A stretch of DNA of 64,000 bases, taken from Marsupella aquatica (lineage: Eukaryota; Plantae; Marchantiophyta). Of this stretch, positions 1 through 64,000 are shown one piece after another. The stretch is from contig OZ316893.1 in NCBI GenBank assembly GCA_973895155.1, forward strand, positions 28,220,210 to 28,284,209, read 5' to 3'. The stretch's first letter is position 1. The number at the start of each line of letters is the position of its first letter. Both the position numbers and the translations under genes were made by a program. The notes beneath the pieces are model-generated. The model had not been told where the DNA came from. It was given only the letters and a program-made list of their open reading frames with translations, and ran no database searches.

Positions 1-1
1 T

Positions 2-3000
2 GATCGAGTTCAGAATCGGGATAAAGTTCTGACTAATATTTACGCAACTACTCGTTCGAAGAAAAAGGAGACCAAGAAGCACGAGCATCAGAAGGTCGCG
101 AAAGCTCCCAAGGATGAAGGGCGCAAGCCATGTAAGGAAGGCCTCGACAAAGAAGACGACCCTGCTTATGACCGATATGACCCAAAATACTTCTTGCCCG
201 ACATCTCTTTGGAAGTGAAAGACCATCTGGAAGAGCTAGTTAAGGAGCAAGTGCAATCTCCTAACCCACCAGTAGTAGTCAAAGCTAAAGAGCCACTGAA
301 AAATCCAGGTTATGATATTGTTGAAGATGTCAAGAATCATCCTGCACATATCACCATTGGGGAATTATTACAGGACAATCCGGTTTATAGGCGACAGCTG
401 AGGAGCCTCCTTGCAGGAAAACGGAGGAAGAAGAAGTTACCTTCTGTGGATGTGCTACGAACAGAGTGGGAGGACAAAGGACCGATGGAAATTGAGGTTC
501 AAATCCAGGGGTGTGTCATTCGGAGAGTTCCTGTGGATGGAGGAGCCAGCGTTAATCTGATTACACAGTCAGCAGCATTTAATTTGGGTTTCACTAAGTT
601 TGAGCCCACTCCCAAGATTTTGCGCATGGCGGATCAGTCTCGTGTGGTACCCATAGGGAAGCTGACCAAAGTAGAAACTTTGATTGCTGGTGTCCCTTTT
701 CTGTTGGATTATGTGGTTATTAATCCGGAAATACCATCCAGCTTTCCTGTTTTGTTAGGCCGACCATGGTTGTATAAGGCTCAAGTTCAGGTTAATTGGC
801 AATCTCAAGAGCTTTCATTTGGGAAGCCTAAGGTGACTGTTAGTTGGGTTCCGGAACCACATTTTGGAGAAACACAAACAGATGATGGGTACACCTCGGA
901 TTTTTCGACCTCTTCGCTAGTCCTGCAGCCATTGGAATTTGAACTGGAGGAAGTTCGTTACTTGGAAGTTTATCTGTCTGATGCTCCCATAAAACCAACT
1001 AGGCCCTCCTGACAATTAACTTCATCATCGGAAGTGGGCCCAGCAGCAGACGAACCTCCTAATACTGAGGCTAATAGGGATTTACACCATGATATGGGAG
1101 TGTCAGCTACCCTTGAGCCATTTGCACCATAAGTATCCAAACTTGGACTTCAGCCGGCAAACCTCACGGATGGAATTGTGGATCCAAAAGCTTGTCAGAA
1201 AATCGAAATTGAGCCAGGCAAGTTTTTGAATATTGGTAAGCATATCGAAGGAGAGCTACGGGAACAGTATATCAGTTTATTAACCCAGTATAAAGATGTC
1301 TTTGCCTGGAGTCATTCTGATTTAAAAGGTATCCATCCACATTTGGGCGAACATCGTATTGACCTTATGGAAGGAGCAGTACCTGTCCGACAGAGACAGT
1401 ACCGTTTGAATCCCAAATATTCCATCCTGGTTAAAGACGAGTTGGACAAGCTCACGACTGCTGGATTTATCTACCCGGTCTTGAGTAGTGAATGGGTCTC
1501 ACCAATTGTCATTGTCCCCAAAAAGCCGGGACCCGATGGTAAAACGAAAATTCGCGTTTGTCAAGACTTCCGGAAGTTGAATGCTGCCACTCGGAAAGAT
1601 CATTATCCTTTGCCATTTATTGATCTGGTACTTGATTCAGTGGCCTTGCATGAGTTATACAGTTTTTTAGATGGGTACTCTGGTTATAACCAGGTGTCCA
1701 TTCGGAAGGAGGATCGCGACAAGACTACGTTCACCACCGACTGGGGTACATATGCATTTACCATGATGCCTTTTGGGCTGTGTAATGCCCCGGGTACTTT
1801 TCAGCGCATTATGATGATTATTTTTCAAGAATATTTGCGGCATTTCATGGAGATTTTTATTGACAACTTTTGTGTTTACGGGTCAGCGGCTGAACACCTC
1901 GTCCATTTGGAGAAGACATTTCAGAAGTGTAGAGAGGCTCAGTTGTGTCTTCATCCAGAAAAGTGCTTTATTGGTATGAAGGAGGGAATTTTGTTAGGCC
2001 ATGTTATTTCACAACGCGGCATTGAGGTTGATACAGAGAAGGTTAGAGTAATTATGGAGTTGCAACCACCGACCGATTTAAAGCAGCTTCATGCTTTTCT
2101 GGGACATGTGGGGTATTATCGTCGGTTCATTTATAAACATGCTAATATTGCCTTACCCTTAACCCAACTGTTAAAAAGTGATGTGGAATATACATGGAAT
2201 GAGGAGCGGCAGCAAGCATTCCAGTTGCTCAAGGATCGGTTAATCTCTGCACCTATTTTGTCACCCCCAGATTGGACTAAGAAGTTTCATGTCTTCATTG
2301 ACTCTTCTGCGTTCTGCATTGGAGCTAATCTCAGTCAGAAGGATGTGGAAAACCGTGACCATCCAATTTACTATGCCAGCCGCCAAATGAGTGCAGCCGA
2401 GAAAAACTACTCCGTCACTGAACGGGAAGCTTTGGCCATCGTCTTTGCGTGTAAGAAATTTTGTCACTATTTGTTGGGGTATCAGGTTACTTTTCACACT
2501 GATCATAATTCCTTAAAATATTTGGTTAACCAAGTGGATCTCTCAGGACGAGTAGCCCGCTGGGTTTTACTACTCCAAGAATTTGATTATGAAGTTCATG
2601 TCCGACCTGGCAAACATCATGAGAATGCAGACTTCCTATCTCGGTTACCTGGTCCGGAGAATCAGCATAATCTCTCCGATGAATTTCCTGACGAGCATTT
2701 GTGGCACATTGAAGGGGAGTCTTCTCGATATTTTAATATTGTGCACATGCTGCTTCATGGAACGTTCCCTGAAGGCTTTAATGCGGAAGAACGAGCTGTC
2801 TTTGCTCATAAGGTGGGTCCCTATACCATTATTCGGGGCACTTTGTTTAAACAAGGTCCTGATCAACAATTACGACGTTGTCTAGAGGATAGGGAACTTC
2901 CCCAAGTAATTGAAGCTTTACATTCAGGAGAAACCGGTGGGCATTATGCTGTGAATACCACAGTTAAGAAAATTTTGGATGTTGGATACTGGTGGCCTAC

Positions 3001-3985
3001 TATGCATCGAGATACTTACAATTTTATTAAGACCTGTGATCCCTATCAAAGGATCGGGAAGCCCACTGCTAGTTCCAAATGGCCTCTTACGCCTATCCTT
3101 CCGTTGGCACCATTTGAGAAATGGGGGATTGATTTTATTGGCCCAATTTCTCCAGCAGCTCGGAAAAGCCGAAGCAAATATATTATTCTGGCCACTGATT
3201 ATGCCACCAAATGGGTAGAGGCGAAAGCTACTCGCAAGAATGATGCTATAACCGCAGCTGCATTTCTCTTTGAGCACATTATCACCCGGTTTGGTTGTCC
3301 TTTGGAGTTGGTAAGCGATAGGGGTTTGCATTTTCTTAACTCAACTATTGAGTTAATCACTGACCTTTATCTTATCAAGCATCGCAAAACTACTCCTTAC
3401 AACCCCCGAGCTAATGGCTTAACCGAGAGAGCTAATGGCATTATGGGCAAGATTCTGAATAAAATGGTAGAATCTCACAAGACAGATTGGGATGTGAAGC
3501 TCCATTCTGCATTATGGGCTTACCGCACCGCTGAGAAGATTACAACTCTTCACACCCCCTTCTATCTGACCTATGGCCTGAATAGTATTATTCCAATAGA
3601 ATTTTCGTTACCAACGGAACGTATCTTGGTACCACACCGACTCTCTCCTTCAGATAGTCTCTCACATCGGTTTTCCAATATTGTTAAATTAGAAGAAGTT
3701 AGACTTTTAGCATTAGACCATACAGTCACCATTCAGAACCAGCGTAAACTTGCTTATGATAAGAAGCTGCGCGTAGTGCAGTTAGATGTTGGTGATTTAG
3801 CATTAGTCTTTGATTCTCGTTATATGCTATTTCCTGGGAAACTTCATACTCATTGGATTGGTCCTTACCGAGTTACACACATCTGGGATAATGGTTCAGT
3901 TTCATTGACTACCTTAGATGGTCACCCACTTAACACTAGAATCAATGGGTTTAGGATTAAACGGTACTATGAGTCTTCCATTTAG
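2..3985 (+). pseudogene. pol: Gypsy-1 gag C-terminus/pol polyprotein (protease, RT, RNase H, integrase), disrupted
   Basis: ORFs 194-1012 (VPVDGGASVN, LLGRPW) and 1178-3985 are in one frame with stops between them. RT motifs CQDFRKLN, LDGYSGYNQ, MPFGLCNAP; the catalytic motif reads FIDN rather than FIDD. RNase H DSS..REALA..TDH; integrase WGIDF, SDRG, NGLTER, GPY. Confidence 0.95.
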
Positions 3986-4007
3986 AATTCCACTTGGGAC
4001 AGGTTGC

Positions 4008-4023
4008 AATTTAAGTGGAGGGC
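4008..4023 (+). promoter_or_regulatory. Internal (upstream) polypurine-tract copy
   Basis: AATTTAAGTGGAGGGC, identical to the LTR-adjacent PPT at 7495-7510, 22 nt after the pol stop codon. Confidence 0.8.
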
Positions 4024-4119
4024 GGTAGTTATACTTAGTTAGAATTAGTGACCCTCCCTAGTAAGTATTCGGCATATTTTTATTTTTTATTTTTTTTAGT
4101 TACTTCCAGTTTTTACATT

Positions 4120-4310
4120 GGACGCTGTGAAAAGCGTCCATTGTAACTCGACGCTGGGGAAGCGTCCACTTAGTTTACAAAGGACGTTGTGCAGAGGTCC
4201 GCTTTTGTATTAGTTCAGTTGCATGAGACGCTGTGAGCCGATGACTAGGCGTCTTGTACAATGGCGGATTGCGATAGCTCAACGGGACGCTGAGGAGTAA
4301 GCAGTCGCGC
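4120..4310. repeat. Array of palindromic GACGCT-N(4-7)-AGCGTC motifs upstream of the accessory ORF
   Basis: GACGCTGTGAAAAGCGTCC and GACGCTGGGGAAGCGTCC plus about three degenerate copies; the same motif recurs in the LTR. Confidence 0.75.
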
Positions 4311-4372
4311 TTCGCCCTAGTTCACTATGGAACACGATTCTCACTGAGCTTACGGAGCTAACAAGTCACGCG

Positions 4373-7300
4373 ATGGCGGAGACTGAGCTGACGACGCGAC
4401 CAATACTCGCAGACATTCCATCGAATGCAGTGCATAGGCGGCAGTTGAAGACGGCTCTGGCAAAAATGGGCTTGAAGAAGCTGCTTCAACTTCCTTGGAA
4501 GATTTGCGAATTCAGCCTTATCGATCAAGGTGTCTGGGACGCTGAAGAAAGGATTGGTGTGCGCTCGCGTCCCAGTGTTTGGACTGAAGCGCTCATAGCG
4601 AAGGTCTATTCGACGCCGATGGAGGGCGAGGATTTACAGAGGGTTGATTGTGAGCCTCGGGTTTATGTAGAATCCTTCTTCGCTCCAGGATCTTTCAAGA
4701 GGCGGAATGGATGGCTAGCGGCGGACTGCTTAGATAATTCTCTGCAGCGTCTATTTTGATTTCTGGCACCAATTTTCTACCCAGAAAGCCAGACGCGCAT
4801 CACTCTTTCGTTCGCTGCAACGGTGATCTGTTCATTAGAACAGACGCAGTCTATCAATTGGACGAAGGTTTTGCACCGAGTAATTCATACTCAGGTCAAA
4901 AATTTTCGTAGCAGGCTGAAAACGGGGAAAATAAGGTGTACCTACTTGGCCCCTTATTTAGCTCACATTTACCATAAGTATGACTGTCTGCTTGTCTTGG
5001 AAAAAGATTTTTATCGCAACAATCAGAGAGCATCTACCGGTGAAGCAAATTATATGCCTGAAGTACGAGAAGTCCGAGCCAATTCCACAGTGGTAGAGCT
5101 ATGTGCAATACTCGACTGTGAGGAACCTGAACTGGTGGGTGAAGTTTGGAAATTGAAAGAGACAAGAGCATCAGCTGAAGGGAGTGACGATCCGATTCTT
5201 CACCAACCAAGAGAGGCTCAAGTTGCCGAAGATGTTCCTTCAGCAATGCCAACAGGGTTGGAGCATTCTATGTCACCTCGACTCTCGTGTTCACCTTGTG
5301 CTGCCGAGCCTATTTATGATGTTGATCAGGATAATTCTGCTTCTCGGATGAATGTTGAAGATGAGGTGAGGGTGGATGAAGAAGGTTTTTCAGGGGAACC
5401 TCTTCAACATTCTACTGCTGAGGACGAGTATGATGGATTTACTTCTACCCCTGTTTTGGTTCCCATAGAGGCAAATAGTGATGCTTTGCAGGCTTTACAG
5501 GAGTATGATTCGTCCGACTCTCTTAGTTCTAGCCCAAATATAGGTGAAATCCCTCTGGTCCAGGAGTCAGAAATATTAAGCTCAGAAATTGTGAAGCTGG
5601 TTAAAGTTGATTCGGAGGATGCAATTGTGGATATAGACGAAGTAGGTGAACCAGTGACTTCTCCCCAATCTGTCGCAAGATACCCTGCCTGGTCTACACC
5701 TGGTTCACTCATATCGATTCCTTTGGATATAACTAAGGAATTAGATGAGGCAATAGCCGCGATAGGAGCTCCTTCATTTCCGCCTGTAAAATGGGTTTCT
5801 CCTGAAGATGAGTTGATTGAAGGAGGCTCTGCTGGTTTTCCGAGTCGCAATCAGGTATCTGGTAATATGGGTATATCTGTACCCATATTGGTACCCGAGA
5901 CACCCGCTTCGACAACCAGCTCAGCACCAGTTTCATTGGCTACAAACGAGGATAAAAACATTCGGGAGGAGTTTTCAGTGACGTATACTCGAAAATCTTG
6001 GAAACGGTTGCGCCATGCTATCAGTCGACAGATCTTTCCTGAAGCATCTTCCCAGGATTTTGAACAGGGAGAAGCACCTATCGGAACAGACGAGCTACCC
6101 CTTCCTGTACTTTTGGCAGATCGAACTAACCAGGAAGTCTCTTTACCTAGCGATAATTTTAAAGAAGAACTTCCTGTTTTAGTACCAATGCATCCCACTG
6201 CAGATCAACCAGCTACTGTTGCAAGAGAAGAATTTGAACCACTGGAGCCCGAACCTTCTGCTCCTTCGTCTCCTGTTACATTGCCAATTCGACCAGTTAA
6301 GGAGTCAGTGATTCCTTCCGCTATGCCAGATGTAATTTTCCGTTGGATAGGAGCACCAAGTGATGGAGAAGAAGACGAAGACCCTCGCATTATCAGAGTA
6401 CCTCCTCGACTTCGGCATACAGTGGATTTGCCACCCCGAAATCCTATCCCTAATTTGGCTTCAATTCACAGGTGGGAGAAGAAACATTTTCGAGTAGCTT
6501 TTCGACATCTGGAGATGGAGAGCATTTTGCAGCAGCAGCAGATTTTGCCAATGACATCCCATCCGAGGATTCGTAGTTTGATTCGCACATATGAACCTGG
6601 GAAGGCGGTTCCTCCCATTGATAAGGACAGACGACATAAGTTTTCGGAGTTCGAAATTTGGTGTTGGGTGTATATGCTTCGACGAGCTCAAGCTCCATTT
6701 CCGCCCCTTGTGCCGGAAATTCCATGGCCCTATCCATACTATGTTTGGGTTTGTCCTGGTGGGTTTGCTATTCCAATTAAATATGAGAAGAAGCTTGTTA
6801 AGCTAAGGGAGCAGTTGATTACAAAACAATGTATGCTACCGGCTTCCCAAGGGTTCAAGTCGCTTAGGTGTTTAGCGTTCCTACCTATTATTCCTTCTTA
6901 TCCGGATGTGATTATTCAAGGTGTTTTATCTAGGACACAGATTTGAAGGACACCATTTATGAGAGATATCAAACGGTGTTGTCATTTATATGTATATAAG
7001 CCGTTACTTTTGCAGCATCCTGCAATTGTTTCCTTCTTTCTCCTTCGAATTGATATTTATCTGCTCATGTGGGACATCAAAGCTACTATGGATTGTTGGA
7101 ATTCTTTACCCCGTGCTTTCCAACATTCCTTTGAAGGCAAGATCAAACTGGGAGGACATGCTATTCAACACTTTGTTATTGATCCAGGCTCTCGAATTAA
7201 TTTCCTCTCCCACAGACTGTGCCAGCAATTTGTTCATCAAGAAGTACAACCGATATCTGCTCAGATATCAATCGATGGACGAATCATTAATCTTTGGGGA

Positions 7301-7435
7301 AGAGTTAAAGGAGTCCCAATACAGATCGGAGAAGAATTCCATGACCTCGATTTTTATATTCTGGATTCGGATATCTCCCAACTCCCGTCAATGATTTTGA
7401 GCACTACTTGGATTATTAAGCCAGAATATTATTAA
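4373..7435 (+). pseudogene. Gypsy-1 accessory ('env-position') ORF, ~1020 aa: Athila-accessory-like core, acidic/Pro linker, unknown domain, C-terminal retropepsin-like domain
   Basis: ORFs 4373-4759, 4823-6946 and 6959-7435 share one frame, split by TGA stops at 4757 and 6944. N-terminus GLKKLLQLPW..LIAKVY..NGWLAADC; C-terminus FVIDPGSRINFLS...DFYIL...MILSTTW. Confidence 0.75.
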
Positions 7436-7494
7436 TGAAGAACATGTCACTCGCTTCTGATTCAATTCGGTCATGTCTTGTGGGGACACGGCGA

Positions 7495-7510
7495 AATTTA
7501 AGTGGAGGGC
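7495..7510 (+). promoter_or_regulatory. Polypurine tract of Gypsy-1
   Basis: AATTTAAGTGGAGGGC followed by TA and the LTR start TG at 7513. Confidence 0.88.
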
Positions 7511-7512
7511 TA

Positions 7513-8903
7513 TGTGGTATGGGTGTCCCTGCAATTTTTTCTGGAAACTTGTTTATTTTTAGCATATCACAAGATTTACTTACACTTTAGACACCTTCCG
7601 GCCAACATTTACTTGTTCTGGACACTTATAGAAATATTTGACATCTCCGGCTTTCCTGACGATTCCTAGTGTACTTTGCCCGACGCTGTGACCAGCGCCC
7701 GTTTCTTTTACTCAAGACGCTGCGGAAGCGTCCAACCTCCTCATGACGCTTTTGGCAGCGCCCGACCGCCACCAAGACTCTATGAGGATTTCGACCGACG
7801 CTGTGGAAAGCGTCAGCTTCAACACACGACGCTGTGAGCAGCGTCCACCCTAGTATTGACGCTGTGAGCAGTGTGAGCAGCGTCCGTTGGTTTTACTTAA
7901 GACGCTTCTAGCAGCGTCCAGATTCTCCCGACGCTTCTAGCAGCGTCCGCTCAACACTTAGTTTTTGAAGTAGATTACTAGTAAAGTAGTATTCTACCAC
8001 CCTTGTTGAAGTACTTATGCTGTGCTTCTCCCTTGTTTAGTTTTAAGCTTGGAAAGGCACGACTGTTCTTACCTCCTCCATTTTAGGATTCCAGCACTTA
8101 TAAGACAGAGTAGAATGCTCATTTGAAGTAGAGAGAAATAGAGTTAATACTGTATTCAGAATTGAGTCTTCTGAATAGTTTTCTCCTCCTTCCATTGTAA
8201 CAAGGCATGCTGTGAGTGTTTTGTATGGAAGTAAAGCTATATTGATTGAAGTTAAGATTGAATTCAAGAGATTCCTGTGGTGATTGAATTCAGTTGCAGA
8301 TTTCTGAAACTCGTATTGAATTCACTGCTAGGCTTGCTTGCAGAGTCGGGATTCGCTAGCCAATTCAAGAATAGTTAATGATAAATGAGAAGTAAATTCT
8401 GATTCTCAGAGTAGTTAGTACTGTTGCTTTGATTCTGGAATATGGTTTAGAGTTTGACTGAATTGTGTATCGCTGATGTCAAACCATGTTGACGGCATTT
8501 TAAATCATATCATTCATTTGCAATCAGAAAGCTTCTGCTTCATCAGATTGAGAATTCCATTATCATTAACCTTTGTGTTTTGAAGAGTGAGATGGATGAA
8601 TTATGAGATAGATTTCATGTCTATACTGAGCCCAAATCCTTTCTGAAGGAGTGGCAGTAGCAGCTTGTAGTCTCTAAATCCTTACTCATTTCTTCTCTAA
8701 TTCATAAATCAGAAGTTCAGTTACTTTGTTGTTTGTTTATTCGATTTTTTTTATTGAGAAGTGAAGTCAACATAGAGCTCAAGACTCTAAATCACTCGGA
8801 GTGATAAAAGTTATACAATTCATTCTGAAATCTGTTCTTAAAGGGATCGAAACCCTGGTTTTAGGTGAGAAGAGTCACTTTTGATACTTAGCACTATACG
8901 ACA
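7513..8903 (+). repeat. 3' LTR of Gypsy-1 (~1.39 kb)
   Basis: Starts 2 nt after the PPT; imperfect terminal inverted repeat TGTGGTAT / ATACGACA; non-coding; family-A sequence begins right after it. Confidence 0.85.
7680..7950. repeat. Array of about 8 palindromic GACGCT...AGCGTC motifs in the LTR U3
   Basis: For example GACGCTGCGGAAGCGTCC, GACGCTGTGGAAAGCGTC, GACGCTGTGAGCAGCGTCC, and GACGCTTCTAGCAGCGTCC twice. Confidence 0.85.
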
Positions 8904-9862
8904 TCCGTGTTGATCTCTTGTTCTCCTTGTCATGGCCGAGAGCTACAGCCTCCTTCTCCTCGGCTTCGGGACTTGAGGCTCCTACATACATCCGGACTCC
9001 CGGCTCGTGTTCCGGCCTCCTTCTCTCCTTGACCCCAGTAAAGGGGTTTTCCCTTGTAAGCCGGCTTAGGCCCACCTCTGGAGCAGTGTCCTGCATTGGT
9101 GCCGTTGCTGTTGCCGTTGCCGTTCTCTTTTCCTTCTCCAACAATTTCAGCAGATTCTGCATGCGTGGTTGCTGCATCGGCAAGTCCTCCGTTCTTGGCC
9201 TAAACACCTGCTCGATTGTAGGACTGTCGGGCGGGTTGGGTTTCTTCGTTGCCGGCCTCTGTTCCGGAACCTCCTCTAGTGCCCTTGCCTGTAGGGGAAG
9301 TACCGGGGCAAAGGTCTTACTTTGGGCATACCGGCATAGTAGCGGTACGTGATAGCCAAGCCGGGACACGCTTCCCTTGCCGATCACCAACTGTTCCTCC
9401 GTCAAGATCTTCTTTAGTTGAGTGAGGAGGTAACCATTGTAGTCCCGGCTTGGGTCTGGCCTCTCTGCTAGATAGACCTGTGCCTTGCCGATCTCTGGTC
9501 TCGGCCAGTTGCAATGCATGGTCACCCGCAAGAAATCGATCATCTCTTCTATATGTGGGTTGGTGCAGGTGTTTCGGAAGAAGCCATTCTTTGTTGAAGG
9601 CCCAGGAAACGACCGGAACTCCTTGTCTGGCAAAGTCTTCCTGGTATCTACCTTGGTCTTATTGCCCTTCGGCAAGCCAAACACTTCGGCAATCACCTGG
9701 GGAGTGAGATAGAAATCCTTCCCATACACCCTTGTGGAATTGGTCTCGGACTCCCATGATCCCACGAATTCTAGTAAGTCTGAATCCGGCACCTCTGGCT
9801 TCAGCCACGGTAACCTTACAAAGGCTTCCAAGCCGGATCCGGCCATGAAGCCCTGGTATTTC

Positions 9863-12800
9863 TGTGATGCCTAGCCAGGAATTACTCGGCCAGTTAAGTG
9901 GGTAAAGCAGGAATGCACCCTAGAAACACCTTAGTATAGGGACAAAACAAGGAAAATATAAACAATTAGGGGTGACTATGGAACCCGAGCCGAGGCCGGA
10001 GGTAAGGACGCTGGGGGTGAAAACTCGATTAGGGTTAGGGCGCGCTAAGCGTCGGCGGCTAGGAAGGATCAACGGAAGGAAGGACCGGAAGAGGAGAGGG
10101 GTAAGGACCGCTCGCGAGGAATAGTGGCTCATTTGCAAGAACGAATTGGGCAGACGACTACGGGAGGCCAAATGCTGTCAGCTGCTTAGACAAGCACTCG
10201 GGGTGGGAATAGATACCAACGATCGACTCAAGGAGGGTATGAGCAACGTCAATCAAGCAGCACATTTTTGGGGATGCCTGTTCAAACGGGCAACTGAGTA
10301 CATCAAGACTTACGAGGATGAAGAATCAAAAAGGGCAGCTCGAGAACGAAAGGAGCTCGCTCGATTGTGGAAGCTGCAGAAGACGGCTTTTCTAGGAGGC
10401 GAACTCATCAAGGCCGAGTTCTTGTGGACTCCTACTTCCAATCAGCTCAACGATCTTCTGTTTTGCGAAGACAGAATCATCGGCATTCGAGAGGCCATCA
10501 AGAACTGCAATGACATACACTGGGAATTGAAGGGTAGCACGGAAAGGTGGACCCAGGCAACGGTGCTAGGAGAAACCTCCACGGCAGCAGAGATGAAGAG
10601 GAAGGGAGCCGTCAACGATGAAGCTACCCCGACAAAAAGAACGAGGTCGGCGGCACCAAAGAAGCCAGCCGAGCAGCAGAGCAGGAGGCAGGGAGAAGCC
10701 GAAGAGGAGGAGGTCGATCCCATCAATGCCATTCCAACCAGGGATGACACCTGGAAAGGCTGGGCGGCAACCCTACCAGTGGAGGTGCAACTACATTTTG
10801 CACGGGAGGAGGATGCATGCTTTACGGCCATGCAGACCAAGAAGTACCAAGGCTTCATGGCCGGATCCGGCTTAGAGGCCTTTGTAAGACTACCATGGCT
10901 GAAGTCGGAGGTGCCGGATTCAGACCTATTAGAATTCATGGGGTCATGGGAACCCGAGACCAATTGCACGAGGATATATGAGAAGGATTTCTATCTTACT
11001 CCCAAGGTAATTGCCGAAGTGTTTGGCTTGCCGATGGGCAATAAGACCAAGGTTGATACCAGGAAGACCTTGCCTGACAAAGAGTTCCGGTCGTTCCCCG
11101 GGCCATCAACGAAGAATGGCTTCTTCCGGAACACCTACACCAACCCGCACATAGGAGAGATGATCGACTTCTTGCGGGTGACCATGCATTGTAACTTGCC
11201 GAGGGCAGAGATCGGCAAGGCACAGATCTATCTGGCGGAGAGGCCAGACCCAAGTCGGGACTACAACGGGTACCTCCTCAACCAATTGAAGAAGATCTTA
11301 AAGGAGGAGCAGCAGGTAATCGGCATGGGGAGCGTGTCGCGGCTTGGCTATCACATGCCGCTGTTGTGCCGGTATGCCAGAGGTAAGACCTTTGCCCCAG
11401 TACTTCCCCTGCAGGTAAGGGCACCCGAGGAAGCTCCAGCACCAAGGCCGGTAGTAGAGAAGCCTCAACCACCTGTTAGCCCTACGATTGAGCAAGTGTT
11501 TAGGCCAAGGAAGGAAGACTTGCCAATGCAGCAACCAAGCATGCAGAATCTGCTGAAAATGTTGGAGAAGGAAAAGACGGCACCGGCACCGGCTTCGGCA
11601 GCGACACCAATACAGGACACTGCCCCAGAGGTCAACCTAAGCAGACTTAGAAGGGAAAACTCCTTTACCGAAAACAAGGAGAGAATCAGGCCAGAATCCA
11701 AGCCGGGTGTTCGAATGTACGTGGGAGTCTCAAGCTCTGAATCTGAGGCAGAATTGCCTGAAGCTCCTACCGACGAAGAGGAGAGGGAGAAGCCGGAAGT
11801 CCAAGAAGTAGAGGAGGCAGTGGAGGACTGCAGCCATGATAACTCCGGCTATGGGTCGGACCATCACGTTCCAGGAGTAAGGACTTGTGGCCGGTTTATC
11901 CCTTCACTTCCAAGGGTAGTACGAGGGGACCCCAACCAGCAGAGTAGCCCTGAGTCTCCCCCACTAGATGTTGCTCCCCCGAGCTTTGACGACATAAAAC
12001 AGCCGGCACAGGAATTTCAGGAGCGAATCAGGCAGGAAGAGGAGGCAGCCCTGGCTAGGGAAAAGGATTTGCCAGGAGGAGATTGGCCGGAGGACATCAG
12101 GCGGCTAGCCGAAAAAGGAAGCAAACCTCTAGCCATGATTGAAGAGATCCGCAAGACGGCTTGGGAGCAGAGGCCGCGATGGACGATGCCGATCACTTCT
12201 ACTTACTCCACCTACGCTAAGAATAGAGCCATGGAGTATGGTGAGATATGTGGGGAACTTGCACTCGGCATCTTTGGGGAGGAGTTGGAGGTAGGACCCT
12301 TTTTCCATAGGGAGCAGTTGGAGAAGCACCAATTATAAGAAGCGGTGGCTTTAGAGAGAAGCAAGAAGGACGAGGTCATCCGACGGCTTAGGAGGATGGA
12401 AGCCGAGATTGAAGATCTAAGGGCGGCCAAGAAAGCCCAAGATGAACTGCGGATTAAGCGGCATGAGCTAAACATCATGCAGGGGCAGTTGGACACCGCG
12501 CAGGCTGATAATCAGATTATCAAGGATAAACTGACTCAGACCCAGGGAGAATTGGCCGACGCAATCAAAGAGAGGGAGAAGTGGAAGCGAGAGTTGAGGA
12601 ATACAGAGGAGGCCCACATAACAGCCAACAACCGGGCCATGGCGGAGACCCAAAGAAAGGAATGGGCGCTGAAGGGAGAGCTCGAGAAAATCCGCGGAGC
12701 CCTTGAGCAGAAGGAGGCCGAGTTAGGAAAATCCTATCAAGGGATTATTGCGCTACAGCAGGAGCTTGCGTCCCTGTCGGCCAGCTTCAAGGCCGACCTG

Positions 12801-14554
12801 CAGGAGAAGGATGCCCAGCTCGACCAGACTTATGCCAAGATGAATAACATGGAGTCTGAGGTCGTACCAGAGCTCGACAAGGAGCTAAGAGCAACCTAGG
12901 AGGAGTGGGCTACCACCAAGAAAGAATTGGAGGAAGCCCACAGGGAATTGGAGGAAGCCAAAAACAAACTGGAGGAGGCACGTAAGGACCTGGATGAGAC
13001 CCAGGAGGACTTGGAGGAAATCACGAGGAAGATGGAGAACCTACAGCGGCGGGCCGACAACCAAACTGAGCGGCTGAAGAAACAAGCCGCAGTATTTAAA
13101 TGCTTAGCTGCATCAGGTCCATCTCCCGTTGGGGCAAACCAGTTACCAGGGGTGGTAATTGCCGAAGGACCAGCCGTGACAGACGGCCCGGTGCCGGACG
13201 TTGGCGGCAAAGGGAAGGAACCGGCTATGGAGATAGTGAAGAAGAAGAAGCAGAAACCTTCGGGGTCCGGAGGTTATTCGACCCCTCAAGCCGTACTCAA
13301 ACCAGCACCAACCTCCGGCATGAACACGGCAATAGATTCCGCTATCACCAAAGGTGGGGTGGCGCGGCCCAAGCCGAACTACTCAGTAATGAGGCCGGTA
13401 TCCCAGATCCACCTCTTGAGCAGGCCGGGGAGACAGTAGCCGAAGCTGAGGCTGAAGCCGAGGCTGAGGCCATAGCCGAGAATGATTTCCGAGCTGATGC
13501 CAAAGCCGAGGGTGGGCCCAGTCAGGCCGATGAAAAGTTGACTTGGTTAGAGGCAGGTAATCTGTCAGAGGACGGACCAACGGCAGTGGTTGCGGAGGGA
13601 GCGTTGGGGACGTCCATTGAGGATCCACCACCGGTGTCGTGACGGTGCAAGGGCGCCGTTCCTTTTAGGAAGGGCGGACGTGGAGGTAGGAGGCGTGAGT
13701 GGGCAGGGCGGGCGCTGATCTCCAAGTTTAGGATCAGGACCAGGAGCGGCCCTGACACTTAGCTTAGTGGGATTGCGGTTCCACTGGTAGGAGCAACACT
13801 TGTGCTCCTGCCTTGCTGTACATAGGTAGATTCGGGCAGGTAGATTACTGTTAGGTAGATTAGGCTTACGCTGCAAAGAATTAGGCAGATCCACTACCAG
13901 GATAAGTACCTGGGCAGCGGGGAGCTTAGGGCCTCTTCTTTAGCAAGTTTTTAGTTTGCACCAGCCGGGCTGGGATCAAGTAGTAAGAGAAGCTCTCGGT
14001 TAGTCATACCATGACCTTGTGTATATTCATGTTTCCTCATGCCTAAGAGCTGAATAGAGTTGGCCTCACGGCTTAGTTCGCAGAGCTTGTGTATGAGATG
14101 TACTGTTTGTATGGCAAGTGCATGGTGTGACTCAGACAAAAGGAGTCATTTTGCTATTTGTGTGTCGCATTAACTTGTGTGAAGAGTGCCCACATCAACC
14201 AACAGAGGAAGGAAAGTAAGCAGGGGAGTGAGAGTTGGATGTGTCGAGCTGAGAGAGGTCTTAGCGGCTTAACCAAGCCTATTGGGGATCATTCCGGCGG
14301 CGGAATCCAAACATACCTAACCAAAAGGAGAGGAAGACAAGGGAAGGCCTAGATTAGGCCGGCTACGTATCTCATGACCCGATGAAGGATCTGTCCAGTA
14401 TATGTGTGTAAAAGGCTAATAGTAATAGTAGAAGGAGGTTAGCAGTGTCCCATGCCGCTAAGCCGCGGAAACGGCCTCGCCAAGCGCGAAACCCGCGGGA
14501 ATCGGCTTGTGAGGGGGGGTTTCTTGGGTTTAGGGAGCCATGGGACGCACCACA
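9863..14554 (+). mobile_element. Family-A unit, copy A2 (4692 bp): TG...CA-bounded, single ORF, no paired LTRs
   Basis: Ends TGTGATGC...GCACCACA; TSD ATTTC at 9858-9862 and 14555-14559; left and right ends are not direct repeats. Confidence 0.93.
9978..13642 (+). pseudogene. Family-A ORF (~1200 aa): unknown N-domain, accessory core, Pro/acidic linker, coiled coil, basic NLS-like tract
   Basis: ATG at 9978 (MEPEPRPEV) is in frame with ORFs 10146-12338, 12345-12899 and 12927-13439. A late frameshift leads to ...EDPPPVS. Collinear with the A3 ORF. Confidence 0.85.
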
Positions 14555-15537
14555 ATTTCTGAGTCTGCATAGCCGTAAAGCATGCATCCTCCTCCCGTGC
14601 AAAGTATAATTGCACTTCCTCGGGGAGAATCGCCGCCCAGCCTTTCCAGGTGTCATCTCTTGTTGGAATGGCATTGATGGGGTCGACCTCCTCCTCCTCG
14701 GCTTCTCTCTGCCTCCTGCTCTGCTGTTCTGCTGGCTTCTTTGGTGCCGTCGACCTTGTTCTTTTTGCCGGGGTGGCCTCTTTGTTGTTGTTCCCCTTCC
14801 TCTTCATCTCGGCTGCCGTGGATGTCTCTCCTAGCACGGTTGCCTTTGTCCACCCCTCCGTGCTACCCTTCAACTCCCAGTGTATGTCGTTGCAGCGTTT
14901 GATGGCTTCGCGGATGCCGATGACTCTGTCTTTGCAAAACAGCAGGTCGTCTAGCTCGTTGCCAGTAGGCATCCACAGGAATTCAGCCTTGATGAGTTCC
15001 CCTCCTAAGAAGGCAGCTTTCTGCAGCTCCCACAATCGGGTGAGCTCCTGCCATTCTCGAGCTGCTCTCTCTGATTCTTCGTCCTCGTAAGTCCCAATGT
15101 ACTCAGTTGTCCGTTCGAACAGGCATCCCCAAAAATGTGCCGCTTGATTGACGTTGCTCATACCCTTCTCGAGTTGATAGTCGGTATCTGTTCCCACCCT
15201 GAGCGCTTGCCTAAGCAGTTGACAATAGTTGGCCGCCCGTAGTCGCCTGCTCAGTTCGTGCTTGCAAATGAGCCACTATTCCTCGCGAGCGGTCCTTACC
15301 CCTCTCCTCCTCTGGTTCTCCCTCCCGTTGGTTACCCCTAGCCGCCGGCACTTAGCGTGCCCTAACCCTAATCGTGTTCTCTCCCCTGGCATCCTTACTT
15401 CCGGCCTCGGCTCGGGTTCCATAGTCACCCTTAATTGTTTATATTTTCCTTATTTATGTAACTATACTAAGGTGTTTCTAGGGTACACTTCCCTTTTCCC
15501 CTTAAACTAGCCCAGTGATTCCTGGCTAGGCATCACA

Positions 15538-15779
15538 ATGTTGCAGATCCTAGGGCATGGAAGGAGATTGATACAACCATTGATCCAACATTTGAAGCAA
15601 AGCCTCGCAATGTACACCTTGGATTGGCTCTGGATGGTGTGAAGCCCTTTGGGGAAAACAACCTCAAGCACTTACGTGGCCTGTTGTATTGTTGAATTAC
15701 AATCTGCCCCCTTGGTTGTCCACCAAGAAGTTCTTCATTATGTTATCTTTGCTGATCCCTGGGCTTGATTCAGTGACTG
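15538..15779 (+). pseudogene. CACTA TnpD (Transposase_21/TNP2-type) fragment 1
   Basis: Translates VADPRAWKEID..DPTFEAKPRNVHLGLALDGVKPF...WPVVLLNYNLPPWLSTKKFFIMLSLLIPG. Confidence 0.9.
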
Positions 15780-16632
15780 TGTCACGTCGTCAGCCTAGGC
15801 CTTAACTTGGGCTTCGGCTTAGACAGGTACATCCTTTGTCAATATGAGGGTTCAGGCAGGGAGGGAGGCACGAAATGCACCTAACTCACATAAACTAGCG
15901 CTAAGTGCGCCTATTGTCATATACGGACACCTCTTAGGTATGGTTTGTGTTCCGCCGCCAGAACGTACCTCAGTCGATAGCAGGATTGACGCCGGCTTAC
16001 GGGCTTCTAAGCCTTCATGTTGTCCGCCTTCGATCCGGATTCGATGGTATGGGTACTCAACCCGGGCTTGCAACCACGTACCCGCAAGCTGCACCCCGTG
16101 CACGACTTGGGTAGTGCGTTCGGCCAAGCGTTGGCACCTATACACAAGATTCACACATACACATACACACAAGCATACAATCTTGATTTACACGAAGGAA
16201 TAATGGGAAAGGATTTTACTACATAGGAGACATATGCGTACACTTAGGTGTTGACCCGAAAGCTCTGGAATGAATGTGACGCCGCTGGTACGGCGGTTAA
16301 TGAGTGATTCAGTGTAACTGCGCTCGGCACGCGCGTTAGGTGGGTCTTAGGCCGCTATTATTAGCATAACAACAGTATTTAGGTAATCATTAGGGGTAGG
16401 ACATCATTAGGCAATAAGGGGGACTTCAGGTTCGGGCTGGCGGCGGGTCGCTATTCGCACATCCGGATTACGAGCATGGAGGGGCCCCTCCCTCGGGTCC
16501 GTATAACGAACTTAAGGAAGCGGCCACTGACGCACGCTGACTCAGACCGGCGGAGTGGCCGGTACACCACAAGCGTGAGCGGTTCAACCTATGGGCGTCG
16601 AGGAGACGTCGGGGATCGACAAGCCCTCAAAG

Positions 16633-16639
16633 TATAAAA
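16633..16639 (+). promoter_or_regulatory. TATA box upstream of the family-B ORF
   Basis: GTATAAAAGG is kept in all four B copies (also 23372-23378 -, 58108-58114 -, 59368-59374 +). It lies ~100 nt before the ATG and is followed by a CT-rich leader. Confidence 0.65.
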
Positions 16640-16740
16640 GGGGAGCCAACCCTTTGTAGTGCACCAGTCCATCAGTCCGCGCGCCAGCTTCGACCCCAGC
16701 TCTCTCGTTCTCTCTAGGTCGCCACTACTATCTCCTCTGA

Positions 16741-19401
16741 ATGTCGCACACGATCCTCTCCAGCTTGGCCATTCGATTCTGGACGCAGTTCCTATCTACC
16801 GGAAGGCACTTGGCCGATTCATTGAAACACGCCAACCCACGCCAATACGAGATCGAACGCGAATACAAGAGAGCCATCCGCCTAGCAGGACGACACCACT
16901 ACGTCCTTAACTTTGACTACCCGTCTCAGAGCGAGCTTTAGCGACCAGCTGAGGTATCTGGGTACTTCTTCAACGGAGACAAATATATCGGGTTCTGGGA
17001 AGCATTGTTTTGGCTTCCGGACGAGGTCTTCAAAATCCCGGGTACAATCAACCTGCAGCGACATCACTTCGACCACATCCCTGCCCAGGTTCGGGCTGTC
17101 ATTAACGGCGAGTCCAGTACCAACCGTTCGACAGGGGCGTCCGCACTCGCTTCGGAGAACTTCTACCAGCACCTGCAGAGCTTCATGGGAACTCGACCAT
17201 CAACCAACGTGACCAACTCAGCCGGACCCGTACCCGTACCCGTACCCGTGCCCATGCAACCCCAGCCTCAACCTCAGCTTCAGCTTCAGCCTCAGCCTCA
17301 GCCGCAGCCTAGCCAAACCCCACCACCTATCACCCAGCCAGCACAGGTACGCTCTGTCATCAACGCTGTGGATCTTAGCGATGACGACGAGGCTACCCCA
17401 CCCTTGACCAGGCGGCCCAGAGGAACAAGCGCTCGGGGGGCCGACACTATATCGTCCCCACCCCCTGCTCTGACCCCAGGAGCGGCCCCAGCAGACAACA
17501 TAGTGACCATGGCCGCCCCGGGCCCGTTACCAACCGCAGTGGCACTCCCTAGGCCCGATTAGGAGGATGGGGAAGTATCACCTTCCCCGAGTCAGTCACG
17601 GGGAAAGAAGAGGAAGGAATCCGCCACTGCATCCGGGTTACCGTTGGCCACGGTAGCCGTAGCCAAGGTGACGATGCATCGCATGGGGGAAAACGTTCAT
17701 AGCAACATCCTCCATCCCAAGCATGCGGTGTGCCTGAAGACTCAGGGATTTGAGCACCTCGCCTCTCTCCCCTGGAACACTTGCAGGTACTACGGGGAGG
17801 ACATGACAGAATTCGTCAAGAATTATGACGACGTACGTCAACAGACTCGGCTGCGGGGAAGGAATATGTCCCTCACAGAGGAACGGCTCAAGATGATCTT
17901 CGGGTTACCCGAAGGTGACCATCGAGTCGAATCACGGGCTCCCAGAGGCAAGGGGGCCAAGTACCAATCTTCAAGTTTTCCCTCAGAGGGATCAGTAGAC
18001 AACGGGTTCGTGATGAGGACCTGCCTCATGCCCGAGATAGCTGAGCGGCTGGAGTTCCAGAGGTACGCTCTCCACATGATGGAACCCCGGGGGGAGATCT
18101 CCGCCGCCCAGGTTATCCAGGTCGAGAACTATCGACCTAGGAAATGGGCGTCGTACTTCGCTAAGAAATTCCATGAAGAGATGGAGCGGCGAAGGAAGAC
18201 GCTATACATTGGCGGGAAGGCGTATTTCGCTAGCCACATCGAAATCATTCTTGAGTGGTACGCCCGGTTTGATCGACGAACCCTTCCCCGCATCAACGTT
18301 ACAAAGCTAGTCCCAGCTAGGTGGGTTTTTCCGGCATTGGAGAGACGGCCCCGACCCGAGGCCCGAAGTCCAGTGGACACGCCAGCTTCACCCACCCCAC
18401 CTCCACAAATAGCTGTAATCGTAACCGAGGAGGCGCCGGAGGGGTCGGTCGTCGCAACCGTTGATGCGACCCAACTAGCCGGGCTAAGTACAGAAGTTGG
18501 TACGGCAGAGGTCTTACCCGAACCCGGGTCTCCCAAGGACCCGCCGGTGGCAATTCCGGAGAACCGGACATCGCTGCAAGAGGACACTCCAGCCCCTTCC
18601 AACGTTATGTCCCCAGGGCTGGACGTCACTGCCCCGGCCCCTGCGCGTGTTGATGTTTGCCCGTGCCCAAATCTGGACAGGCACAACTTGGACCACCCGG
18701 AACTCTTCGTACAGGGTACGTTTCTGAACGGGCTTCTGGGAGATTTCTCTCATCAAATTGCCCGGGATACCGGGGAGTTCATGGCCCGGAAGGTAGCCTG
18801 TTTCTTCAATCAGGAGTTGGTTGCCGCCGTAAAGGCAGGTCGGGCCCAGTCGGAGGCCCTTCAAAGGATAGAGCGGTACCGGGTGGAGTCCGTGTACCTA
18901 AAGAACAAAGTGGCGGCTCAAGAGGCTGAGCTTCTGCAACTACGACCCAAGGTTGCAGCCGCCGATGAGTTGTTAGCAAAGGCGTACGCTCTTACCGCCC
19001 TAGCCGAACAGGCCAAAGCTAGGAACGAGGCCGAGATTACACGACTCCGGAACCAGATTGACAGTTTGAAGAAACAAGCTATCACCTGGCAGAAAGACCT
19101 GGAGGAGGCCGAGGAGCGAGCCCAGCGGGACGCGATGGAGATAGCCACGCTGCAGGCCGAGATGGCGTGGCTCCAAACCGAGGCCGAGAAGCAGGACCAG
19201 CTGGCGGGTAAACTGACGAGCGATGCCCAGCAGCTGGAGGAGGCATGTCAGGAGGCAGCAGAGGAGACGGACGTGGCGAGGCGAGAGAACGAATCTCTGC
19301 TGGACCAGGTCCAGCTCCTCAAAGCGGACAATGACAGGCTTCGAAGGCAGCGGGATGGCCGTTCCCATTCGGGCGGCTCTGGCAAGCGTGCCAGGCATTA
19401 G
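16741..19401 (+). pseudogene. Family-B ORF (886 aa): unknown N-domain, PV/QP repeats, accessory core, coiled coil, C-terminal GKRARH
   Basis: ORFs 16741-16941, 17005-17562 and 17644-19401 are in one frame, split by two TAG stops that are sense codons in B3. Confidence 0.88.
17226..17311 (+). repeat. Coding hexamer repeats (GTACCC)n and (CAGCCT)n
   Basis: Encode PVPVPVP and QPQPQP; the QP tract is shorter in B3 (about 57460-57520). Confidence 0.8.
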
Positions 19402-20702
19402 CGGCGGAGTAGGAATAGATTAGGATTAGGATTGGCTTAGTCAGGCTCTTGGGACAGGCACCTGCCTTAGGTACAGCAGCGCTGCCCTGCTGTCCAGCCT
19501 GCGTAGATTAGGATCTTCTAATAAGACACAGCCGTTTTCCGGCCTGACTGTCAACTTAGTTAGGACCTTAGTCAGCGAATCTTTGGCGAGAGGACACCCC
19601 GTCCCTCGGCTCTTAGTATTTAGTGCACCCCTCGGTAGAGGCAGGGGGGGTTTTTAGTTTCAGAGTCGGACATCCGCGGGACATGCGGGGAGTCCCGACC
19701 TCTGGGAATGACAGAGTACCAAGGGGAGGGGGTAGGACTAAGCTCGCCGGGCGAGTGCGGAGCCGGGCTCCGTTGTAGTGTGCACCCTCGGCCTTGAACC
19801 TGTGCATTCCAGGGCTGTCGTGTCAACTAAGTGTACGCATATGTTCCCTTTGTAGTAAAATCCTTTCCCATCATTTTCCTTCGTGTAAATCGAGATTGTA
19901 TGCATGTGTGCGCATATGTGTGTGGGTTTCTCGTATATGGGTGGCAGCGCCAGGCCGAACGCACTACCCGAGACGTGCATAGGGTGCAGCCTGCGGGTAA
20001 GTGGTTGCGAGCACGGGTTGAGGACCTGTATCATCGAATCCGGATCGAAGGCGGACAGCACGAAGGCTTAGAAGCCCTTAAGCCGGGATCGATCCTGCTA
20101 TCGACTAAGGTACGTTCCGGCGGCGGAACACAAACCATACCTAGGAGGTGTCCGTATTTAGCAGTATGCGCACTTAGCGCTAGTTTACGAGAATAAGGTG
20201 CATTACGTGCTTCCCTTCCTGCCCGAACCCTCAGATTTACGAGGGATGTGCCCGTCTAAGCTGAAGTCTGAGTTAAGGCCGAAGCCTACGACGTGACAAT
20301 GAACAGGTCCGAGGCCGAGGGTGTACACTACAATGGAGCCCGGCTCCGCACTCGCCCAACGAGCTTAGTCCTACACCCTCCCCTTGGTACTCTTTCACTC
20401 CCAGAGGTCGGGACTCCCCGCACATACTGCGGATTCCAACACTGAGACTAAAAATCCCCCCTGCCTCTACCGAGGGGTGCACTAAATACTAAGGGCTGAG
20501 GAACGGAGTGCCCTCGCGCCCAAAGATTCGCTAACTAAGGTCCTAACTAAGTTACCTGTCAGGCCGGAAAATTGCTTGTCTTATTAGAACATCCTAATCT
20601 ACGCAGGTTGTACAGCATGGCAGTGTTGCTTTAACTAGGGTAGGTGCTTGTCCCTATAGCCTAATTTAGCTACTCCTACTCTATTTTAATCGTACTCTGC
20701 CG

Positions 20703-23273
20703 CTAATGCCTGGCACGCTTGCCAGAGCCGCCTGAGTGGGAGCGGCTATCCCGCTGCCTTCCGAGCCTGTTGGCGTCCTGCTTGAGTAGCTATACTTGGT
20801 CCAGTAGAGATTTGTTCTCCCACTTCACCATGTCTGCCTCTTTCGCGGCCTCCTAGCATGCCTCCTCCCGTTGCTGGATGTCGCTCGTCAGCTTATCCAC
20901 CAACTGGGCCTGTTCTGTGACTTCTCCTTGAAGCCGCGCCACCTCTGCCTTTAGGGTGTCAATCTCGGCTGTGTCCCATTGAGACCTGGAGTCAGCTTCC
21001 TCTAGATCCTTTTGCCAACTGACGGCTTGCCCCTTCAAACCGTCAATCTTGGTCCAGAGCCGCACGATCTCGGCGTACTTTCCGAGCCCAAGATGTACTG
21101 CTAACGTTGCTTGGGCCCTAGCCTCGGCAACCTGGTCCTCCGTGGCCGTTACCTGAGGCCGTAGTTGCTGGAGTTCAGCCTCCAGGGTTGCCACTTCGTC
21201 CTTCAGGTAGGTAGACTCAACCCGATATCGCTCTATTCTCTGCGTTGTCTCTGCATGCGCATGTCCTGCCCTTACAGCCGCAACCAACTCCTGGTTGAAG
21301 AAGTAGGCCACCCTCCGAGCCATGTATTCCCCGGTGTCCCGAGAGATCTGTTGCAAGAAATCTCCCAACAACCCGTTCAGAAATGTGCCCAGCACAAAGA
21401 GTTCCAGATGGTCTAGACAGTGCGGGAGTGAGAGTGGACATATCCAGCCCTTGAGGTAAGTCGGTCGAAGGGGCTGGTTCCACTAGAGGCAAGCGGTTCT
21501 CCTGCACGACCGCGGGGGGTGGCAGAATCCCCTCGGCTACCGTGGCATCTGCTTCGGGTATGGCTTCATCTGGCCCGGCTTCGATTACATTGTCCCGATT
21601 GATCGCGTCTAAGGTTGCGATAACGTCAATGGGTATGCCTGGCGGGGCGGCAGCGGCGGGTTGCGAGGTCGGGTAGCAGGGCTTGCAGCTGCCAGACTTT
21701 GGGCCTCGGGCTGCGGTCGCCTCACCTGGGCTGGGAACACCTATTTTGGCGGGGTCAGCTTGGGCTCGTTGAGACGCAGGAGGCTCTAGTGGTCGAAACG
21801 AGCATACCACTCGATGATGATTTTGATGTGGCTAGCGAAGTACGCCCTTCCGCCAAGATACAAAGTCTTCCTTCTCCGCTCCATCTCCTTGTGGAACTTC
21901 TTGACAAAGAAGGACGCCCACTTCCTGGGCCGATAGTTCTCCACTTGGATGACCTGAGCGGCCGATATTTCTCCTCTGGATTCCATCATGTGGAGGGCAT
22001 ACCGTTGGAACTCTAGGTGTTCTTCTACCTCTGGGATGAGGCATGTCCTTATTAAGAACCCATTGTCCACTACCCCCTCGGCCGGGAAGCTAGATGACTG
22101 GTATTTAGCTCCCTTGCCCCCAGGAGCCCGTGATTCTACCTGGTTTATCCCCTCGGGTAAGCCGAAAATCATCTTCAGATGTGCCTCATTGAGACACATC
22201 ACTCTCCCGTGCGCTCGGGTTTGTTGACGGGCCTCGTCAAAGTTCTGAATGAACTCCGTCATATCCTGCCCATAGTACCTACTTCCGTTCCAAGGGAGAG
22301 AGGCGAGGCGCTCAAACCCTTGGGTCTTCAGATAGCATGCATGCTTGGGGTGGAGGATGTTCTTGTGAACGTTGTCTGCCATGCGATGCATGGTCAGCTT
22401 GACTACCGCAACCGTGGCCAAAGGCAACTCGGATACGGCTGCGGGCTCCTTCCTCTTCCTACCCCGAGACTGATTCCCGGGGTGACTAGAAGAGGGGGAC
22501 ATCTCTCCATCCTCTCGGTCAGGTGGTGGTAGCGCGATTGCCGTGAGTATTGGTGCCGAGGCTGCTAGAGTTAACGTGTTATCCCCTTGGGCTTGCTGGA
22601 GTGGTGCTGGGTTGTTCGGTGCTTGTTGAGTTGTACCCCGCGGCCGTCGATTCAGAGGAGGGTGAGCCTCCTCGTCTTTGGAGCGAATATTCACCGCATT
22701 TACCACAGATCATACTTGGAGAGGTGGTGGGACCGGTGGCGGGGACCGGCTTGACTGAGGCCGAGGAGGTGTAGGTGCGGGTACGGGCACGGGTTGGTCG
22801 GCACTGGTCACTGATGGTAGAGTTGCCATGAAGTTCTGCAGGTGTCGGTGGAGGTTTTCCGAAGCAAGTGAAGATGGCCCTGTCGACCGGGCAGTGTTGA
22901 ACTTGCTATTGATGATAGCCCGGACCCGAGCGAGGATGTGGTCGAAGTGGTGCCGCTACAAGTCGACCGTGCCCGGGATTTTGAAGACCTCGTCCGGAAG
23001 CCAAAGCAATGCTTCCCAGAAGCCAATGTATTTGCCTCCGTCGAAGAAGTACCCTGATACTTCTTTGGGTCGGTAAAGCTTGCTCTGGGACGGGTAATCA
23101 AAGTTAAGGAGATAGTGGTGTCGTCCTGCTAGGCGGATGGCTCTCTCATATTCGCATTCGATCTTGTATCAGCGCGGGTTGGCGTGTTTCAATGAGTCAG
23201 CCAGGTGCCCTCTGATAGACAGGAACTGAGTCCAAAATTGTATAGCCAAACTAGAAAGGATCGTGTGCAACAT
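20703..23273 (-). pseudogene. Family-B ORF in B1, degenerate
   Basis: Fragments 21786-22706, 21217-21810 and 20853-21395 align with the B2 protein; several stops and frameshifts. Confidence 0.85.
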
Positions 23274-23746
23274 TCAAAGGAGATAGCAGGTGACTAAGGA
23301 AAAGCGAGAGAGTCGGGGTCGAAGCTGGCGCATGGACTGAAGAACTGGTGCACTGCAAAGGATCGGCCCCCTTTTATACCCTGAGAGCTCGTCGATCGCC
23401 CGACGCCTCCTCATCACTTATAGGCCGAGCCTTTCACGCTCGCAGTGTACCGGCCCCTTCTCCGGTCCGGGTCAGCTCGTGTCAGTGGCCGCCTCTCGGA
23501 GTTCGTTATACGGACCCGAGGGAGGGGGAAAGGGGGCCCATTACACGCTCGCAACTCGGGCGTGCAAATGGCGACCCGCCGCCAGCCCAAACATGAATTC
23601 CCCTTATTGACTAATGATTTCCTACTCATAATGGCTACCTAAATACTATTGTTATGCTAATAATAATGGCCTAAGATACCCCTAACGCACGTGCTAAGCA
23701 CGATTAGACCGAATCACTCATTATGTGCCATACCAATGGCGTCACA

Positions 23747-24090
23747 GACTGACCACAACATTGACATTTACATGGCTCCATTGCTGGAGGAGCTTTTGGA
23801 GCTCTGGGAGGAGTTCCATGGTTTGATGTACTTGACAGGCCTGGCCTGAATAAGTGGTTCAATCTACGGGCCATTCTATCATGGACAGTGAACGACTATC
23901 CAGCTTTGGGTCTCATATTGGGTCAAGTCACAAAAGGATATCATCGATGCATTGTGTGTGGTCCCAATGTGAGCTGCAGCAGGTCTGCTACTCTATCCAA
24001 GAATGTATTTCTGGGGAGTCAAAGGTGGTTGGAGGAGAACCATAAATACCGCTCCCAAAGTTATGCAGCAAAATTTGATGGGGAGTGCAA
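23747..24090 (+). pseudogene. CACTA TnpD fragment 2
   Basis: NIDIYMAPLLEELLELW...LRAILSWTVNDYPALG..GQVTKGYHRCIVC...FLGSQRWLEENHKYR. Confidence 0.9.
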
Positions 24091-24434
24091 TAAAAAAGGG
24101 TTGTCATTCAATTCACTGCTGTTTACATACAACAACAGTTCTAAACAGTCCACTTTGGAATGCTTCATTTAGTTCATATACTTCATTAGTGTGTTTTTCC
24201 TTGGAATGGTTTTTTTTATAAATTTTAATACCGTGAAAGACCCCACGGATAGGGGGAACAACAGCCCTTAATACAGGGACAGCAACAGCACACTAGCGAG
24301 CCACAAAGAGAGCCCAAAAGCACAAAAGAGAGCATCAAAGCCCCAGGGAGAGCCCCCCCTCAAAGAAGGGAAATAACACCGATCAAGAGAGCACCCATGC
24401 CCTTCCCACAGCAGCCCCCCAAAAAGCAGACCCC

Positions 24435-27400
24435 TCAATCAGCACCGCCGCCGCTAGAGGGCACCAAGAGAATCCTGTCCCCACCCCGTCTCAGCCAGAT
24501 TTGCCTCGTTCCCCGCAACCATTCCTGAGCCCGGTTCAACCGAGAGCGACGCCGCCCAAAGCGTAAACCAGCCCCAACCGCATGGATGTGATTGGCAGTC
24601 TCAGCAAGCATCAGGCCCAAGTCAAATGAACGTCCCACCTTGTCAGAGAACATATGTTCATTTCTTCCTAGCCAAATCATCCAGAGAGTCTGATATACAC
24701 AAAAGATCCTAGCAGTGTGAATAGGCTCCGGTCCTGTCGATGCATCAAGAATAGCCAGCAGACCACCTCCAATGGGTAAGCAAAGCTCCGTCAAAATCCT
24801 GTCACACATCCTCCAGCAACATGAGGCATGGGAACATTCAATGAACAAATGTTGCATCGTCTCCAAGACCCCACAACAAAGCTTGCAATTCCCAGTACCA
24901 GCCTGGATACGGAGGGCCCGTTGACCAGTAAACAATCCACCAACCAGGATCCGCCAGATAAAGGTTTTTGCCCTGCAGGAGAGGTCAGAAATCCACAGCT
25001 TCTTCCATCCAATGCACCATTCAATTTCCGACCGGTGTGAGGACCAGCACCTATTAAGCAGCACATGAAGGCTCATCTTGGGTCTCAAGAACTGGTAGAC
25101 CCTGCAGTTGGTGATCTGAAAGTCCTTGAGAGGTTCTGCCCTGTCAGACCAGCGCCACTGTCTGGCCGGAGGATCCCTGTCCCACCTGCAGGCAGTTGAC
25201 TCCCAAATTCTCCCTAGGAACGCTCTAGCCAGCCCTCTGTGCTCCCCCGTGAATCCTTGCAGCACCTGCCCCCTAAGCGGAAGGTCTTTCCAGCCCCCTG
25301 TCTCCATCGACCATCCGTCCTGAATTGATCTCATTCCCAAGCGTCCACAAATAGCAGTGACTCCTACAATGTCCACATTTGGCAATGAATTGAAATCTAC
25401 CATACATCTAATTGCATCGTTAATGCTCCAGCGTCTAGGGGCACCATATCTCCCAGGACAAAAAGCCAGATGGGCACGCAGCTCCTCCCAAGCCTTCCAT
25501 AGACCACTTGTATACCTGAGACCACCGCCTGCCCTAGGAGTACAGAGCAGAAGCCTATCCTTGAACGTGTAATTGTTTCTTCTGATCACCTTGTAATTCA
25601 ACCATCCCATTAAAGATAAGTTGGCTGCCAGCATCTTCGACCATTCCCTGTCTGGATACTCTAGGGCCTTAGTGAACCATTGTGATAATAATGCATTGGA
25701 GTGGCTTCTGAAGTCCTTGAATCCCAGGCCGCCCTCTATTTTTGGAAGTGTCATCTTGTCCCATGCCTCCAGCGGAATTTTCTTCCCACCTGCAGGATTA
25801 TATCCCCACAGAAAATCTCTACTGAGGGCAATGAGTTTCTTGGCCAGACCCGCTGAAGCCTTGAGGTGCATCACATGGTAGATTGGGATGGCCTGGAGCA
25901 CGTGTTTGACCAATAAGGTTCGACCTGTGAAAGAGAGGAGCTTATTTGTCCAGGATGACAGTCGTGAGCTGATTTTATCTAGGCAGAATCTGTGCAGTTG
26001 CTCAGTCTTCAGCCCGGCCCCCAAGGGAGCGCCCAGATATTTCTGAACCTCCCCCATTGCACTCACTTGACAGCCAGAGTACAGCAGCCAATCCGGGATG
26101 ACCTCAATTGCCAAGGGAATCACCACAGATTTTCGTAGGTTCAGCTTTGCTCCAGAACCCATTTCATAACATGCAAGTGCAGTTTGTGCCTGGGTGAAAG
26201 CTTCCTCCGTGGCAGGAATGAACATTCCAACATCATCTGCGAATAATCTGTAGCATATTGTGAGTGTGTCCGTGATTGACAGTCCACTAAGTCTCCCAGC
26301 CTCCATCTCCGCAGCTAAGAAGTCCATCAGCGGTTGTGTTGAGATGACAAAAAGTAGGGGCGACAAGGGGCAGCCCTGTCTCACCCCCCTCTTAAGCTCA
26401 ATCATACCCGTCGCAAAACCATTGACCATTGCCTTCGAGAAAGATCCAGCCAACAAAGCCCGTACCAGTGTGATAAAGTGGCCACTTATTCCCAGTAAGT
26501 GCATTGTGTCCCATATGTATTCGTGATTCACCCTGTCAAAGGCCTTTTCGAAATCCAACTTCAAGAAAAGTGCCTCCGTCTTCTTGTGCTGTATCCAGTC
26601 ACATGCGAGCCAGGCCAGTGAGATGTTTTCCAGAATGTGGCGCCCCTGTATAAATCCGGTCTGTTGGGGGCTGATTATCTTGTTCATGATTTCTTGTAAC
26701 CGCAATGCCAGGATCTTAGCAATGACTTTGTACGTTGTGTTCAACATTGTAAGGGGACGCCAGTCCTTCAGTGATCTCTTATCAGGCTTCTTCGGAATGA
26801 GCTTTATTATCCCTTCTTTTAACGCACTATCAATCTCTCCTGTCATCCAGAATTCTTGTATCATTTCCACCAAGTCCTGTCCCAGAAACTCCCAGCATGC
26901 GCGCAGTACTTCTGCCGTTAAGCCGTCTGGGCCAGGCGATTTGTCTCCTGGTAGCATCCAAAGCACTTCCTTCACCTCTTTAGTTGTCGGGAGAGCTTCC
27001 AATTTCATTCTCTCTGCCGCTGTAAGCGCAAATTTTGTGTGTTGCAGTAGACGTCTCCTCTCTTGCCGTCGTTCTTGTGTCTCCCTTTGTGAGGGTTCCT
27101 GCGGTGCATAAAGTGCTTGACACATTTTCTCCACTTCAAGCACAATGCTTGCCGCCTCTGTTATCTCCGTCCCATCCTCTTTGAGAATCAGGTTCATGGT
27201 TTCTCGGGCGCGTTTAGCCTTTACTATCGCATAGAAGAACTTTGTTGATTCGTCTCCTTCTCCCAGCCATTTAATCCTTGCAAGTCTCCGTCCCTTATTA
27301 GCCACTTCCAACTCGGTTGCATGCAGTGTGTCTTCCGTTTCCGTGTATTCCTTGATTTCATCCTCTGTGTGTTCCTCCAGAATGGATGCTTTCAGTGCTC

Positions 27401-28379
27401 TCATTCTCGCTCTAAGAAACTCCATCTCAACCTCTGCTAGCCTTGGTCTTGCTTGTAACTCCATGTATTTTTGCCTAAAATTGGAGCACGCTTTTGAAAA
27501 TCGCAGCACAGGGTTTGCAAATTCCCTCCTTCCTTCCCTCCAGGCTCCTTCTAGAAGCGCCAGGTCCTCCTTGTTGCTTAGAAGCGCTGGATTGGCCATG
27601 AATAGTCTCACCTTACCTCGCTCCACCTTCTGACCTGCATCTCTGAACCTCCCTTTCAGTATCACCGGGTCATGGTCTGATAACGCTGATCCTCCTTCAT
27701 GCACCAGCTCTACTCTCTCCTCTAACCACCATCCCTTCTCGCTAATGTAGAACCTATCTAATCGGGATTGTACCATTAATCCCCTTCTCATCCTTCTCCA
27801 TGTGAATTGGGCACCCATAGCGCCCCCGGTGATCTCCCACGCATCTACCAGGTCAAAGCGCGTTTTTAAGAAGCGCCAGAATTCCGCTTCTCTTCCGCCG
27901 ATCAGAGGTGATCTCCCGGTTGAGTCCGCTCTTCTTTCTGTCATGTTGAAGTCGCCACAGATGATCCAGTTTACCTACGGAAGCTCATCCTTAAGCTCAT
28001 TCCATAGCAAAGCCCTTAAGTCAGCCGAGTTTGGTGCATAGATAGATGCCACTCCATAATTGCCTCCTTCATTCTCAATGATTATCCACACAGCTCTGCC
28101 AAGGTCCAGTTTGCCTGATGCTACCACCTTCAAAGACGGGTGGACCAGAAGTGCCGTTCCTCCCCTGCCTTCCACTGGTGCCGATGAGAAGTGTTGATAG
28201 TTTGAGAGAATTGTTCTCAGAGCCATGTCCAAACGGAATTGATCCGTCTTCACTTCTTGTAGAGCTAGGCATCCCAGCGGAAATCGCAGTGCCTGTACCC
28301 AGTTTTTGATGACATGTTTGCGGTTTGTCTCACACAACCCACAGACGTTCCATGTGGCAATCCGCATTATGTTCTCCAT
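24435..28379 (-). pseudogene. LINE ORF2 (APE endonuclease, RT, zf-RVT), one in-frame stop
   Basis: IATWNVCGL, LQE, IYAPN, GDFN, SRLDRFY, SDHDP; KSPGPDG, WRPLTMLN, LDFEKAFD, RQGCPLSP, LFADD, KYLG; C-x2-C...ET..HLF..C. TAG at 27975-27977. Confidence 0.93.
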
Positions 28380-28444
28380 CCCCTCCCCCCCCCCCCCCGC
28401 TGCTCCCCAAGTCGAGTGGTGCACTTGGTCAGCACACCGTCACC

Positions 28445-30609
28445 CTAGATACGATTCCGTCCTCCAGGGGATAGCATCCAGCCCTGAGAGCCACTCCCCG
28501 TTTGCTGCTCAGTCAATCCCCCTATCAGGGAGTAGTCGTCTCTCATCTTAGTTTGTGCTGCGCCTCTTTGTTCACTTCTCGAACTCCTCGTTTCAGGGCT
28601 GAGCAATCTGTTTGTCCTTGTTGAGCTTTCGCCCGCACCTGCATCAGACATGGATCCTCGTGAGAAGTACAGCGAACGTTGTTTTTTTGCTTCACCCTTC
28701 GGCTTATCTTTATCTTCAGTTGGGGGGGTTCTCAATTCTTGTTTCCTGGTTTGTGCTTTGAGTTTGCTATTCGATATGTAAGCTTCATATTCTGACATCT
28801 CTGCATCGGTGTCCCCATGGTACGAGAAATTCCCTTCGGCTTCTACCTCTAAGAGCGATCCTGGAAGCCCGAGTGTGTCTGTTCTGGCCTTCGTGCTGAA
28901 TTCCGGCCCAAAGCTTGGTGCACTGGCATTTAGAACAGAGCCTCTGCGGTCTGTGTTACCTCCAGGATCCCGGGCCAGTCCACTCCCAGGTGGGAAGTCT
29001 CGCGAATTCCCCTTAGTCCTAGTCGGTTCCCATCTCACCATGGCGTCCAAGGGTCCACGAGTGGGCTCCAGCAATTCCATCCCAATAGCACCCACATTCG
29101 GCCGTTGTGGGTTAGCTGGAGTTCCTTTGTCCGGTTCTCTAACATCTGTCGCAATGATCAGCTCCACATGGGCAATTTCCTCCTCAACTGAGTTTTTCCG
29201 GATCGTGTTCGCCTGCCGCTCTTGGTTCTCCCTGAATTTAACCTGGACCATAGCATTCTCTTGGGCCTTTTGTATCTCTTCTGGGTCAGCCTCCGAGTGT
29301 CGTTCGTCGTCTTTTTCATCAGGTATTTCCAGCACACTCGTCGGCCTCTGCCCTTCATCTCCTTCTCGACAGCTGCGGGCTAGATGCCCTTTCTTATGGC
29401 ATTTGTAGCAGTGGTAAGGAATATTGCGGAAGGTCACCGGTTGCCAAATTACTATATCCTTCTGAATTTTCACTCGAACACTTGCCGGTATCTCCCTGTC
29501 AGTGTCCCATAATATGCATGCACGGTCATGTGGGTAAGAACTGAATTGGTCTCCTTGAATGTAGTATAGTAGGGTGCCAAGCGCGCTTGCAATTTTCCTT
29601 CTGCATCCTTCCAGCTCCAAGGCTCTAAATGGTAGCTCAATCCATACTGGCAGTTTGGTGTAAGACTCATTTTTTATGTCAAAGGTTGGATCCCATGGGA
29701 AGGTGTATACAAATCTATTTTCCATAAACCATGGCGCCCCATTCAGTGCCAGATCCGATGATCAGGTTCTTCAAAGATTACCATGTAAAAAAATTTCCCC
29801 ACAAACTTGACTTGTAGTACCGGCCAGCGCCCTTGGCTAGTCATTTCGTCTTCTACCCAGTCTCTGAAGGCTGGAAGCAATGGGGTTCTGTTTGTGAAGT
29901 AGCATAGCAAGGCACAGTTATATAATTGCCTCACATTCATAGCTGCTTCCGTCATGTTCCATTCAACTGTGGCAAACAGCTTTTTGTCAAGGTCACCCTT
30001 AGAGCGGTGTGCTACAGCTCTCAGAATTCTGATACATTCCTCCGATGTTTCCTCCTCTTCAGCTCCTTCGCGGCCCCGTGTATCAGGATTCCGGGTACCA
30101 TTTGAGATTCCACAGATTCCAGGACCCTCTCCCCTGAGCTCTGCACCTCTCAGGCTACGTCGTGTCTCTCCATCCAAGGCTGGGACCTTGTCCCGAGCTG
30201 AGCCGCCGCCATTCTCATCCTCTTCCATGTCCATCAGATCGTCCTGTATCTCCCGTTGTGAGCCGGCTGAGCCCCCCCTACTCTCTCCCTGTAGGCCAGG
30301 ATTGCCTCCTCCCTTTCTCTCCCGCCGTGGTCCGTCCCCATCATTCCGCGCATCTTGCGCCGAGAATTGGTTGCACCTCCCCACTCCCTCCTCTCCGAGT
30401 TTTCCTTTATTCTGAGAGGCCAAACCAACCAGATTGGTCTCGCGCCCTCTCATCCCCTGGAGCGTCCCCGTTCTAGTCTGGACAGCCATCGGTGTAGCCA
30501 CTCGGATGTTCCTTGATTCAGAAAGACGTCCATTCCGATCGCTTCTTCCACGAGATGTGGTTTCTGAGCGCCCGTAGTAGTCCAATCCCTTTTCACCTTC
30601 GCCCGACAT
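28445..30609 (-). pseudogene. LINE ORF1 (DUF4283-like region plus CCHC zinc knuckle), frameshifted near 29750
   Basis: FFYMVIFE...APWFMENRFVYTFPWDPTF, LPVWIELP, CYKCHKKGHLARSC. Confidence 0.85.
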
Positions 30610-31382
30610 TAAATTAATGTATGCAATGACAGTCAGACGGCGTTAATAAGATGTTCGGGGCAGTGCTTACCTTGTAATCGAAGAGGGCTCCAGGCTCCTC
30701 TCGAGTCCACTGGGTCCAATCTCATTAACCAAGATGTCCTTCCCGAACTATTCCATAATTCTCCCGTCAGAATAGAACCACTCAGGCACACTTTGTGCCG
30801 CCTTAACTCTTCTCTGCATGTTCCGCCATCCTCTTTGGCAATGTCAGCTCCAAACACTTTTAGGAATTTGAGTGCCGCCACTCGCTGTCCAATCCGAGCT
30901 TGCAGACACCAAGGTCCGTTGCCGTAATCCACACCGTTTGTTTCAGTCGCCCACTGTAGCACCCCACCAGATCGATGCGAACCCCTGTTCCAATGTGTCT
31001 ACCTTTTAATCCCCGCCTCCAAAAGTGGCAGCGGGAAAGGTGCTCCCGCTAGACTAACGCATCGGCTCATCCGCCACCCCTGGCTCCAACTCTCATGACC
31101 GGATCTCCACAATTGTGCTCCCGCAATCCAGACTAGTATTCCACCCTAAAACAGCAGAACCGGCTCTAAAGCGGATCCCGATCGTAGCGATGGCGAGAGA
31201 GAGCAGAAAAAGCTTCGTGCAGAAGCAGGGGTCACCCTCGTATCGATTCCACCCCTCTCGAGAAGCTTTTTGCCCCTCTCAATCTCCTTCTGGAAGGTCG
31301 AAACGCTCATGGATGAGCACAAGTCCCTCCGCCCTTCTTCGCAAGTCCACTGTCAGTTAGCTCGTTCAGCCCCAACAACACC

Positions 31383-32044
31383 TGGGGCCAAACAAGGAAG
31401 CAAGAACTGTCCTTCACAGCTTCATGGGGTGAAGAGGACACAAGGTCTTGCAAAATTGCCATACTGGTCAGTGAGTAAAATCACACTGGCATTCACCTTT
31501 TTTACTTTAAGATATTGCATAGTACCAGCATTGTACACACATGTCAATTTGCAGTTGGACTGATCTGCTTTTTGTTGTTTGGATGCAGAAACTTCTGATC
31601 AACCATGTGCTGGATCCCATGCACACAGAGAAGAACATTGCTCAGAATTTGATTCACACTACTTCTGGGAAGAAGGATACCACTACTGTGCGGAATGATA
31701 TGGAGGCTGAAGGCATTCATGAGCAGGTGTGGATGAAGCCTCATCCAAACAATAAGAAGGACCATTTTGTGAAGCCCAGGGCGCCCTATGTGATGAGCAA
31801 ACCAGAGCTGGAGAAGTTCCTGGGCACTTTGAAGAACTTGAAGGTTCCCACAAATTTTGGTAGCTCATTGGCAAAGTGTGTGAGAGCCAGCAATAAGTTG
31901 GATGGCCTCAAGTCTCATGACTACCATTGCCTCATGCAACAGATACTTCCCTTGGCATTGAAGGACTTGATGGCAACAGGACCTCGTATGGCTATCATTA
32001 GTGTGTGTTGTGTGTGGCGTAAAATTTGTTGTAAGGTCTGGGAC
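31383..32044 (+). pseudogene. CACTA TnpD fragment 3 (with a probable intron at ~31471-31588)
   Basis: HGVKRTQGLAKLPYW, GTGAGT...CAG, then LLINHVLDPMHTEKN...GLKSHDYHCLMQQILP. Confidence 0.88.
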
Positions 32045-33971
32045 TGTCAAATACTTGTCAAGGAGCTTAAGCGGCTTTTCTCCCCAAAAGACTACCTAAT
32101 ACCTGCTCCATATCATACCAGGTCACAAAGGATTGACAAAACTTCTGAAATGTGCTTACAATGTCTTATCACTCCATACATAAGTAGTTTCAACTCTCCA
32201 CTTCTAGAGAGGTAGTCCCCTTGACTACTTTCGTATTCACACCCTTCCCTTCTCCTCTACTCCAAGGATCAGCAAGGGGGATCTTCGCTCCAAGCTGTCA
32301 CCTTAGAGTAGATTCTCACACAAACACCCAAGAACCCAAAGTACTTTCCTCTTCAAGCTTAAGTCTCCTCAAGACCCTCAAAGTAGTATTATCCCTCAAC
32401 CTTGCCCCCTGGCCTTGGTTTGGGTTCACACATCCCCTTTGAGCTCTAGAGAAGGCTCCTCTATCTAAGGACTCTTCCTCTTGTACTTACTTTTTGTTAA
32501 CACGGTCACACACCAAGCAAAGTACTTTCCACCCTCAAGCTATAGTCCTCTCTAAGTCTCAAAGTAGTGCTCTACCTTAACCTTGCCTCCTTGGCCTTGA
32601 TTTTGTACTAGCACATCCCTTTTGAGCTTAGACCAGGATTACACCATAGCATGGACTCTTCTCTTGCTCCCATACACTTCAAATGCACTCACACTTAATG
32701 GTCACAATGAAGATTGACAAGTCTCCTTTTATTGTATCACCTTTACAACAAAAGTTCACTACACATTCTCCACACTAAGCATGGACCACCTCTCCCTTCT
32801 CAAGCTTAGCCCTACCTTGGCAAGGTAGAGATTCCACTTAAGAGATGAGACTCCCGGTCCCTAACAAATGAAAACTTCCTCCTTATATACTATTCTCCTT
32901 CCACACCACACCAAGGTAGCCCACCAAAGACCAAGGACCAAGGACCAAGGTAGCCCACCAAGGACCAAGGACCAAAGTAGAGGACCAAAGACCAAGGACC
33001 AAGGTAGCCCACCAAAGACCAAAGTGGAGGACCAAGGACCAAGGTCCAATCACCAAAGTCCTTCTAACTACCAAAGTCACATTACAACAAAAGTCCAACT
33101 AACTACCACTCTCACTCAAGCTCCTTCACCTTGTGATTGCCTGGTCTATTCAACCATCTCCTAGCCACCCTTGTGCTTGACTTATTCTTGCCTTGTGGTA
33201 GCCTCGTCGAAGCATTTTTACACTTAGTCGGATTTCGTTATTTTGGAAAAAATATAATTCCCCGGCCCATATTGTACCCACTGCCAAAAATCACCCACAA
33301 GGCCAAAAGGACTTTTGAGTAGATCCATAGATTCTCTGGACATAGAGCTATGTCTTGGCTTACTAAGATCTAAACAAAACCCTATAACCAATTTTCTAAA
33401 ATTAGGTAAAAAGGGTTAATTCTTATCTTTTCCAAAATTCTTCTCAACTTTGAGATGCTCCCAAAAAGTAACCAAAGGTAACCAAGTTCTCCCACAAGTT
33501 TCCAGGGATAGAGTTAACCTAATTTGAAACTTGGAACCCCTACCTTTTCCCATCAGCTATTTTTCCCGAGACCCGGTATTTGGTAACTTTAAGTTTTGCC
33601 AAAATACTTACAACTCCTAGGTTAAGACCCCACTTGACTTTGTGACTTTTATGTGTGGTCTAGGGACTACCTAGCACCTATAGGGTGAGTCTTAGCAAAA
33701 CTTATCACTCAAAAGTATCAGTCATGCCTTCCGCCCGACTTGCCGACTACCATAACTTTTTTCCGCCCTTACCAAATAACTTACTCAACTCTTGATACTT
33801 CTTAGAGAAACATGTCCTCTCCCTCAATTTATTTCCCTACTCTACTTCCTTAGTTATTAAGTTACCCTAAACCTAACAACTCCGCTAATCACTAAAACTA
33901 TGTAATTACTACTCCTTGAAAGCAAAAAACTGACGCATTTCCTACTCAAGCCTCCATTGAGCCATTCCACA
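32045..33971 (-). repeat. 3' LTR of Gypsy-2 (1927 bp)
   Basis: TGTCAAAT...ATTCCACA; direct repeat of 40114-42033; TATA-like GTATATAAGG on the minus strand near 32885; CCAAGGA-type tandem repeats at 32900-33050. Confidence 0.96.
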
Positions 33972-33987
33972 TAGCCCCCTACTTAAG
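33972..33987 (-). promoter_or_regulatory. Polypurine tract of Gypsy-2
   Basis: CTTAAGTAGGGGGCTA on the minus strand directly before the LTR; resembles the Gypsy-1 PPT. Confidence 0.88.
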
Positions 33988-34011
33988 TGTGTAGCGTCCC
34001 CGCAAACACAC

Positions 34012-37000
34012 TTATTCCTGATTATAGTATTGCTTCAATCGATCATGGTGCACTCTAGTAGGGAACACCTCTCCTTCAAGAGTAGCAAGCTGAATTGACC
34101 CATTAGCATAAACCTGGTGAACAACATAAGCACCCAACCATCGAGTATGCAACTTGCCTGGAAAATGAGCATACCTACTATCATAGAGTAATACCAACTG
34201 TCCAGCAAGTAAAGAAGTCGGCTTCTTCAACTTCTTGTCATGATGTTGCTTCACTTGAGCTTGCTTCTTCTTCACTTGCTTACTTGCTTCTTCCCGGATT
34301 TCTTCCAACTCCTCCAGCTGGTAAGCTCTCTCCATCAAACTCTGGTCAGCCTCCATTCTCTCCTCCACACTCACCCTCAAAGTAGGCACTTCAAACTCAA
34401 CAGGTACAAGTGAGTGTTGTCCAAATACTAGGTAGAAAGGACTATGGCCGGTTGTGGTCTTGAAAGCAAGGTTGTAGGAGTACACAGCTGAGTATAATTT
34501 GTCATCTCAATCAGTCTTGTGTGCCGCCACAGTTTTGTTCAAGATCTTGCCAATGATGCCATTAGCTCTCTCCGTTAATCCATTTGCCTTGGGGTGATAG
34601 GGAGTGGTCTTCCTATGCTTAATCAAGTACTGAGTAGTGAGCTCCTCCACGACCTCATTCAAGAAGTGAGTCCCCCTATCACTAACCAATTCGAGAGGTG
34701 GCCCAAATCTGGTAAAAATCTGCTGATACATGAACCTTGCTACTGTGAGAGCATTGTCCTTGCTTGTTGGTCTTGCCTCTACCCACTTAGTAGCATAATC
34801 AGTTGCAAGAAGGATGTATCGATTCCTTCTAGACCTGATCACAGGAGTGATGGGACCTATGAAATCTATACCCCATTTCTTAAAAGGTGCAAGAGGTAAA
34901 ATGGTGGTAAGAGGGTGATGCCTGGAGTGAGCTGGTTTACCTGTCCTTTGGCAAGGGTCACATCCCCTCACAAAAAGACTTACATCCTTATGAAGTGTTG
35001 GCCACCAATACCCTGCATCAAGGATCTTCCTTGCTGTTGTTGCACTTGCATAATGGCCACCAGCCTCCTCCTCATGCATAGCTCTCATCACAATGGAGAT
35101 TTCCTTCTTCTCCAAACACCTCCTTAGTCTCCCATCAACTCCTTCCTTGTGAAGGACACCCTTCACCAATAAATAGGGTCTGACTTTTTGCAGGAAAACA
35201 GCAGCCTCCTCTTGACTCAAATCTCTTGGTAGCCCGGTTGTGAGGAGAAATTGGATGATATCCAAGTACCATGTATCCCCTCCACTTCCCACATGAAAGA
35301 GGTCTTCATTTGGAAACTGATCATCCACCTCCTTCAAGTCAGCTTCTCCTTCAATCCTTGAGAAGAAGTCTGCATTCCCATGCTTCTTACCAGGCCTGAC
35401 CCTCACCTCATAATCAAACTCTTGGAGCAACAAGATCCACCTTGCCACTCTACCCGTTACATCAGGTTTATTCACCATATACTTGAGAGCATTGTGATCA
35501 GTATGGAAGACCACCTTATAGCCCAACAAGTAGTGCCTAAACTTCTTACAAGAGTAGATGATGCCTAGAGCTTCTCTATCGGTTGGTGAGTAATTCTTTT
35601 CAGCAGGTGCTAAAAGTCTACTTGATAAATAGATAGGGTGATCCTTATTCTGGTCATCAAGTTGACTGAGCACCACACCAATACAAAACCAAATACATCC
35701 ACATACACATGGAATTCGCTACTCCAATCAGGTGCTATCAAGATAGGAGCTTCAACCAACCTGTTCTTCAACTCCTGGAAACTTGCTAGCCTCTCAACTG
35801 AGGGTTCGACCTCAGCCCCCTTCTTAAGCATGCTGGTTAGGGGTAAAGCTACTTTAGCCAAGTCCTTAATGAACTTTCTATAGTAGTTTAAACATCCCAA
35901 GAATCCCCTCAACTCTGTTACTGAAGTTGGAAATTGGACAACCATCCAAACAACCACCTTTTCTTGATCCACCTCGATGCCTTTCTTGGATACCTTGTGA
36001 CCAAGTAGTATCCCTTCTTCCACACCAAAGAAGCACTTCCCTGGGTGAAGCTTCAAACCAACTTCCCTACATCTTTGGAAGGTCATCCTCAAATGTTCAA
36101 CATGGTCCTTCCTCCTTCCAAAAACAACAAAGTCATCTATGAATACTTCCAAGAACTTTCTCAAGTAGTCATGAAAGATATTCATCATCAACCTTTGGAA
36201 CATACCAGGGGCATTACAAAGACCAAAAGGCATCCTCCGAAAGGCATAAATCCCCCACTCAATAGTAAAGGCTGTCTTCAACTGGTCCTCTTTCCTTATC
36301 CAAATCTGGTTGTAACTTGAGTACCCATCTAGGAAGCTATACACTTCCCAACCAGCTACTAAGTCAAGTACCATATCAGTAAAGGGGATGGGATAGTGGT
36401 CCTTCTTAGTGGCCTCATTGAGTTTCCTAAAGTCTTGGCAAACTCGGATCTTAGGCTTACCATCCAAGCCTGGTTTCTTTGGTACAATGACAATTGGGGA
36501 AACCCACTCACTATTCAACACAGGATAGATGAAACCTGCTTCCAACAATTTTTCTCTCTTCTTTCACCATCAAGGAGTACTTGGGATTCATTCTATATTG
36601 CCTTTGTCTCACAGGTGAAGCTCCTAGCATCAAGTCAATTCTATGCTCACCAAGTTCAGGGTTTACACTAGTAAGATCCAAATGACTCCAAGCAAACACA
36701 TCCACATATTCACCTAGCAAATCTTGGATAGTTTTCTCTTCACCTGATCCCAAGGCATTTCCCAAGTTGAAGGTCTTGTCTTTCTGGACAGAGATGGTTC
36801 TGTACTGCTCAGCTCGAATCACCTCCATCTTGTTCCTCATTGTGGAGTCAAAAGTGTCTTCAAGTTGTGCCAATCTCATGCCTCCATAGACTGGTGCATT
36901 TTCAGCACTTAACTCCTCCTTCTCCTTGCTTGAATGCTGGTCTTCCTGAGTCTCATCCTCCTCTAAGTTTGCAGCCTCCAATTGGTCCTCCAGCTCCTTT

Positions 37001-37664
37001 ATCTTGAGCTTCAACAATGCTAGGTGTTTAGCCTTCACCCTCTGGTCATGAGTCCCCTTCTTGATCTCAACTTGGGTAGCACCCTTGCTGGTCTGATCAG
37101 CCTCCTGAGCCACTATGATAGTGCCTTCTTTGTTGTTCTCCTTGGATGAGGTGGCAGCCAGCTTCACCTCCTCTAGACTGGTCACTTCACTGATATTGGG
37201 CAGAGGTGAATGGTTGGGAAGAGCCTCTTGCTCTTGCTCGCTCCAAACACTTCTTCTTCAGTCCATTGGCTCACCATGTTCAACATGTATACCTCATCCT
37301 CATCAGATGCAAATTCGGTACTCAACTCATCGGAAAGTTCAGAATCATATTCATCCAACTCATCAGTAGTCTCTCCTTGATGCTTGTCATGACCCCATGA
37401 AACTGAAGTGGCAGGTTTGCCAAATCTAAACTCCTTCTTGCCCCAATCAGTTACCACTTGGGCTCCATACAACCAAGGCCTTCCAATCAAGATTGGATAA
37501 GTAGAGGGCCTTGCTGGTCTCATCACCAAGTAATTCAACAAGAACTCCTGCCCCCCAATGAGAGTAGGTACTTGAGTGAGAGTCCCCACCGGTAGCACTC
37601 TTGCTCCATTTGCTAGTCTCATTGTCCTTGCTGTTGGCTGAAGTTTCTTGGGCAGTAGCCTCAA
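34012..37664 (-). pseudogene. pol: Gypsy-2 pol (protease C-terminus, RT, RNase H, integrase), frameshifted
   Basis: Fragments 37182-37664, 36511-37185, 35610-36548 (FIDD), 34507-35676 and 34012-34485 carry the standard motifs in different frames. Confidence 0.95.
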
Positions 37665-39969
37665 TCACGATATTCACACCTGAGCCTCCATCAACTGGTA
37701 CATATGAGAGTACACACCCATTCACTTGAACATCAATCTCAGGTGCTCCAAGGTCTTCACAGACCATCATCACATCAGCTAGGGTCCCAACCTTTGGAAG
37801 CTTCCTCCTTCTCCTTCCTACCAACATCTCCTTCAGTTGCCTCCTATACAAAGGGTTGTCTTTGATCAGCTGCCCCACTGTAGCAGTAACCAAACAATCT
37901 TTCACATCCTTCTTGATGTCATAAGAGGGTACCTTGTTGGTCTCCTTCTTCTCTTCCACCTCAGCTTCTTCCTTCAAAGCTTTAGCAACCTTCAGGTCTT
38001 TGTTGATGGCCTCTTGATGCTCCTTAGCCTCCATCTCCTCTAGTTGCCTCTTGACTTCCTCATTCACCTTGGGATAGAAGAGCTTCGGATGGTCCCTCTT
38101 GTAGTCACTATCTTCAGCTGGTGGGACTTGAACTTCTGCTCCAACTTCAACTTTGGTTGGTGACTCTACTGAGTGCTCCTTTCTTTCCTTCCTCTTCTTC
38201 CTCTCGTCTACTCTTTCCTTCTTTCTTGTGGACCTGGTAGACACCTTGTAACACACAGCTTCCTCCTCAGGTGTCTCCATTCCTGGTAGATCTGGCTGGT
38301 ACTCCCCACCAGCAACTTGTGTCACTCCATCTTTGGTCTCCTCTTGCCATTCCATACTCAATAAGTTCATTGTGGCTTCACTAGGAGCTTTGGCAACCAC
38401 TGGTTGAGGAGCTTCCACCCTTCCTACCATCATCTTGGCAGCCGATCCAATAGGACAGTTGGCTGTGGTATGACCCTCTCTTTTGCAAACAGCACAAAGA
38501 GGATAGGGAGCTCCTTGTCCTTGTCTCCTTGGTTCAGGGCAACTATTGGAATAGTGCCCTGGTTTTTGACAATTCCAGCAGATCACCAAGGTAGTTCTTG
38601 CCACTCCCCCACGTCCTTGAGGTCCCATTTGATCCACCATTCTTGGTTGAAGACCAGGCATAAGTTGAGGTGCCATGGGTGGAGCTGGTCTTCCTTGCAA
38701 AGTTCTTGGGCCTCCCAAAATCTGGTACACCATCTCTGGGGCTTCTTCATAGAAGTAGTCCACCACTTCACTTGCTTGATAAACTTCACTGGGCTCTTCA
38801 TTGACATACTGAACTTGATTCCTCCAACCTTGGCACTCCTGAGGTGTATGGCCAAAACTTTTGCACTTGACACACCATACATGGGCTCTATTCACCGGCA
38901 CCTTCCTCCTATCAGGTTGCATACCAGCAAAGTGAACTGATAGGGCCTTGAGTTGGGTGGTGATCTCACTCAAATTGTTGTCCATCACCTTCTTCTCCTT
39001 GCTTGCTGGTGTAGAGCCTTCCACCAAGTTGAAGGTTGCAGATTTGTGGTGCTTATCACCTGGCTTCTTCTTGCTGGCTCTCCTCTTCTTGTCGCTTTTT
39101 TTCTTTGTCTTCTTCTTTTTCTTTTTCATCTTCTCAGAGTCCTCTTCAAAATCAGCTTCTGATTCTGAACTAGAACTGTTCTCCTCAGATTCTGAATCAG
39201 AAGTATCTTCAACTGAACTACTTGAGTCACTTGAGCTAGAAGAAGAATCACTATGGGCAAATCGCTTCTTCTTTCTCCTACTCTTGGAACTAGAGATCTC
39301 AGCACTCCTATAAGACTGCGCTGCCTCAATGGCCTCCTCCAAAGTATTAGGGTGGGATTGCCTTACTGAGACACCCATCTTCTTGGGTAGGCTTGCCACA
39401 AGCCATGCCAACAACATGGAGTCTACTGGTCTAGGGTCAAGCTTGGTAGCTAACCTTTGAAACCTTTGCAGAAACCTCCTTACTGACTCCTTGGATCCCA
39501 TTCTGATCTCTCCCATCTTGATCAAAGCTTTCGATTCTTCTCCCACCTTCCTAAACTCCTGCAAGAAGGCTAGCTTGAAGGCATCCCAATCATTCTTGGT
39601 GGCATTTGATAGGCTGTTGAACCAAGGTCTTGCTTCTCCTCTCAAGACACCCGCCAAAGTGGTCAACTTAATATCAAACTCTCCATTGGCTTGGGCTGTC
39701 CCAATGAAGTCCTCCAACCAAGCATCAAGATCCTCCTTGGGCTTGCCATGGAATGTCTTGTATTGAAATCTTGCTCTTTGAGTCACCACCATGGCTGCCT
39801 CTTGCTCTTCACTTGTGTCGGTAGTGGAAGAGGATGTATCACTCCACCCTACACTAGGTTCGGCTTCAGCTTGCAAATGAAGGTCCTCCCAATCTGGTTG
39901 CTCCAACTGGTCACCAAAGTTGAAACTAAGATAGGCTTCTCTTAGTGCTTGACTCCTTGTAGTGGGCAT
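37447..39969 (-). CDS. gag: Gypsy-2 Gag (capsid, three CCHC knuckles) running into the protease
   Basis: MPTTRSQ start; LRGEARPWF..WDAFKLAFLQEF; CVKCKSFGHTPQEC, CWNCQKPGHYSNSC, CAVCKREGHTTANC; VPVDGGSGVN followed by a frameshift. Confidence 0.92.
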   Translation of the reverse strand: MPTTRSQALREAYLSFNFGDQLEQPDWEDLHLQAEAEPSVGWSDTSSSTTDTSEEQEAAMVVTQRARFQYKTFHGKPKEDLDAWLEDFIGTAQANGEFDIKLTTLAGVLRGEARPWFNSLSNATKNDWDAFKLAFLQEFRKVGEESKALIKMGEIRMGSKESVRRFLQRFQRLATKLDPRPVDSMLLAWLVASLPKKMGVSVRQSHPNTLEEAIEAAQSYRSAEISSSKSRRKKKRFAHSDSSSSSSDSSSSVEDTSDSESEENSSSSESEADFEEDSEKMKKKKKKTKKKSDKKRRASKKKPGDKHHKSATFNLVEGSTPASKEKKVMDNNLSEITTQLKALSVHFAGMQPDRRKVPVNRAHVWCVKCKSFGHTPQECQGWRNQVQYVNEEPSEVYQASEVVDYFYEEAPEMVYQILGGPRTLQGRPAPPMAPQLMPGLQPRMVDQMGPQGRGGVARTTLVICWNCQKPGHYSNSCPEPRRQGQGAPYPLCAVCKREGHTTANCPIGSAAKMMVGRVEAPQPVVAKAPSEATMNLLSMEWQEETKDGVTQVAGGEYQPDLPGMETPEEEAVCYKVSTRSTRKKERVDERKKRKERKEHSVESPTKVEVGAEVQVPPAEDSDYKRDHPKLFYPKVNEEVKRQLEEMEAKEHQEAINKDLKVAKALKEEAEVEEKKETNKVPSYDIKKDVKDCLVTATVGQLIKDNPLYRRQLKEMLVGRRRRKLPKVGTLADVMMVCEDLGAPEIDVQVNGCVLSYVPVDGGSGVNIVIEATAQETSANSKDNETSKWSKSATGGDSHSSTYSHWGAGVLVELLGDETSKALYLSNLDWKALVVWSPSGN

Positions 39970-40075
39970 GCCACTCACAATCACCTTCTTATCTCCCTCC
40001 TCTTGAACAACCAACCTGCAAACACACCTCCAAGTCTTGTGGCTCCACTCCCACAATAAAAATTGCAAAGAGTTG

Positions 40076-40093
40076 TCCCCGGCAGCGGCGCCA
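40076..40093 (-). promoter_or_regulatory. Primer-binding site, tRNA-Asp type
   Basis: TGGCGCCGCTGCCGGGGA on the minus strand, one mismatch from the Athila-type TGGCGCCGTTGCCGGGGA. Confidence 0.88.
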
Positions 40094-40113
40094 AAAACTA
40101 GGGTGGGACTCTA

Positions 40114-42033
40114 CGTCAAACACTTGTCAAGGAGCTTAAGCGGCTTTTCTCCCCAAAAGACTACCTAATACCTGCTCCATATCATACCAGGTCACAAAGG
40201 ATTGACAAAACTGCTGAAATGTGCTTACAATGTCTTATCACTCCATACATAAGTAGTTTCAACTCTCCACTTCTAGAGAGGTAGTCCCCTTGACTACTTT
40301 CGTATTCACACCCTTCCCTTCTCCTCTACTCCAAGGATCAGCAAGGGGGATCTTCGCTCCAAGCTGTCACCTTAGAGTAGATTCTCACACAAACACCCAA
40401 GAACCCAAAGTACTTTCCTCTTCAAGCTTAAGTCTCCTCAAGACCCTCAAAGTAGTATTATCCCTCAACCTTGCCCCCTGGCCTTGGTTTGGGTTCACAC
40501 ATCCCCTTTGAGCTCTAGAGAAGGCTCCTCTATCTAAGGACTCTTCCTCTTGTACTTACTTTTTGTTAACACGGTCACACACCAAACAAAGTACTTTCCA
40601 CCCTCAAGCTATAGTCCTCTCTAAGTCTCAAAGTAGTGCTCTACCTTAACCTTGCCTCCTTGGCCTTGATTTTGTACTAGCACATCCCTTTTGAGCTTAG
40701 ACCAGGATTACACCATAGCATGGACTCTTCTCTTGCTCCCATACACTTCAAATGCACTCACACTTAATGGTCACAATGAAGATTGACAAGTCTCCTTTTA
40801 TTGTATCACCTTTACAACAAAAGTTCACTACACATTCTCCACACTAAGCATGGACCACCTCTCCCTTCTCAAGCTTAGCCCTACCTTGGCAAGGTAGAGA
40901 TTCCACTTAAGAGATGAGACTCCCGGTCCCTAACAAATGAAAACTTCCTCTTTATATACTATTCTCCTTCCACACCACACCAAGGTAGCCCACCAAGGAC
41001 CAAGGACCAAAGTAGTCCACCAAGGACCAAAGTAGAGGACCAAGGACCAAGGACCAAGGTAGCCCACCAAAGACCAAAATGGAGAACCAAGGACCAAGGT
41101 CCAATCACCAAAGTCCTCCTAACTACCAATGTCACACTACAACAAAAGTCCAACTAACTACCACTCCCACTCAAGCTCCTTCACCTTGTGATTCCCTGGT
41201 CTATTCAACCATCTCCTAGTCGCCCTTGTGCTTGACTTATTCCTGCCTTGTGGTAGCCTCGTCGAAGCGTTTTTACACTTAGTCAGATTTCGTTATTTTG
41301 GAAAAAATATAATTCCCCGGCCCATATTGTACCCACCGCCAAAAATCACCCATAAGGCCAAAAGGACTTTTGAGTAGATCCATAGATTTTCTGGACATAG
41401 AGCTATGTCTTGGCTTACTAAGATCTAAACAAAACCCTATAACCAATTTTCTAAAATTAGGTAAAGAGGGTTAATTCTTATCTTTTCCAAAATTCTTCTC
41501 AACTTTGAGATGCTCCCAAAAAGTAACCAAAGGTAACCAAGTTCTCCCACAAGTTTCCAGGGATAGAGTGGACCATATTTAACCTAATTTGAAACTTGGA
41601 ACCCCTACCTTTTCCCATCAGCTATTTTTCCCGAGACCCGGTATTTGGTAACTTTAAGTTTTGCCAAAATACTTACAACTCCTAGGTTAAGACCCCACTT
41701 GACTTTGTGACTTATATGTGTGGTCTAGGGACTACCTAGCACCTATAGGGTGAGTCTTAGAAAAAATTATCACTCAAAAGTATCGGTCATGCCTTCTGCC
41801 CGACTTGCCGACTACCATAACTTTTTTCCGCCCTTACCAAATAACTTACTCAACTCTTGATACTTCTTAGAGAAACATGTCCTCTCCCTCAATTTATTTC
41901 CCTACTCTACTTCCTTAGTTATTAAGTTACCCTAAACCCAACTCCGCTAATCACTAAAACTATGTAATTACTACTCCTTGAAAGCAAAAAACTGACGCAT
42001 TTCCTACTCAAGCCTCCATTGAGCCATTCCACA
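40114..42033 (-). repeat. 5' LTR of Gypsy-2 (1920 bp)
   Basis: CGTCAAAC...ATTCCACA; matches 32045-33971 apart from scattered SNPs, repeat copy number and an 11-bp indel near 41570. Confidence 0.96.
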
Positions 42034-43359
42034 GGGACCCTACCACTAAGGATGAACTGATGACAGATGTGGCACATACTTTGTGTGCTCTGGAAATGCA
42101 TTTTCCAGCTTCATTTTTTGATGTCATGACACATTTGATGGTGCATATAGTGGAAGAGCTAGATATATGTGGACCTGTGTCACAACGGTGGATGTATCCA
42201 ATTGAGAGATACTTGAAAAAACTAAAGGGTTTTGTAAGAAACAGGGCACGACCAGAGGCATCTATGGCTGAAGGTTATATCCTAGAGGAGGCATTAGGAT
42301 TTCTCACATAGTATATGGTTCAGTGCAAAGTAACTCGACAGCGGGTTTGGGACTCTGAAGAAGAGGCAGGGGTTAAAGGTGTGGTCTTGGAAGGGGCCTC
42401 AAGTAAACTGTCTCTAAGTGTTGCTGATCGAGATGCTGCCCACACCTATTACCTACAGAACCATGTACAGGTTGCACCATGGCTCAGGTACATGAAATAA
42501 CTACATCATTTTGTTGCTGGCTGTCTGAGTGTTCAATAATGTAGTTCTAAATGCATTGTCACAATATGACAGTCTTTCTTTTGTGGTATCTGATATTGTT
42601 CTTTGCTTGCTTGGAAGGTTGTATGAGTCAGAAGAGGAGGAGCAAAGGATAGAAAGAGAAGCTATTCTAAGATAGCATAATGCAGAACGACGATGATGTA
42701 GACGTCAAGCAATGGCCTATCCTGCTAAATTTGCTTCCATTCCTTTTGGAGTGTGGTTCAGGGATACAATACACAAGGCTAACCTGGATGACAATGAGGA
42801 CAAGTTGTTGTTGACTGCAATTTCTTTTCCACCAAGCCAGAAGGCTTTGTCTTACATTTCAATGAAGGCTTTTGGGAACCATTACAGAGTGATGCGTTGC
42901 AAAGATAGGAATGGCAAATGGCGTGAGATGTCCACTCTTAGGGACACTGATTGTCAAGGATATGCTACATTTGATTCCGGGGTGGCCACAACTTTCCATG
43001 AGCAGACCAGGGAAGAAACCGGGGTGAATTTGGCCAAGCTTACATATGTGGGGGTTCTGACACAGATACTTGTGCTTGACTATGGACCTGTGTTACATTC
43101 TGAACCAGCCATAATCTTGAAGGCAAAGTGGGTGCGGTCTAAGTGGGGAGAGGAGAGGTCTAATCCATCAATGAAACATGATGAGACTGGCCTATGGCTT
43201 GCTAATTTTAATATGCCTTATCCCTCAGCTGAGAAATTAGATTATGTCTTGCCCAGTCAGATTGAGCAGGTTTTCTTTTACCCAAACACGGCCAGGGCCT
43301 CTTGGAGACATGTCCTCCATAAGGAAGGGAGGTCTCGACGAGTTGTTGAGGGTATTTAA
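42034..43359 (+). pseudogene. CACTA TnpD C-terminal part (DUF4218/DUF4216-like), with an intron
   Basis: LCALEMHFPASFFDVMTHLMVHIVEELDICGPVSQRWMYPIERYLKKLKGFVRNRARPEASMAEGY; YVGVLTQILVLDY..KAKWV..YVLPSQIEQVFFY. Confidence 0.92.
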
Positions 43360-43867
43360 ATGACCTTGAGTTTAATGATCTTGTGGATCGTCATGAGGTT
43401 GAGCTTGTTGCAGCAGCTAACAGACGAGTGCCCTTGGATGAAGGAGAAATTGTAGTTTTTCAGGAGATGGCAGTGTTGACAAGAAGTGATAGTGATGATG
43501 ATGATGTGTGGGAAGATGAAGAAGATTCAGATGAAGAGTGAGAATGTGCCTCTTGGGGCAGGAAGTACTGATTGCTCTTTGGTGATAGTGTTTTTTTATG
43601 TAGTTTTGAATTGAAATGCATGATCGGTCTGGGGTGAAAGGTTCTGAGAATGCCTATGAGGCACAGAGGAATAAGAACATAGCAACCAACCAAGCTATAC
43701 TTGACCGGTTCATAGGAACTGCTGCAAGAGATTTAAAGTATGTACTCTATCCCTATATAGTTTTGAATTTATGCCTTGACTTTATTACTAATGGTTCACA
43801 CTCATGACATTGCCAGGGTGATTGCAGTTTACAGGGTGAGGCAAGGGTCAAACGTCTATCTAAGTTG

Positions 43868-43954
43868 TCAAAGAAGACTGAATAGAATCTCCAGGTGCCT
43901 GCCAAGTAATCAAAGAAGACTGAATAGAACGATTACTTGGCAGGCACCTGGAGA
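43868..43954. repeat. Interleaved direct and inverted duplication (X-Y-X-Y')
   Basis: TCAAAGAAGACTGAATAGAA twice; TCTCCAGGTGCCTGCCAAGTAATC and its exact reverse complement at 43931-43954. Confidence 0.9.
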
Positions 43955-44094
43955 AAATCATGGAGAGTGACAACAGTGGGAGTGATGAGTCTGAAAAATC
44001 AGTTGAGACAAATTATGGGGCAGGTTTAAGTGATGGCTTTGAATCAGATGGTGTTGAAGAGCTACATAAGGCACTAGTAGAAAATAATGTATTT

Positions 44095-44770
44095 TATGAC
44101 GGAAACAATGACTATTAATCAGGTCTTTTTAACAAAACAATGACGCAATCGTTCTTGTCTTTCCAGACGCGTCACAACAGACATTTTGGTCACGGTCCTT
44201 TTGGACAAATGACGCTAAAAACATGTGGTCATTTCATACTATCCTAAATGACCATTTTTATGATATGGTCATAAATGCTGAACGGTCCAAAATGACTACA
44301 CAAATCACCATCGACGGTCAATTGCCGTTGACCGTCGACGGTCCCCGTACCCAATCACACAACAACACGTGGCAATAAAAAACAAATAACATTGGTCATT
44401 TTGGACTTGTCCAAAATGATGTACATTATATAACAAATCAAATAGTGACACGTGGTTCAAAGAGTATTCACCATGTGGCAATATATTTGCGTCATTTTAG
44501 ACGTGTCCAAAATGACTATGGTATAAACAAGTCATATTGAGACACGTGGTTCAATTGGGAGGAGGCACGTAAAGATACACATTAGTCATTAATGACATGT
44601 CTTGAATGACATAAAGTGAGTCATAGTGGACTTGTTTATAATGACCATGAGAACGGTCATTGAATATGTCATTCTTTGAATCATTTAGTCTATGTCTTTA
44701 ATGACCAGAGTTGAGTCATATTGGTCACAAAGATAGTTGTGGATAATGACCATTACATCAGTCATTCTAG
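44095..44770. repeat. CACTA subterminal repeats
   Basis: Many AATGAC/GTCATT motifs in both orientations, ACACGTGG motifs, and a TCGACGGTCAA...TTGACCGTCGA hairpin at ~44311-44340. Confidence 0.8.
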
Positions 44771-45133
44771 CCAGTCATTCAGGTGAAGTATTCAATGATT
44801 TGGAGAAATTCAAATTTAAGTGATCATGATAGATAAAACTTCATGTCAATCAAAAATCATACATTACAAAGCCATTCAATAGATTTGCTGAATGAAAACT
44901 TAAAGAAACATTCTATATATATCACAAATCCAATTGACATTCATACAAGATACCTTCATAAGTCTCACAGTAACTATTGAACTCAATGCAAATTTATGAA
45001 ACAAAACTACATTGACATCAATAATATTAGATTGTCAATTGTTACAACCTGACATACCAATCACTCTGCATGTTTATAGAAAAACAGAGCTCTCATTCTA
45101 TCATGTCTAGTGTTTCTTGACAGAGTGCTATTT

Positions 45134-48022
45134 CTATTGCTTCTTAAGCAATCTAGAGTTCCATAGGGCATTCATCCCTTTCACATCAGATAATTTAGAC
45201 TGGTTCTCCCCTGCATTGGCAAATGACAATGCCACATCTACAAACACTTCAATCACATGCACTCGCAAGAAAGGGCTTTCAAAATCTGCACAATGAAACT
45301 TATCTTCTCCTGGTAGCCCTGTCACCTCACCTTCTGCCACTATCATGGAATTGTCCACAACGCTCTTCATCTTCACCAAATCTCCTCTTGCAAACTGTGA
45401 ACAACACATTTTGTTAAAAATGCAATAAACAGAAATTGAAAGATAGAAGAACACTCAAATCAAACACACATTTACCTTTGCAATGGGGTTAGGAGACTGC
45501 ATTGGTTTCTTCTGTGCAGGTGATGCATTTGCTGAGGATCCTTTCTTCCTTTTCTTCTTTCCCTTTCTAGTTGATGGAGTGTCATCCTGCTCACTTGGAA
45601 TAGGAGTTTCTTTTGGCAACTCAGATGATTCTGGGGTTACATCTGGTGTCAGCTGATTTGACTTATCCTCTGGCAACTGAAAGGCATCTGAAATGGCTTC
45701 TTTGGGCAACTTAGATGGCAAAAGGTTCACTTCCAATTCAGTTTGCTTCAGAGAACTGTTAGCTGTGTCAGTTGGTCTTCCCTACGACACAGGAGGCTCC
45801 CCTAAAGATGCTGTCATAAAACACACACAAAAGAAATGCATAAACAAACATGTATACACCAGCAACATATAATCACACTAAAAACATGCAAGAACATTAT
45901 AAACATGCAATGACATATACACATCACAATAATTACATTGAATGGACAGTGTATACATGATAGAGAATTTTACCTTCATTATCACCTGAAAAAGTAAGAG
46001 ATCGCTTTCTACTACCTTGTTTGGTAGCTGTAGTCAACTTACTGTGACTAGTTACAACTGTTGGAACTTGTGCATTACTGGTGTGATGTGCCATCCACGT
46101 AGTCATCATGTTTGTCAACTCTCTCACAGTGCCTTTCAACTCAGCAACATCCAATTTCACAGCCCCAATGGCAGTGATCTCTTCTTTTGAATGTGGGGTC
46201 TGTAAATGAACCACAAACCAACACAACATTCTCACTGTCAAACTTACAAACGACACAACACTCTGTCAAATGGAGGGGTTCGTACAAATCAAATTGGTAT
46301 GACAATACTCACAGCTGATCCATGTCTGTTTCCTCGCCCCAGTAAGCTAGCACTTTTACCCTCCCCACTTGCCAATGATGGGCTCACCTTTGCTCCCACA
46401 AAACTACCAGTCTAACCTTCTGCACTTGCCAATGATGGGCTCATTGTCACCTTTGGCAATGAACCCTGACTACCATGGTTTTCTTTCAGGTCAGATATAC
46501 CTGGGCTTGATCCTCTCTTCTGCTTCTGTTCAAACACACAATGAATGAGAATCACAGAGTCTATTTTCATCAAGATTCACAAACAAGACAGAATTGATAG
46601 TGAAAATGATACAGGCCACAATTTACCATTCTCTTTGCTGCTGCAACATGCCCTCCTCTTCCAAAGTGAGAGGTATCTTGCACTCGTGCTCTTTTATCAG
46701 TCATCTGTTTACTCAAAGATATCAATGCTGGACTGGTAAAATGAGATACCAAAGCTGCCCATTTCTTTGGATCAACACCAGATGGCCCAGGTTTGGTTGG
46801 ATCCTCATTGCAAACTTTCTTCCAGTAAACATGCATTTTATGGCGCTCTCTCTTCAATATGCCACGACAATGACTCTGGAATTTGGTCTTAATAAATTCC
46901 CCACCCACATACTTCCACTCAGCTGCCATGTTATTCCACACTGTGGTTGTATGAACTTGTGGATGATCAGTCCATTTTGGCTTTGATACATCAAAGACTC
47001 TGAGTACGTTGCCACGAAGTTCCTCCAGCCAGTATTGTTTGTTGCCATCAGAATCATCAATATCATTGTCATAAATCTGCATTTCACAGACAATGTCAAT
47101 TCATAACTCTGGAATTTATGCAGAGTCCAAGTTTTATACACACAACAACAAAGAGGATCAGATTTGTCTAAATCTACATTCAAAAAAAGTACAATACTCA
47201 CTTTAATGTGTTTGGGCAAATCTCCATGATCCCTTCGTTGTTTGGCAGTATTATCAAACTGCTTCTTAGCATGCCTTCGTTCCCTGCGCATCTCAGAGGC
47301 CCCGCCTGCAATGCACACACATGCATTCAATCAAAAAATATGTACATGATTGAAAAGTTGAGCAAATGCTCTTTCATATGCATGACGAGCAGATTGTGTA
47401 TTACCTGAAGATCCTCTGGAATGTAGTACATCAGATTGACCTGATCTGCCTTCAGATGCTGATGGAACCACTAAACAAACACACAACACCAAAGCACTTC
47501 AATTAATTTCATTTCCAAGTAGAATATCAACTTCCAAACACACCTGAAAAGTAGAACAGTACAATCCACTCACTTTCATATAAGAGTCCAGTGTCTGGGT
47601 CTTTCCAACATCTCACCAGCCCACCTCCACCAGGCCCAGTCTTCTTAGGACCACGATTTTGTTTTTGTACCTACATCATGGACAACGTAAGCATATCAAC
47701 ATATAATTTGAAAAAGGGACAAGGATCCCTTCCTATTAGGATGATGAAGTTCAAGCATTACCTGTTGTTCACTCTCTGGTTCTGACCCTCCAATGTCAGA
47801 ATCCTCAGTGTCATACTCAGAAGGAGAACCATAGCCATCATCACCACACTCTGCCATGTTCACCTTGGTAACTTCTGATAGTCTAGAGCTCCTCCTCTTT
47901 GGCAATGTTTCAATTGAAGTACCTTTCACCAAAGCAGGCTTTCCTCTCTCTCGTTGTACATGTGTGGTTGGGCCTCTAAGGAACAAAGCAATCATCAACA
48001 TACACCAATGCAGATCAAACAT
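45134..48022 (-). pseudogene. Multi-exon TnpA-like gene (Transposase_24 / Ptta-En-Spm type)
   Basis: Exon 46570-47082: LKRERHKMHVYW..PGPSGVDPKKWAALVSHFTSP..SKQMTDKRARV...HFGRGGH. Exon 45134-45454 has the IVAEGEV..FH..LRVHV..V C-terminal motif. Exon structure not fully resolved. Confidence 0.75.
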
Positions 48023-48372
48023 ACATGCAAAATGAATCTACAACACCGAAACACTAGTACTTATGTACAGGATCCATACTAGTATGAGGCCAATCTGGAA
48101 TATGAAAACAGAACATGAACCTGACAACTTCATCTACTAAATCAGATTTGCAACAGACATATTAACACACACATCAGCATGCAGCCTGGCCCCAATCCTA
48201 GATCATGCATAATTTTGACATTATGCTCTATGTTCCGCTTTCGGGCCTCCTCATAAGGATTCACAGAATGTGACAACCCCTACAATCTTCCTTTCACAGG
48301 CTGCATTCACCAACTGCACAAATGGGTAAACCATTAGTCTGATTTTATATATAGTCCATACATGTAGTCCAT

Positions 48373-51300
48373 TGTGGTGCGTCCCATGGCTCCCTAAACC
48401 CAAGAAACCCCCCAGCTCAAGCCGATTCCCGCAGGTTTCGCGCTTGGCGAGGCCGTTTCCGCGGCTTAGCGGCATGGGACGCTGCTAACCTTCTACTACT
48501 ACTGTTAACATTTTACACACATATACTGGACAGATCCTTCATCGGGTCATGAGATACGTAGCCGGCCTAATCTAGGCCTTCCCCTATCTTCCCCTCCGTC
48601 TTGTTAGGTATGTTTGGATTTCGCCGCCGGAATGATCCCCAATAGGCTTGGTTAAGCCGCTAAGACCTCTCTCAGCTCGACACATCCAACTCTCACTCCC
48701 CTGCTTACTTTCCTTCCTTCTGGTTGATGTGGGCACTCTTCACACAAGTTAATGCGACACACAAATAGCAAAATGACTCATTCTGACTGAGTCACACCAT
48801 GCACTTGCCATACAAACAGTACATCTCATACACAAGCTCTACGAACTAAGCCGTGAGGCCAACTCTATTCAGCTCTTAGGCATGAGGAAACATGAATATA
48901 CACAAGGGTCACTGTATGACTAACCGAGAGCTTCTCGTACTACTTGATCCCAGCCCGGCTGGTGCAAACTAAAAACTTGCTAAAGAAGAGGCCCTGAGCT
49001 CCCCGCTGCCCAGGTACTTATCCTGGTAGTGGATCCGCCATTCTTTGCATCGTAAGCCTAATCTACCTAACAGTAATCTACTTGCTCGAATCTACCTATG
49101 TACAGCAAGGCAGGAGCACAAGTGTTGCTCCTACCAGTGGAACCGCAATCCCACTAAGCTAAGTGTCAGGGCCGCTCCTGGTCCTGATCCTAATCCTAAA
49201 CTTGGAGATCAGCGCCCGCCCTGCCCACTCACACCTCCTCCCTCCACGTCCGCCCTCCCTAAAAGGAACGGCGCCCTTGCACCGTCACGACACCGGTGGA
49301 GGATCCTTAATGGACGCCCCCAACGCTTCCTCCTCAGCCACTGCCGTAGGTTCATTCTCTGACAGATTACCTGCCCTTGACTGAGTCAACTCTCCATCGG
49401 CCTGACTGGGTCCACCATCGGCGTCGGCATCGGCTCGGGAATCGGTTACGGCCTCAGCCTCGGCTACGGTCTCCCCGGCCTGCTCAAGAGGCGGATCTGG
49501 AATACCGGCCTCATTACTGAGTAGTTCGGCTTGGGTCGCACCACCCCCACCTGTGATGATAGCGGGATCTATTGCCGTATTCATGCCGGAGGATGGTGCT
49601 GGTTCTACCTCCTTGGTCACCACGGCTTGTGGAGTCGGATTACTCCTTGACCCTGAAGGTTTCCGCTTTTTCTTCTTTTCTGGTTTGGCAGCTGGTCCCT
49701 TCCCCTTCCCACTTACTTCCGGCACTGGTACAGGTGGCGCGGCTTTTTCTTCGGCCAGTACCACTCCTGGTAACTTGGTTGCCCCAATTGGAGTTGGGCC
49801 TGATGAAGATAAGCACTTAAATACTGCGGCTTGTTTCTTCAGCCGCTCCGTTTGGTTGTCGGCCCGCCGCTGGAGGTTCTCCATCTTCCTCGTGATTTCC
49901 TCCAACTCCTCCTGGGTCTCATCCAGGTCCTTGCACACCTCCTCTAGTTCCTTCTGGGCTTCCTCCCGTTCTTGTTTCAAGGTAGTCCTCTCCTCCCGGG
50001 TTGCTCTTAGCTCCTTGTCGAGCTCTGCAATGATGACAGACTCCATCTGGTTCATCTTGGCGTAAGTCTGATCGAGCATCTCGTCCTTCTCCCTTAGGTC
50101 GGCCTTGAAGCTGGCCGTCAGGGACGCAAGCTCCTGCTGCAGCGCCATAATCCCTTGATAGGATTTCCCTAACTCGGCCTCCTTCTGCTCAAGGGCTCCG
50201 CGGATTTTCTCGAGCTCCCCCTTCAACGCCCATTCCTTTCTTTGGGTCTCTGCCATGGCCCGGCTGTTGGCTGTTATGTGGGCCTCCTCTGTATTCTTCA
50301 GCTCTTGCTTCCACTTCTCCCTCTCTTTGATCGTGTCGGCCAACTCTCCCTGCGTCTGAGTCAGTTTATCCTTGATATTCTGATTATCAGCCTGCGCGGT
50401 GTCCAACTGCCCCTGCATGATGTTCAGCTCATGCCGTTTAATCCGCAGTTCATCTTGGGCTTTCTTGGCCGCCCTTAGATCTTCAATCTCGGCTTCCATC
50501 CTCCTAAGCCGCCGAATGACCTCGTCCTTCTTGCTTCTCTCTAAAGCCACCGCTTCTTCTAATTGGTGCTTCTCCAACTGCTCCCTATGGAAAAAGGGTC
50601 CTACCTCCAACTCCTCTCCAAAGATGCCGAGCGCAAGTTCCCCACACATCTCACCATACTCCATGGCTCTATTCTTAGCGTAGGTGGAGTAAGTAGAAGT
50701 GATCGGCATTGCCCATCGTGGCCTCTGCTCCCAAGCCGTCTTGCGGATCTCTTCAATCGTGGCTAGAGGTTTGCTTCCTTTTTTGGCTAGCCGCCTGATG
50801 TCCTCCGGCCAATCTCCTCCTGGTAAATCCTTTTCCCTAGCCAGGGCTGCCTCCTCTTCCTGCCTGATTCGCTCCTAAAATTCTTGCACCGTCTGTTTTA
50901 TGCCGTCAAAGCTCGAGGGAGCAACATCTGGTGGGGGAGACTCAGGGCTACTCTGCTGGTTGGGGTCCCCTCGCACTACCCTTGGAAGTGTGGGGACAAA
51001 CCGGCCACAGGTCCTTACTCCTGGAACGTGATGGTCCGACCCATAGCCGGAATTATCATGGCTGCAGTCCTCCACTGCCTCCTCTACTTCTTGGACGTCC
51101 GGCTTCTCCCTCTCCTCTTCGTCGGTAGGAGCTTCAGGCAATTCTGCCTCAGATTCGGAGCTTGAGATTCCCACATACATTCGAACACCTGGCTTGGATT
51201 CCGGCTTGATTCTCTCCTTGTCTCCAGCAAAGGGGTTTTCTCTTGTGAGCCGGTGTAGGCCTACCTCTGTAGTAGTGTCCTGCATTGTTGCCGTTGCCGT

Positions 51301-53035
51301 TGTTGTTGCCGATGCCGATTTCTTTTCTTTCTCCAGTAGTTTCAGCAGACTCTGCATGCCTGGTTGCTGCATCAGCAAGTCCTCCTTCCTGGGCCTAAAC
51401 ACCTGCTCGATTGTAGGGCTAACAGGTGGTTGAGGCTTCTCAGCCAACGGCCTCGGCGTTGGAGCTTCCTCGGGTGCCCTTACCTGCAGGGGAAGTACTG
51501 GGGCAAAAGTCTGACCTCTGGCATACCGGCACAACAGCGGCATGTGATAGCCAAGCCGCGACACGCTCCCCATGCCGATTACCTGCTGCTCCTCCTTTAA
51601 GATCTTCTTCAATTGGTTGAGGAGGTACCCGTTGTAGTCCCGGCTTGGGTCTGGCCTTTCTGCCAGATAGACCTGTGCCTTGCCGATCTCTGCCCTCGGC
51701 AAGTTACAATGCATGGTCACCCGCAAGAAGTCGATCATCTCTCCTATGTGCGGGTTTGTGCAGGTGTTCCGGAAGAAGCCATTCTTCGTTGATGGCCCGG
51801 GGAACGACCGGAACTCCTTGTCAGGCAAGGTCTTCCTGGTATCAACTTTGGTCTTATTGCCTATCGGCAAGCCAAACACTTCGGCAATTACCTTGGGAGT
51901 AAGATAGAAATCCTTCCCATATATTCTCGTGCAATTGGTCTCGGGTTCCCATGACCCCACGAATTCTAATAGGTCTGACTCCGGTACCTCCGGCTTCAGC
52001 CATGGTAATCTTACAAAGGCCTCTAAGCCGGATCCGGCCATGAAGCCTTGGTACTTCTTGGTCTACATGGCCGTAAAGCATGCATCCTCCTCCCGTGCAA
52101 AATGTAGTTGCACCTCCACCGGTAGGGTTGCCGCCCAGCCCTTCCAGGTGTCATCCCTGGTTGGAATGGCCTTGATGGGATCGACCTCCTCCTCTTCGGC
52201 TTCTCCCTGCCTCCTGCTCTGCTGCTCGGCTGGCTTCTTTGGTGCCGCCGACCTCGTTCTTTTTTCCGGGGTGGCTTCATCGTTGACGGCTCCCTTCCTC
52301 TTCATCTCTGCTGCCGTGGAGGTTTCTCCTAGCACCGTTGCCTGGGTCCACCTTTCCGTGCTACCCTTTAATTCCCAGTGTATGTCGTTGCAGTTCTTGA
52401 TGGCCTCTCGGATGCCGACGACGCTGTCTTTGCAAAACAGAAGATCGTCGAGTTGATTGGAGGTAGGCGTCCACAGGAACTCGTCCTTGATGAGTTCGCC
52501 TCCTAAGAAAGCCGTCTTTTGCAGCTCCCACAATCGAGCGAGCTCCTGCCGTTCTCGAGCTGCCCTTTCTGATTCCTCGTCCTCGTAAGTCTTGATGTAC
52601 TCAGTTGCCCGTTCGAGCAGGCATCCCCAGAAATGTGCCGCTTGATTGATGTTGCTCATACCCTCCTTAGGTCGATCGTCGGTATCTACTCTCTCCCCGA
52701 GTGCTTGCCTAAGCAGTTGACAGTAGTTGGCCTCCCGTAGTCGTCTGCCTAGTTCGTGCTCGCAAATGAGCCACCATCTCCTGCAAGCGCTCCTTACCCC
52801 TCTCCTTTGCCGGTCCTTCTTCCCGTTGATCCTTCCTAGCCGCCGACGCTTAACGCGCCCTAACCCTAATCGAGTTTTCACCCTCAGCGTCCTTACCTCC
52901 GGCCTCGGCCCGGGTTCCATGGTTGCCCCTAATGGTTTATATTTTTCTTGTTTTGTCCCTATACTAAGGTGTTCCTAGGGTGCCTTCCTGCTTTACCCAC
53001 TTAACTGGCCGAGTGATTCCTGTCTAGGCATCACA
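48373..53035 (-). mobile_element. Family-A unit, copy A3 (4663 bp); flanks do not form a TSD
   Basis: Ends TGTGGTGC...GCATCACA match A2 in reverse; left flank TCCAT, right flank CCACT. Confidence 0.92.
49285..52920 (-). pseudogene. Family-A ORF in A3 (1211 aa, only two premature stops)
   Basis: ORFs 52063-52920, 50875-52041 and 49285-50709 are in one frame; both stops are TAG where A2 has CAG. Confidence 0.9.
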
Positions 53036-54471
53036 CCACTCACGCCTCCTCCCTCCATGTCTGCCCTCCCTAAAAGGAGCAGCCCTCCACCACCGTCATT
53101 GCAGCGGTGGCTGATCCTCAATGGATGCCCCCAATGGTTCCTCCGCAGCCACTGCCGCAGGCCCGTCCTTTGACAGATTACCTGCCCCAGACTAAGTCAA
53201 CTCTCCCGTGGCATGACCAAGTCCACCCTTGGCTTTGACTTCATCTTTGGCTTTGGCTTCCCCGGCCTGCTCCAGTGGTTGACCCGCCACCATGGCTTCA
53301 TCAATGGTTGTCCCGGCCTCGGCCTTGCCATCCCCGCCTTCTAGGATAGTTGAAACCTCTATTGTGACCTTGCCTGAGGCCGCTGAGGCCGGTGCCATGC
53401 TCTCCTCCTTGGTTATGGTGCCCTGAGAAGCCGCGTTGCTCCCTGACCCGGAAGGTTTTCGCTTCTTCTTCTTCTCTTGTTTGGCAACTGGTCCCTTCCC
53501 CTTGCCAATTATCTTTGACACCCGCGAGGGTGCCGCGGCTTGTCTTTCGGCCAGTACTACCCCTAGCAACCTTGTTGCCACAATTGGAGATTGAACTAGT
53601 GAGGCCAAGCACTTCAACACTGCAGCTTGTTTCTTCAACCGCTCTGTTTGGTTGTCGGCCCGCCGTTGTAAGTTCTCCACCTTCCGCATGCTTTCCTCCA
53701 ATTCCTCCTGCGTCTTGTTCAGATTCCCGTGCGCCTACTCTAGCTCCTTCTGTGCTTCCTCCAATTCCTTTTGTAAGGCAGCCCTCTCCTCCTGGGTTGC
53801 TCTCAGCTCCTTGTCGAGCTCTTGGACAACCTCAAACTCCATCTGGTTCATCTTGGCGTAAGTCTGATCAATCATATTGTCCTTCTTACACAGGCCGGCC
53901 TTGAAGTTGGCCGTAAGGGATGCAAGCTCTTGCTGCAACACACTAATCCCTTGATAGGACTTCCCTAACTTGGCCTCCTTCTACTCAAAGGCTCTACGAA
54001 GACCCTCAAGTTCCCGGCCCCTTCAGTACGCTCTCCTTCCTCTGCGTTTCCGCCATGGCCTGATTGCTGGCTGTCATGTGGGCCTCCTCTGCGTCCTTCA
54101 GCTCCCACTCCCGCTTCCATTTCTCCTTTTCCTTGACCGCGTTGGCCAACTCCCCTTGGTCCGAGTCAGTTTATCCTTGATAATCTGGTTATCAACCTGA
54201 GCTGTATCCACTTGCCCCTGCATGATGTTGAGCTCATGCCTCTTAATCTGCAGCTCATCTTGGGCCTTCTTGGCCGCCTTTAGGTCTTCTGCCTTGGCTT
54301 CCTTCTCCCTAAGCCGACGGATGACCTTGTTCTTCTTCATCCTTTCCAAAGCCACCATTTCCTCCAATCGGCTTTTATCCAACATCTCCCTCTGGATAAA
54401 GGGTCCCTGCTCCAACTCCTCCCCAAAGATGTTGAGCGCAAGTTCTTCACACATCTTCCCATACTCCATGG
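53036..54471 (-). mobile_element. Family-A fragment A4 (diverged; coiled-coil region only)
   Basis: MEYGKMCEELAL..., ENLQRRADNQTERLKKQAAV; starts at CCACT, homologous to A3 at ~49225; homology ends at ~54472. Confidence 0.85.
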
Positions 54472-54476
54472 CAAAT

Positions 54477-57400
54477 TGTCACGTCGTAGGCTTCGGCCTT
54501 AACTCAGACTTCAGCTTAGACGGGCACATCCCTCGTAAATCTGAGGGTTCGGGCAGGAAGGGAAGCACGTAATGCACCTTATTCTCGTAAACTAGCGCTA
54601 AGTGCGCATACTGCTAAATACGGACACCTCCTAGGTATGGTTTGTGTTCCACCGCCGGAATGTACCTTAGTCGATAGCAGGATCGACCCCGGCTTAAGGG
54701 CTTCTAAGCCTTTGTGCTGTCCGCCTTCGATCCGGATTCGATGATACAGGTCCTCAACCCGTGCTCGCAACCACTTACCCGCAGGCTGCACCCTGTGCAC
54801 GTCTCGGGTAGTGCGTTCGGCCCGGTGCTGCCACCCATATACGAGAAACCCACACACATATGCGCACACATGCATACAATCTCGATTTACACGAAGGAAA
54901 AATGATGGGAAAGGATTTTACTACAAAGGGAACATATGCGTACACTTAGTTGACACGACAGCCCTGGAATGCACAGGTTCAAGGCCGAGGGTGCACACTA
55001 CAACGGAGCCCGGCTCTGCACTCTCCCGACGAGCTTAGTCCTACCCCCTCCCCTTGGTACTCTGTCATTCCCAGAGGTCGGGACTCCCCGCATGTCCCGC
55101 GGATGTCCGACTCTGAAACTAAAAACCCCCCCTCCTGCCTCTACCGAGGGGTGCACTAAATACTAAGAGCCGAGGAACGGGGTGTCCTCTCACCGAAGAT
55201 TTGCTGACTAAGGTCCTAACTAAGCTGACAGTCAGGCCGGAAAACGGCTGTGTCTTATTAGAAGATCCTAATTTACGCAGGCTGGACAGCAGGGCAACGC
55301 TGCTGTACCTAAGGCAGGTGCCTGTCCCAAGAGCCTGACTAAGCCAATCCTAATCCTAATCTATTCCTACTCCGCCGCTAATGCCTGGCACGCTTGCCAG
55401 AGCCGCCCGAATGGGAACGGCCATCCCGCTGCCTTCGAAGCCTGTCATTGTCCGCTTTGAGGAGCTGGACCTGGTCCAGCAGAGATTCGTTCTCTCGCCT
55501 CATCGCGTCCGTCTCCTCTGCTGCCTCCTGACATGCCTCCTCCAGCTGTTGGGCGTCGCTCGTCAGTTTACCCGCCAGCTGGTCCTGCTTCTCGGCCTCG
55601 GTTTGGAGCCGCGCCATCTCGGCCTGCAGCGTGGCTATCTCCATCGTGTCCCGCTAGGCTCGCTCCTCGGCCTCCTCCAGGTCTTTCTGCCAGGTGACAG
55701 CTTGTTTCTTCAAATTGTCAATCTGGTTCCGGAGTCGTGTAATCTCGGCCTCGTTCCCAGCTTTGGCCTGTTCGGCTAGGGCGGTAAGAGCGTACACCTT
55801 TGCTAACAACTCATCGGCGGCTGCAACCTTGGGTCGTAGTTGCAGAATCTCAGCCTCTTGAGCCGCCACTTCGTTCTTTAGGTACACGGACTCCACCCGG
55901 TACCGCTCTATCCTCTGAAGGGCCTCCGACTGGGCCCGACCTGCCTTTACGGCGGCAACCAACTCCTGATTGAAGAAATAGGCTACCTTCCGGGCCATGA
56001 ACTCCCCGGTATCCCGGGCAATTTGATGAGAGAAATCTCCCAGAAGCCCGTTCAGAAACGTACCCTGTACGAAGAGTTCCGGGTGGTCCAAGTTGTGCCT
56101 GTCCGAATTTGGGCACAGGCAGACATCAACACGCGCAGGGGCCGGGGCAGTGACGTCCAGCCCTGGGGACATAACGTTGGAAGGGGCTGGAGTGTCCTCC
56201 TGCAGCGATGTCCGGTTCTCCGGAATTGCCACCGGCGGGTCCTTGGGAGACCCGGGTTTGGGTAAGACCTCTGCCGTACCAACTTCTGTACTTAGCCTGG
56301 CTAGTTGGGTCGCATCAACGGTTGCGACGACTGACCCCTCCGGCACCTCCTCGGTTACGATTACAGCTATTTGTGGAGGTGGGGTGGGTGAAGCTGGCGT
56401 GTCCACTGGACTTCAGGCCTCGGGTTGGGGCCGTCTCTCCAATGCCGGAAAAACCCACCTAGCTGGGACCAGCTTTGTAACGTTGATGCGGGGAAGGGTT
56501 CGTCGATCAAACTGGGCGTACCACTCAAGAATGATTTCGATGTGGCTAGTGAAATACGCCTTCCCGCCAATGTACAGCGTCTTCCTTCGCCGCTCCATCT
56601 CTTCATGGAATTTCTTAGCGAAGTACGACGCCCATTTCCTAGGTCGATAGTTCTCGACCTGGATAACCTGGGCGGCGGAGATCTCCCCCCGGGGTTCCGA
56701 GAGCGTACCTCTGGAACTCCAGCCGCTCAGCTATCTCGGGCATGAGGCAGGTCCTCATCACGAACCCGTTGTCTACTGATCCCTCTGAGGGAAAACTTGA
56801 AGATTGGTACTTGGCCCCCTTGCCCCCGAGAGCCCGTGATTCGACTCGATGGTCACCTTCGGGTAACCCGAAGATCATCCTGAGCCGTTCTTCTGTGAGG
56901 GACATATTCCTTCCCCGCAGCCGAGTCTGTTGACGTACGTCATCATAATTCTTGACGAATTTTGTCATGTCCTCCCCGTAGTACCTGCAAGTGTTCCAGG
57001 GGAGAGAGGCGAGGTGCTCAAATCCCTGAGTCTTCAGGTACACCGCATGCTTGGGATGGAGGATGTTGCTGTGAACGTTTTCCCCCATGCGATGCATCGT
57101 CACCTTGGCCACGGCTACCGTGGCCAACGGTAACCCGGATGCAGTGGCGGATTCCTTCCTCTTCTTTCCCCGTGACTGACTCGGGGAAGGTGATACTTCC
57201 CCATCCTCCCGATCGGGCCTGGGGAGTGCCACTGCGGTTGGTAACGGGCCCGGGGCGGCCACGGTCACCATGTTGTCTGCTGCGGCCGCTCCTGGGGTCA
57301 GAGCAGGGGGTGGGGACGATATAGTGTCGGCCCCCCGAGCGCTTGTTCCTCTGGGCCGCCTGGTCAAGGGTGGGGTAGCCTCATCGTCATCGCTAAGATC

Positions 57401-58472
57401 CACAGCGTTGATGACGGAGCGTACCTGTGCTGGCTGGGTGATAGGTGGTGGGTTTTGGCTAGGCTGCGGCTGAGGCTGAGGCTGGGGTTGCATGGGCACG
57501 GGTACGGGTACGGGTACGGGCCCGGCTGAGTTGGTCATGTTGGTTGATGGCCGAGTTCCCATGAAGCTCTGCAGGTGCTGGTAGAAGTTCTCCGAAGCGA
57601 GTGCGGACGCCCTTGTCGAACGGTTGGTACTGGACTCGCCGTTAATGACAGCCCGAACCTGGGCAGGGATGTGGTCGAAGTGATGTCACTGCAGGTCGAT
57701 TGTACCCGGGATATTGAAGACCTCGTCCGGAAGCCGAAGCAATGCTTCCCAGAACCCGATATATTTGTCTCCGTTGAAGAAGTACCCAGATACCTCAGCT
57801 GGTCGGTAAAGCTCGCTCTGAGACGGGTAGTCAAAGTTAAGGACATAGTGGTGTCGTCCTGCTAGGCGGATGGCTCTCTCGTATTCGCGTTCGATCTCGT
57901 ATCGGCGCGGGTTGGCGTGTTTCAATGAATCGGCCAAGTGCCTTCCGGTAGATAGGAACTGCGTCTAGAATCGAATGGCCGAGCTGGAGAGGATCGTGTG
58001 CGACATTCAGAGGAGATAGTAGTGGCGACCTAGAGAGAACGAGAGAGCTGGGGTCGAAGCTGGCGCGCGGACTGATGGACTGGTGCACTACAAAGGGTTG
58101 GCTCCCCTTTTATACTTTGAGGGCTTGTCGATCCCCGACGTCTCCTCGACGCCCATAGGTTGAACCGCTCACGCTTGTGGTGTACCGGCCACTCCGCCGG
58201 TCTGAGTCAGCGTGCATCAGTGGCCGCTTCCTTAAGTTCGTTATACGGACCCGAGGGAGGGGCCCCTCCACGCTCGTAACCCGGGTGTGCGAATAGCGAC
58301 CCGCCGCCAGCCCGAACCTGAAGTCCCCCTTATTGCCTAATGATGTCCTACCCCTAATGATTACCTAAATACTGTCGTTATGCTAATAATAGCAGCCTAA
58401 GACCCATCTAACGCGCGTGCCGAGTGCAGTTAGACTGAATCACTCATTAACCGCCGTACCGGCAGCGTCACA
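54477..58472 (-). mobile_element. Family-B unit, copy B3 (3996 bp), very similar to B2
   Basis: Ends TGTCACGT...GCGTCACA; TSD CAAAT at 54472-54476 and 58473-58477. Confidence 0.94.
55378..58006 (-). pseudogene. Family-B ORF in B3
   Basis: Collinear with the B2 ORF; stops plus a small frameshifting deletion near 56700. Confidence 0.87.
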
Positions 58473-59013
58473 CAAATTACTAATTGATTTCAGGATGTGT
58501 TTGCATGGAGCCACCAAGACCTGAAGGGAGTAGACCCAAAATTAGGAGAACACCAAATTGATCTAATGTTAGGGGCCAAATTGTTTAGACAACCAATTCG
58601 AAGGATGAACCCTAAGTATTCCCTGATGGTCAAAGCTGAAATTGACAAGCTAGTGGAAGCCGGATTCATCACTCTAGTCCTACATTCACACTGGGTGTCT
58701 CCAATTGTGATAGTTCCCAAGAAAGCTGGACCCGATGGTAAACCCAAGATCCGGGTTTGTTAGGATTATAGGAAGCTAAATGAAGCTACGTTGAAGGATC
58801 ATTTTCCTTTACCCTTTACTGATATGGTGCTAGACATGGTAGCCAGTCATGAACTATATTCATTCATGGATGGGTACTCTGGTTATAACCAAATCAGGAT
58901 TAGGCAGGAAGACCAAATCAAGACAACCTTCATCACGGAATGGGGCATCTATGTCTTCAATCGTATGTTGTTTGGACTCTATAACGCACCAGCTTTGTTC
59001 CAAAGATTGATGG

Positions 59014-62000
59014 TGTGACGCCGCCAGCACGGCAGTTAATGATTGATTTGGCCTAGCCGTGCTTAGCATGCTCATTAGGGGCACCATAGGCCGTAGTTAT
59101 TAGCATAATGACACTAAGTAGGTAGTACTTATGACTAGGGAATCATTAGTTAATAAGGGGCATATACGTTCGGGATGGCGGCGGAGCGCCATTCGTACTC
59201 TCGGGTTACGAGCGTGTAAGGGGACACTTCGGGTCCGTATAGCAAATTCTTGGAGGCGGCTGCTGACACGCTTTGAACCGGACTGCAAGTGGCCAGTACA
59301 CTATGAGCGTGAAAAGCTCGGCCTATAGGAAGGGAGGAGGGGCCAGTTGAACAATGAGCCCTCAAAGTATAAAAGGAGGGCCGCATTACACCCACACTCC
59401 ATTCCGCGCACCAGCTTCGACCTCAGCTACTTTGTCCCTCCTTAGTCGCCCACCGTCACTCCTGGATTTCTGTCACAATATTGTCTAGTTTGGCCCTTCG
59501 ATTTTGGCTACAATTCCTATCCATAGGGAGTCACTTAGCCAAGTCCTTAGCCAAAGTTAACCCACGCCAATACGAGACCAAGCAAGCTTACAAGAGAGCC
59601 ATTTGCTTAGTCGGCCGTAATCACTATAATGGCAACTTCGACCTCCCTTTTCAGAGTGAGCTTTGCCGAGTCGACAAAATCAGCAAGTACTTCTTTGTAG
59701 ACAAGAAGTACGTCGGGTTCCGGGAAGCGCTTCTTTGGCTTCCAGACAAGGTTTACCATCTCCTAGGCATGATAGACTTGCAGCCGCACCACTACGACCA
59801 TATCCTCGCCCAGGTTCAAGCCTCCATAGATATTCGGTTCGGCCCTGCCCGAACAAGCGAGGCTCCTATCTTAACATCACTCAACTTCCCCAGGGATTTC
59901 CTGAATCTAATGGCTCCTCCCCCAGCTGCAACTGGCGCCCACCCATCCGTATCCGTGCCAACACCACCTCGGCCTCAGCCAAGCCGATCTCCACCACTGG
60001 TCGCACCACCTCTCTGAATGCGGTGAACATTAGTTCGAAGACGAGGAGGCCCATCCTCCCCTGAATCGGCGGCCCCGGGGTACAAATCAGCATGCGCCTG
60101 TCAACCTGGCGCCACTCCCACAAGCCCAAGGGGACAACACGGTGACTGTAGCAGCTCCTGCACCGATACTCACGGCGGTAGCGCTACCGCCACCTGATAG
60201 GGAGGATGGGGAATTGTCCCCCTCTACAAATCACCCCGGGAATCAATCCCGGGGAAGGAAGAGGAAAGAACCCGCAGCCGTATCCGGGCTGCCGTTGGCC
60301 ACGGTTGCGGTGGTCAAGCTGACCATGCATCGCATGGGGGAGAATGTTCACAAGAACATCCTCTACCCCAAGCATGCATGCTACCTGAAGACCCAAGGGT
60401 TTGAGCACCTCACCTCTCTCCCTTGGAATGGAAGCAGGTACCCTTGGAATGGAAGCAGGTACTATGGGCAGGATATGACGGAGTTCATTCAAAACTTTGA
60501 TGAGACCCGCCAACAAACCCGAGCGCACGGGAGAGTGATGTGTCTCAATGAGGCACGTTTGAAGATGATTTTTGGCCTACCCGAGGGGATAAACCGGGTA
60601 GAGTCGCGGGCTCTTGGGGGCAAGGGAGCTAAATACTAGTCCTCTAGCTTCCCGACCGAGGGAGCAGTGGACAACGGATTCTTGATGAGGACGTGCCTCA
60701 TCCCGGAGGTAGTAGAACGCCTGGAGTTCCAGCGGTCTGCCTCCACATGATGGAACCGCGGGGTGAAATATCCGCCGCCCAGGTGATACAAGTAGAGAAC
60801 TTTTGGCCTAGGAAGTGGGCGTCCTTCATCAAGAAATTCCATGAGGAGATGGAGCGGAGAAGGAAGACCTTATACCTTGCAAAAAGGCGTACTTCGCAAG
60901 CCACATTGAGATCATCATCGAGTGGTACGCCCATTTTGACTGCTGTAGCCTCCCACGCATCAACAAGCCCGAGCTGACCCCATCAAAGTGGGTGTTCCCA
61001 GCTCAGGAGAGGCAACCGCAGCCTGAGGCCCAAAACCTGATTGTCGCAAGACCTGCTTCCCCGACCCTGCCACCAGCCGCTACCGCCCCGCCAAGCATAC
61101 CCGTGGACGTAGTCATCACGACCTTGGAAGCAATCAACCGGGTCAACGCAATCAAAGTCGGGCTGGCTGAGGCCAGACCCAAACCCGATACTATGGCGGC
61201 CGAGGAGATCCCGCCACCCCCCACGGCTGTGCAAGAGAACCGCTCAGTGGAACCAGCCCCTTTGACCGACTTACCTCAAGGGCTAGATGTTTCCACTCCT
61301 ACTCCCGCGCGGGCTGGAGTCTGCCCGTGCCCGAATCCAGATGGGCATAGTCTGGACCACTCGGAACTCTTTGCGCCGGGCACGTTTTTGAACGGGTTGT
61401 TGGGAGATTTCTCTCAACAAATCGCACAGGATACCAGGGAATACATGGCACAAAAGGTGGCCTACTTCTTCAACCAGGAGTTGGTTGCGACTATAAAGGC
61501 AAGACATGTGCAGGCTGAAATAGCGCAGAGAATAGAGCGATACCGGGTTGAGTCTGCCTACCTGAAGGACGAAGTGGCGGCCCTAGAGACTGAACTCCAA
61601 CGACTGCGACCTCAGGTAACGGCCACAGAGGATCAGGTTGTCGAGGCCAGAGCCCGGGCAGCCTTAGCAGAGCAGGCCGGGCTCGAAAAAGATGCCGAGA
61701 TCGCACGGCTTTGGACCAAGATTGATAGTTTGAAGGGACAAGCCTTCATTTGGCAGAAGGATCTGGAGGAAGCTGACTCTCGGTCTCAACGAGATGCAAC
61801 CGAGATTGACACCCTAAAGATAGAGGTGGCGCGGCTTCAAGGAGAAGCCACAAATCAGGCCCAGTTGGTGGATAAACTGACGAGCAACGTCCAGCAACTG
61901 GAGGAGGCATGCCAGGAGACCGTAGAGGAGATGGATGCGGCAAAGCGAGAGAATGAATCTCTGCTGGATCAGGTCCAACTACTCCAGCAGGATGCCGACA

Positions 62001-62985
62001 GGCTCAGGAGGCAGCGGGATAACCGCTCCCACTTGGGCGGCTCTGGCGAGCATGCCAGGCATTAGTGGCGAAGTAGGATTAAAATAGAGTTAGGAGTAGC
62101 TAAATCAGGCTATAGGGACAAGCGCTTGCCCTAGTTAAAGCGGTGCTGCCATACTGTCCAGCCTGCGTAGATTAGAATCTTTAGGGTTTAGGGTTTAAGA
62201 CAAGCCGTTTTCCGGCCCCGTTTCTGGCCTGATAGCCAGCTTAGTTAGGATCTTAGTTAGTGAATATTTGTGCTTGAGGCCACTCCGGTCCTCAGCCCTT
62301 AGTATTTAGTGCACCCCTCGGTAGAGGAAGGAGGAGTTTTTAGTCTCAGAGTTGGACATCCGCGGTATGTGCGGGGAGTCCCAACCTTTGTGGGTGAAAG
62401 AGTACCAAGGGGAGGGGGTAGGACTAAGCTCGCGGGGCGAGTGCAAAGCCGGGCTCCGTTTTAGTGTACACCCTCGGCCTTGGACCTGTTCATTCAACAA
62501 CTTTTGGGTCAACTAAGTGTATGTGTATGTCCACCTATGTAGTAAACTCCTTCCCCATTATTTCCTTTGTGTAAATCAAGATTGTATGCTTGTGTGTGTG
62601 TATATGTGTGAATCTCGTGTATGGGTGCCAACGCTTGGCCAAACGCACTACCCGAGCCGTGCACGGGGTGCAGCTTGCGGGTAAGTGGTTGCGAGCCCGG
62701 GTTGAGTGCCCGTATCATCGAATCCGGATCGAAGGCGGATAACACAAAGGCTTAGAAGCCCGTAAGCCGGGGTCAATCCTGTGATTGACTAAGGTACGTT
62801 CCGGCGGTGGAACACAAATCATACCTAGGAGGTGTCCGTAAGTAACAATAGTCAGACGCACTTAGCGCTAGTTTACATGAGTTAGGTGCATTTCTTGCGT
62901 CTCTCCCTGCCCGAACCCTCATATTTACGAAGGATGTGCCCGTCTAAGCCGAAGCCTGGGATAAGGCCCAGTTGACGACGTGACA
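59014..62985 (+). mobile_element. Family-B unit, copy B4 (3972 bp)
   Basis: Ends TGTGACGC...ACGTGACA; TSD GATGG / AATGG (one mismatch); the RT reading frame rejoins across it. Confidence 0.92.
59481..62065 (+). pseudogene. Family-B ORF in B4, degenerate
   Basis: Fragments 59481-60017, 60142-60639, 60693-60977 and 60992-62065 align with the B1/B2 proteins; 21-bp tandem duplication at ~60420-60461. Confidence 0.85.
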
Positions 62986-64000
62986 AATGGTGAAAATTTT
63001 CCATGACTACTTGAGAAAGTTCATGGAAATCTTCATTGATGACTTTGCAGTGTTTGGGAAGGCATCGAAACATGCTATATACCTCAGGAAGACCTTCATG
63101 AGATGCAGAGAGGTAGGTCTCAAGTTACACCCAGATAAATGTTTCTTTGGAGTAACGGAGGGTGTGCTGCTAGGTCACAAGGTATCAAAGAAAGGCATTG
63201 AGATTGACAAGGGTAAGCTAGCAGTATGGCTAGATATCATGCAACCTAAGAACATAAAGGATGTAAGATCCTTCTTGGGGTGCATTGGCTATTATCGCCG
63301 GTTCATCAAGGATTTTTCCAAGCTAGCTTTACCATTGACTAACATGCTCAAGGCAGGTGCAGACTTCGAACCCACACTAGAGCTAGTAATAGCAGTGGTG
63401 GAATTAAAGCAAATGTTAGTTGAGGCCCCAATCATGATAGCACCAGACTGGAACAAAGATTTTTATGTCTTTGTAGATGTCTCAGGCTTCTGTATCGGCT
63501 CAGTACTAAGTCAGTTGGATAAGAAAGGAAGGGACCATCCCATACACTTTGCAAGCTTCCAGCTTGCCGATGCCGAACGAAACTACTCCACAACAGAAAG
63601 AGAAGCATTAGGAGTCATTTATTCATGTAAAAAGTTTAGGCATTATTTGCTAAAGTACAAAGTAATCTTTCATACTGATCATGAAAGTTTGAAATACCTA
63701 GTGAATAAGCCGGACCTTACAGGCAGGGTAGCAAGGTGGATATTGCTATTACATGAATTTGACTACAAGCTAAAAATCAAGCCGGGAAAGCTACACGCCA
63801 ATGCCGACTTCTTTTCAAGGATCACAGGCGAACCCGCCATGGATTGCATCAATGATAGATTCCCCGACAAGAAGCTATTCGTTGTGGAAGTAACTGATAC
63901 GTAGTACCCTAAGATTTTACAATTTCTCAACACATCCAGAGTACAGACAGGACTAAGCCAAGAGCAAGCCGCCATCTTTTTGCAGAAGGTCAGACAGTAT

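What the first reader, a model, noticed from the sequence alone, without database searches (positions are those of the whole stretch)
4373..18270. One protein core links three otherwise unrelated elements
Seen by manual alignment. Gypsy-1: GLKKLLQLPW..WTEALIAKVYSTP..RRNGWLAADC..INWTKVL..YLAPYL. Family A: GLEAFVRLPW..LLEF..LTPKVIAEVFGLP..TKNGFFRNTC..RDYNGYL..RLGYHM. Family B: GFEHLASLPW..MTEF..LTEERLKMIFGLP..DNGFVMRTC..RKWASYF..YFASHI. The pattern resembles plant transposon accessory domains (ATHILA ORF-1, PF20167-like, plant mobile domain), an assignment I cannot confirm without a search. Basic NLS-like tracts (GKKRK, KKKKRK, GKRARH) and no evident transmembrane helix suggest a nuclear regulator, possibly anti-silencing, rather than an envelope protein (inference).
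Basis: partly seen in the sequence, partly recalled or inferred. Interest (0 to 1): 0.72.

Follow-up and report, generated by a model that had tools for sequence, protein, structure and literature searches.

The report
Anti-silencing-like gene shared by plant retrotransposons
Three kinds of jumping DNA in this plant genome carry the same conserved protein domain, whose predicted shape best matches a known protein that frees transposons from DNA-methylation silencing, so it likely helps these elements escape the host's silencing.

Summary

Two corrections. A and B are related: they share an N-domain, a coiled coil and a 3' motif. They are 4-4.7 kb TG...CA units with 5-bp target duplications and no gag-pol, most likely solo LTRs that carry the gene.

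Carriers retain CpG; a related Gypsy without the gene is CpG-stripped (odds 0.38 vs 0.05-0.06). The Gypsy carrier has a 9-copy palindrome confined to its non-coding parts.

Best reading: a VANC/PMD-fold anti-silencing factor in bryophyte-type retrotransposons. DNA binding and demethylation are inferred, not shown.

The parts
1133..3985 (+). Gypsy-1 pol (RT, RNase H, integrase); gag end and protease lie at 2-1012
   Evidence: Pfam
4008..4023 (+). Exact copy of the 16-mer polypurine tract that also precedes the Gypsy-1 LTR, 23 nt after the pol stop
   Evidence: The 16-mer occurs at only 2 places in the window, allowing 2 mismatches
4031..4372 (+). U3-like spacer ahead of the extra ORF, with two GACGCT-N5/6-AGCGTC palindromes (4121, 4150); likely the ORF's own promoter (inferred)
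   Evidence: Local alignment to the LTR scores 45 vs at most 30 in 300 shuffles
4373..6946 (+). Gypsy-1 extra ORF, 857 codons, one in-frame stop at codon 129: core, acidic linker, conserved C-terminal domain
   Evidence: C-terminal domain found in 5 stored proteins
4445..5002 (+). Shared core domain, Gypsy type
6947..7435 (+). Second, degenerate aspartic-protease-like frame, in frame behind the extra ORF's stop
   Evidence: Asp_protease_2 E 0.024, below cut-off
7495..8870 (+). Polypurine tract (7495-7510) and the visible part of the Gypsy-1 3' LTR (starts TG at 7514; end approximate), with 7 palindrome copies at 7682-7947
8880..9862 (-). Family A copy A3, 3' piece with the core; truncated (lower end approximate)
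9863..14554 (+). Family A copy A1: 4692-bp TG...CA unit, target duplication ATTTC, inserted in A3 in the opposite orientation
10239..13642 (+). A1 ORF (two stops and a late frameshift): N-domain 10251-10553, basic tract, core 10821-11390, coiled coil, basic tail
14292..14319 (+). Palindromic motif TTCCG-N4-CGGAA...CATACCTA shared by A and B, 184-263 nt from the 3' end
   Evidence: 6 of 6 copies that have a 3' end, at most 2 mismatches
14555..15537 (-). Family A copy A3, 5' piece
15780..23746 (-). Family B copy B4, split by B1; TG...CA; target duplication GACTG (plus strand)
16275..20298 (+). Family B copy B1: 4024-bp TG...CA unit, target duplication ATGAA; TATA box at nt 359 of the unit; shared 3' motif at 20115
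16741..19401 (+). B1 ORF, 886 codons, stops at codons 67 and 274: N-domain 16768-17079, GKKRK, core, linker, coiled coil, GKRARH
   Evidence: an open 906-aa relative with the same layout (P0122) is 32% identical
17704..18270 (+). Shared core domain, B type
32039..42033 (-). Gypsy-2 with both LTRs and gag-pol only; no core domain; strongly CpG-depleted (internal control)
48373..53035 (-). Family A copy A2: TG...CA, flanks do not match; abuts fragment A4 (53036-54472)
54477..58472 (-). Family B copy B2, target duplication CAAAT (plus strand), 96.8% identical to B1
59014..62985 (+). Family B copy B3, inserted in a Gypsy pol gene; target duplication GATGG/AATGG (one mismatch)

Best explanation
The three segments are one conserved protein domain, predicted to share the fold of the plant mobile domain/DUF1985 group and VANC21, and it likely works as a nuclear, sequence-specific DNA-binding factor that shields its own retrotransposon family from methylation silencing. 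SHOWN: homology of the three cores; purifying selection; basic tracts and no transmembrane helix; VANC21 as the best structural match of two models; CpG retention in carriers but not in a related Gypsy without the gene; a palindrome array confined to the non-coding parts of Gypsy-1; TG...CA ends and 5-bp target duplications around A and B. INFERRED: the protein is made from its own promoter, oligomerises through the coiled coil (A, B), binds short motifs in the LTR and promoter of cognate copies, and lowers their methylation so that they are transcribed. Also inferred: A and B are solo LTRs of elements whose gene moved into U3. Gypsy-1 shows a possible half-way state, with the ORF between two copies of the polypurine tract and behind a U3-like spacer.
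Confidence: 0.55

Rival explanations
1. Same PMD/VANC-type fold, different job: a plain transcriptional activator, a chromatin tether that steers integration, or a factor acting on Polycomb rather than DNA methylation.
For: PMD-C proteins are reported to counter Polycomb silencing and direct DNA binding by them is still unproven (bioRxiv 2024.09.27.615353). A1, A2 and B1 each sit inside or against a copy of their own family, which steering could explain. No motif arrays in A or B.
Against: CpG retention tracks presence of the gene across the window, which points to methylation. A and B cover close to half of the window, so nesting in the own family needs no steering.
Confidence: 0.28
2. On element identity only: A and B are not solo LTRs but complete LTR-less units that are moved in trans by an LTR-type integrase and pay their way with the accessory protein.
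For: None of the 7 copies with a visible end has a primer-binding site or internal region beside it. One conserved ORF fills most of each unit. B is highly diverse and abundant in 3 of the 4 runs laid.
Against: TG...CA ends with short imperfect inverted repeats and 5-bp duplications are the LTR signature, and B's ends resemble those printed for Retrosat2/RIRE8 LTRs (PMC3485330). No terminal direct repeats and no transposase or integrase, so no route to an integrable copy is evident. LTRs up to about 5 kb are known (PMC6317226). Gypsy-1 shows how the gene could enter U3.
Confidence: 0.25
3. The domain is real but unrelated to VANC/PMD; the fold match is a common helical arrangement, and the CpG contrast reflects lineage history or insertion sites.
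Against: The match covers over 90% of both models and stands far above the next hits. Separate sequence leads point to the same group: Transposase_32, PMD and DUF1985 Atlas clusters.
Confidence: 0.12
4. An envelope-like or particle-structural protein, as the position after pol in Gypsy-1 and the coiled coils might suggest.
For: Position of the Gypsy-1 ORF; coiled coils in A and B.
Against: Highest 19-residue hydropathy 0.82-1.48 in the 4 ORFs scanned, below a transmembrane helix; basic NLS-like tracts.
Confidence: 0.04

Closest known systems
VANC21 / VANC anti-silencing proteins of VANDAL (MuDR) transposons, DUF1985 (PDB 9lnj, 9lnk)
   Same: Best structural match of both models over the whole core; transposon accessory gene; a coiled coil is modelled as the oligomerisation part in VANC (PMC13547354); clustered non-coding motifs in the cognate element (Gypsy-1).
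   Different: 9-11% identity and no sequence match; carried by LTR-type retroelements, not MuDR; relatives named from liverworts, whereas VANC is described as dicot-specific (PMC13547354); no DUF287 hit; extra N-domain in A and B.
Transposase_32 (PF20167) / ATHILA ORF-1 (PF03078) extra ORFs of Athila elements
   Same: Sense extra ORF after pol with NLS-like tracts (PMC11728184); 8 of 106 relatives match PF20167 over the core.
   Different: Best 31.8 bits vs cut-off 45; the window's own cores give no hit at E up to 1; no PF03078 hit.
PMD-coiled-coil and Transposase_28-coiled-coil extra ORFs of Tat/Ogre/Retand; host MAIN/MAIL (PMD-C)
   Same: Globular domain plus coiled coil as an accessory ORF of Gypsy elements (PMC4408406; PMC6317226).
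   Different: Those were reported from gymnosperms and angiosperms, and moss Tat-like elements were said to lack extra ORFs; no PF10536 or PF04195 hit here; they lie in the internal region, not in an LTR-like unit.
Genes inside LTRs (MMTV sag in U3; recalled, and named in earlier AI notes)
   Same: A whole ORF with its own TATA box inside a TG...CA unit.
   Different: Unrelated protein; here the ORF is 2.7-3.4 kb, and that the units are LTRs is inferred, not shown.

Membership tests
Transposase_32 (PF20167) | Pfam score at or above the gathering cut-off (45 bits) | tested here: not met
   No hit for the window's ORFs at E up to 1; 0 of 106 relatives reach 45 bits
Transposase_32 (PF20167) | Remote homology through intermediate sequences | tested here: inconclusive
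   8 of 106 relatives hit at E 1.6e-7 to 0.006 over the core region; a 7-member set holding 5 of them scores all six window cores at 36-68 bits vs 9.3 for decoys
PMD (PF10536), ATHILA ORF-1 (PF03078), DUF1985 (PF09331) | Pfam score at or above cut-off | tested here: not met
   0 hits in window ORFs and 0 of 106 relatives at E up to 0.01; Atlas leads at 0.88 (PMD on 20% of members) and 0.87 (DUF1985 on 13%) are below 0.9
VANC anti-silencing proteins | DUF1985-type fold | tested here: inconclusive
VANC anti-silencing proteins | Encoded by a VANDAL/MuDR DNA transposon | tested here: not met
   Carriers are a Gypsy element and TG...CA units; no MuDR transposase among the ORFs scanned
VANC anti-silencing proteins | Short target motifs clustered in the element's non-coding regions | tested here: inconclusive
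   Candidate array in Gypsy-1, 9 of 9 sites non-coding; none beyond shuffles in A or B; Gypsy-2 has arrays without the gene
VANC anti-silencing proteins | Sequence-specific DNA binding and induced hypomethylation of cognate copies | not testable with these tools
   Only an indirect footprint: CpG retention in carriers
Solo LTR | TG...CA ends | tested here: met
   6 of 6 copies with both ends
Solo LTR | 4-6-bp target-site duplication | tested here: met
   4 of 6 exact 5-mers, 1 with one mismatch, 1 without a match
Solo LTR | A full-length parent with two such repeats around PBS, gag-pol and PPT | not testable with these tools
   No genome held; collection scans empty; loose-end table too truncated
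Ginger-type or TIR DNA transposon (features recalled) | Own integrase or transposase and long terminal inverted repeats | tested here: not met
   No catalytic domain in A or B ORFs; no repeat between the first and last 600 bp at E below 0.04
Env-like protein | Transmembrane helix | tested here: not met
   Highest 19-residue hydropathy 0.82-1.48 in 4 of 4 ORFs scanned

The most novel reading that the evidence does not exclude
Bryophyte LTR retrotransposons carry their own VANC-like, sequence-specific anti-silencing system. In families A and B the gene has moved into the LTR itself, so abundant solo LTRs keep supplying the protein in trans. The VANC/PMD fold would then have been a transposon counter-defence tool since early land plants, older than the angiosperm MAIN genes from which VANC is thought to derive.
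Probability: 0.3. Interest if true: 0.88.

Novelty: new variant of a known kind. Interest (0 to 1): 0.7.

Why it matters
The function of extra ORFs in plant LTR retrotransposons is a long-standing open question (PMC4408406, PMC6317226). In the passages read, demonstrated sequence-specific anti-silencing proteins come from DNA transposons (VANC, TnpA, transposases). This window gives a concrete retrotransposon candidate with a structural link to VANC21, a candidate target motif, and a related element without the gene as control, so binding and methylome tests can be set up directly. If the domain is transposon-borne in liverworts, it bears on whether PMD began in hosts or in Gypsy elements, a question left open in PMC5418596. 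It may also add sequence-specific demethylation tools for epigenome editing.

Tried and rejected
Word-indexed protein searches gave nothing new: B core 0 of 313 candidates; full-length alignment 1 already-known hit of 7993 scored; long proteins 0 of 5813 (it covered only 1415-4040 aa, so fusions are barely tested). Metagenome scans: 0 of 191 pattern matches confirmed and 0 matches to the 3' motif. Viral contigs: 0 of 87. Viral structure library: no match at E 0.001. PDB sequence search: only coiled-coil noise, VANC21 not listed. Rfam over 4-24 kb: 0. No tRNA genes. No RNA holder was listed among 10 runs; this is no evidence on expression. Laying contigs on B1 showed 24 of 823 loose-end rows, none at the termini, so it could not tell solo LTR from LTR-less; what flanks A and B ends elsewhere stays open. 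The N-domain was neither folded nor matched: both folding jobs went to the cores and the Atlas was unreachable. The careful tree did not finish; the quick tree (82 rows, SH-aLRT only) separates a 32-row Gypsy-type clade (99) from a 35-row clade holding A and B (89) and flags long-branch joins, so I draw no order of events from it. 30 of 106 relatives were left out of the leave-out profiles and the tree as fragments. Rejected: envelope role; A and B as autonomous DNA transposons; A2 and A3 as the two LTRs of one element (about 84% identical, CACTA pieces between them). Not held: the VANC21 structure paper (doi 10.1266/ggs.25-00096, seen only as a reference entry) and PMC9016345; either may already discuss retrotransposon homologues. 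No supplements were read; Additional file 4 of PMC6317226 (extra-ORF groups) may bear on novelty.
Full report
SETTING. The window is a nest of plant transposons: two Gypsy elements and a piece of a third, an L1, a CACTA, and eight copies or fragments of families A and B. No genome is held. The host was not identified. Of 30 relatives looked up, 7 clusters carry a species name, all liverworts: 4 Calypogeia fissa and 3 Riccia sorocarpa. I therefore call it bryophyte-type.

1. OBSERVATION. The motifs are present. A vs B scores z about 30; Gypsy-1 vs A/B scores z 6.5-9.2 in 2000 shuffles. hhalign gives probability 98% for A vs B and 85% for A+B vs Gypsy-1. A profile of six cores found 106 proteins at E up to 0.001 among 1.84 billion. 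Of these, 76 cover most of the core and were split into Gypsy-type (31), A/B-type (38) and intermediate (7). Profiles made without any window sequence score the opposite type at 20-44 bits; the best of 1806 decoys reaches 9.5; the two sets align at probability 99.3%. The relatives were found with a mixed profile, so this is not a blind test, but the homology is not in doubt. A profile of all cores hits only Gypsy-1, A1-A3 and B1-B4 in the window.

2. THE GENE IS UNDER SELECTION. Between diverged copies the core has dN/dS 0.08 and 0.06 (B1 vs B3, B4; Ks 1.5, 1.9) and 0.10 (A1 vs A3; Ks 0.5). Other parts of the ORFs give 0.17-0.34, and shifted frames 0.67-4.4. The young pair B1/B2 gives 0.48-1.28 on few changes, as decay after insertion would. 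The four ORFs checked in full each hold 1-2 stops; an open 906-aa relative with B's layout exists (P0122).

3. WHAT A AND B ARE. They are not unrelated. A profile of six database N-termini finds an N-domain in 7 of 7 A/B copies with a 5' part and nowhere else in the window. Both end in a coiled coil and a basic tail, and 6 of 6 copies with a 3' end share a 29-nt motif. All 6 complete copies run TG...CA, 3972-4692 bp without nested inserts; 4 have exact 5-bp target duplications, 1 has one mismatch, 1 has none. They hold no gag, pol or transposase and no terminal direct repeats. B has a TATA box 108 nt before its ATG. Contigs of four runs from three studies covered all 30 bins of B1, with 306 to 11,229 contigs laid. 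These are the marks of solo LTRs, but no parent was seen, so I give solo LTR about 70%. Three earlier AI notes describe genes inside LTRs or solo-LTR-like units in other genomes; they are unchecked leads.

4. GYPSY-1 SHOWS A ROUTE. Its extra ORF lies after pol. The 16-mer before the LTR recurs exactly 23 nt after the pol stop and nowhere else in 64 kb; the spacer behind it resembles U3 (score 45 vs at most 30 in 300 shuffles). In Gypsy-2 the tract and LTR follow pol directly. So the ORF sits behind an LTR-like promoter at the place where an LTR would start. If the first tract primed plus-strand synthesis, the gene would end up in U3, as A and B appear to be built. This is inference.

6. FOOTPRINT OF ESCAPE FROM METHYLATION. 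Gypsy-1 and Gypsy-2 have pol proteins 52-63% identical and similar GC, yet CpG o/e is 0.68 vs 0.14 in pol. At codon position 3, which controls for protein sequence, the odds of C over T before G are 0.38 (Gypsy-1 gag-pol), 0.51-1.19 (A, B, extra ORF), 0.05-0.06 (Gypsy-2), 0.12-0.18 (L1) and 0.20 (third Gypsy piece, gene content unknown, interval overlapping Gypsy-1's). Gypsy-2's LTRs are 97% identical, so age since insertion does not explain it. The comparison rests on three carrier lineages in one window, and B1/B2 still decay at CG. A spaced palindrome occurs 9 times, all in Gypsy-1 non-coding DNA, and never in 40 shuffled windows, the pattern reported for VANC targets. But A and B show no such arrays and Gypsy-2 has its own repeats.

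7. MECHANISM. Most likely the protein is nuclear, binds short motifs in cognate LTRs and promoters through the core, oligomerises through the coiled coil where present, and lowers methylation so that family members are transcribed. Homology, selection, element ends, fold ranking and CpG contrast are computed. Expression, localisation, binding and demethylation are inferred. Confidence 0.55.

8. KNOWN VS NEW. Known: PMD, Transposase_28 and Athila ORF-1 extra ORFs in seed-plant Gypsy elements, PF20167 in a sunflower Athila ORF, and the VANC-MAIN structural link. It works like VANC by inference, but is not a VANC family member (wrong carrier, no Pfam match). New here: a diverged clade below all Pfam cut-offs in bryophyte-type elements; the gene inside LTR-like units; a direct structural link from a retrotransposon ORF to VANC21; and an internal CpG control. 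Ten literature searches listed no paper describing this. The library lacks most subscription journals and the VANC21 structure paper.

PAPERS. Passages found by term search only: PMC12885004, PMC11728184, PMC6317226, PMC3485330, PMC5735166, PMC13547354, bioRxiv 2024.09.27.615353 (93), PMC5418596, PMC12859917, PMC4408406, bioRxiv 2026.08.24.746577 (133). None was read whole and no supplements were read. Tanaka et al. 2026 was seen only as a reference entry. Recalled, from no call: MMTV sag details, Ginger features, the Athila PBS likeness.

VERDICT. A real, selected domain; a new variant of a known kind; interest 0.70.

Noticed in passing
window 4008-4372 and 7495-7947: Gypsy-1's extra ORF lies between two identical 16-mer polypurine tracts, and the first is followed by a degenerate U3 copy. 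Priming at the first tract would put the gene inside the LTR (inference).
   Followed up: partly
window 6947-7435: A second protease-like frame follows the extra ORF's stop in the same frame, like a gag-stop-protease layout; unexplained.
   Followed up: no
window 10251-10553, 16768-17079 and five more copies: An unnamed N-terminal domain of about 105 aa in all 7 A/B copies with a 5' part and in 7 stored proteins, absent from Gypsy-1; no Pfam match, fold not tested.
   Followed up: partly
window 14292, 15963, 20115, 48632, 54660, 62799: The only non-repetitive DNA similarity between A and B at E below 0.01 is a 29-nt palindrome-bearing motif near the 3' end; on the other strand it reads like a splice donor (AG|GTATG).
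   Followed up: partly
window 9863, 16275, 53035: A1 and B1 inserted into copies of their own family in the opposite orientation, and A2 abuts an A fragment in the same orientation.
   Followed up: no
P0046, P0076, P0093: Three Riccia sorocarpa gene models place the core next to a DDE_Tnp_4 (Harbinger-type) fragment; this may be a real DNA-transposon association or a gene-model fusion.
   Followed up: no
window 15538-48372: A CACTA element (Transposase_21, DUF4218) hosts B4/B1, an L1 with a 1179-codon open stretch of ORF2 (24435-27974) and Gypsy-2.
   Followed up: no
window 32039-42033: Gypsy-2 has 97%-identical 1.9-kb LTRs with ACCAAGG arrays and an Athila-like PBS (likeness recalled); CpG o/e 0.10-0.27.
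   Followed up: partly

Follow-up and report, generated by a model that had tools for sequence, protein, structure and literature searches.

The 64-kb window analysed here, which is the whole 64,000-nucleotide stretch of Marsupella aquatica contig OZ316893.1 from position 28,220,210 to 28,284,209 of the forward strand (assembly GCA_973895155.1), contains copies of two families of inserted units, A and B, that together occupy 45% of it. As the initial annotation had stated, the family ends are precise, running from TGTGATGC to GCACCACA in A and from TGTGACGC to ACGTGACA in B. That annotation counted eight precise-ended units; the eight copies are real, but only six of them are complete with both ends. 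Unit A1 (9863..14554, + strand, 4692 bp) is complete and is inserted in the ORF of unit A2, which retains the 5' end only. The 5' part of A2 (14555..15537, − strand) terminates at 15537 within a transposase ORF that we take, from its motifs, to be CACTA-like, and the unit continues at 8934..9862 (−), where the 3' LTR of a Gypsy element, G1, truncates it near 8904-8934. A3 (48373..53035, −, 4663 bp) is complete, and A4 (53036..54472, −) is a 1.4-kb internal fragment with neither end. Among the B copies, all complete, B1 (16275..20298, +, 4024 bp) is inserted in the trailer of B4 (15780..23746, −), which it splits and which itself lies in a CACTA-like transposase ORF; B2 (54477..58472, −) borders A4, and B3 (59014..62985, +) is inserted in the reverse transcriptase of another Gypsy element, G3.

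All six complete units have TG..CA termini, and five of the six are flanked by a 5-bp target site duplication (TSD). The five TSDs reported earlier stand as four perfect ones, ATTTC (A1), ATGAA (B1), GACTG (B4) and CAAAT (B2), and one with a single mismatch, GATGG/AATGG (B3); chance is very far from explaining four perfect matches of this length. The CAAAT of B2 joins unrelated flanks, namely the pol of G3 and the interior of A4. A3 has no TSD at its ends, although it is complete, and this, together with its unrelated flanks, is as expected from unequal recombination, so that A3 is possibly a recombinant between two copies. Identity among copies ranges from 60 to 98%. It is uneven along the copies (83-97% for A1/A3, 64-91% for B3/B4), a patchiness that fits recombination among them, and reaches 97-98% between B1 and B2 (97% over B2), which are young and already single.

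The absences listed in the initial annotation were upheld. Self-BLAST of five units was empty at E<0.5 save for one internal 14-mer, and degenerate direct terminal repeats are absent as well, since head-versus-trailer scores in four units lay within or at the edge of the shuffled range (reached by 4-92 of 100 shuffles). Long terminal inverted repeats (TIRs) are missing: 6-7 of the 8 terminal bases form inverted repeats, but over the first 30 bases the match falls to 14-16. A PBS-like motif is absent beside every end, as is an adjacent PPT, and there were zero Pfam matches in the units, gag, reverse transcriptase, integrase and DDE included. The TRIM/LARD layout, with two direct LTRs plus PBS and PPT inside the unit, is absent from the units, though they may derive from a LARD-like parent; no two-copy parent is present in the window.

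Each unit was described as carrying one ORF over two-thirds to three-quarters of its length, followed by a trailer of about 0.9 kb. The trailer was confirmed and the proportion holds, at 66% of the unit in B and 72% in A, but the ORF is interrupted in every copy here, with two internal stops each in the genes of A1 (10239..13642, +, about 1130 codons, with a late frame change), A3 (52659-49285, −) and B1 (16741..19401, +, 886 codons). The gene is located inside the TG..CA unit and not in an internal region between LTRs. The A and B proteins have one architecture: an N-terminal helical domain (10239..10580, +, in A1), which is common to A, B and the Calypogeia homologs, a 200-aa core (10770..11402, +, in A1; 17671..18309, +, in B1) and a coiled coil. 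The layout is identical even though the core proteins of A and B are only about 25% alike. With dN/dS between subfamilies of 0.07-0.25 in 12 of 15 region comparisons, the gene is, judged from these substitution ratios, under purifying selection between subfamilies, though every copy in the window is broken.

Outside the gene, TATA-like boxes were found at unit position 94 in A (A1) and at 355-369 in B (359 in B1). A weak 30-bp motif (E 0.005) is common to the A and B trailers, at 20115..20143 (+) in B1 and about 14292-14320 in A1. No canonical poly(A) signal was found in the trailers of A1, A3, B1 or B2, and a tRNA search found none. The top 5-7-mers in the non-coding DNA of A1 and B1 fell within the range of 40 shuffles; in B3, ACTAAG occurs eight times against a shuffle maximum of seven. 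An Rfam scan of 13600-20400 returned two sub-threshold chance matches only, which lends a retrozyme reading no support.

Named homologs of the unit gene come from liverworts, and weak Transposase_32 matches were seen in 4 of 84 homologs. DUF1985 and PMD gave no Pfam match in units or homologs. In word-based protein searches, neither the A ORF nor the B ORF nor an alignment run against long proteins gave a match, a PDB sequence search with the core gave none, and no locus was confirmed in contigs from metagenomes, viruses or GTDB.

The core was more informative at the level of predicted structure, for which the B core and residues 1-388 of A were modelled. VANC21, an anti-silencing factor, was the best PDB match of both AlphaFold models. 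The B model (pLDDT 93.5 for the B1 core) matched it with a Foldseek TM of 0.53 and prob 0.84, the next match having a TM of 0.15, and with a VIA Z of 7.7 over 198 residues at rmsd 4.3, the next being 2.5; the A model matched it with prob 0.72 and with Z 8.9 over 207 residues at rmsd 4.1. These matches are moderate, with E values of 0.16 and 0.77 and with Z of 7.7-8.9 in the range that the tool calls common. The best named Atlas leads were DUF1985 (0.86), which is the VANC domain, and PMD (0.85). The N-terminal domain of A matched generic four-helix bundles only, and a viral-structure search gave one unnamed match with poor rmsd. We describe the unit gene as an accessory gene with a predicted VANC/PMD fold, an identity absent from the initial annotation. 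A transposase fold in the ORF, named there as the mark of a DNA transposon, received no support from Pfam or from fold searches of the modelled parts, which listed no DDE fold.

The same core connects the units to Gypsy elements in the window. Behind the pol of G1 lies an extra ORF (4301..7435, +) whose core, at about 4429-4981, shares homology with that of A and B. Two profiles, both built without G1 and its relatives, find this ORF: one of five A/B cores at 20.7 bits, and one of 64 homolog domains together with the five A/B cores at 47.7 bits. In a quick tree of 58 rows, from which short matches and near-duplicates had been dropped, the G1 ORF sits on its own long branch, neither inside A nor inside B; its deep branches are not resolved, and we read no sequence of events from it. 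G2 (32045..42033, −), an intact Gypsy element used for comparison, has 1.9-kb LTRs with TGTG..GACA termini, a PBS-like motif, a PPT and the TSD GTCCC, and no extra ORF. The claim that B matches Gypsy LTRs in polarity and termini holds for the LTR of G2, which has the same TGTG..GACA ends, and the proposed Gypsy link now extends beyond the insertion footprint to the homology of the cargo core.

On balance, we read A and B as solo LTRs of Gypsy-type elements in which a giant LTR encloses an accessory VANC/PMD-like gene, so that each solo is a promoter-plus-gene cassette. A two-LTR parent, either with gag-pol or non-autonomous, would have been reverse transcribed and integrated by Gypsy integrase. 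In G1 the extra ORF has its usual place between pol and the 3' LTR; in A and B it would have been absorbed into the LTR, possibly through an upstream shift of the plus-strand priming site, and the 0.9-kb trailer would then represent the core of the older LTR. LTRs of 4-5 kb would recombine readily to solos, and each solo, with its TATA box, gene and trailer retained, might have effects in trans. In such an element, the protein, predicted to bind DNA and to have a VANC/PMD fold, would likely shield the element from silencing; taken on its own, an anti-silencing role is a tentative proposal, suggested by the fold match and somewhat short of an even chance. Several results count against this reading: the A and B trailers show no similarity above shuffles to the LTR of G1 or G2, the G1 extra ORF has no detected N-terminal domain and branches apart from A and B, and dN/dS between B1 and B2 outside the core is 1.12 and 1.28, indicating no selection. 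So do the moderate strength of the fold matches, the lack of a DUF1985 or PMD Pfam match, the missing poly(A) signal and non-coding DNA in which, in contrast to VANC targets, no short motif recurs clearly more often than in shuffles.

The units might instead be stand-alone and non-autonomous, with no two-LTR stage, a VANC-like gene as sole cargo and Gypsy integrase acting in trans. Interiors are kept in 0 of 6 complete units but in all three ordinary Gypsy elements of the window (G1, G2 and G3; Fisher p 0.012, from a post hoc comparison that is not independent), which favours such units, as do the single state of the young copies B1 and B2 and the layout common to two such divergent families. 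In Logan contigs, family depth is two to three orders above single-copy-like contigs, which is not a copy number, and the contigs bearing homologs measure 3.4-4.5 kb in many cases and 1.3-8.4 kb in others, a weak hint in the same direction. A transcript started at the TATA box of a single unit, however, would presumably need a second copy to recover the first 100-400 bp, and the ends would have to be restored from a template in tandem or circular form or by transcripts that read through. The units have no PBS, PPT, short LTR, TIR or Rfam ribozyme for priming or end regeneration, and no junction from the end of one unit to the start of the next occurs in the window. The counts also follow, without new chemistry, from a high ratio of solos, the probability of six solos in a row being 0.14 at 2.6:1, the ratio given for Retrosat2 in the available text (PMC3485330, PMC6317226), and 0.53 at 9:1. 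We regard stand-alone units as unlikely, though a serious candidate. The bolder form of this idea strikes us as rather doubtful: an old liverwort class of single units, with no LTR pair, TIR or enzymes, inserted by Gypsy integrase and carrying a VANC-like, sequence-specific anti-silencing gene alone. Such a mobile cassette may unlock its helper retrotransposons as well.

Another route would be cut-and-paste transposition of non-autonomous DNA transposons with an accessory gene, using a Ginger2/Tdd-like, integrase-like transposase encoded elsewhere. The nearly inverted terminal bases fit this, and the consulted part of the Ginger paper gives Ginger2/Tdd elements TGT..ACA ends as in A and B and has Tdd elements producing 5-bp TSDs (PMC2836005). 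Three Riccia gene models have the same domain behind a DDE_Tnp_4 fragment, and DNA transposons may therefore carry it, in the way that VANC is carried by VANDAL. On the other side, Ginger TIRs are 40-270 bp, the word 'plants' does not occur in the Ginger paper (PMC2836005), and Pfam found neither a DDE domain nor an integrase ORF in the units. We consider this origin improbable. The annotation of homologs in Calypogeia and Riccia as host proteins could suggest an ordinary host gene family, or the units could be an assembly artefact. Both are refuted by the TSDs and the nesting and have next to no probability: taking out B3 or B4 together with one copy of its TSD makes the host reading frame continuous again, the copies are 60-98% alike, and contigs identical to the A4 stretch occur in four runs of two studies, one of which may be the source.

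LTRs usually count as non-coding, and the formation of solo LTRs as the means by which a host disarms a retrotransposon. Should an LTR enclose an entire anti-silencing gene, a counter-defence gene with its promoter would remain after solo formation, in very many copies. VANC-type factors, known from dicot DNA transposons, would be extended to retrotransposons of early land plants, and the long-unexplained extra ORFs of Gypsy elements would gain a testable function. Units with no Pfam or pol match would be missed by TE pipelines or labelled host genes, despite the share of this window that they fill.

Several features have precedents. In the available text of the sources, plant LTR elements normally have a TSD of 5 bp (PMC6317226) and LTRs of 3-5 kb are known (PMC3485330, PMC6317226). 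The solo LTRs of Retrosat2/RIRE3/RIRE8 and Ogre resemble A and B in TG..CA, short inverted termini, 5-bp TSD and a length of 3-5 kb, and Retrosat2 also in its early promoter (U3 1-244); their extra ORF, however, is placed there outside the LTR (ORF0 upstream of gag-pol; PMC3485330, PMC6317226), whereas in A and B a selected gene of 900-1100 codons takes up 66-72% of the length. In non-chromovirus Gypsy elements, the extra ORFs (PMD, Transposase_28, Athila ORF1) are alike in the post-pol core homology of G1, the weak Transposase_32 matches and the Atlas PMD lead, but are described in the internal region in the portions consulted (PMC6317226, PMC5418596, PMC7264820), and the units differ in having no interior and an added N-terminal domain. 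With the VANC of VANDAL MULEs (PDB 9lnj/9lnk), the unit gene has in common its predicted core fold, variable low-complexity linkers, a coiled coil and its place as the accessory gene of a transposon, as far as the available text goes (PMC5735166, PMC13547354), where VANC is called dicot-specific (PMC13547354); the host here is probably a liverwort. Identity to VANC is only 6-12%, with no DUF1985 Pfam match and no tandem target motif detected in A/B non-coding DNA. The carrier is not a VANDAL MULE, having no transposase and a 5-bp TSD where MULEs have about 9 bp. The search of open-access literature gave no description of such units; extra ORFs are catalogued in the supplements of PMC6317226, which may be relevant to novelty. 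The 5S rRNA-like sequence of Cassandra is, like the A/B gene on the coding-LTR reading, a gene inside an LTR, but it is a short RNA. An element group named Cartridge may have a similar footprint; it did not turn up in the literature searched. MMTV sag and HIV nef lie within the LTR, in U3, and are likewise functional genes duplicated with the LTR and left in solos; they are small retroviral ORFs, as against a plant gene of 2.7-3.4 kb here.

The A (~4.7 kb) and B (~4.0 kb) units, bounded by TG..CA and each holding one long gene, are two genuine, abundant families that together make up 45% of the window. Eight units had been counted in the initial annotation; both ends are preserved in six of them (A1, A3, B1, B2, B3 and B4), while A2, cut by the 3′ LTR of the Gypsy element G1, retains just the 5′ end, and A4 is an internal piece. 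A1 is nested within A2, and B1 within B4. The five copies reported with 5-bp TSDs were recovered, with perfect duplications in A1, B1, B2 and B4 and one mismatch in B3; A3 has no TSD. As the host frame is open again once B3 or B4 is removed, these are clean insertions. The perfect TSD of B2 (54472-54477, 58473-58477) bridges the pol of the Gypsy element G3 and the interior of A4, both truncated exactly at the B2 ends, and therefore indicates a deletion or recombination at this site. The reported absence of terminal repeats and of an adjacent PBS was likewise borne out, as the A and B units show nothing beyond 6-7 of 8 inverted terminal bases and no PBS-like motif adjoins any of their ends; the sole such motif beside an LTR in the window is that of the Gypsy element G2.

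The proposed layout of one ORF and a trailer per unit stands for the single long gene and the ~0.9-kb trailer 3′ of it, but not for an intact frame, the gene being broken in every copy here. A TATA-like box lies near the unit 5′ end (position 94 in A, 355-369 in B). Divergence between subfamilies is mostly synonymous: of 15 region comparisons, 12 give a dN/dS of 0.07-0.25, and the remaining three (0.36, 1.12 and 1.28) come from the young pair B1/B2. Pfam searches of the gene returned coiled-coil matches only, weak and below the cut-off.

A profile of the ~200-residue central domain (core), which included a piece of the extra ORF behind G1 pol, yielded 84 homologs among 1.84 billion representatives. 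This ORF is retrieved as well (20.7 and 47.7 bits) by profiles from which G1 and its 13 relatives were excluded, and the link between A/B and G1 is therefore not circular. An N-terminal domain is also common to the A, B and Calypogeia proteins; a profile built without A retrieves A at 22 bits and did not find the domain in G1. All named homologs are from liverworts (12 of 30 proteins looked up; nine Calypogeia fissa, three Riccia sorocarpa), which makes a liverwort host probable, and one B-type homolog (P0102) is uninterrupted over 906 residues on a 3.6-kb contig. Transposase_32 was matched weakly by 4 of the 84.

VANC21, an anti-silencing factor, was the top PDB match of the predicted models of both the B core (pLDDT 93.5) and A residues 1-388 (pLDDT 78.6), which are not fully independent because their alignments share most rows. 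For the B core, one comparison gave TM 0.53 (next match 0.15) and a second Z 7.7, rmsd 4.3 over 198 residues (next 2.5); the A model gave prob 0.72 and Z 8.9, rmsd 4.1 over 207 residues. E-values are weak (0.16, 0.77) and the Z scores fall in a range the tool calls common; the match spans the whole domain with no competing match. The best named Atlas leads, DUF1985 (the VANC domain) and PMD, both below 0.9, point in the same direction. VANC proteins bind short motifs and strip methylation from their own transposon family in trans (PMC5735166); they are reported to be structurally similar to PMD proteins (bioRxiv 2024.09.27.615353; PMC13547354), and PMD-A is a Gypsy-encoded protein (PMC5418596). 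A predicted fold shared with VANC21 would not by itself demonstrate function, and a search of A/B non-coding DNA for a VANC-type target motif gave no clear enrichment.

Parts of the window are present in seven sequencing runs (five studies, five species labels). In three of these (X1, X2 and X5), 8164, 11957 and 352 contigs respectively together span B1 along its whole length, and in X6 70 contigs cover 26 of 30 bins of B1. Summed depth, which is not a copy number, exceeds by 2-3 orders of magnitude the depth of contigs that match the A4 copy of the window without a difference, and shows the family to be large.

The units work like a solo LTR that doubles as a gene cassette; they are candidate members of that class and probably derive from a two-LTR parent. 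Plant LTRs leave a footprint of TG..CA plus a 5-bp TSD (PMC6317226), the termini of B are those of the G2 LTR, and a relative of the cargo resides in a Gypsy element; the gene runs in the sense direction both in G1 and in the units, consistent with the uptake of an extra ORF by an LTR. A transcript from a single unit's own TATA box would miss, rather than regenerate, the first 100-400 bases, and the A/B units yielded neither a priming site nor a short LTR or a ribozyme, which would make a two-copy parent the simplest route. Against such a parent, the interior is kept in none of six complete units versus all three ordinary Gypsy elements (p 0.012, post hoc), young copies already occur singly, and the A/B trailers are unlike the LTRs of G1 or G2. 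With a solo ratio near 9:1, the count of none in six would be unremarkable (probability 0.53). A stand-alone unit that never had a two-LTR parent seems unlikely to us. Three Riccia sorocarpa models (P0048, P0058, P0076) carry a weak match to the Harbinger-type DDE_Tnp_4 directly before the core, and this domain may thus occur in a DNA transposon as well; Ginger elements require long TIRs (PMC2836005), and we regard a DNA-transposon derivative as improbable indeed.

Large LTRs are already known from Retrosat2 (PMC3485330), and extra ORFs are known too, described in PMC7264820 as lying in the internal region. PMC12885004 reports Tat, Phygy and Athila lineages for one liverwort; the word "solo" is absent from it. 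Neither plant LTRs enclosing an entire gene under selection nor liverwort retroelements with a VANC-like gene came up in searches of the literature outside Repbase and closed journals, and such a family may already have been deposited.

The window consists of nested transposable elements, and no host gene is evident in it. G1 takes up the first ~8900 bases, G2 spans 32045-42033 and G3 begins at 58473; a nearly full-length LINE with few stops (24435-30642) encodes a DUF4283 ORF1, endonuclease, RT and zf-RVT. Further pieces, which we take to be CACTA-like from their motifs, had no Pfam match. Past a stop, the G1 extra ORF leads into a second piece resembling an aspartic protease (6947-7435; Asp_protease_2 E 0.024, below the cut-off) that directly precedes the PPT and 3′ LTR. 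The PBS-like motif of G2 (40070-40110) follows the LTR end at a distance of about 20 bases instead of adjoining it, and the G2 5′ LTR terminates in CG, not CA. Repeated 6-7-mers exceed shuffles in the LTRs of both G1 (7660-7950; AGCGTC x14) and G2 (40104-42033; ACCAAGG x10), the array in G1 being a candidate target of that element's own VANC-like protein. One 30-bp motif, which contains a short GC stem, occurs in the trailers of both A (14292-14320) and B (20115-20143); at the base of the stem A1 and B1 differ on both sides, but B2, B3, B4 and A3 carry changes within it.
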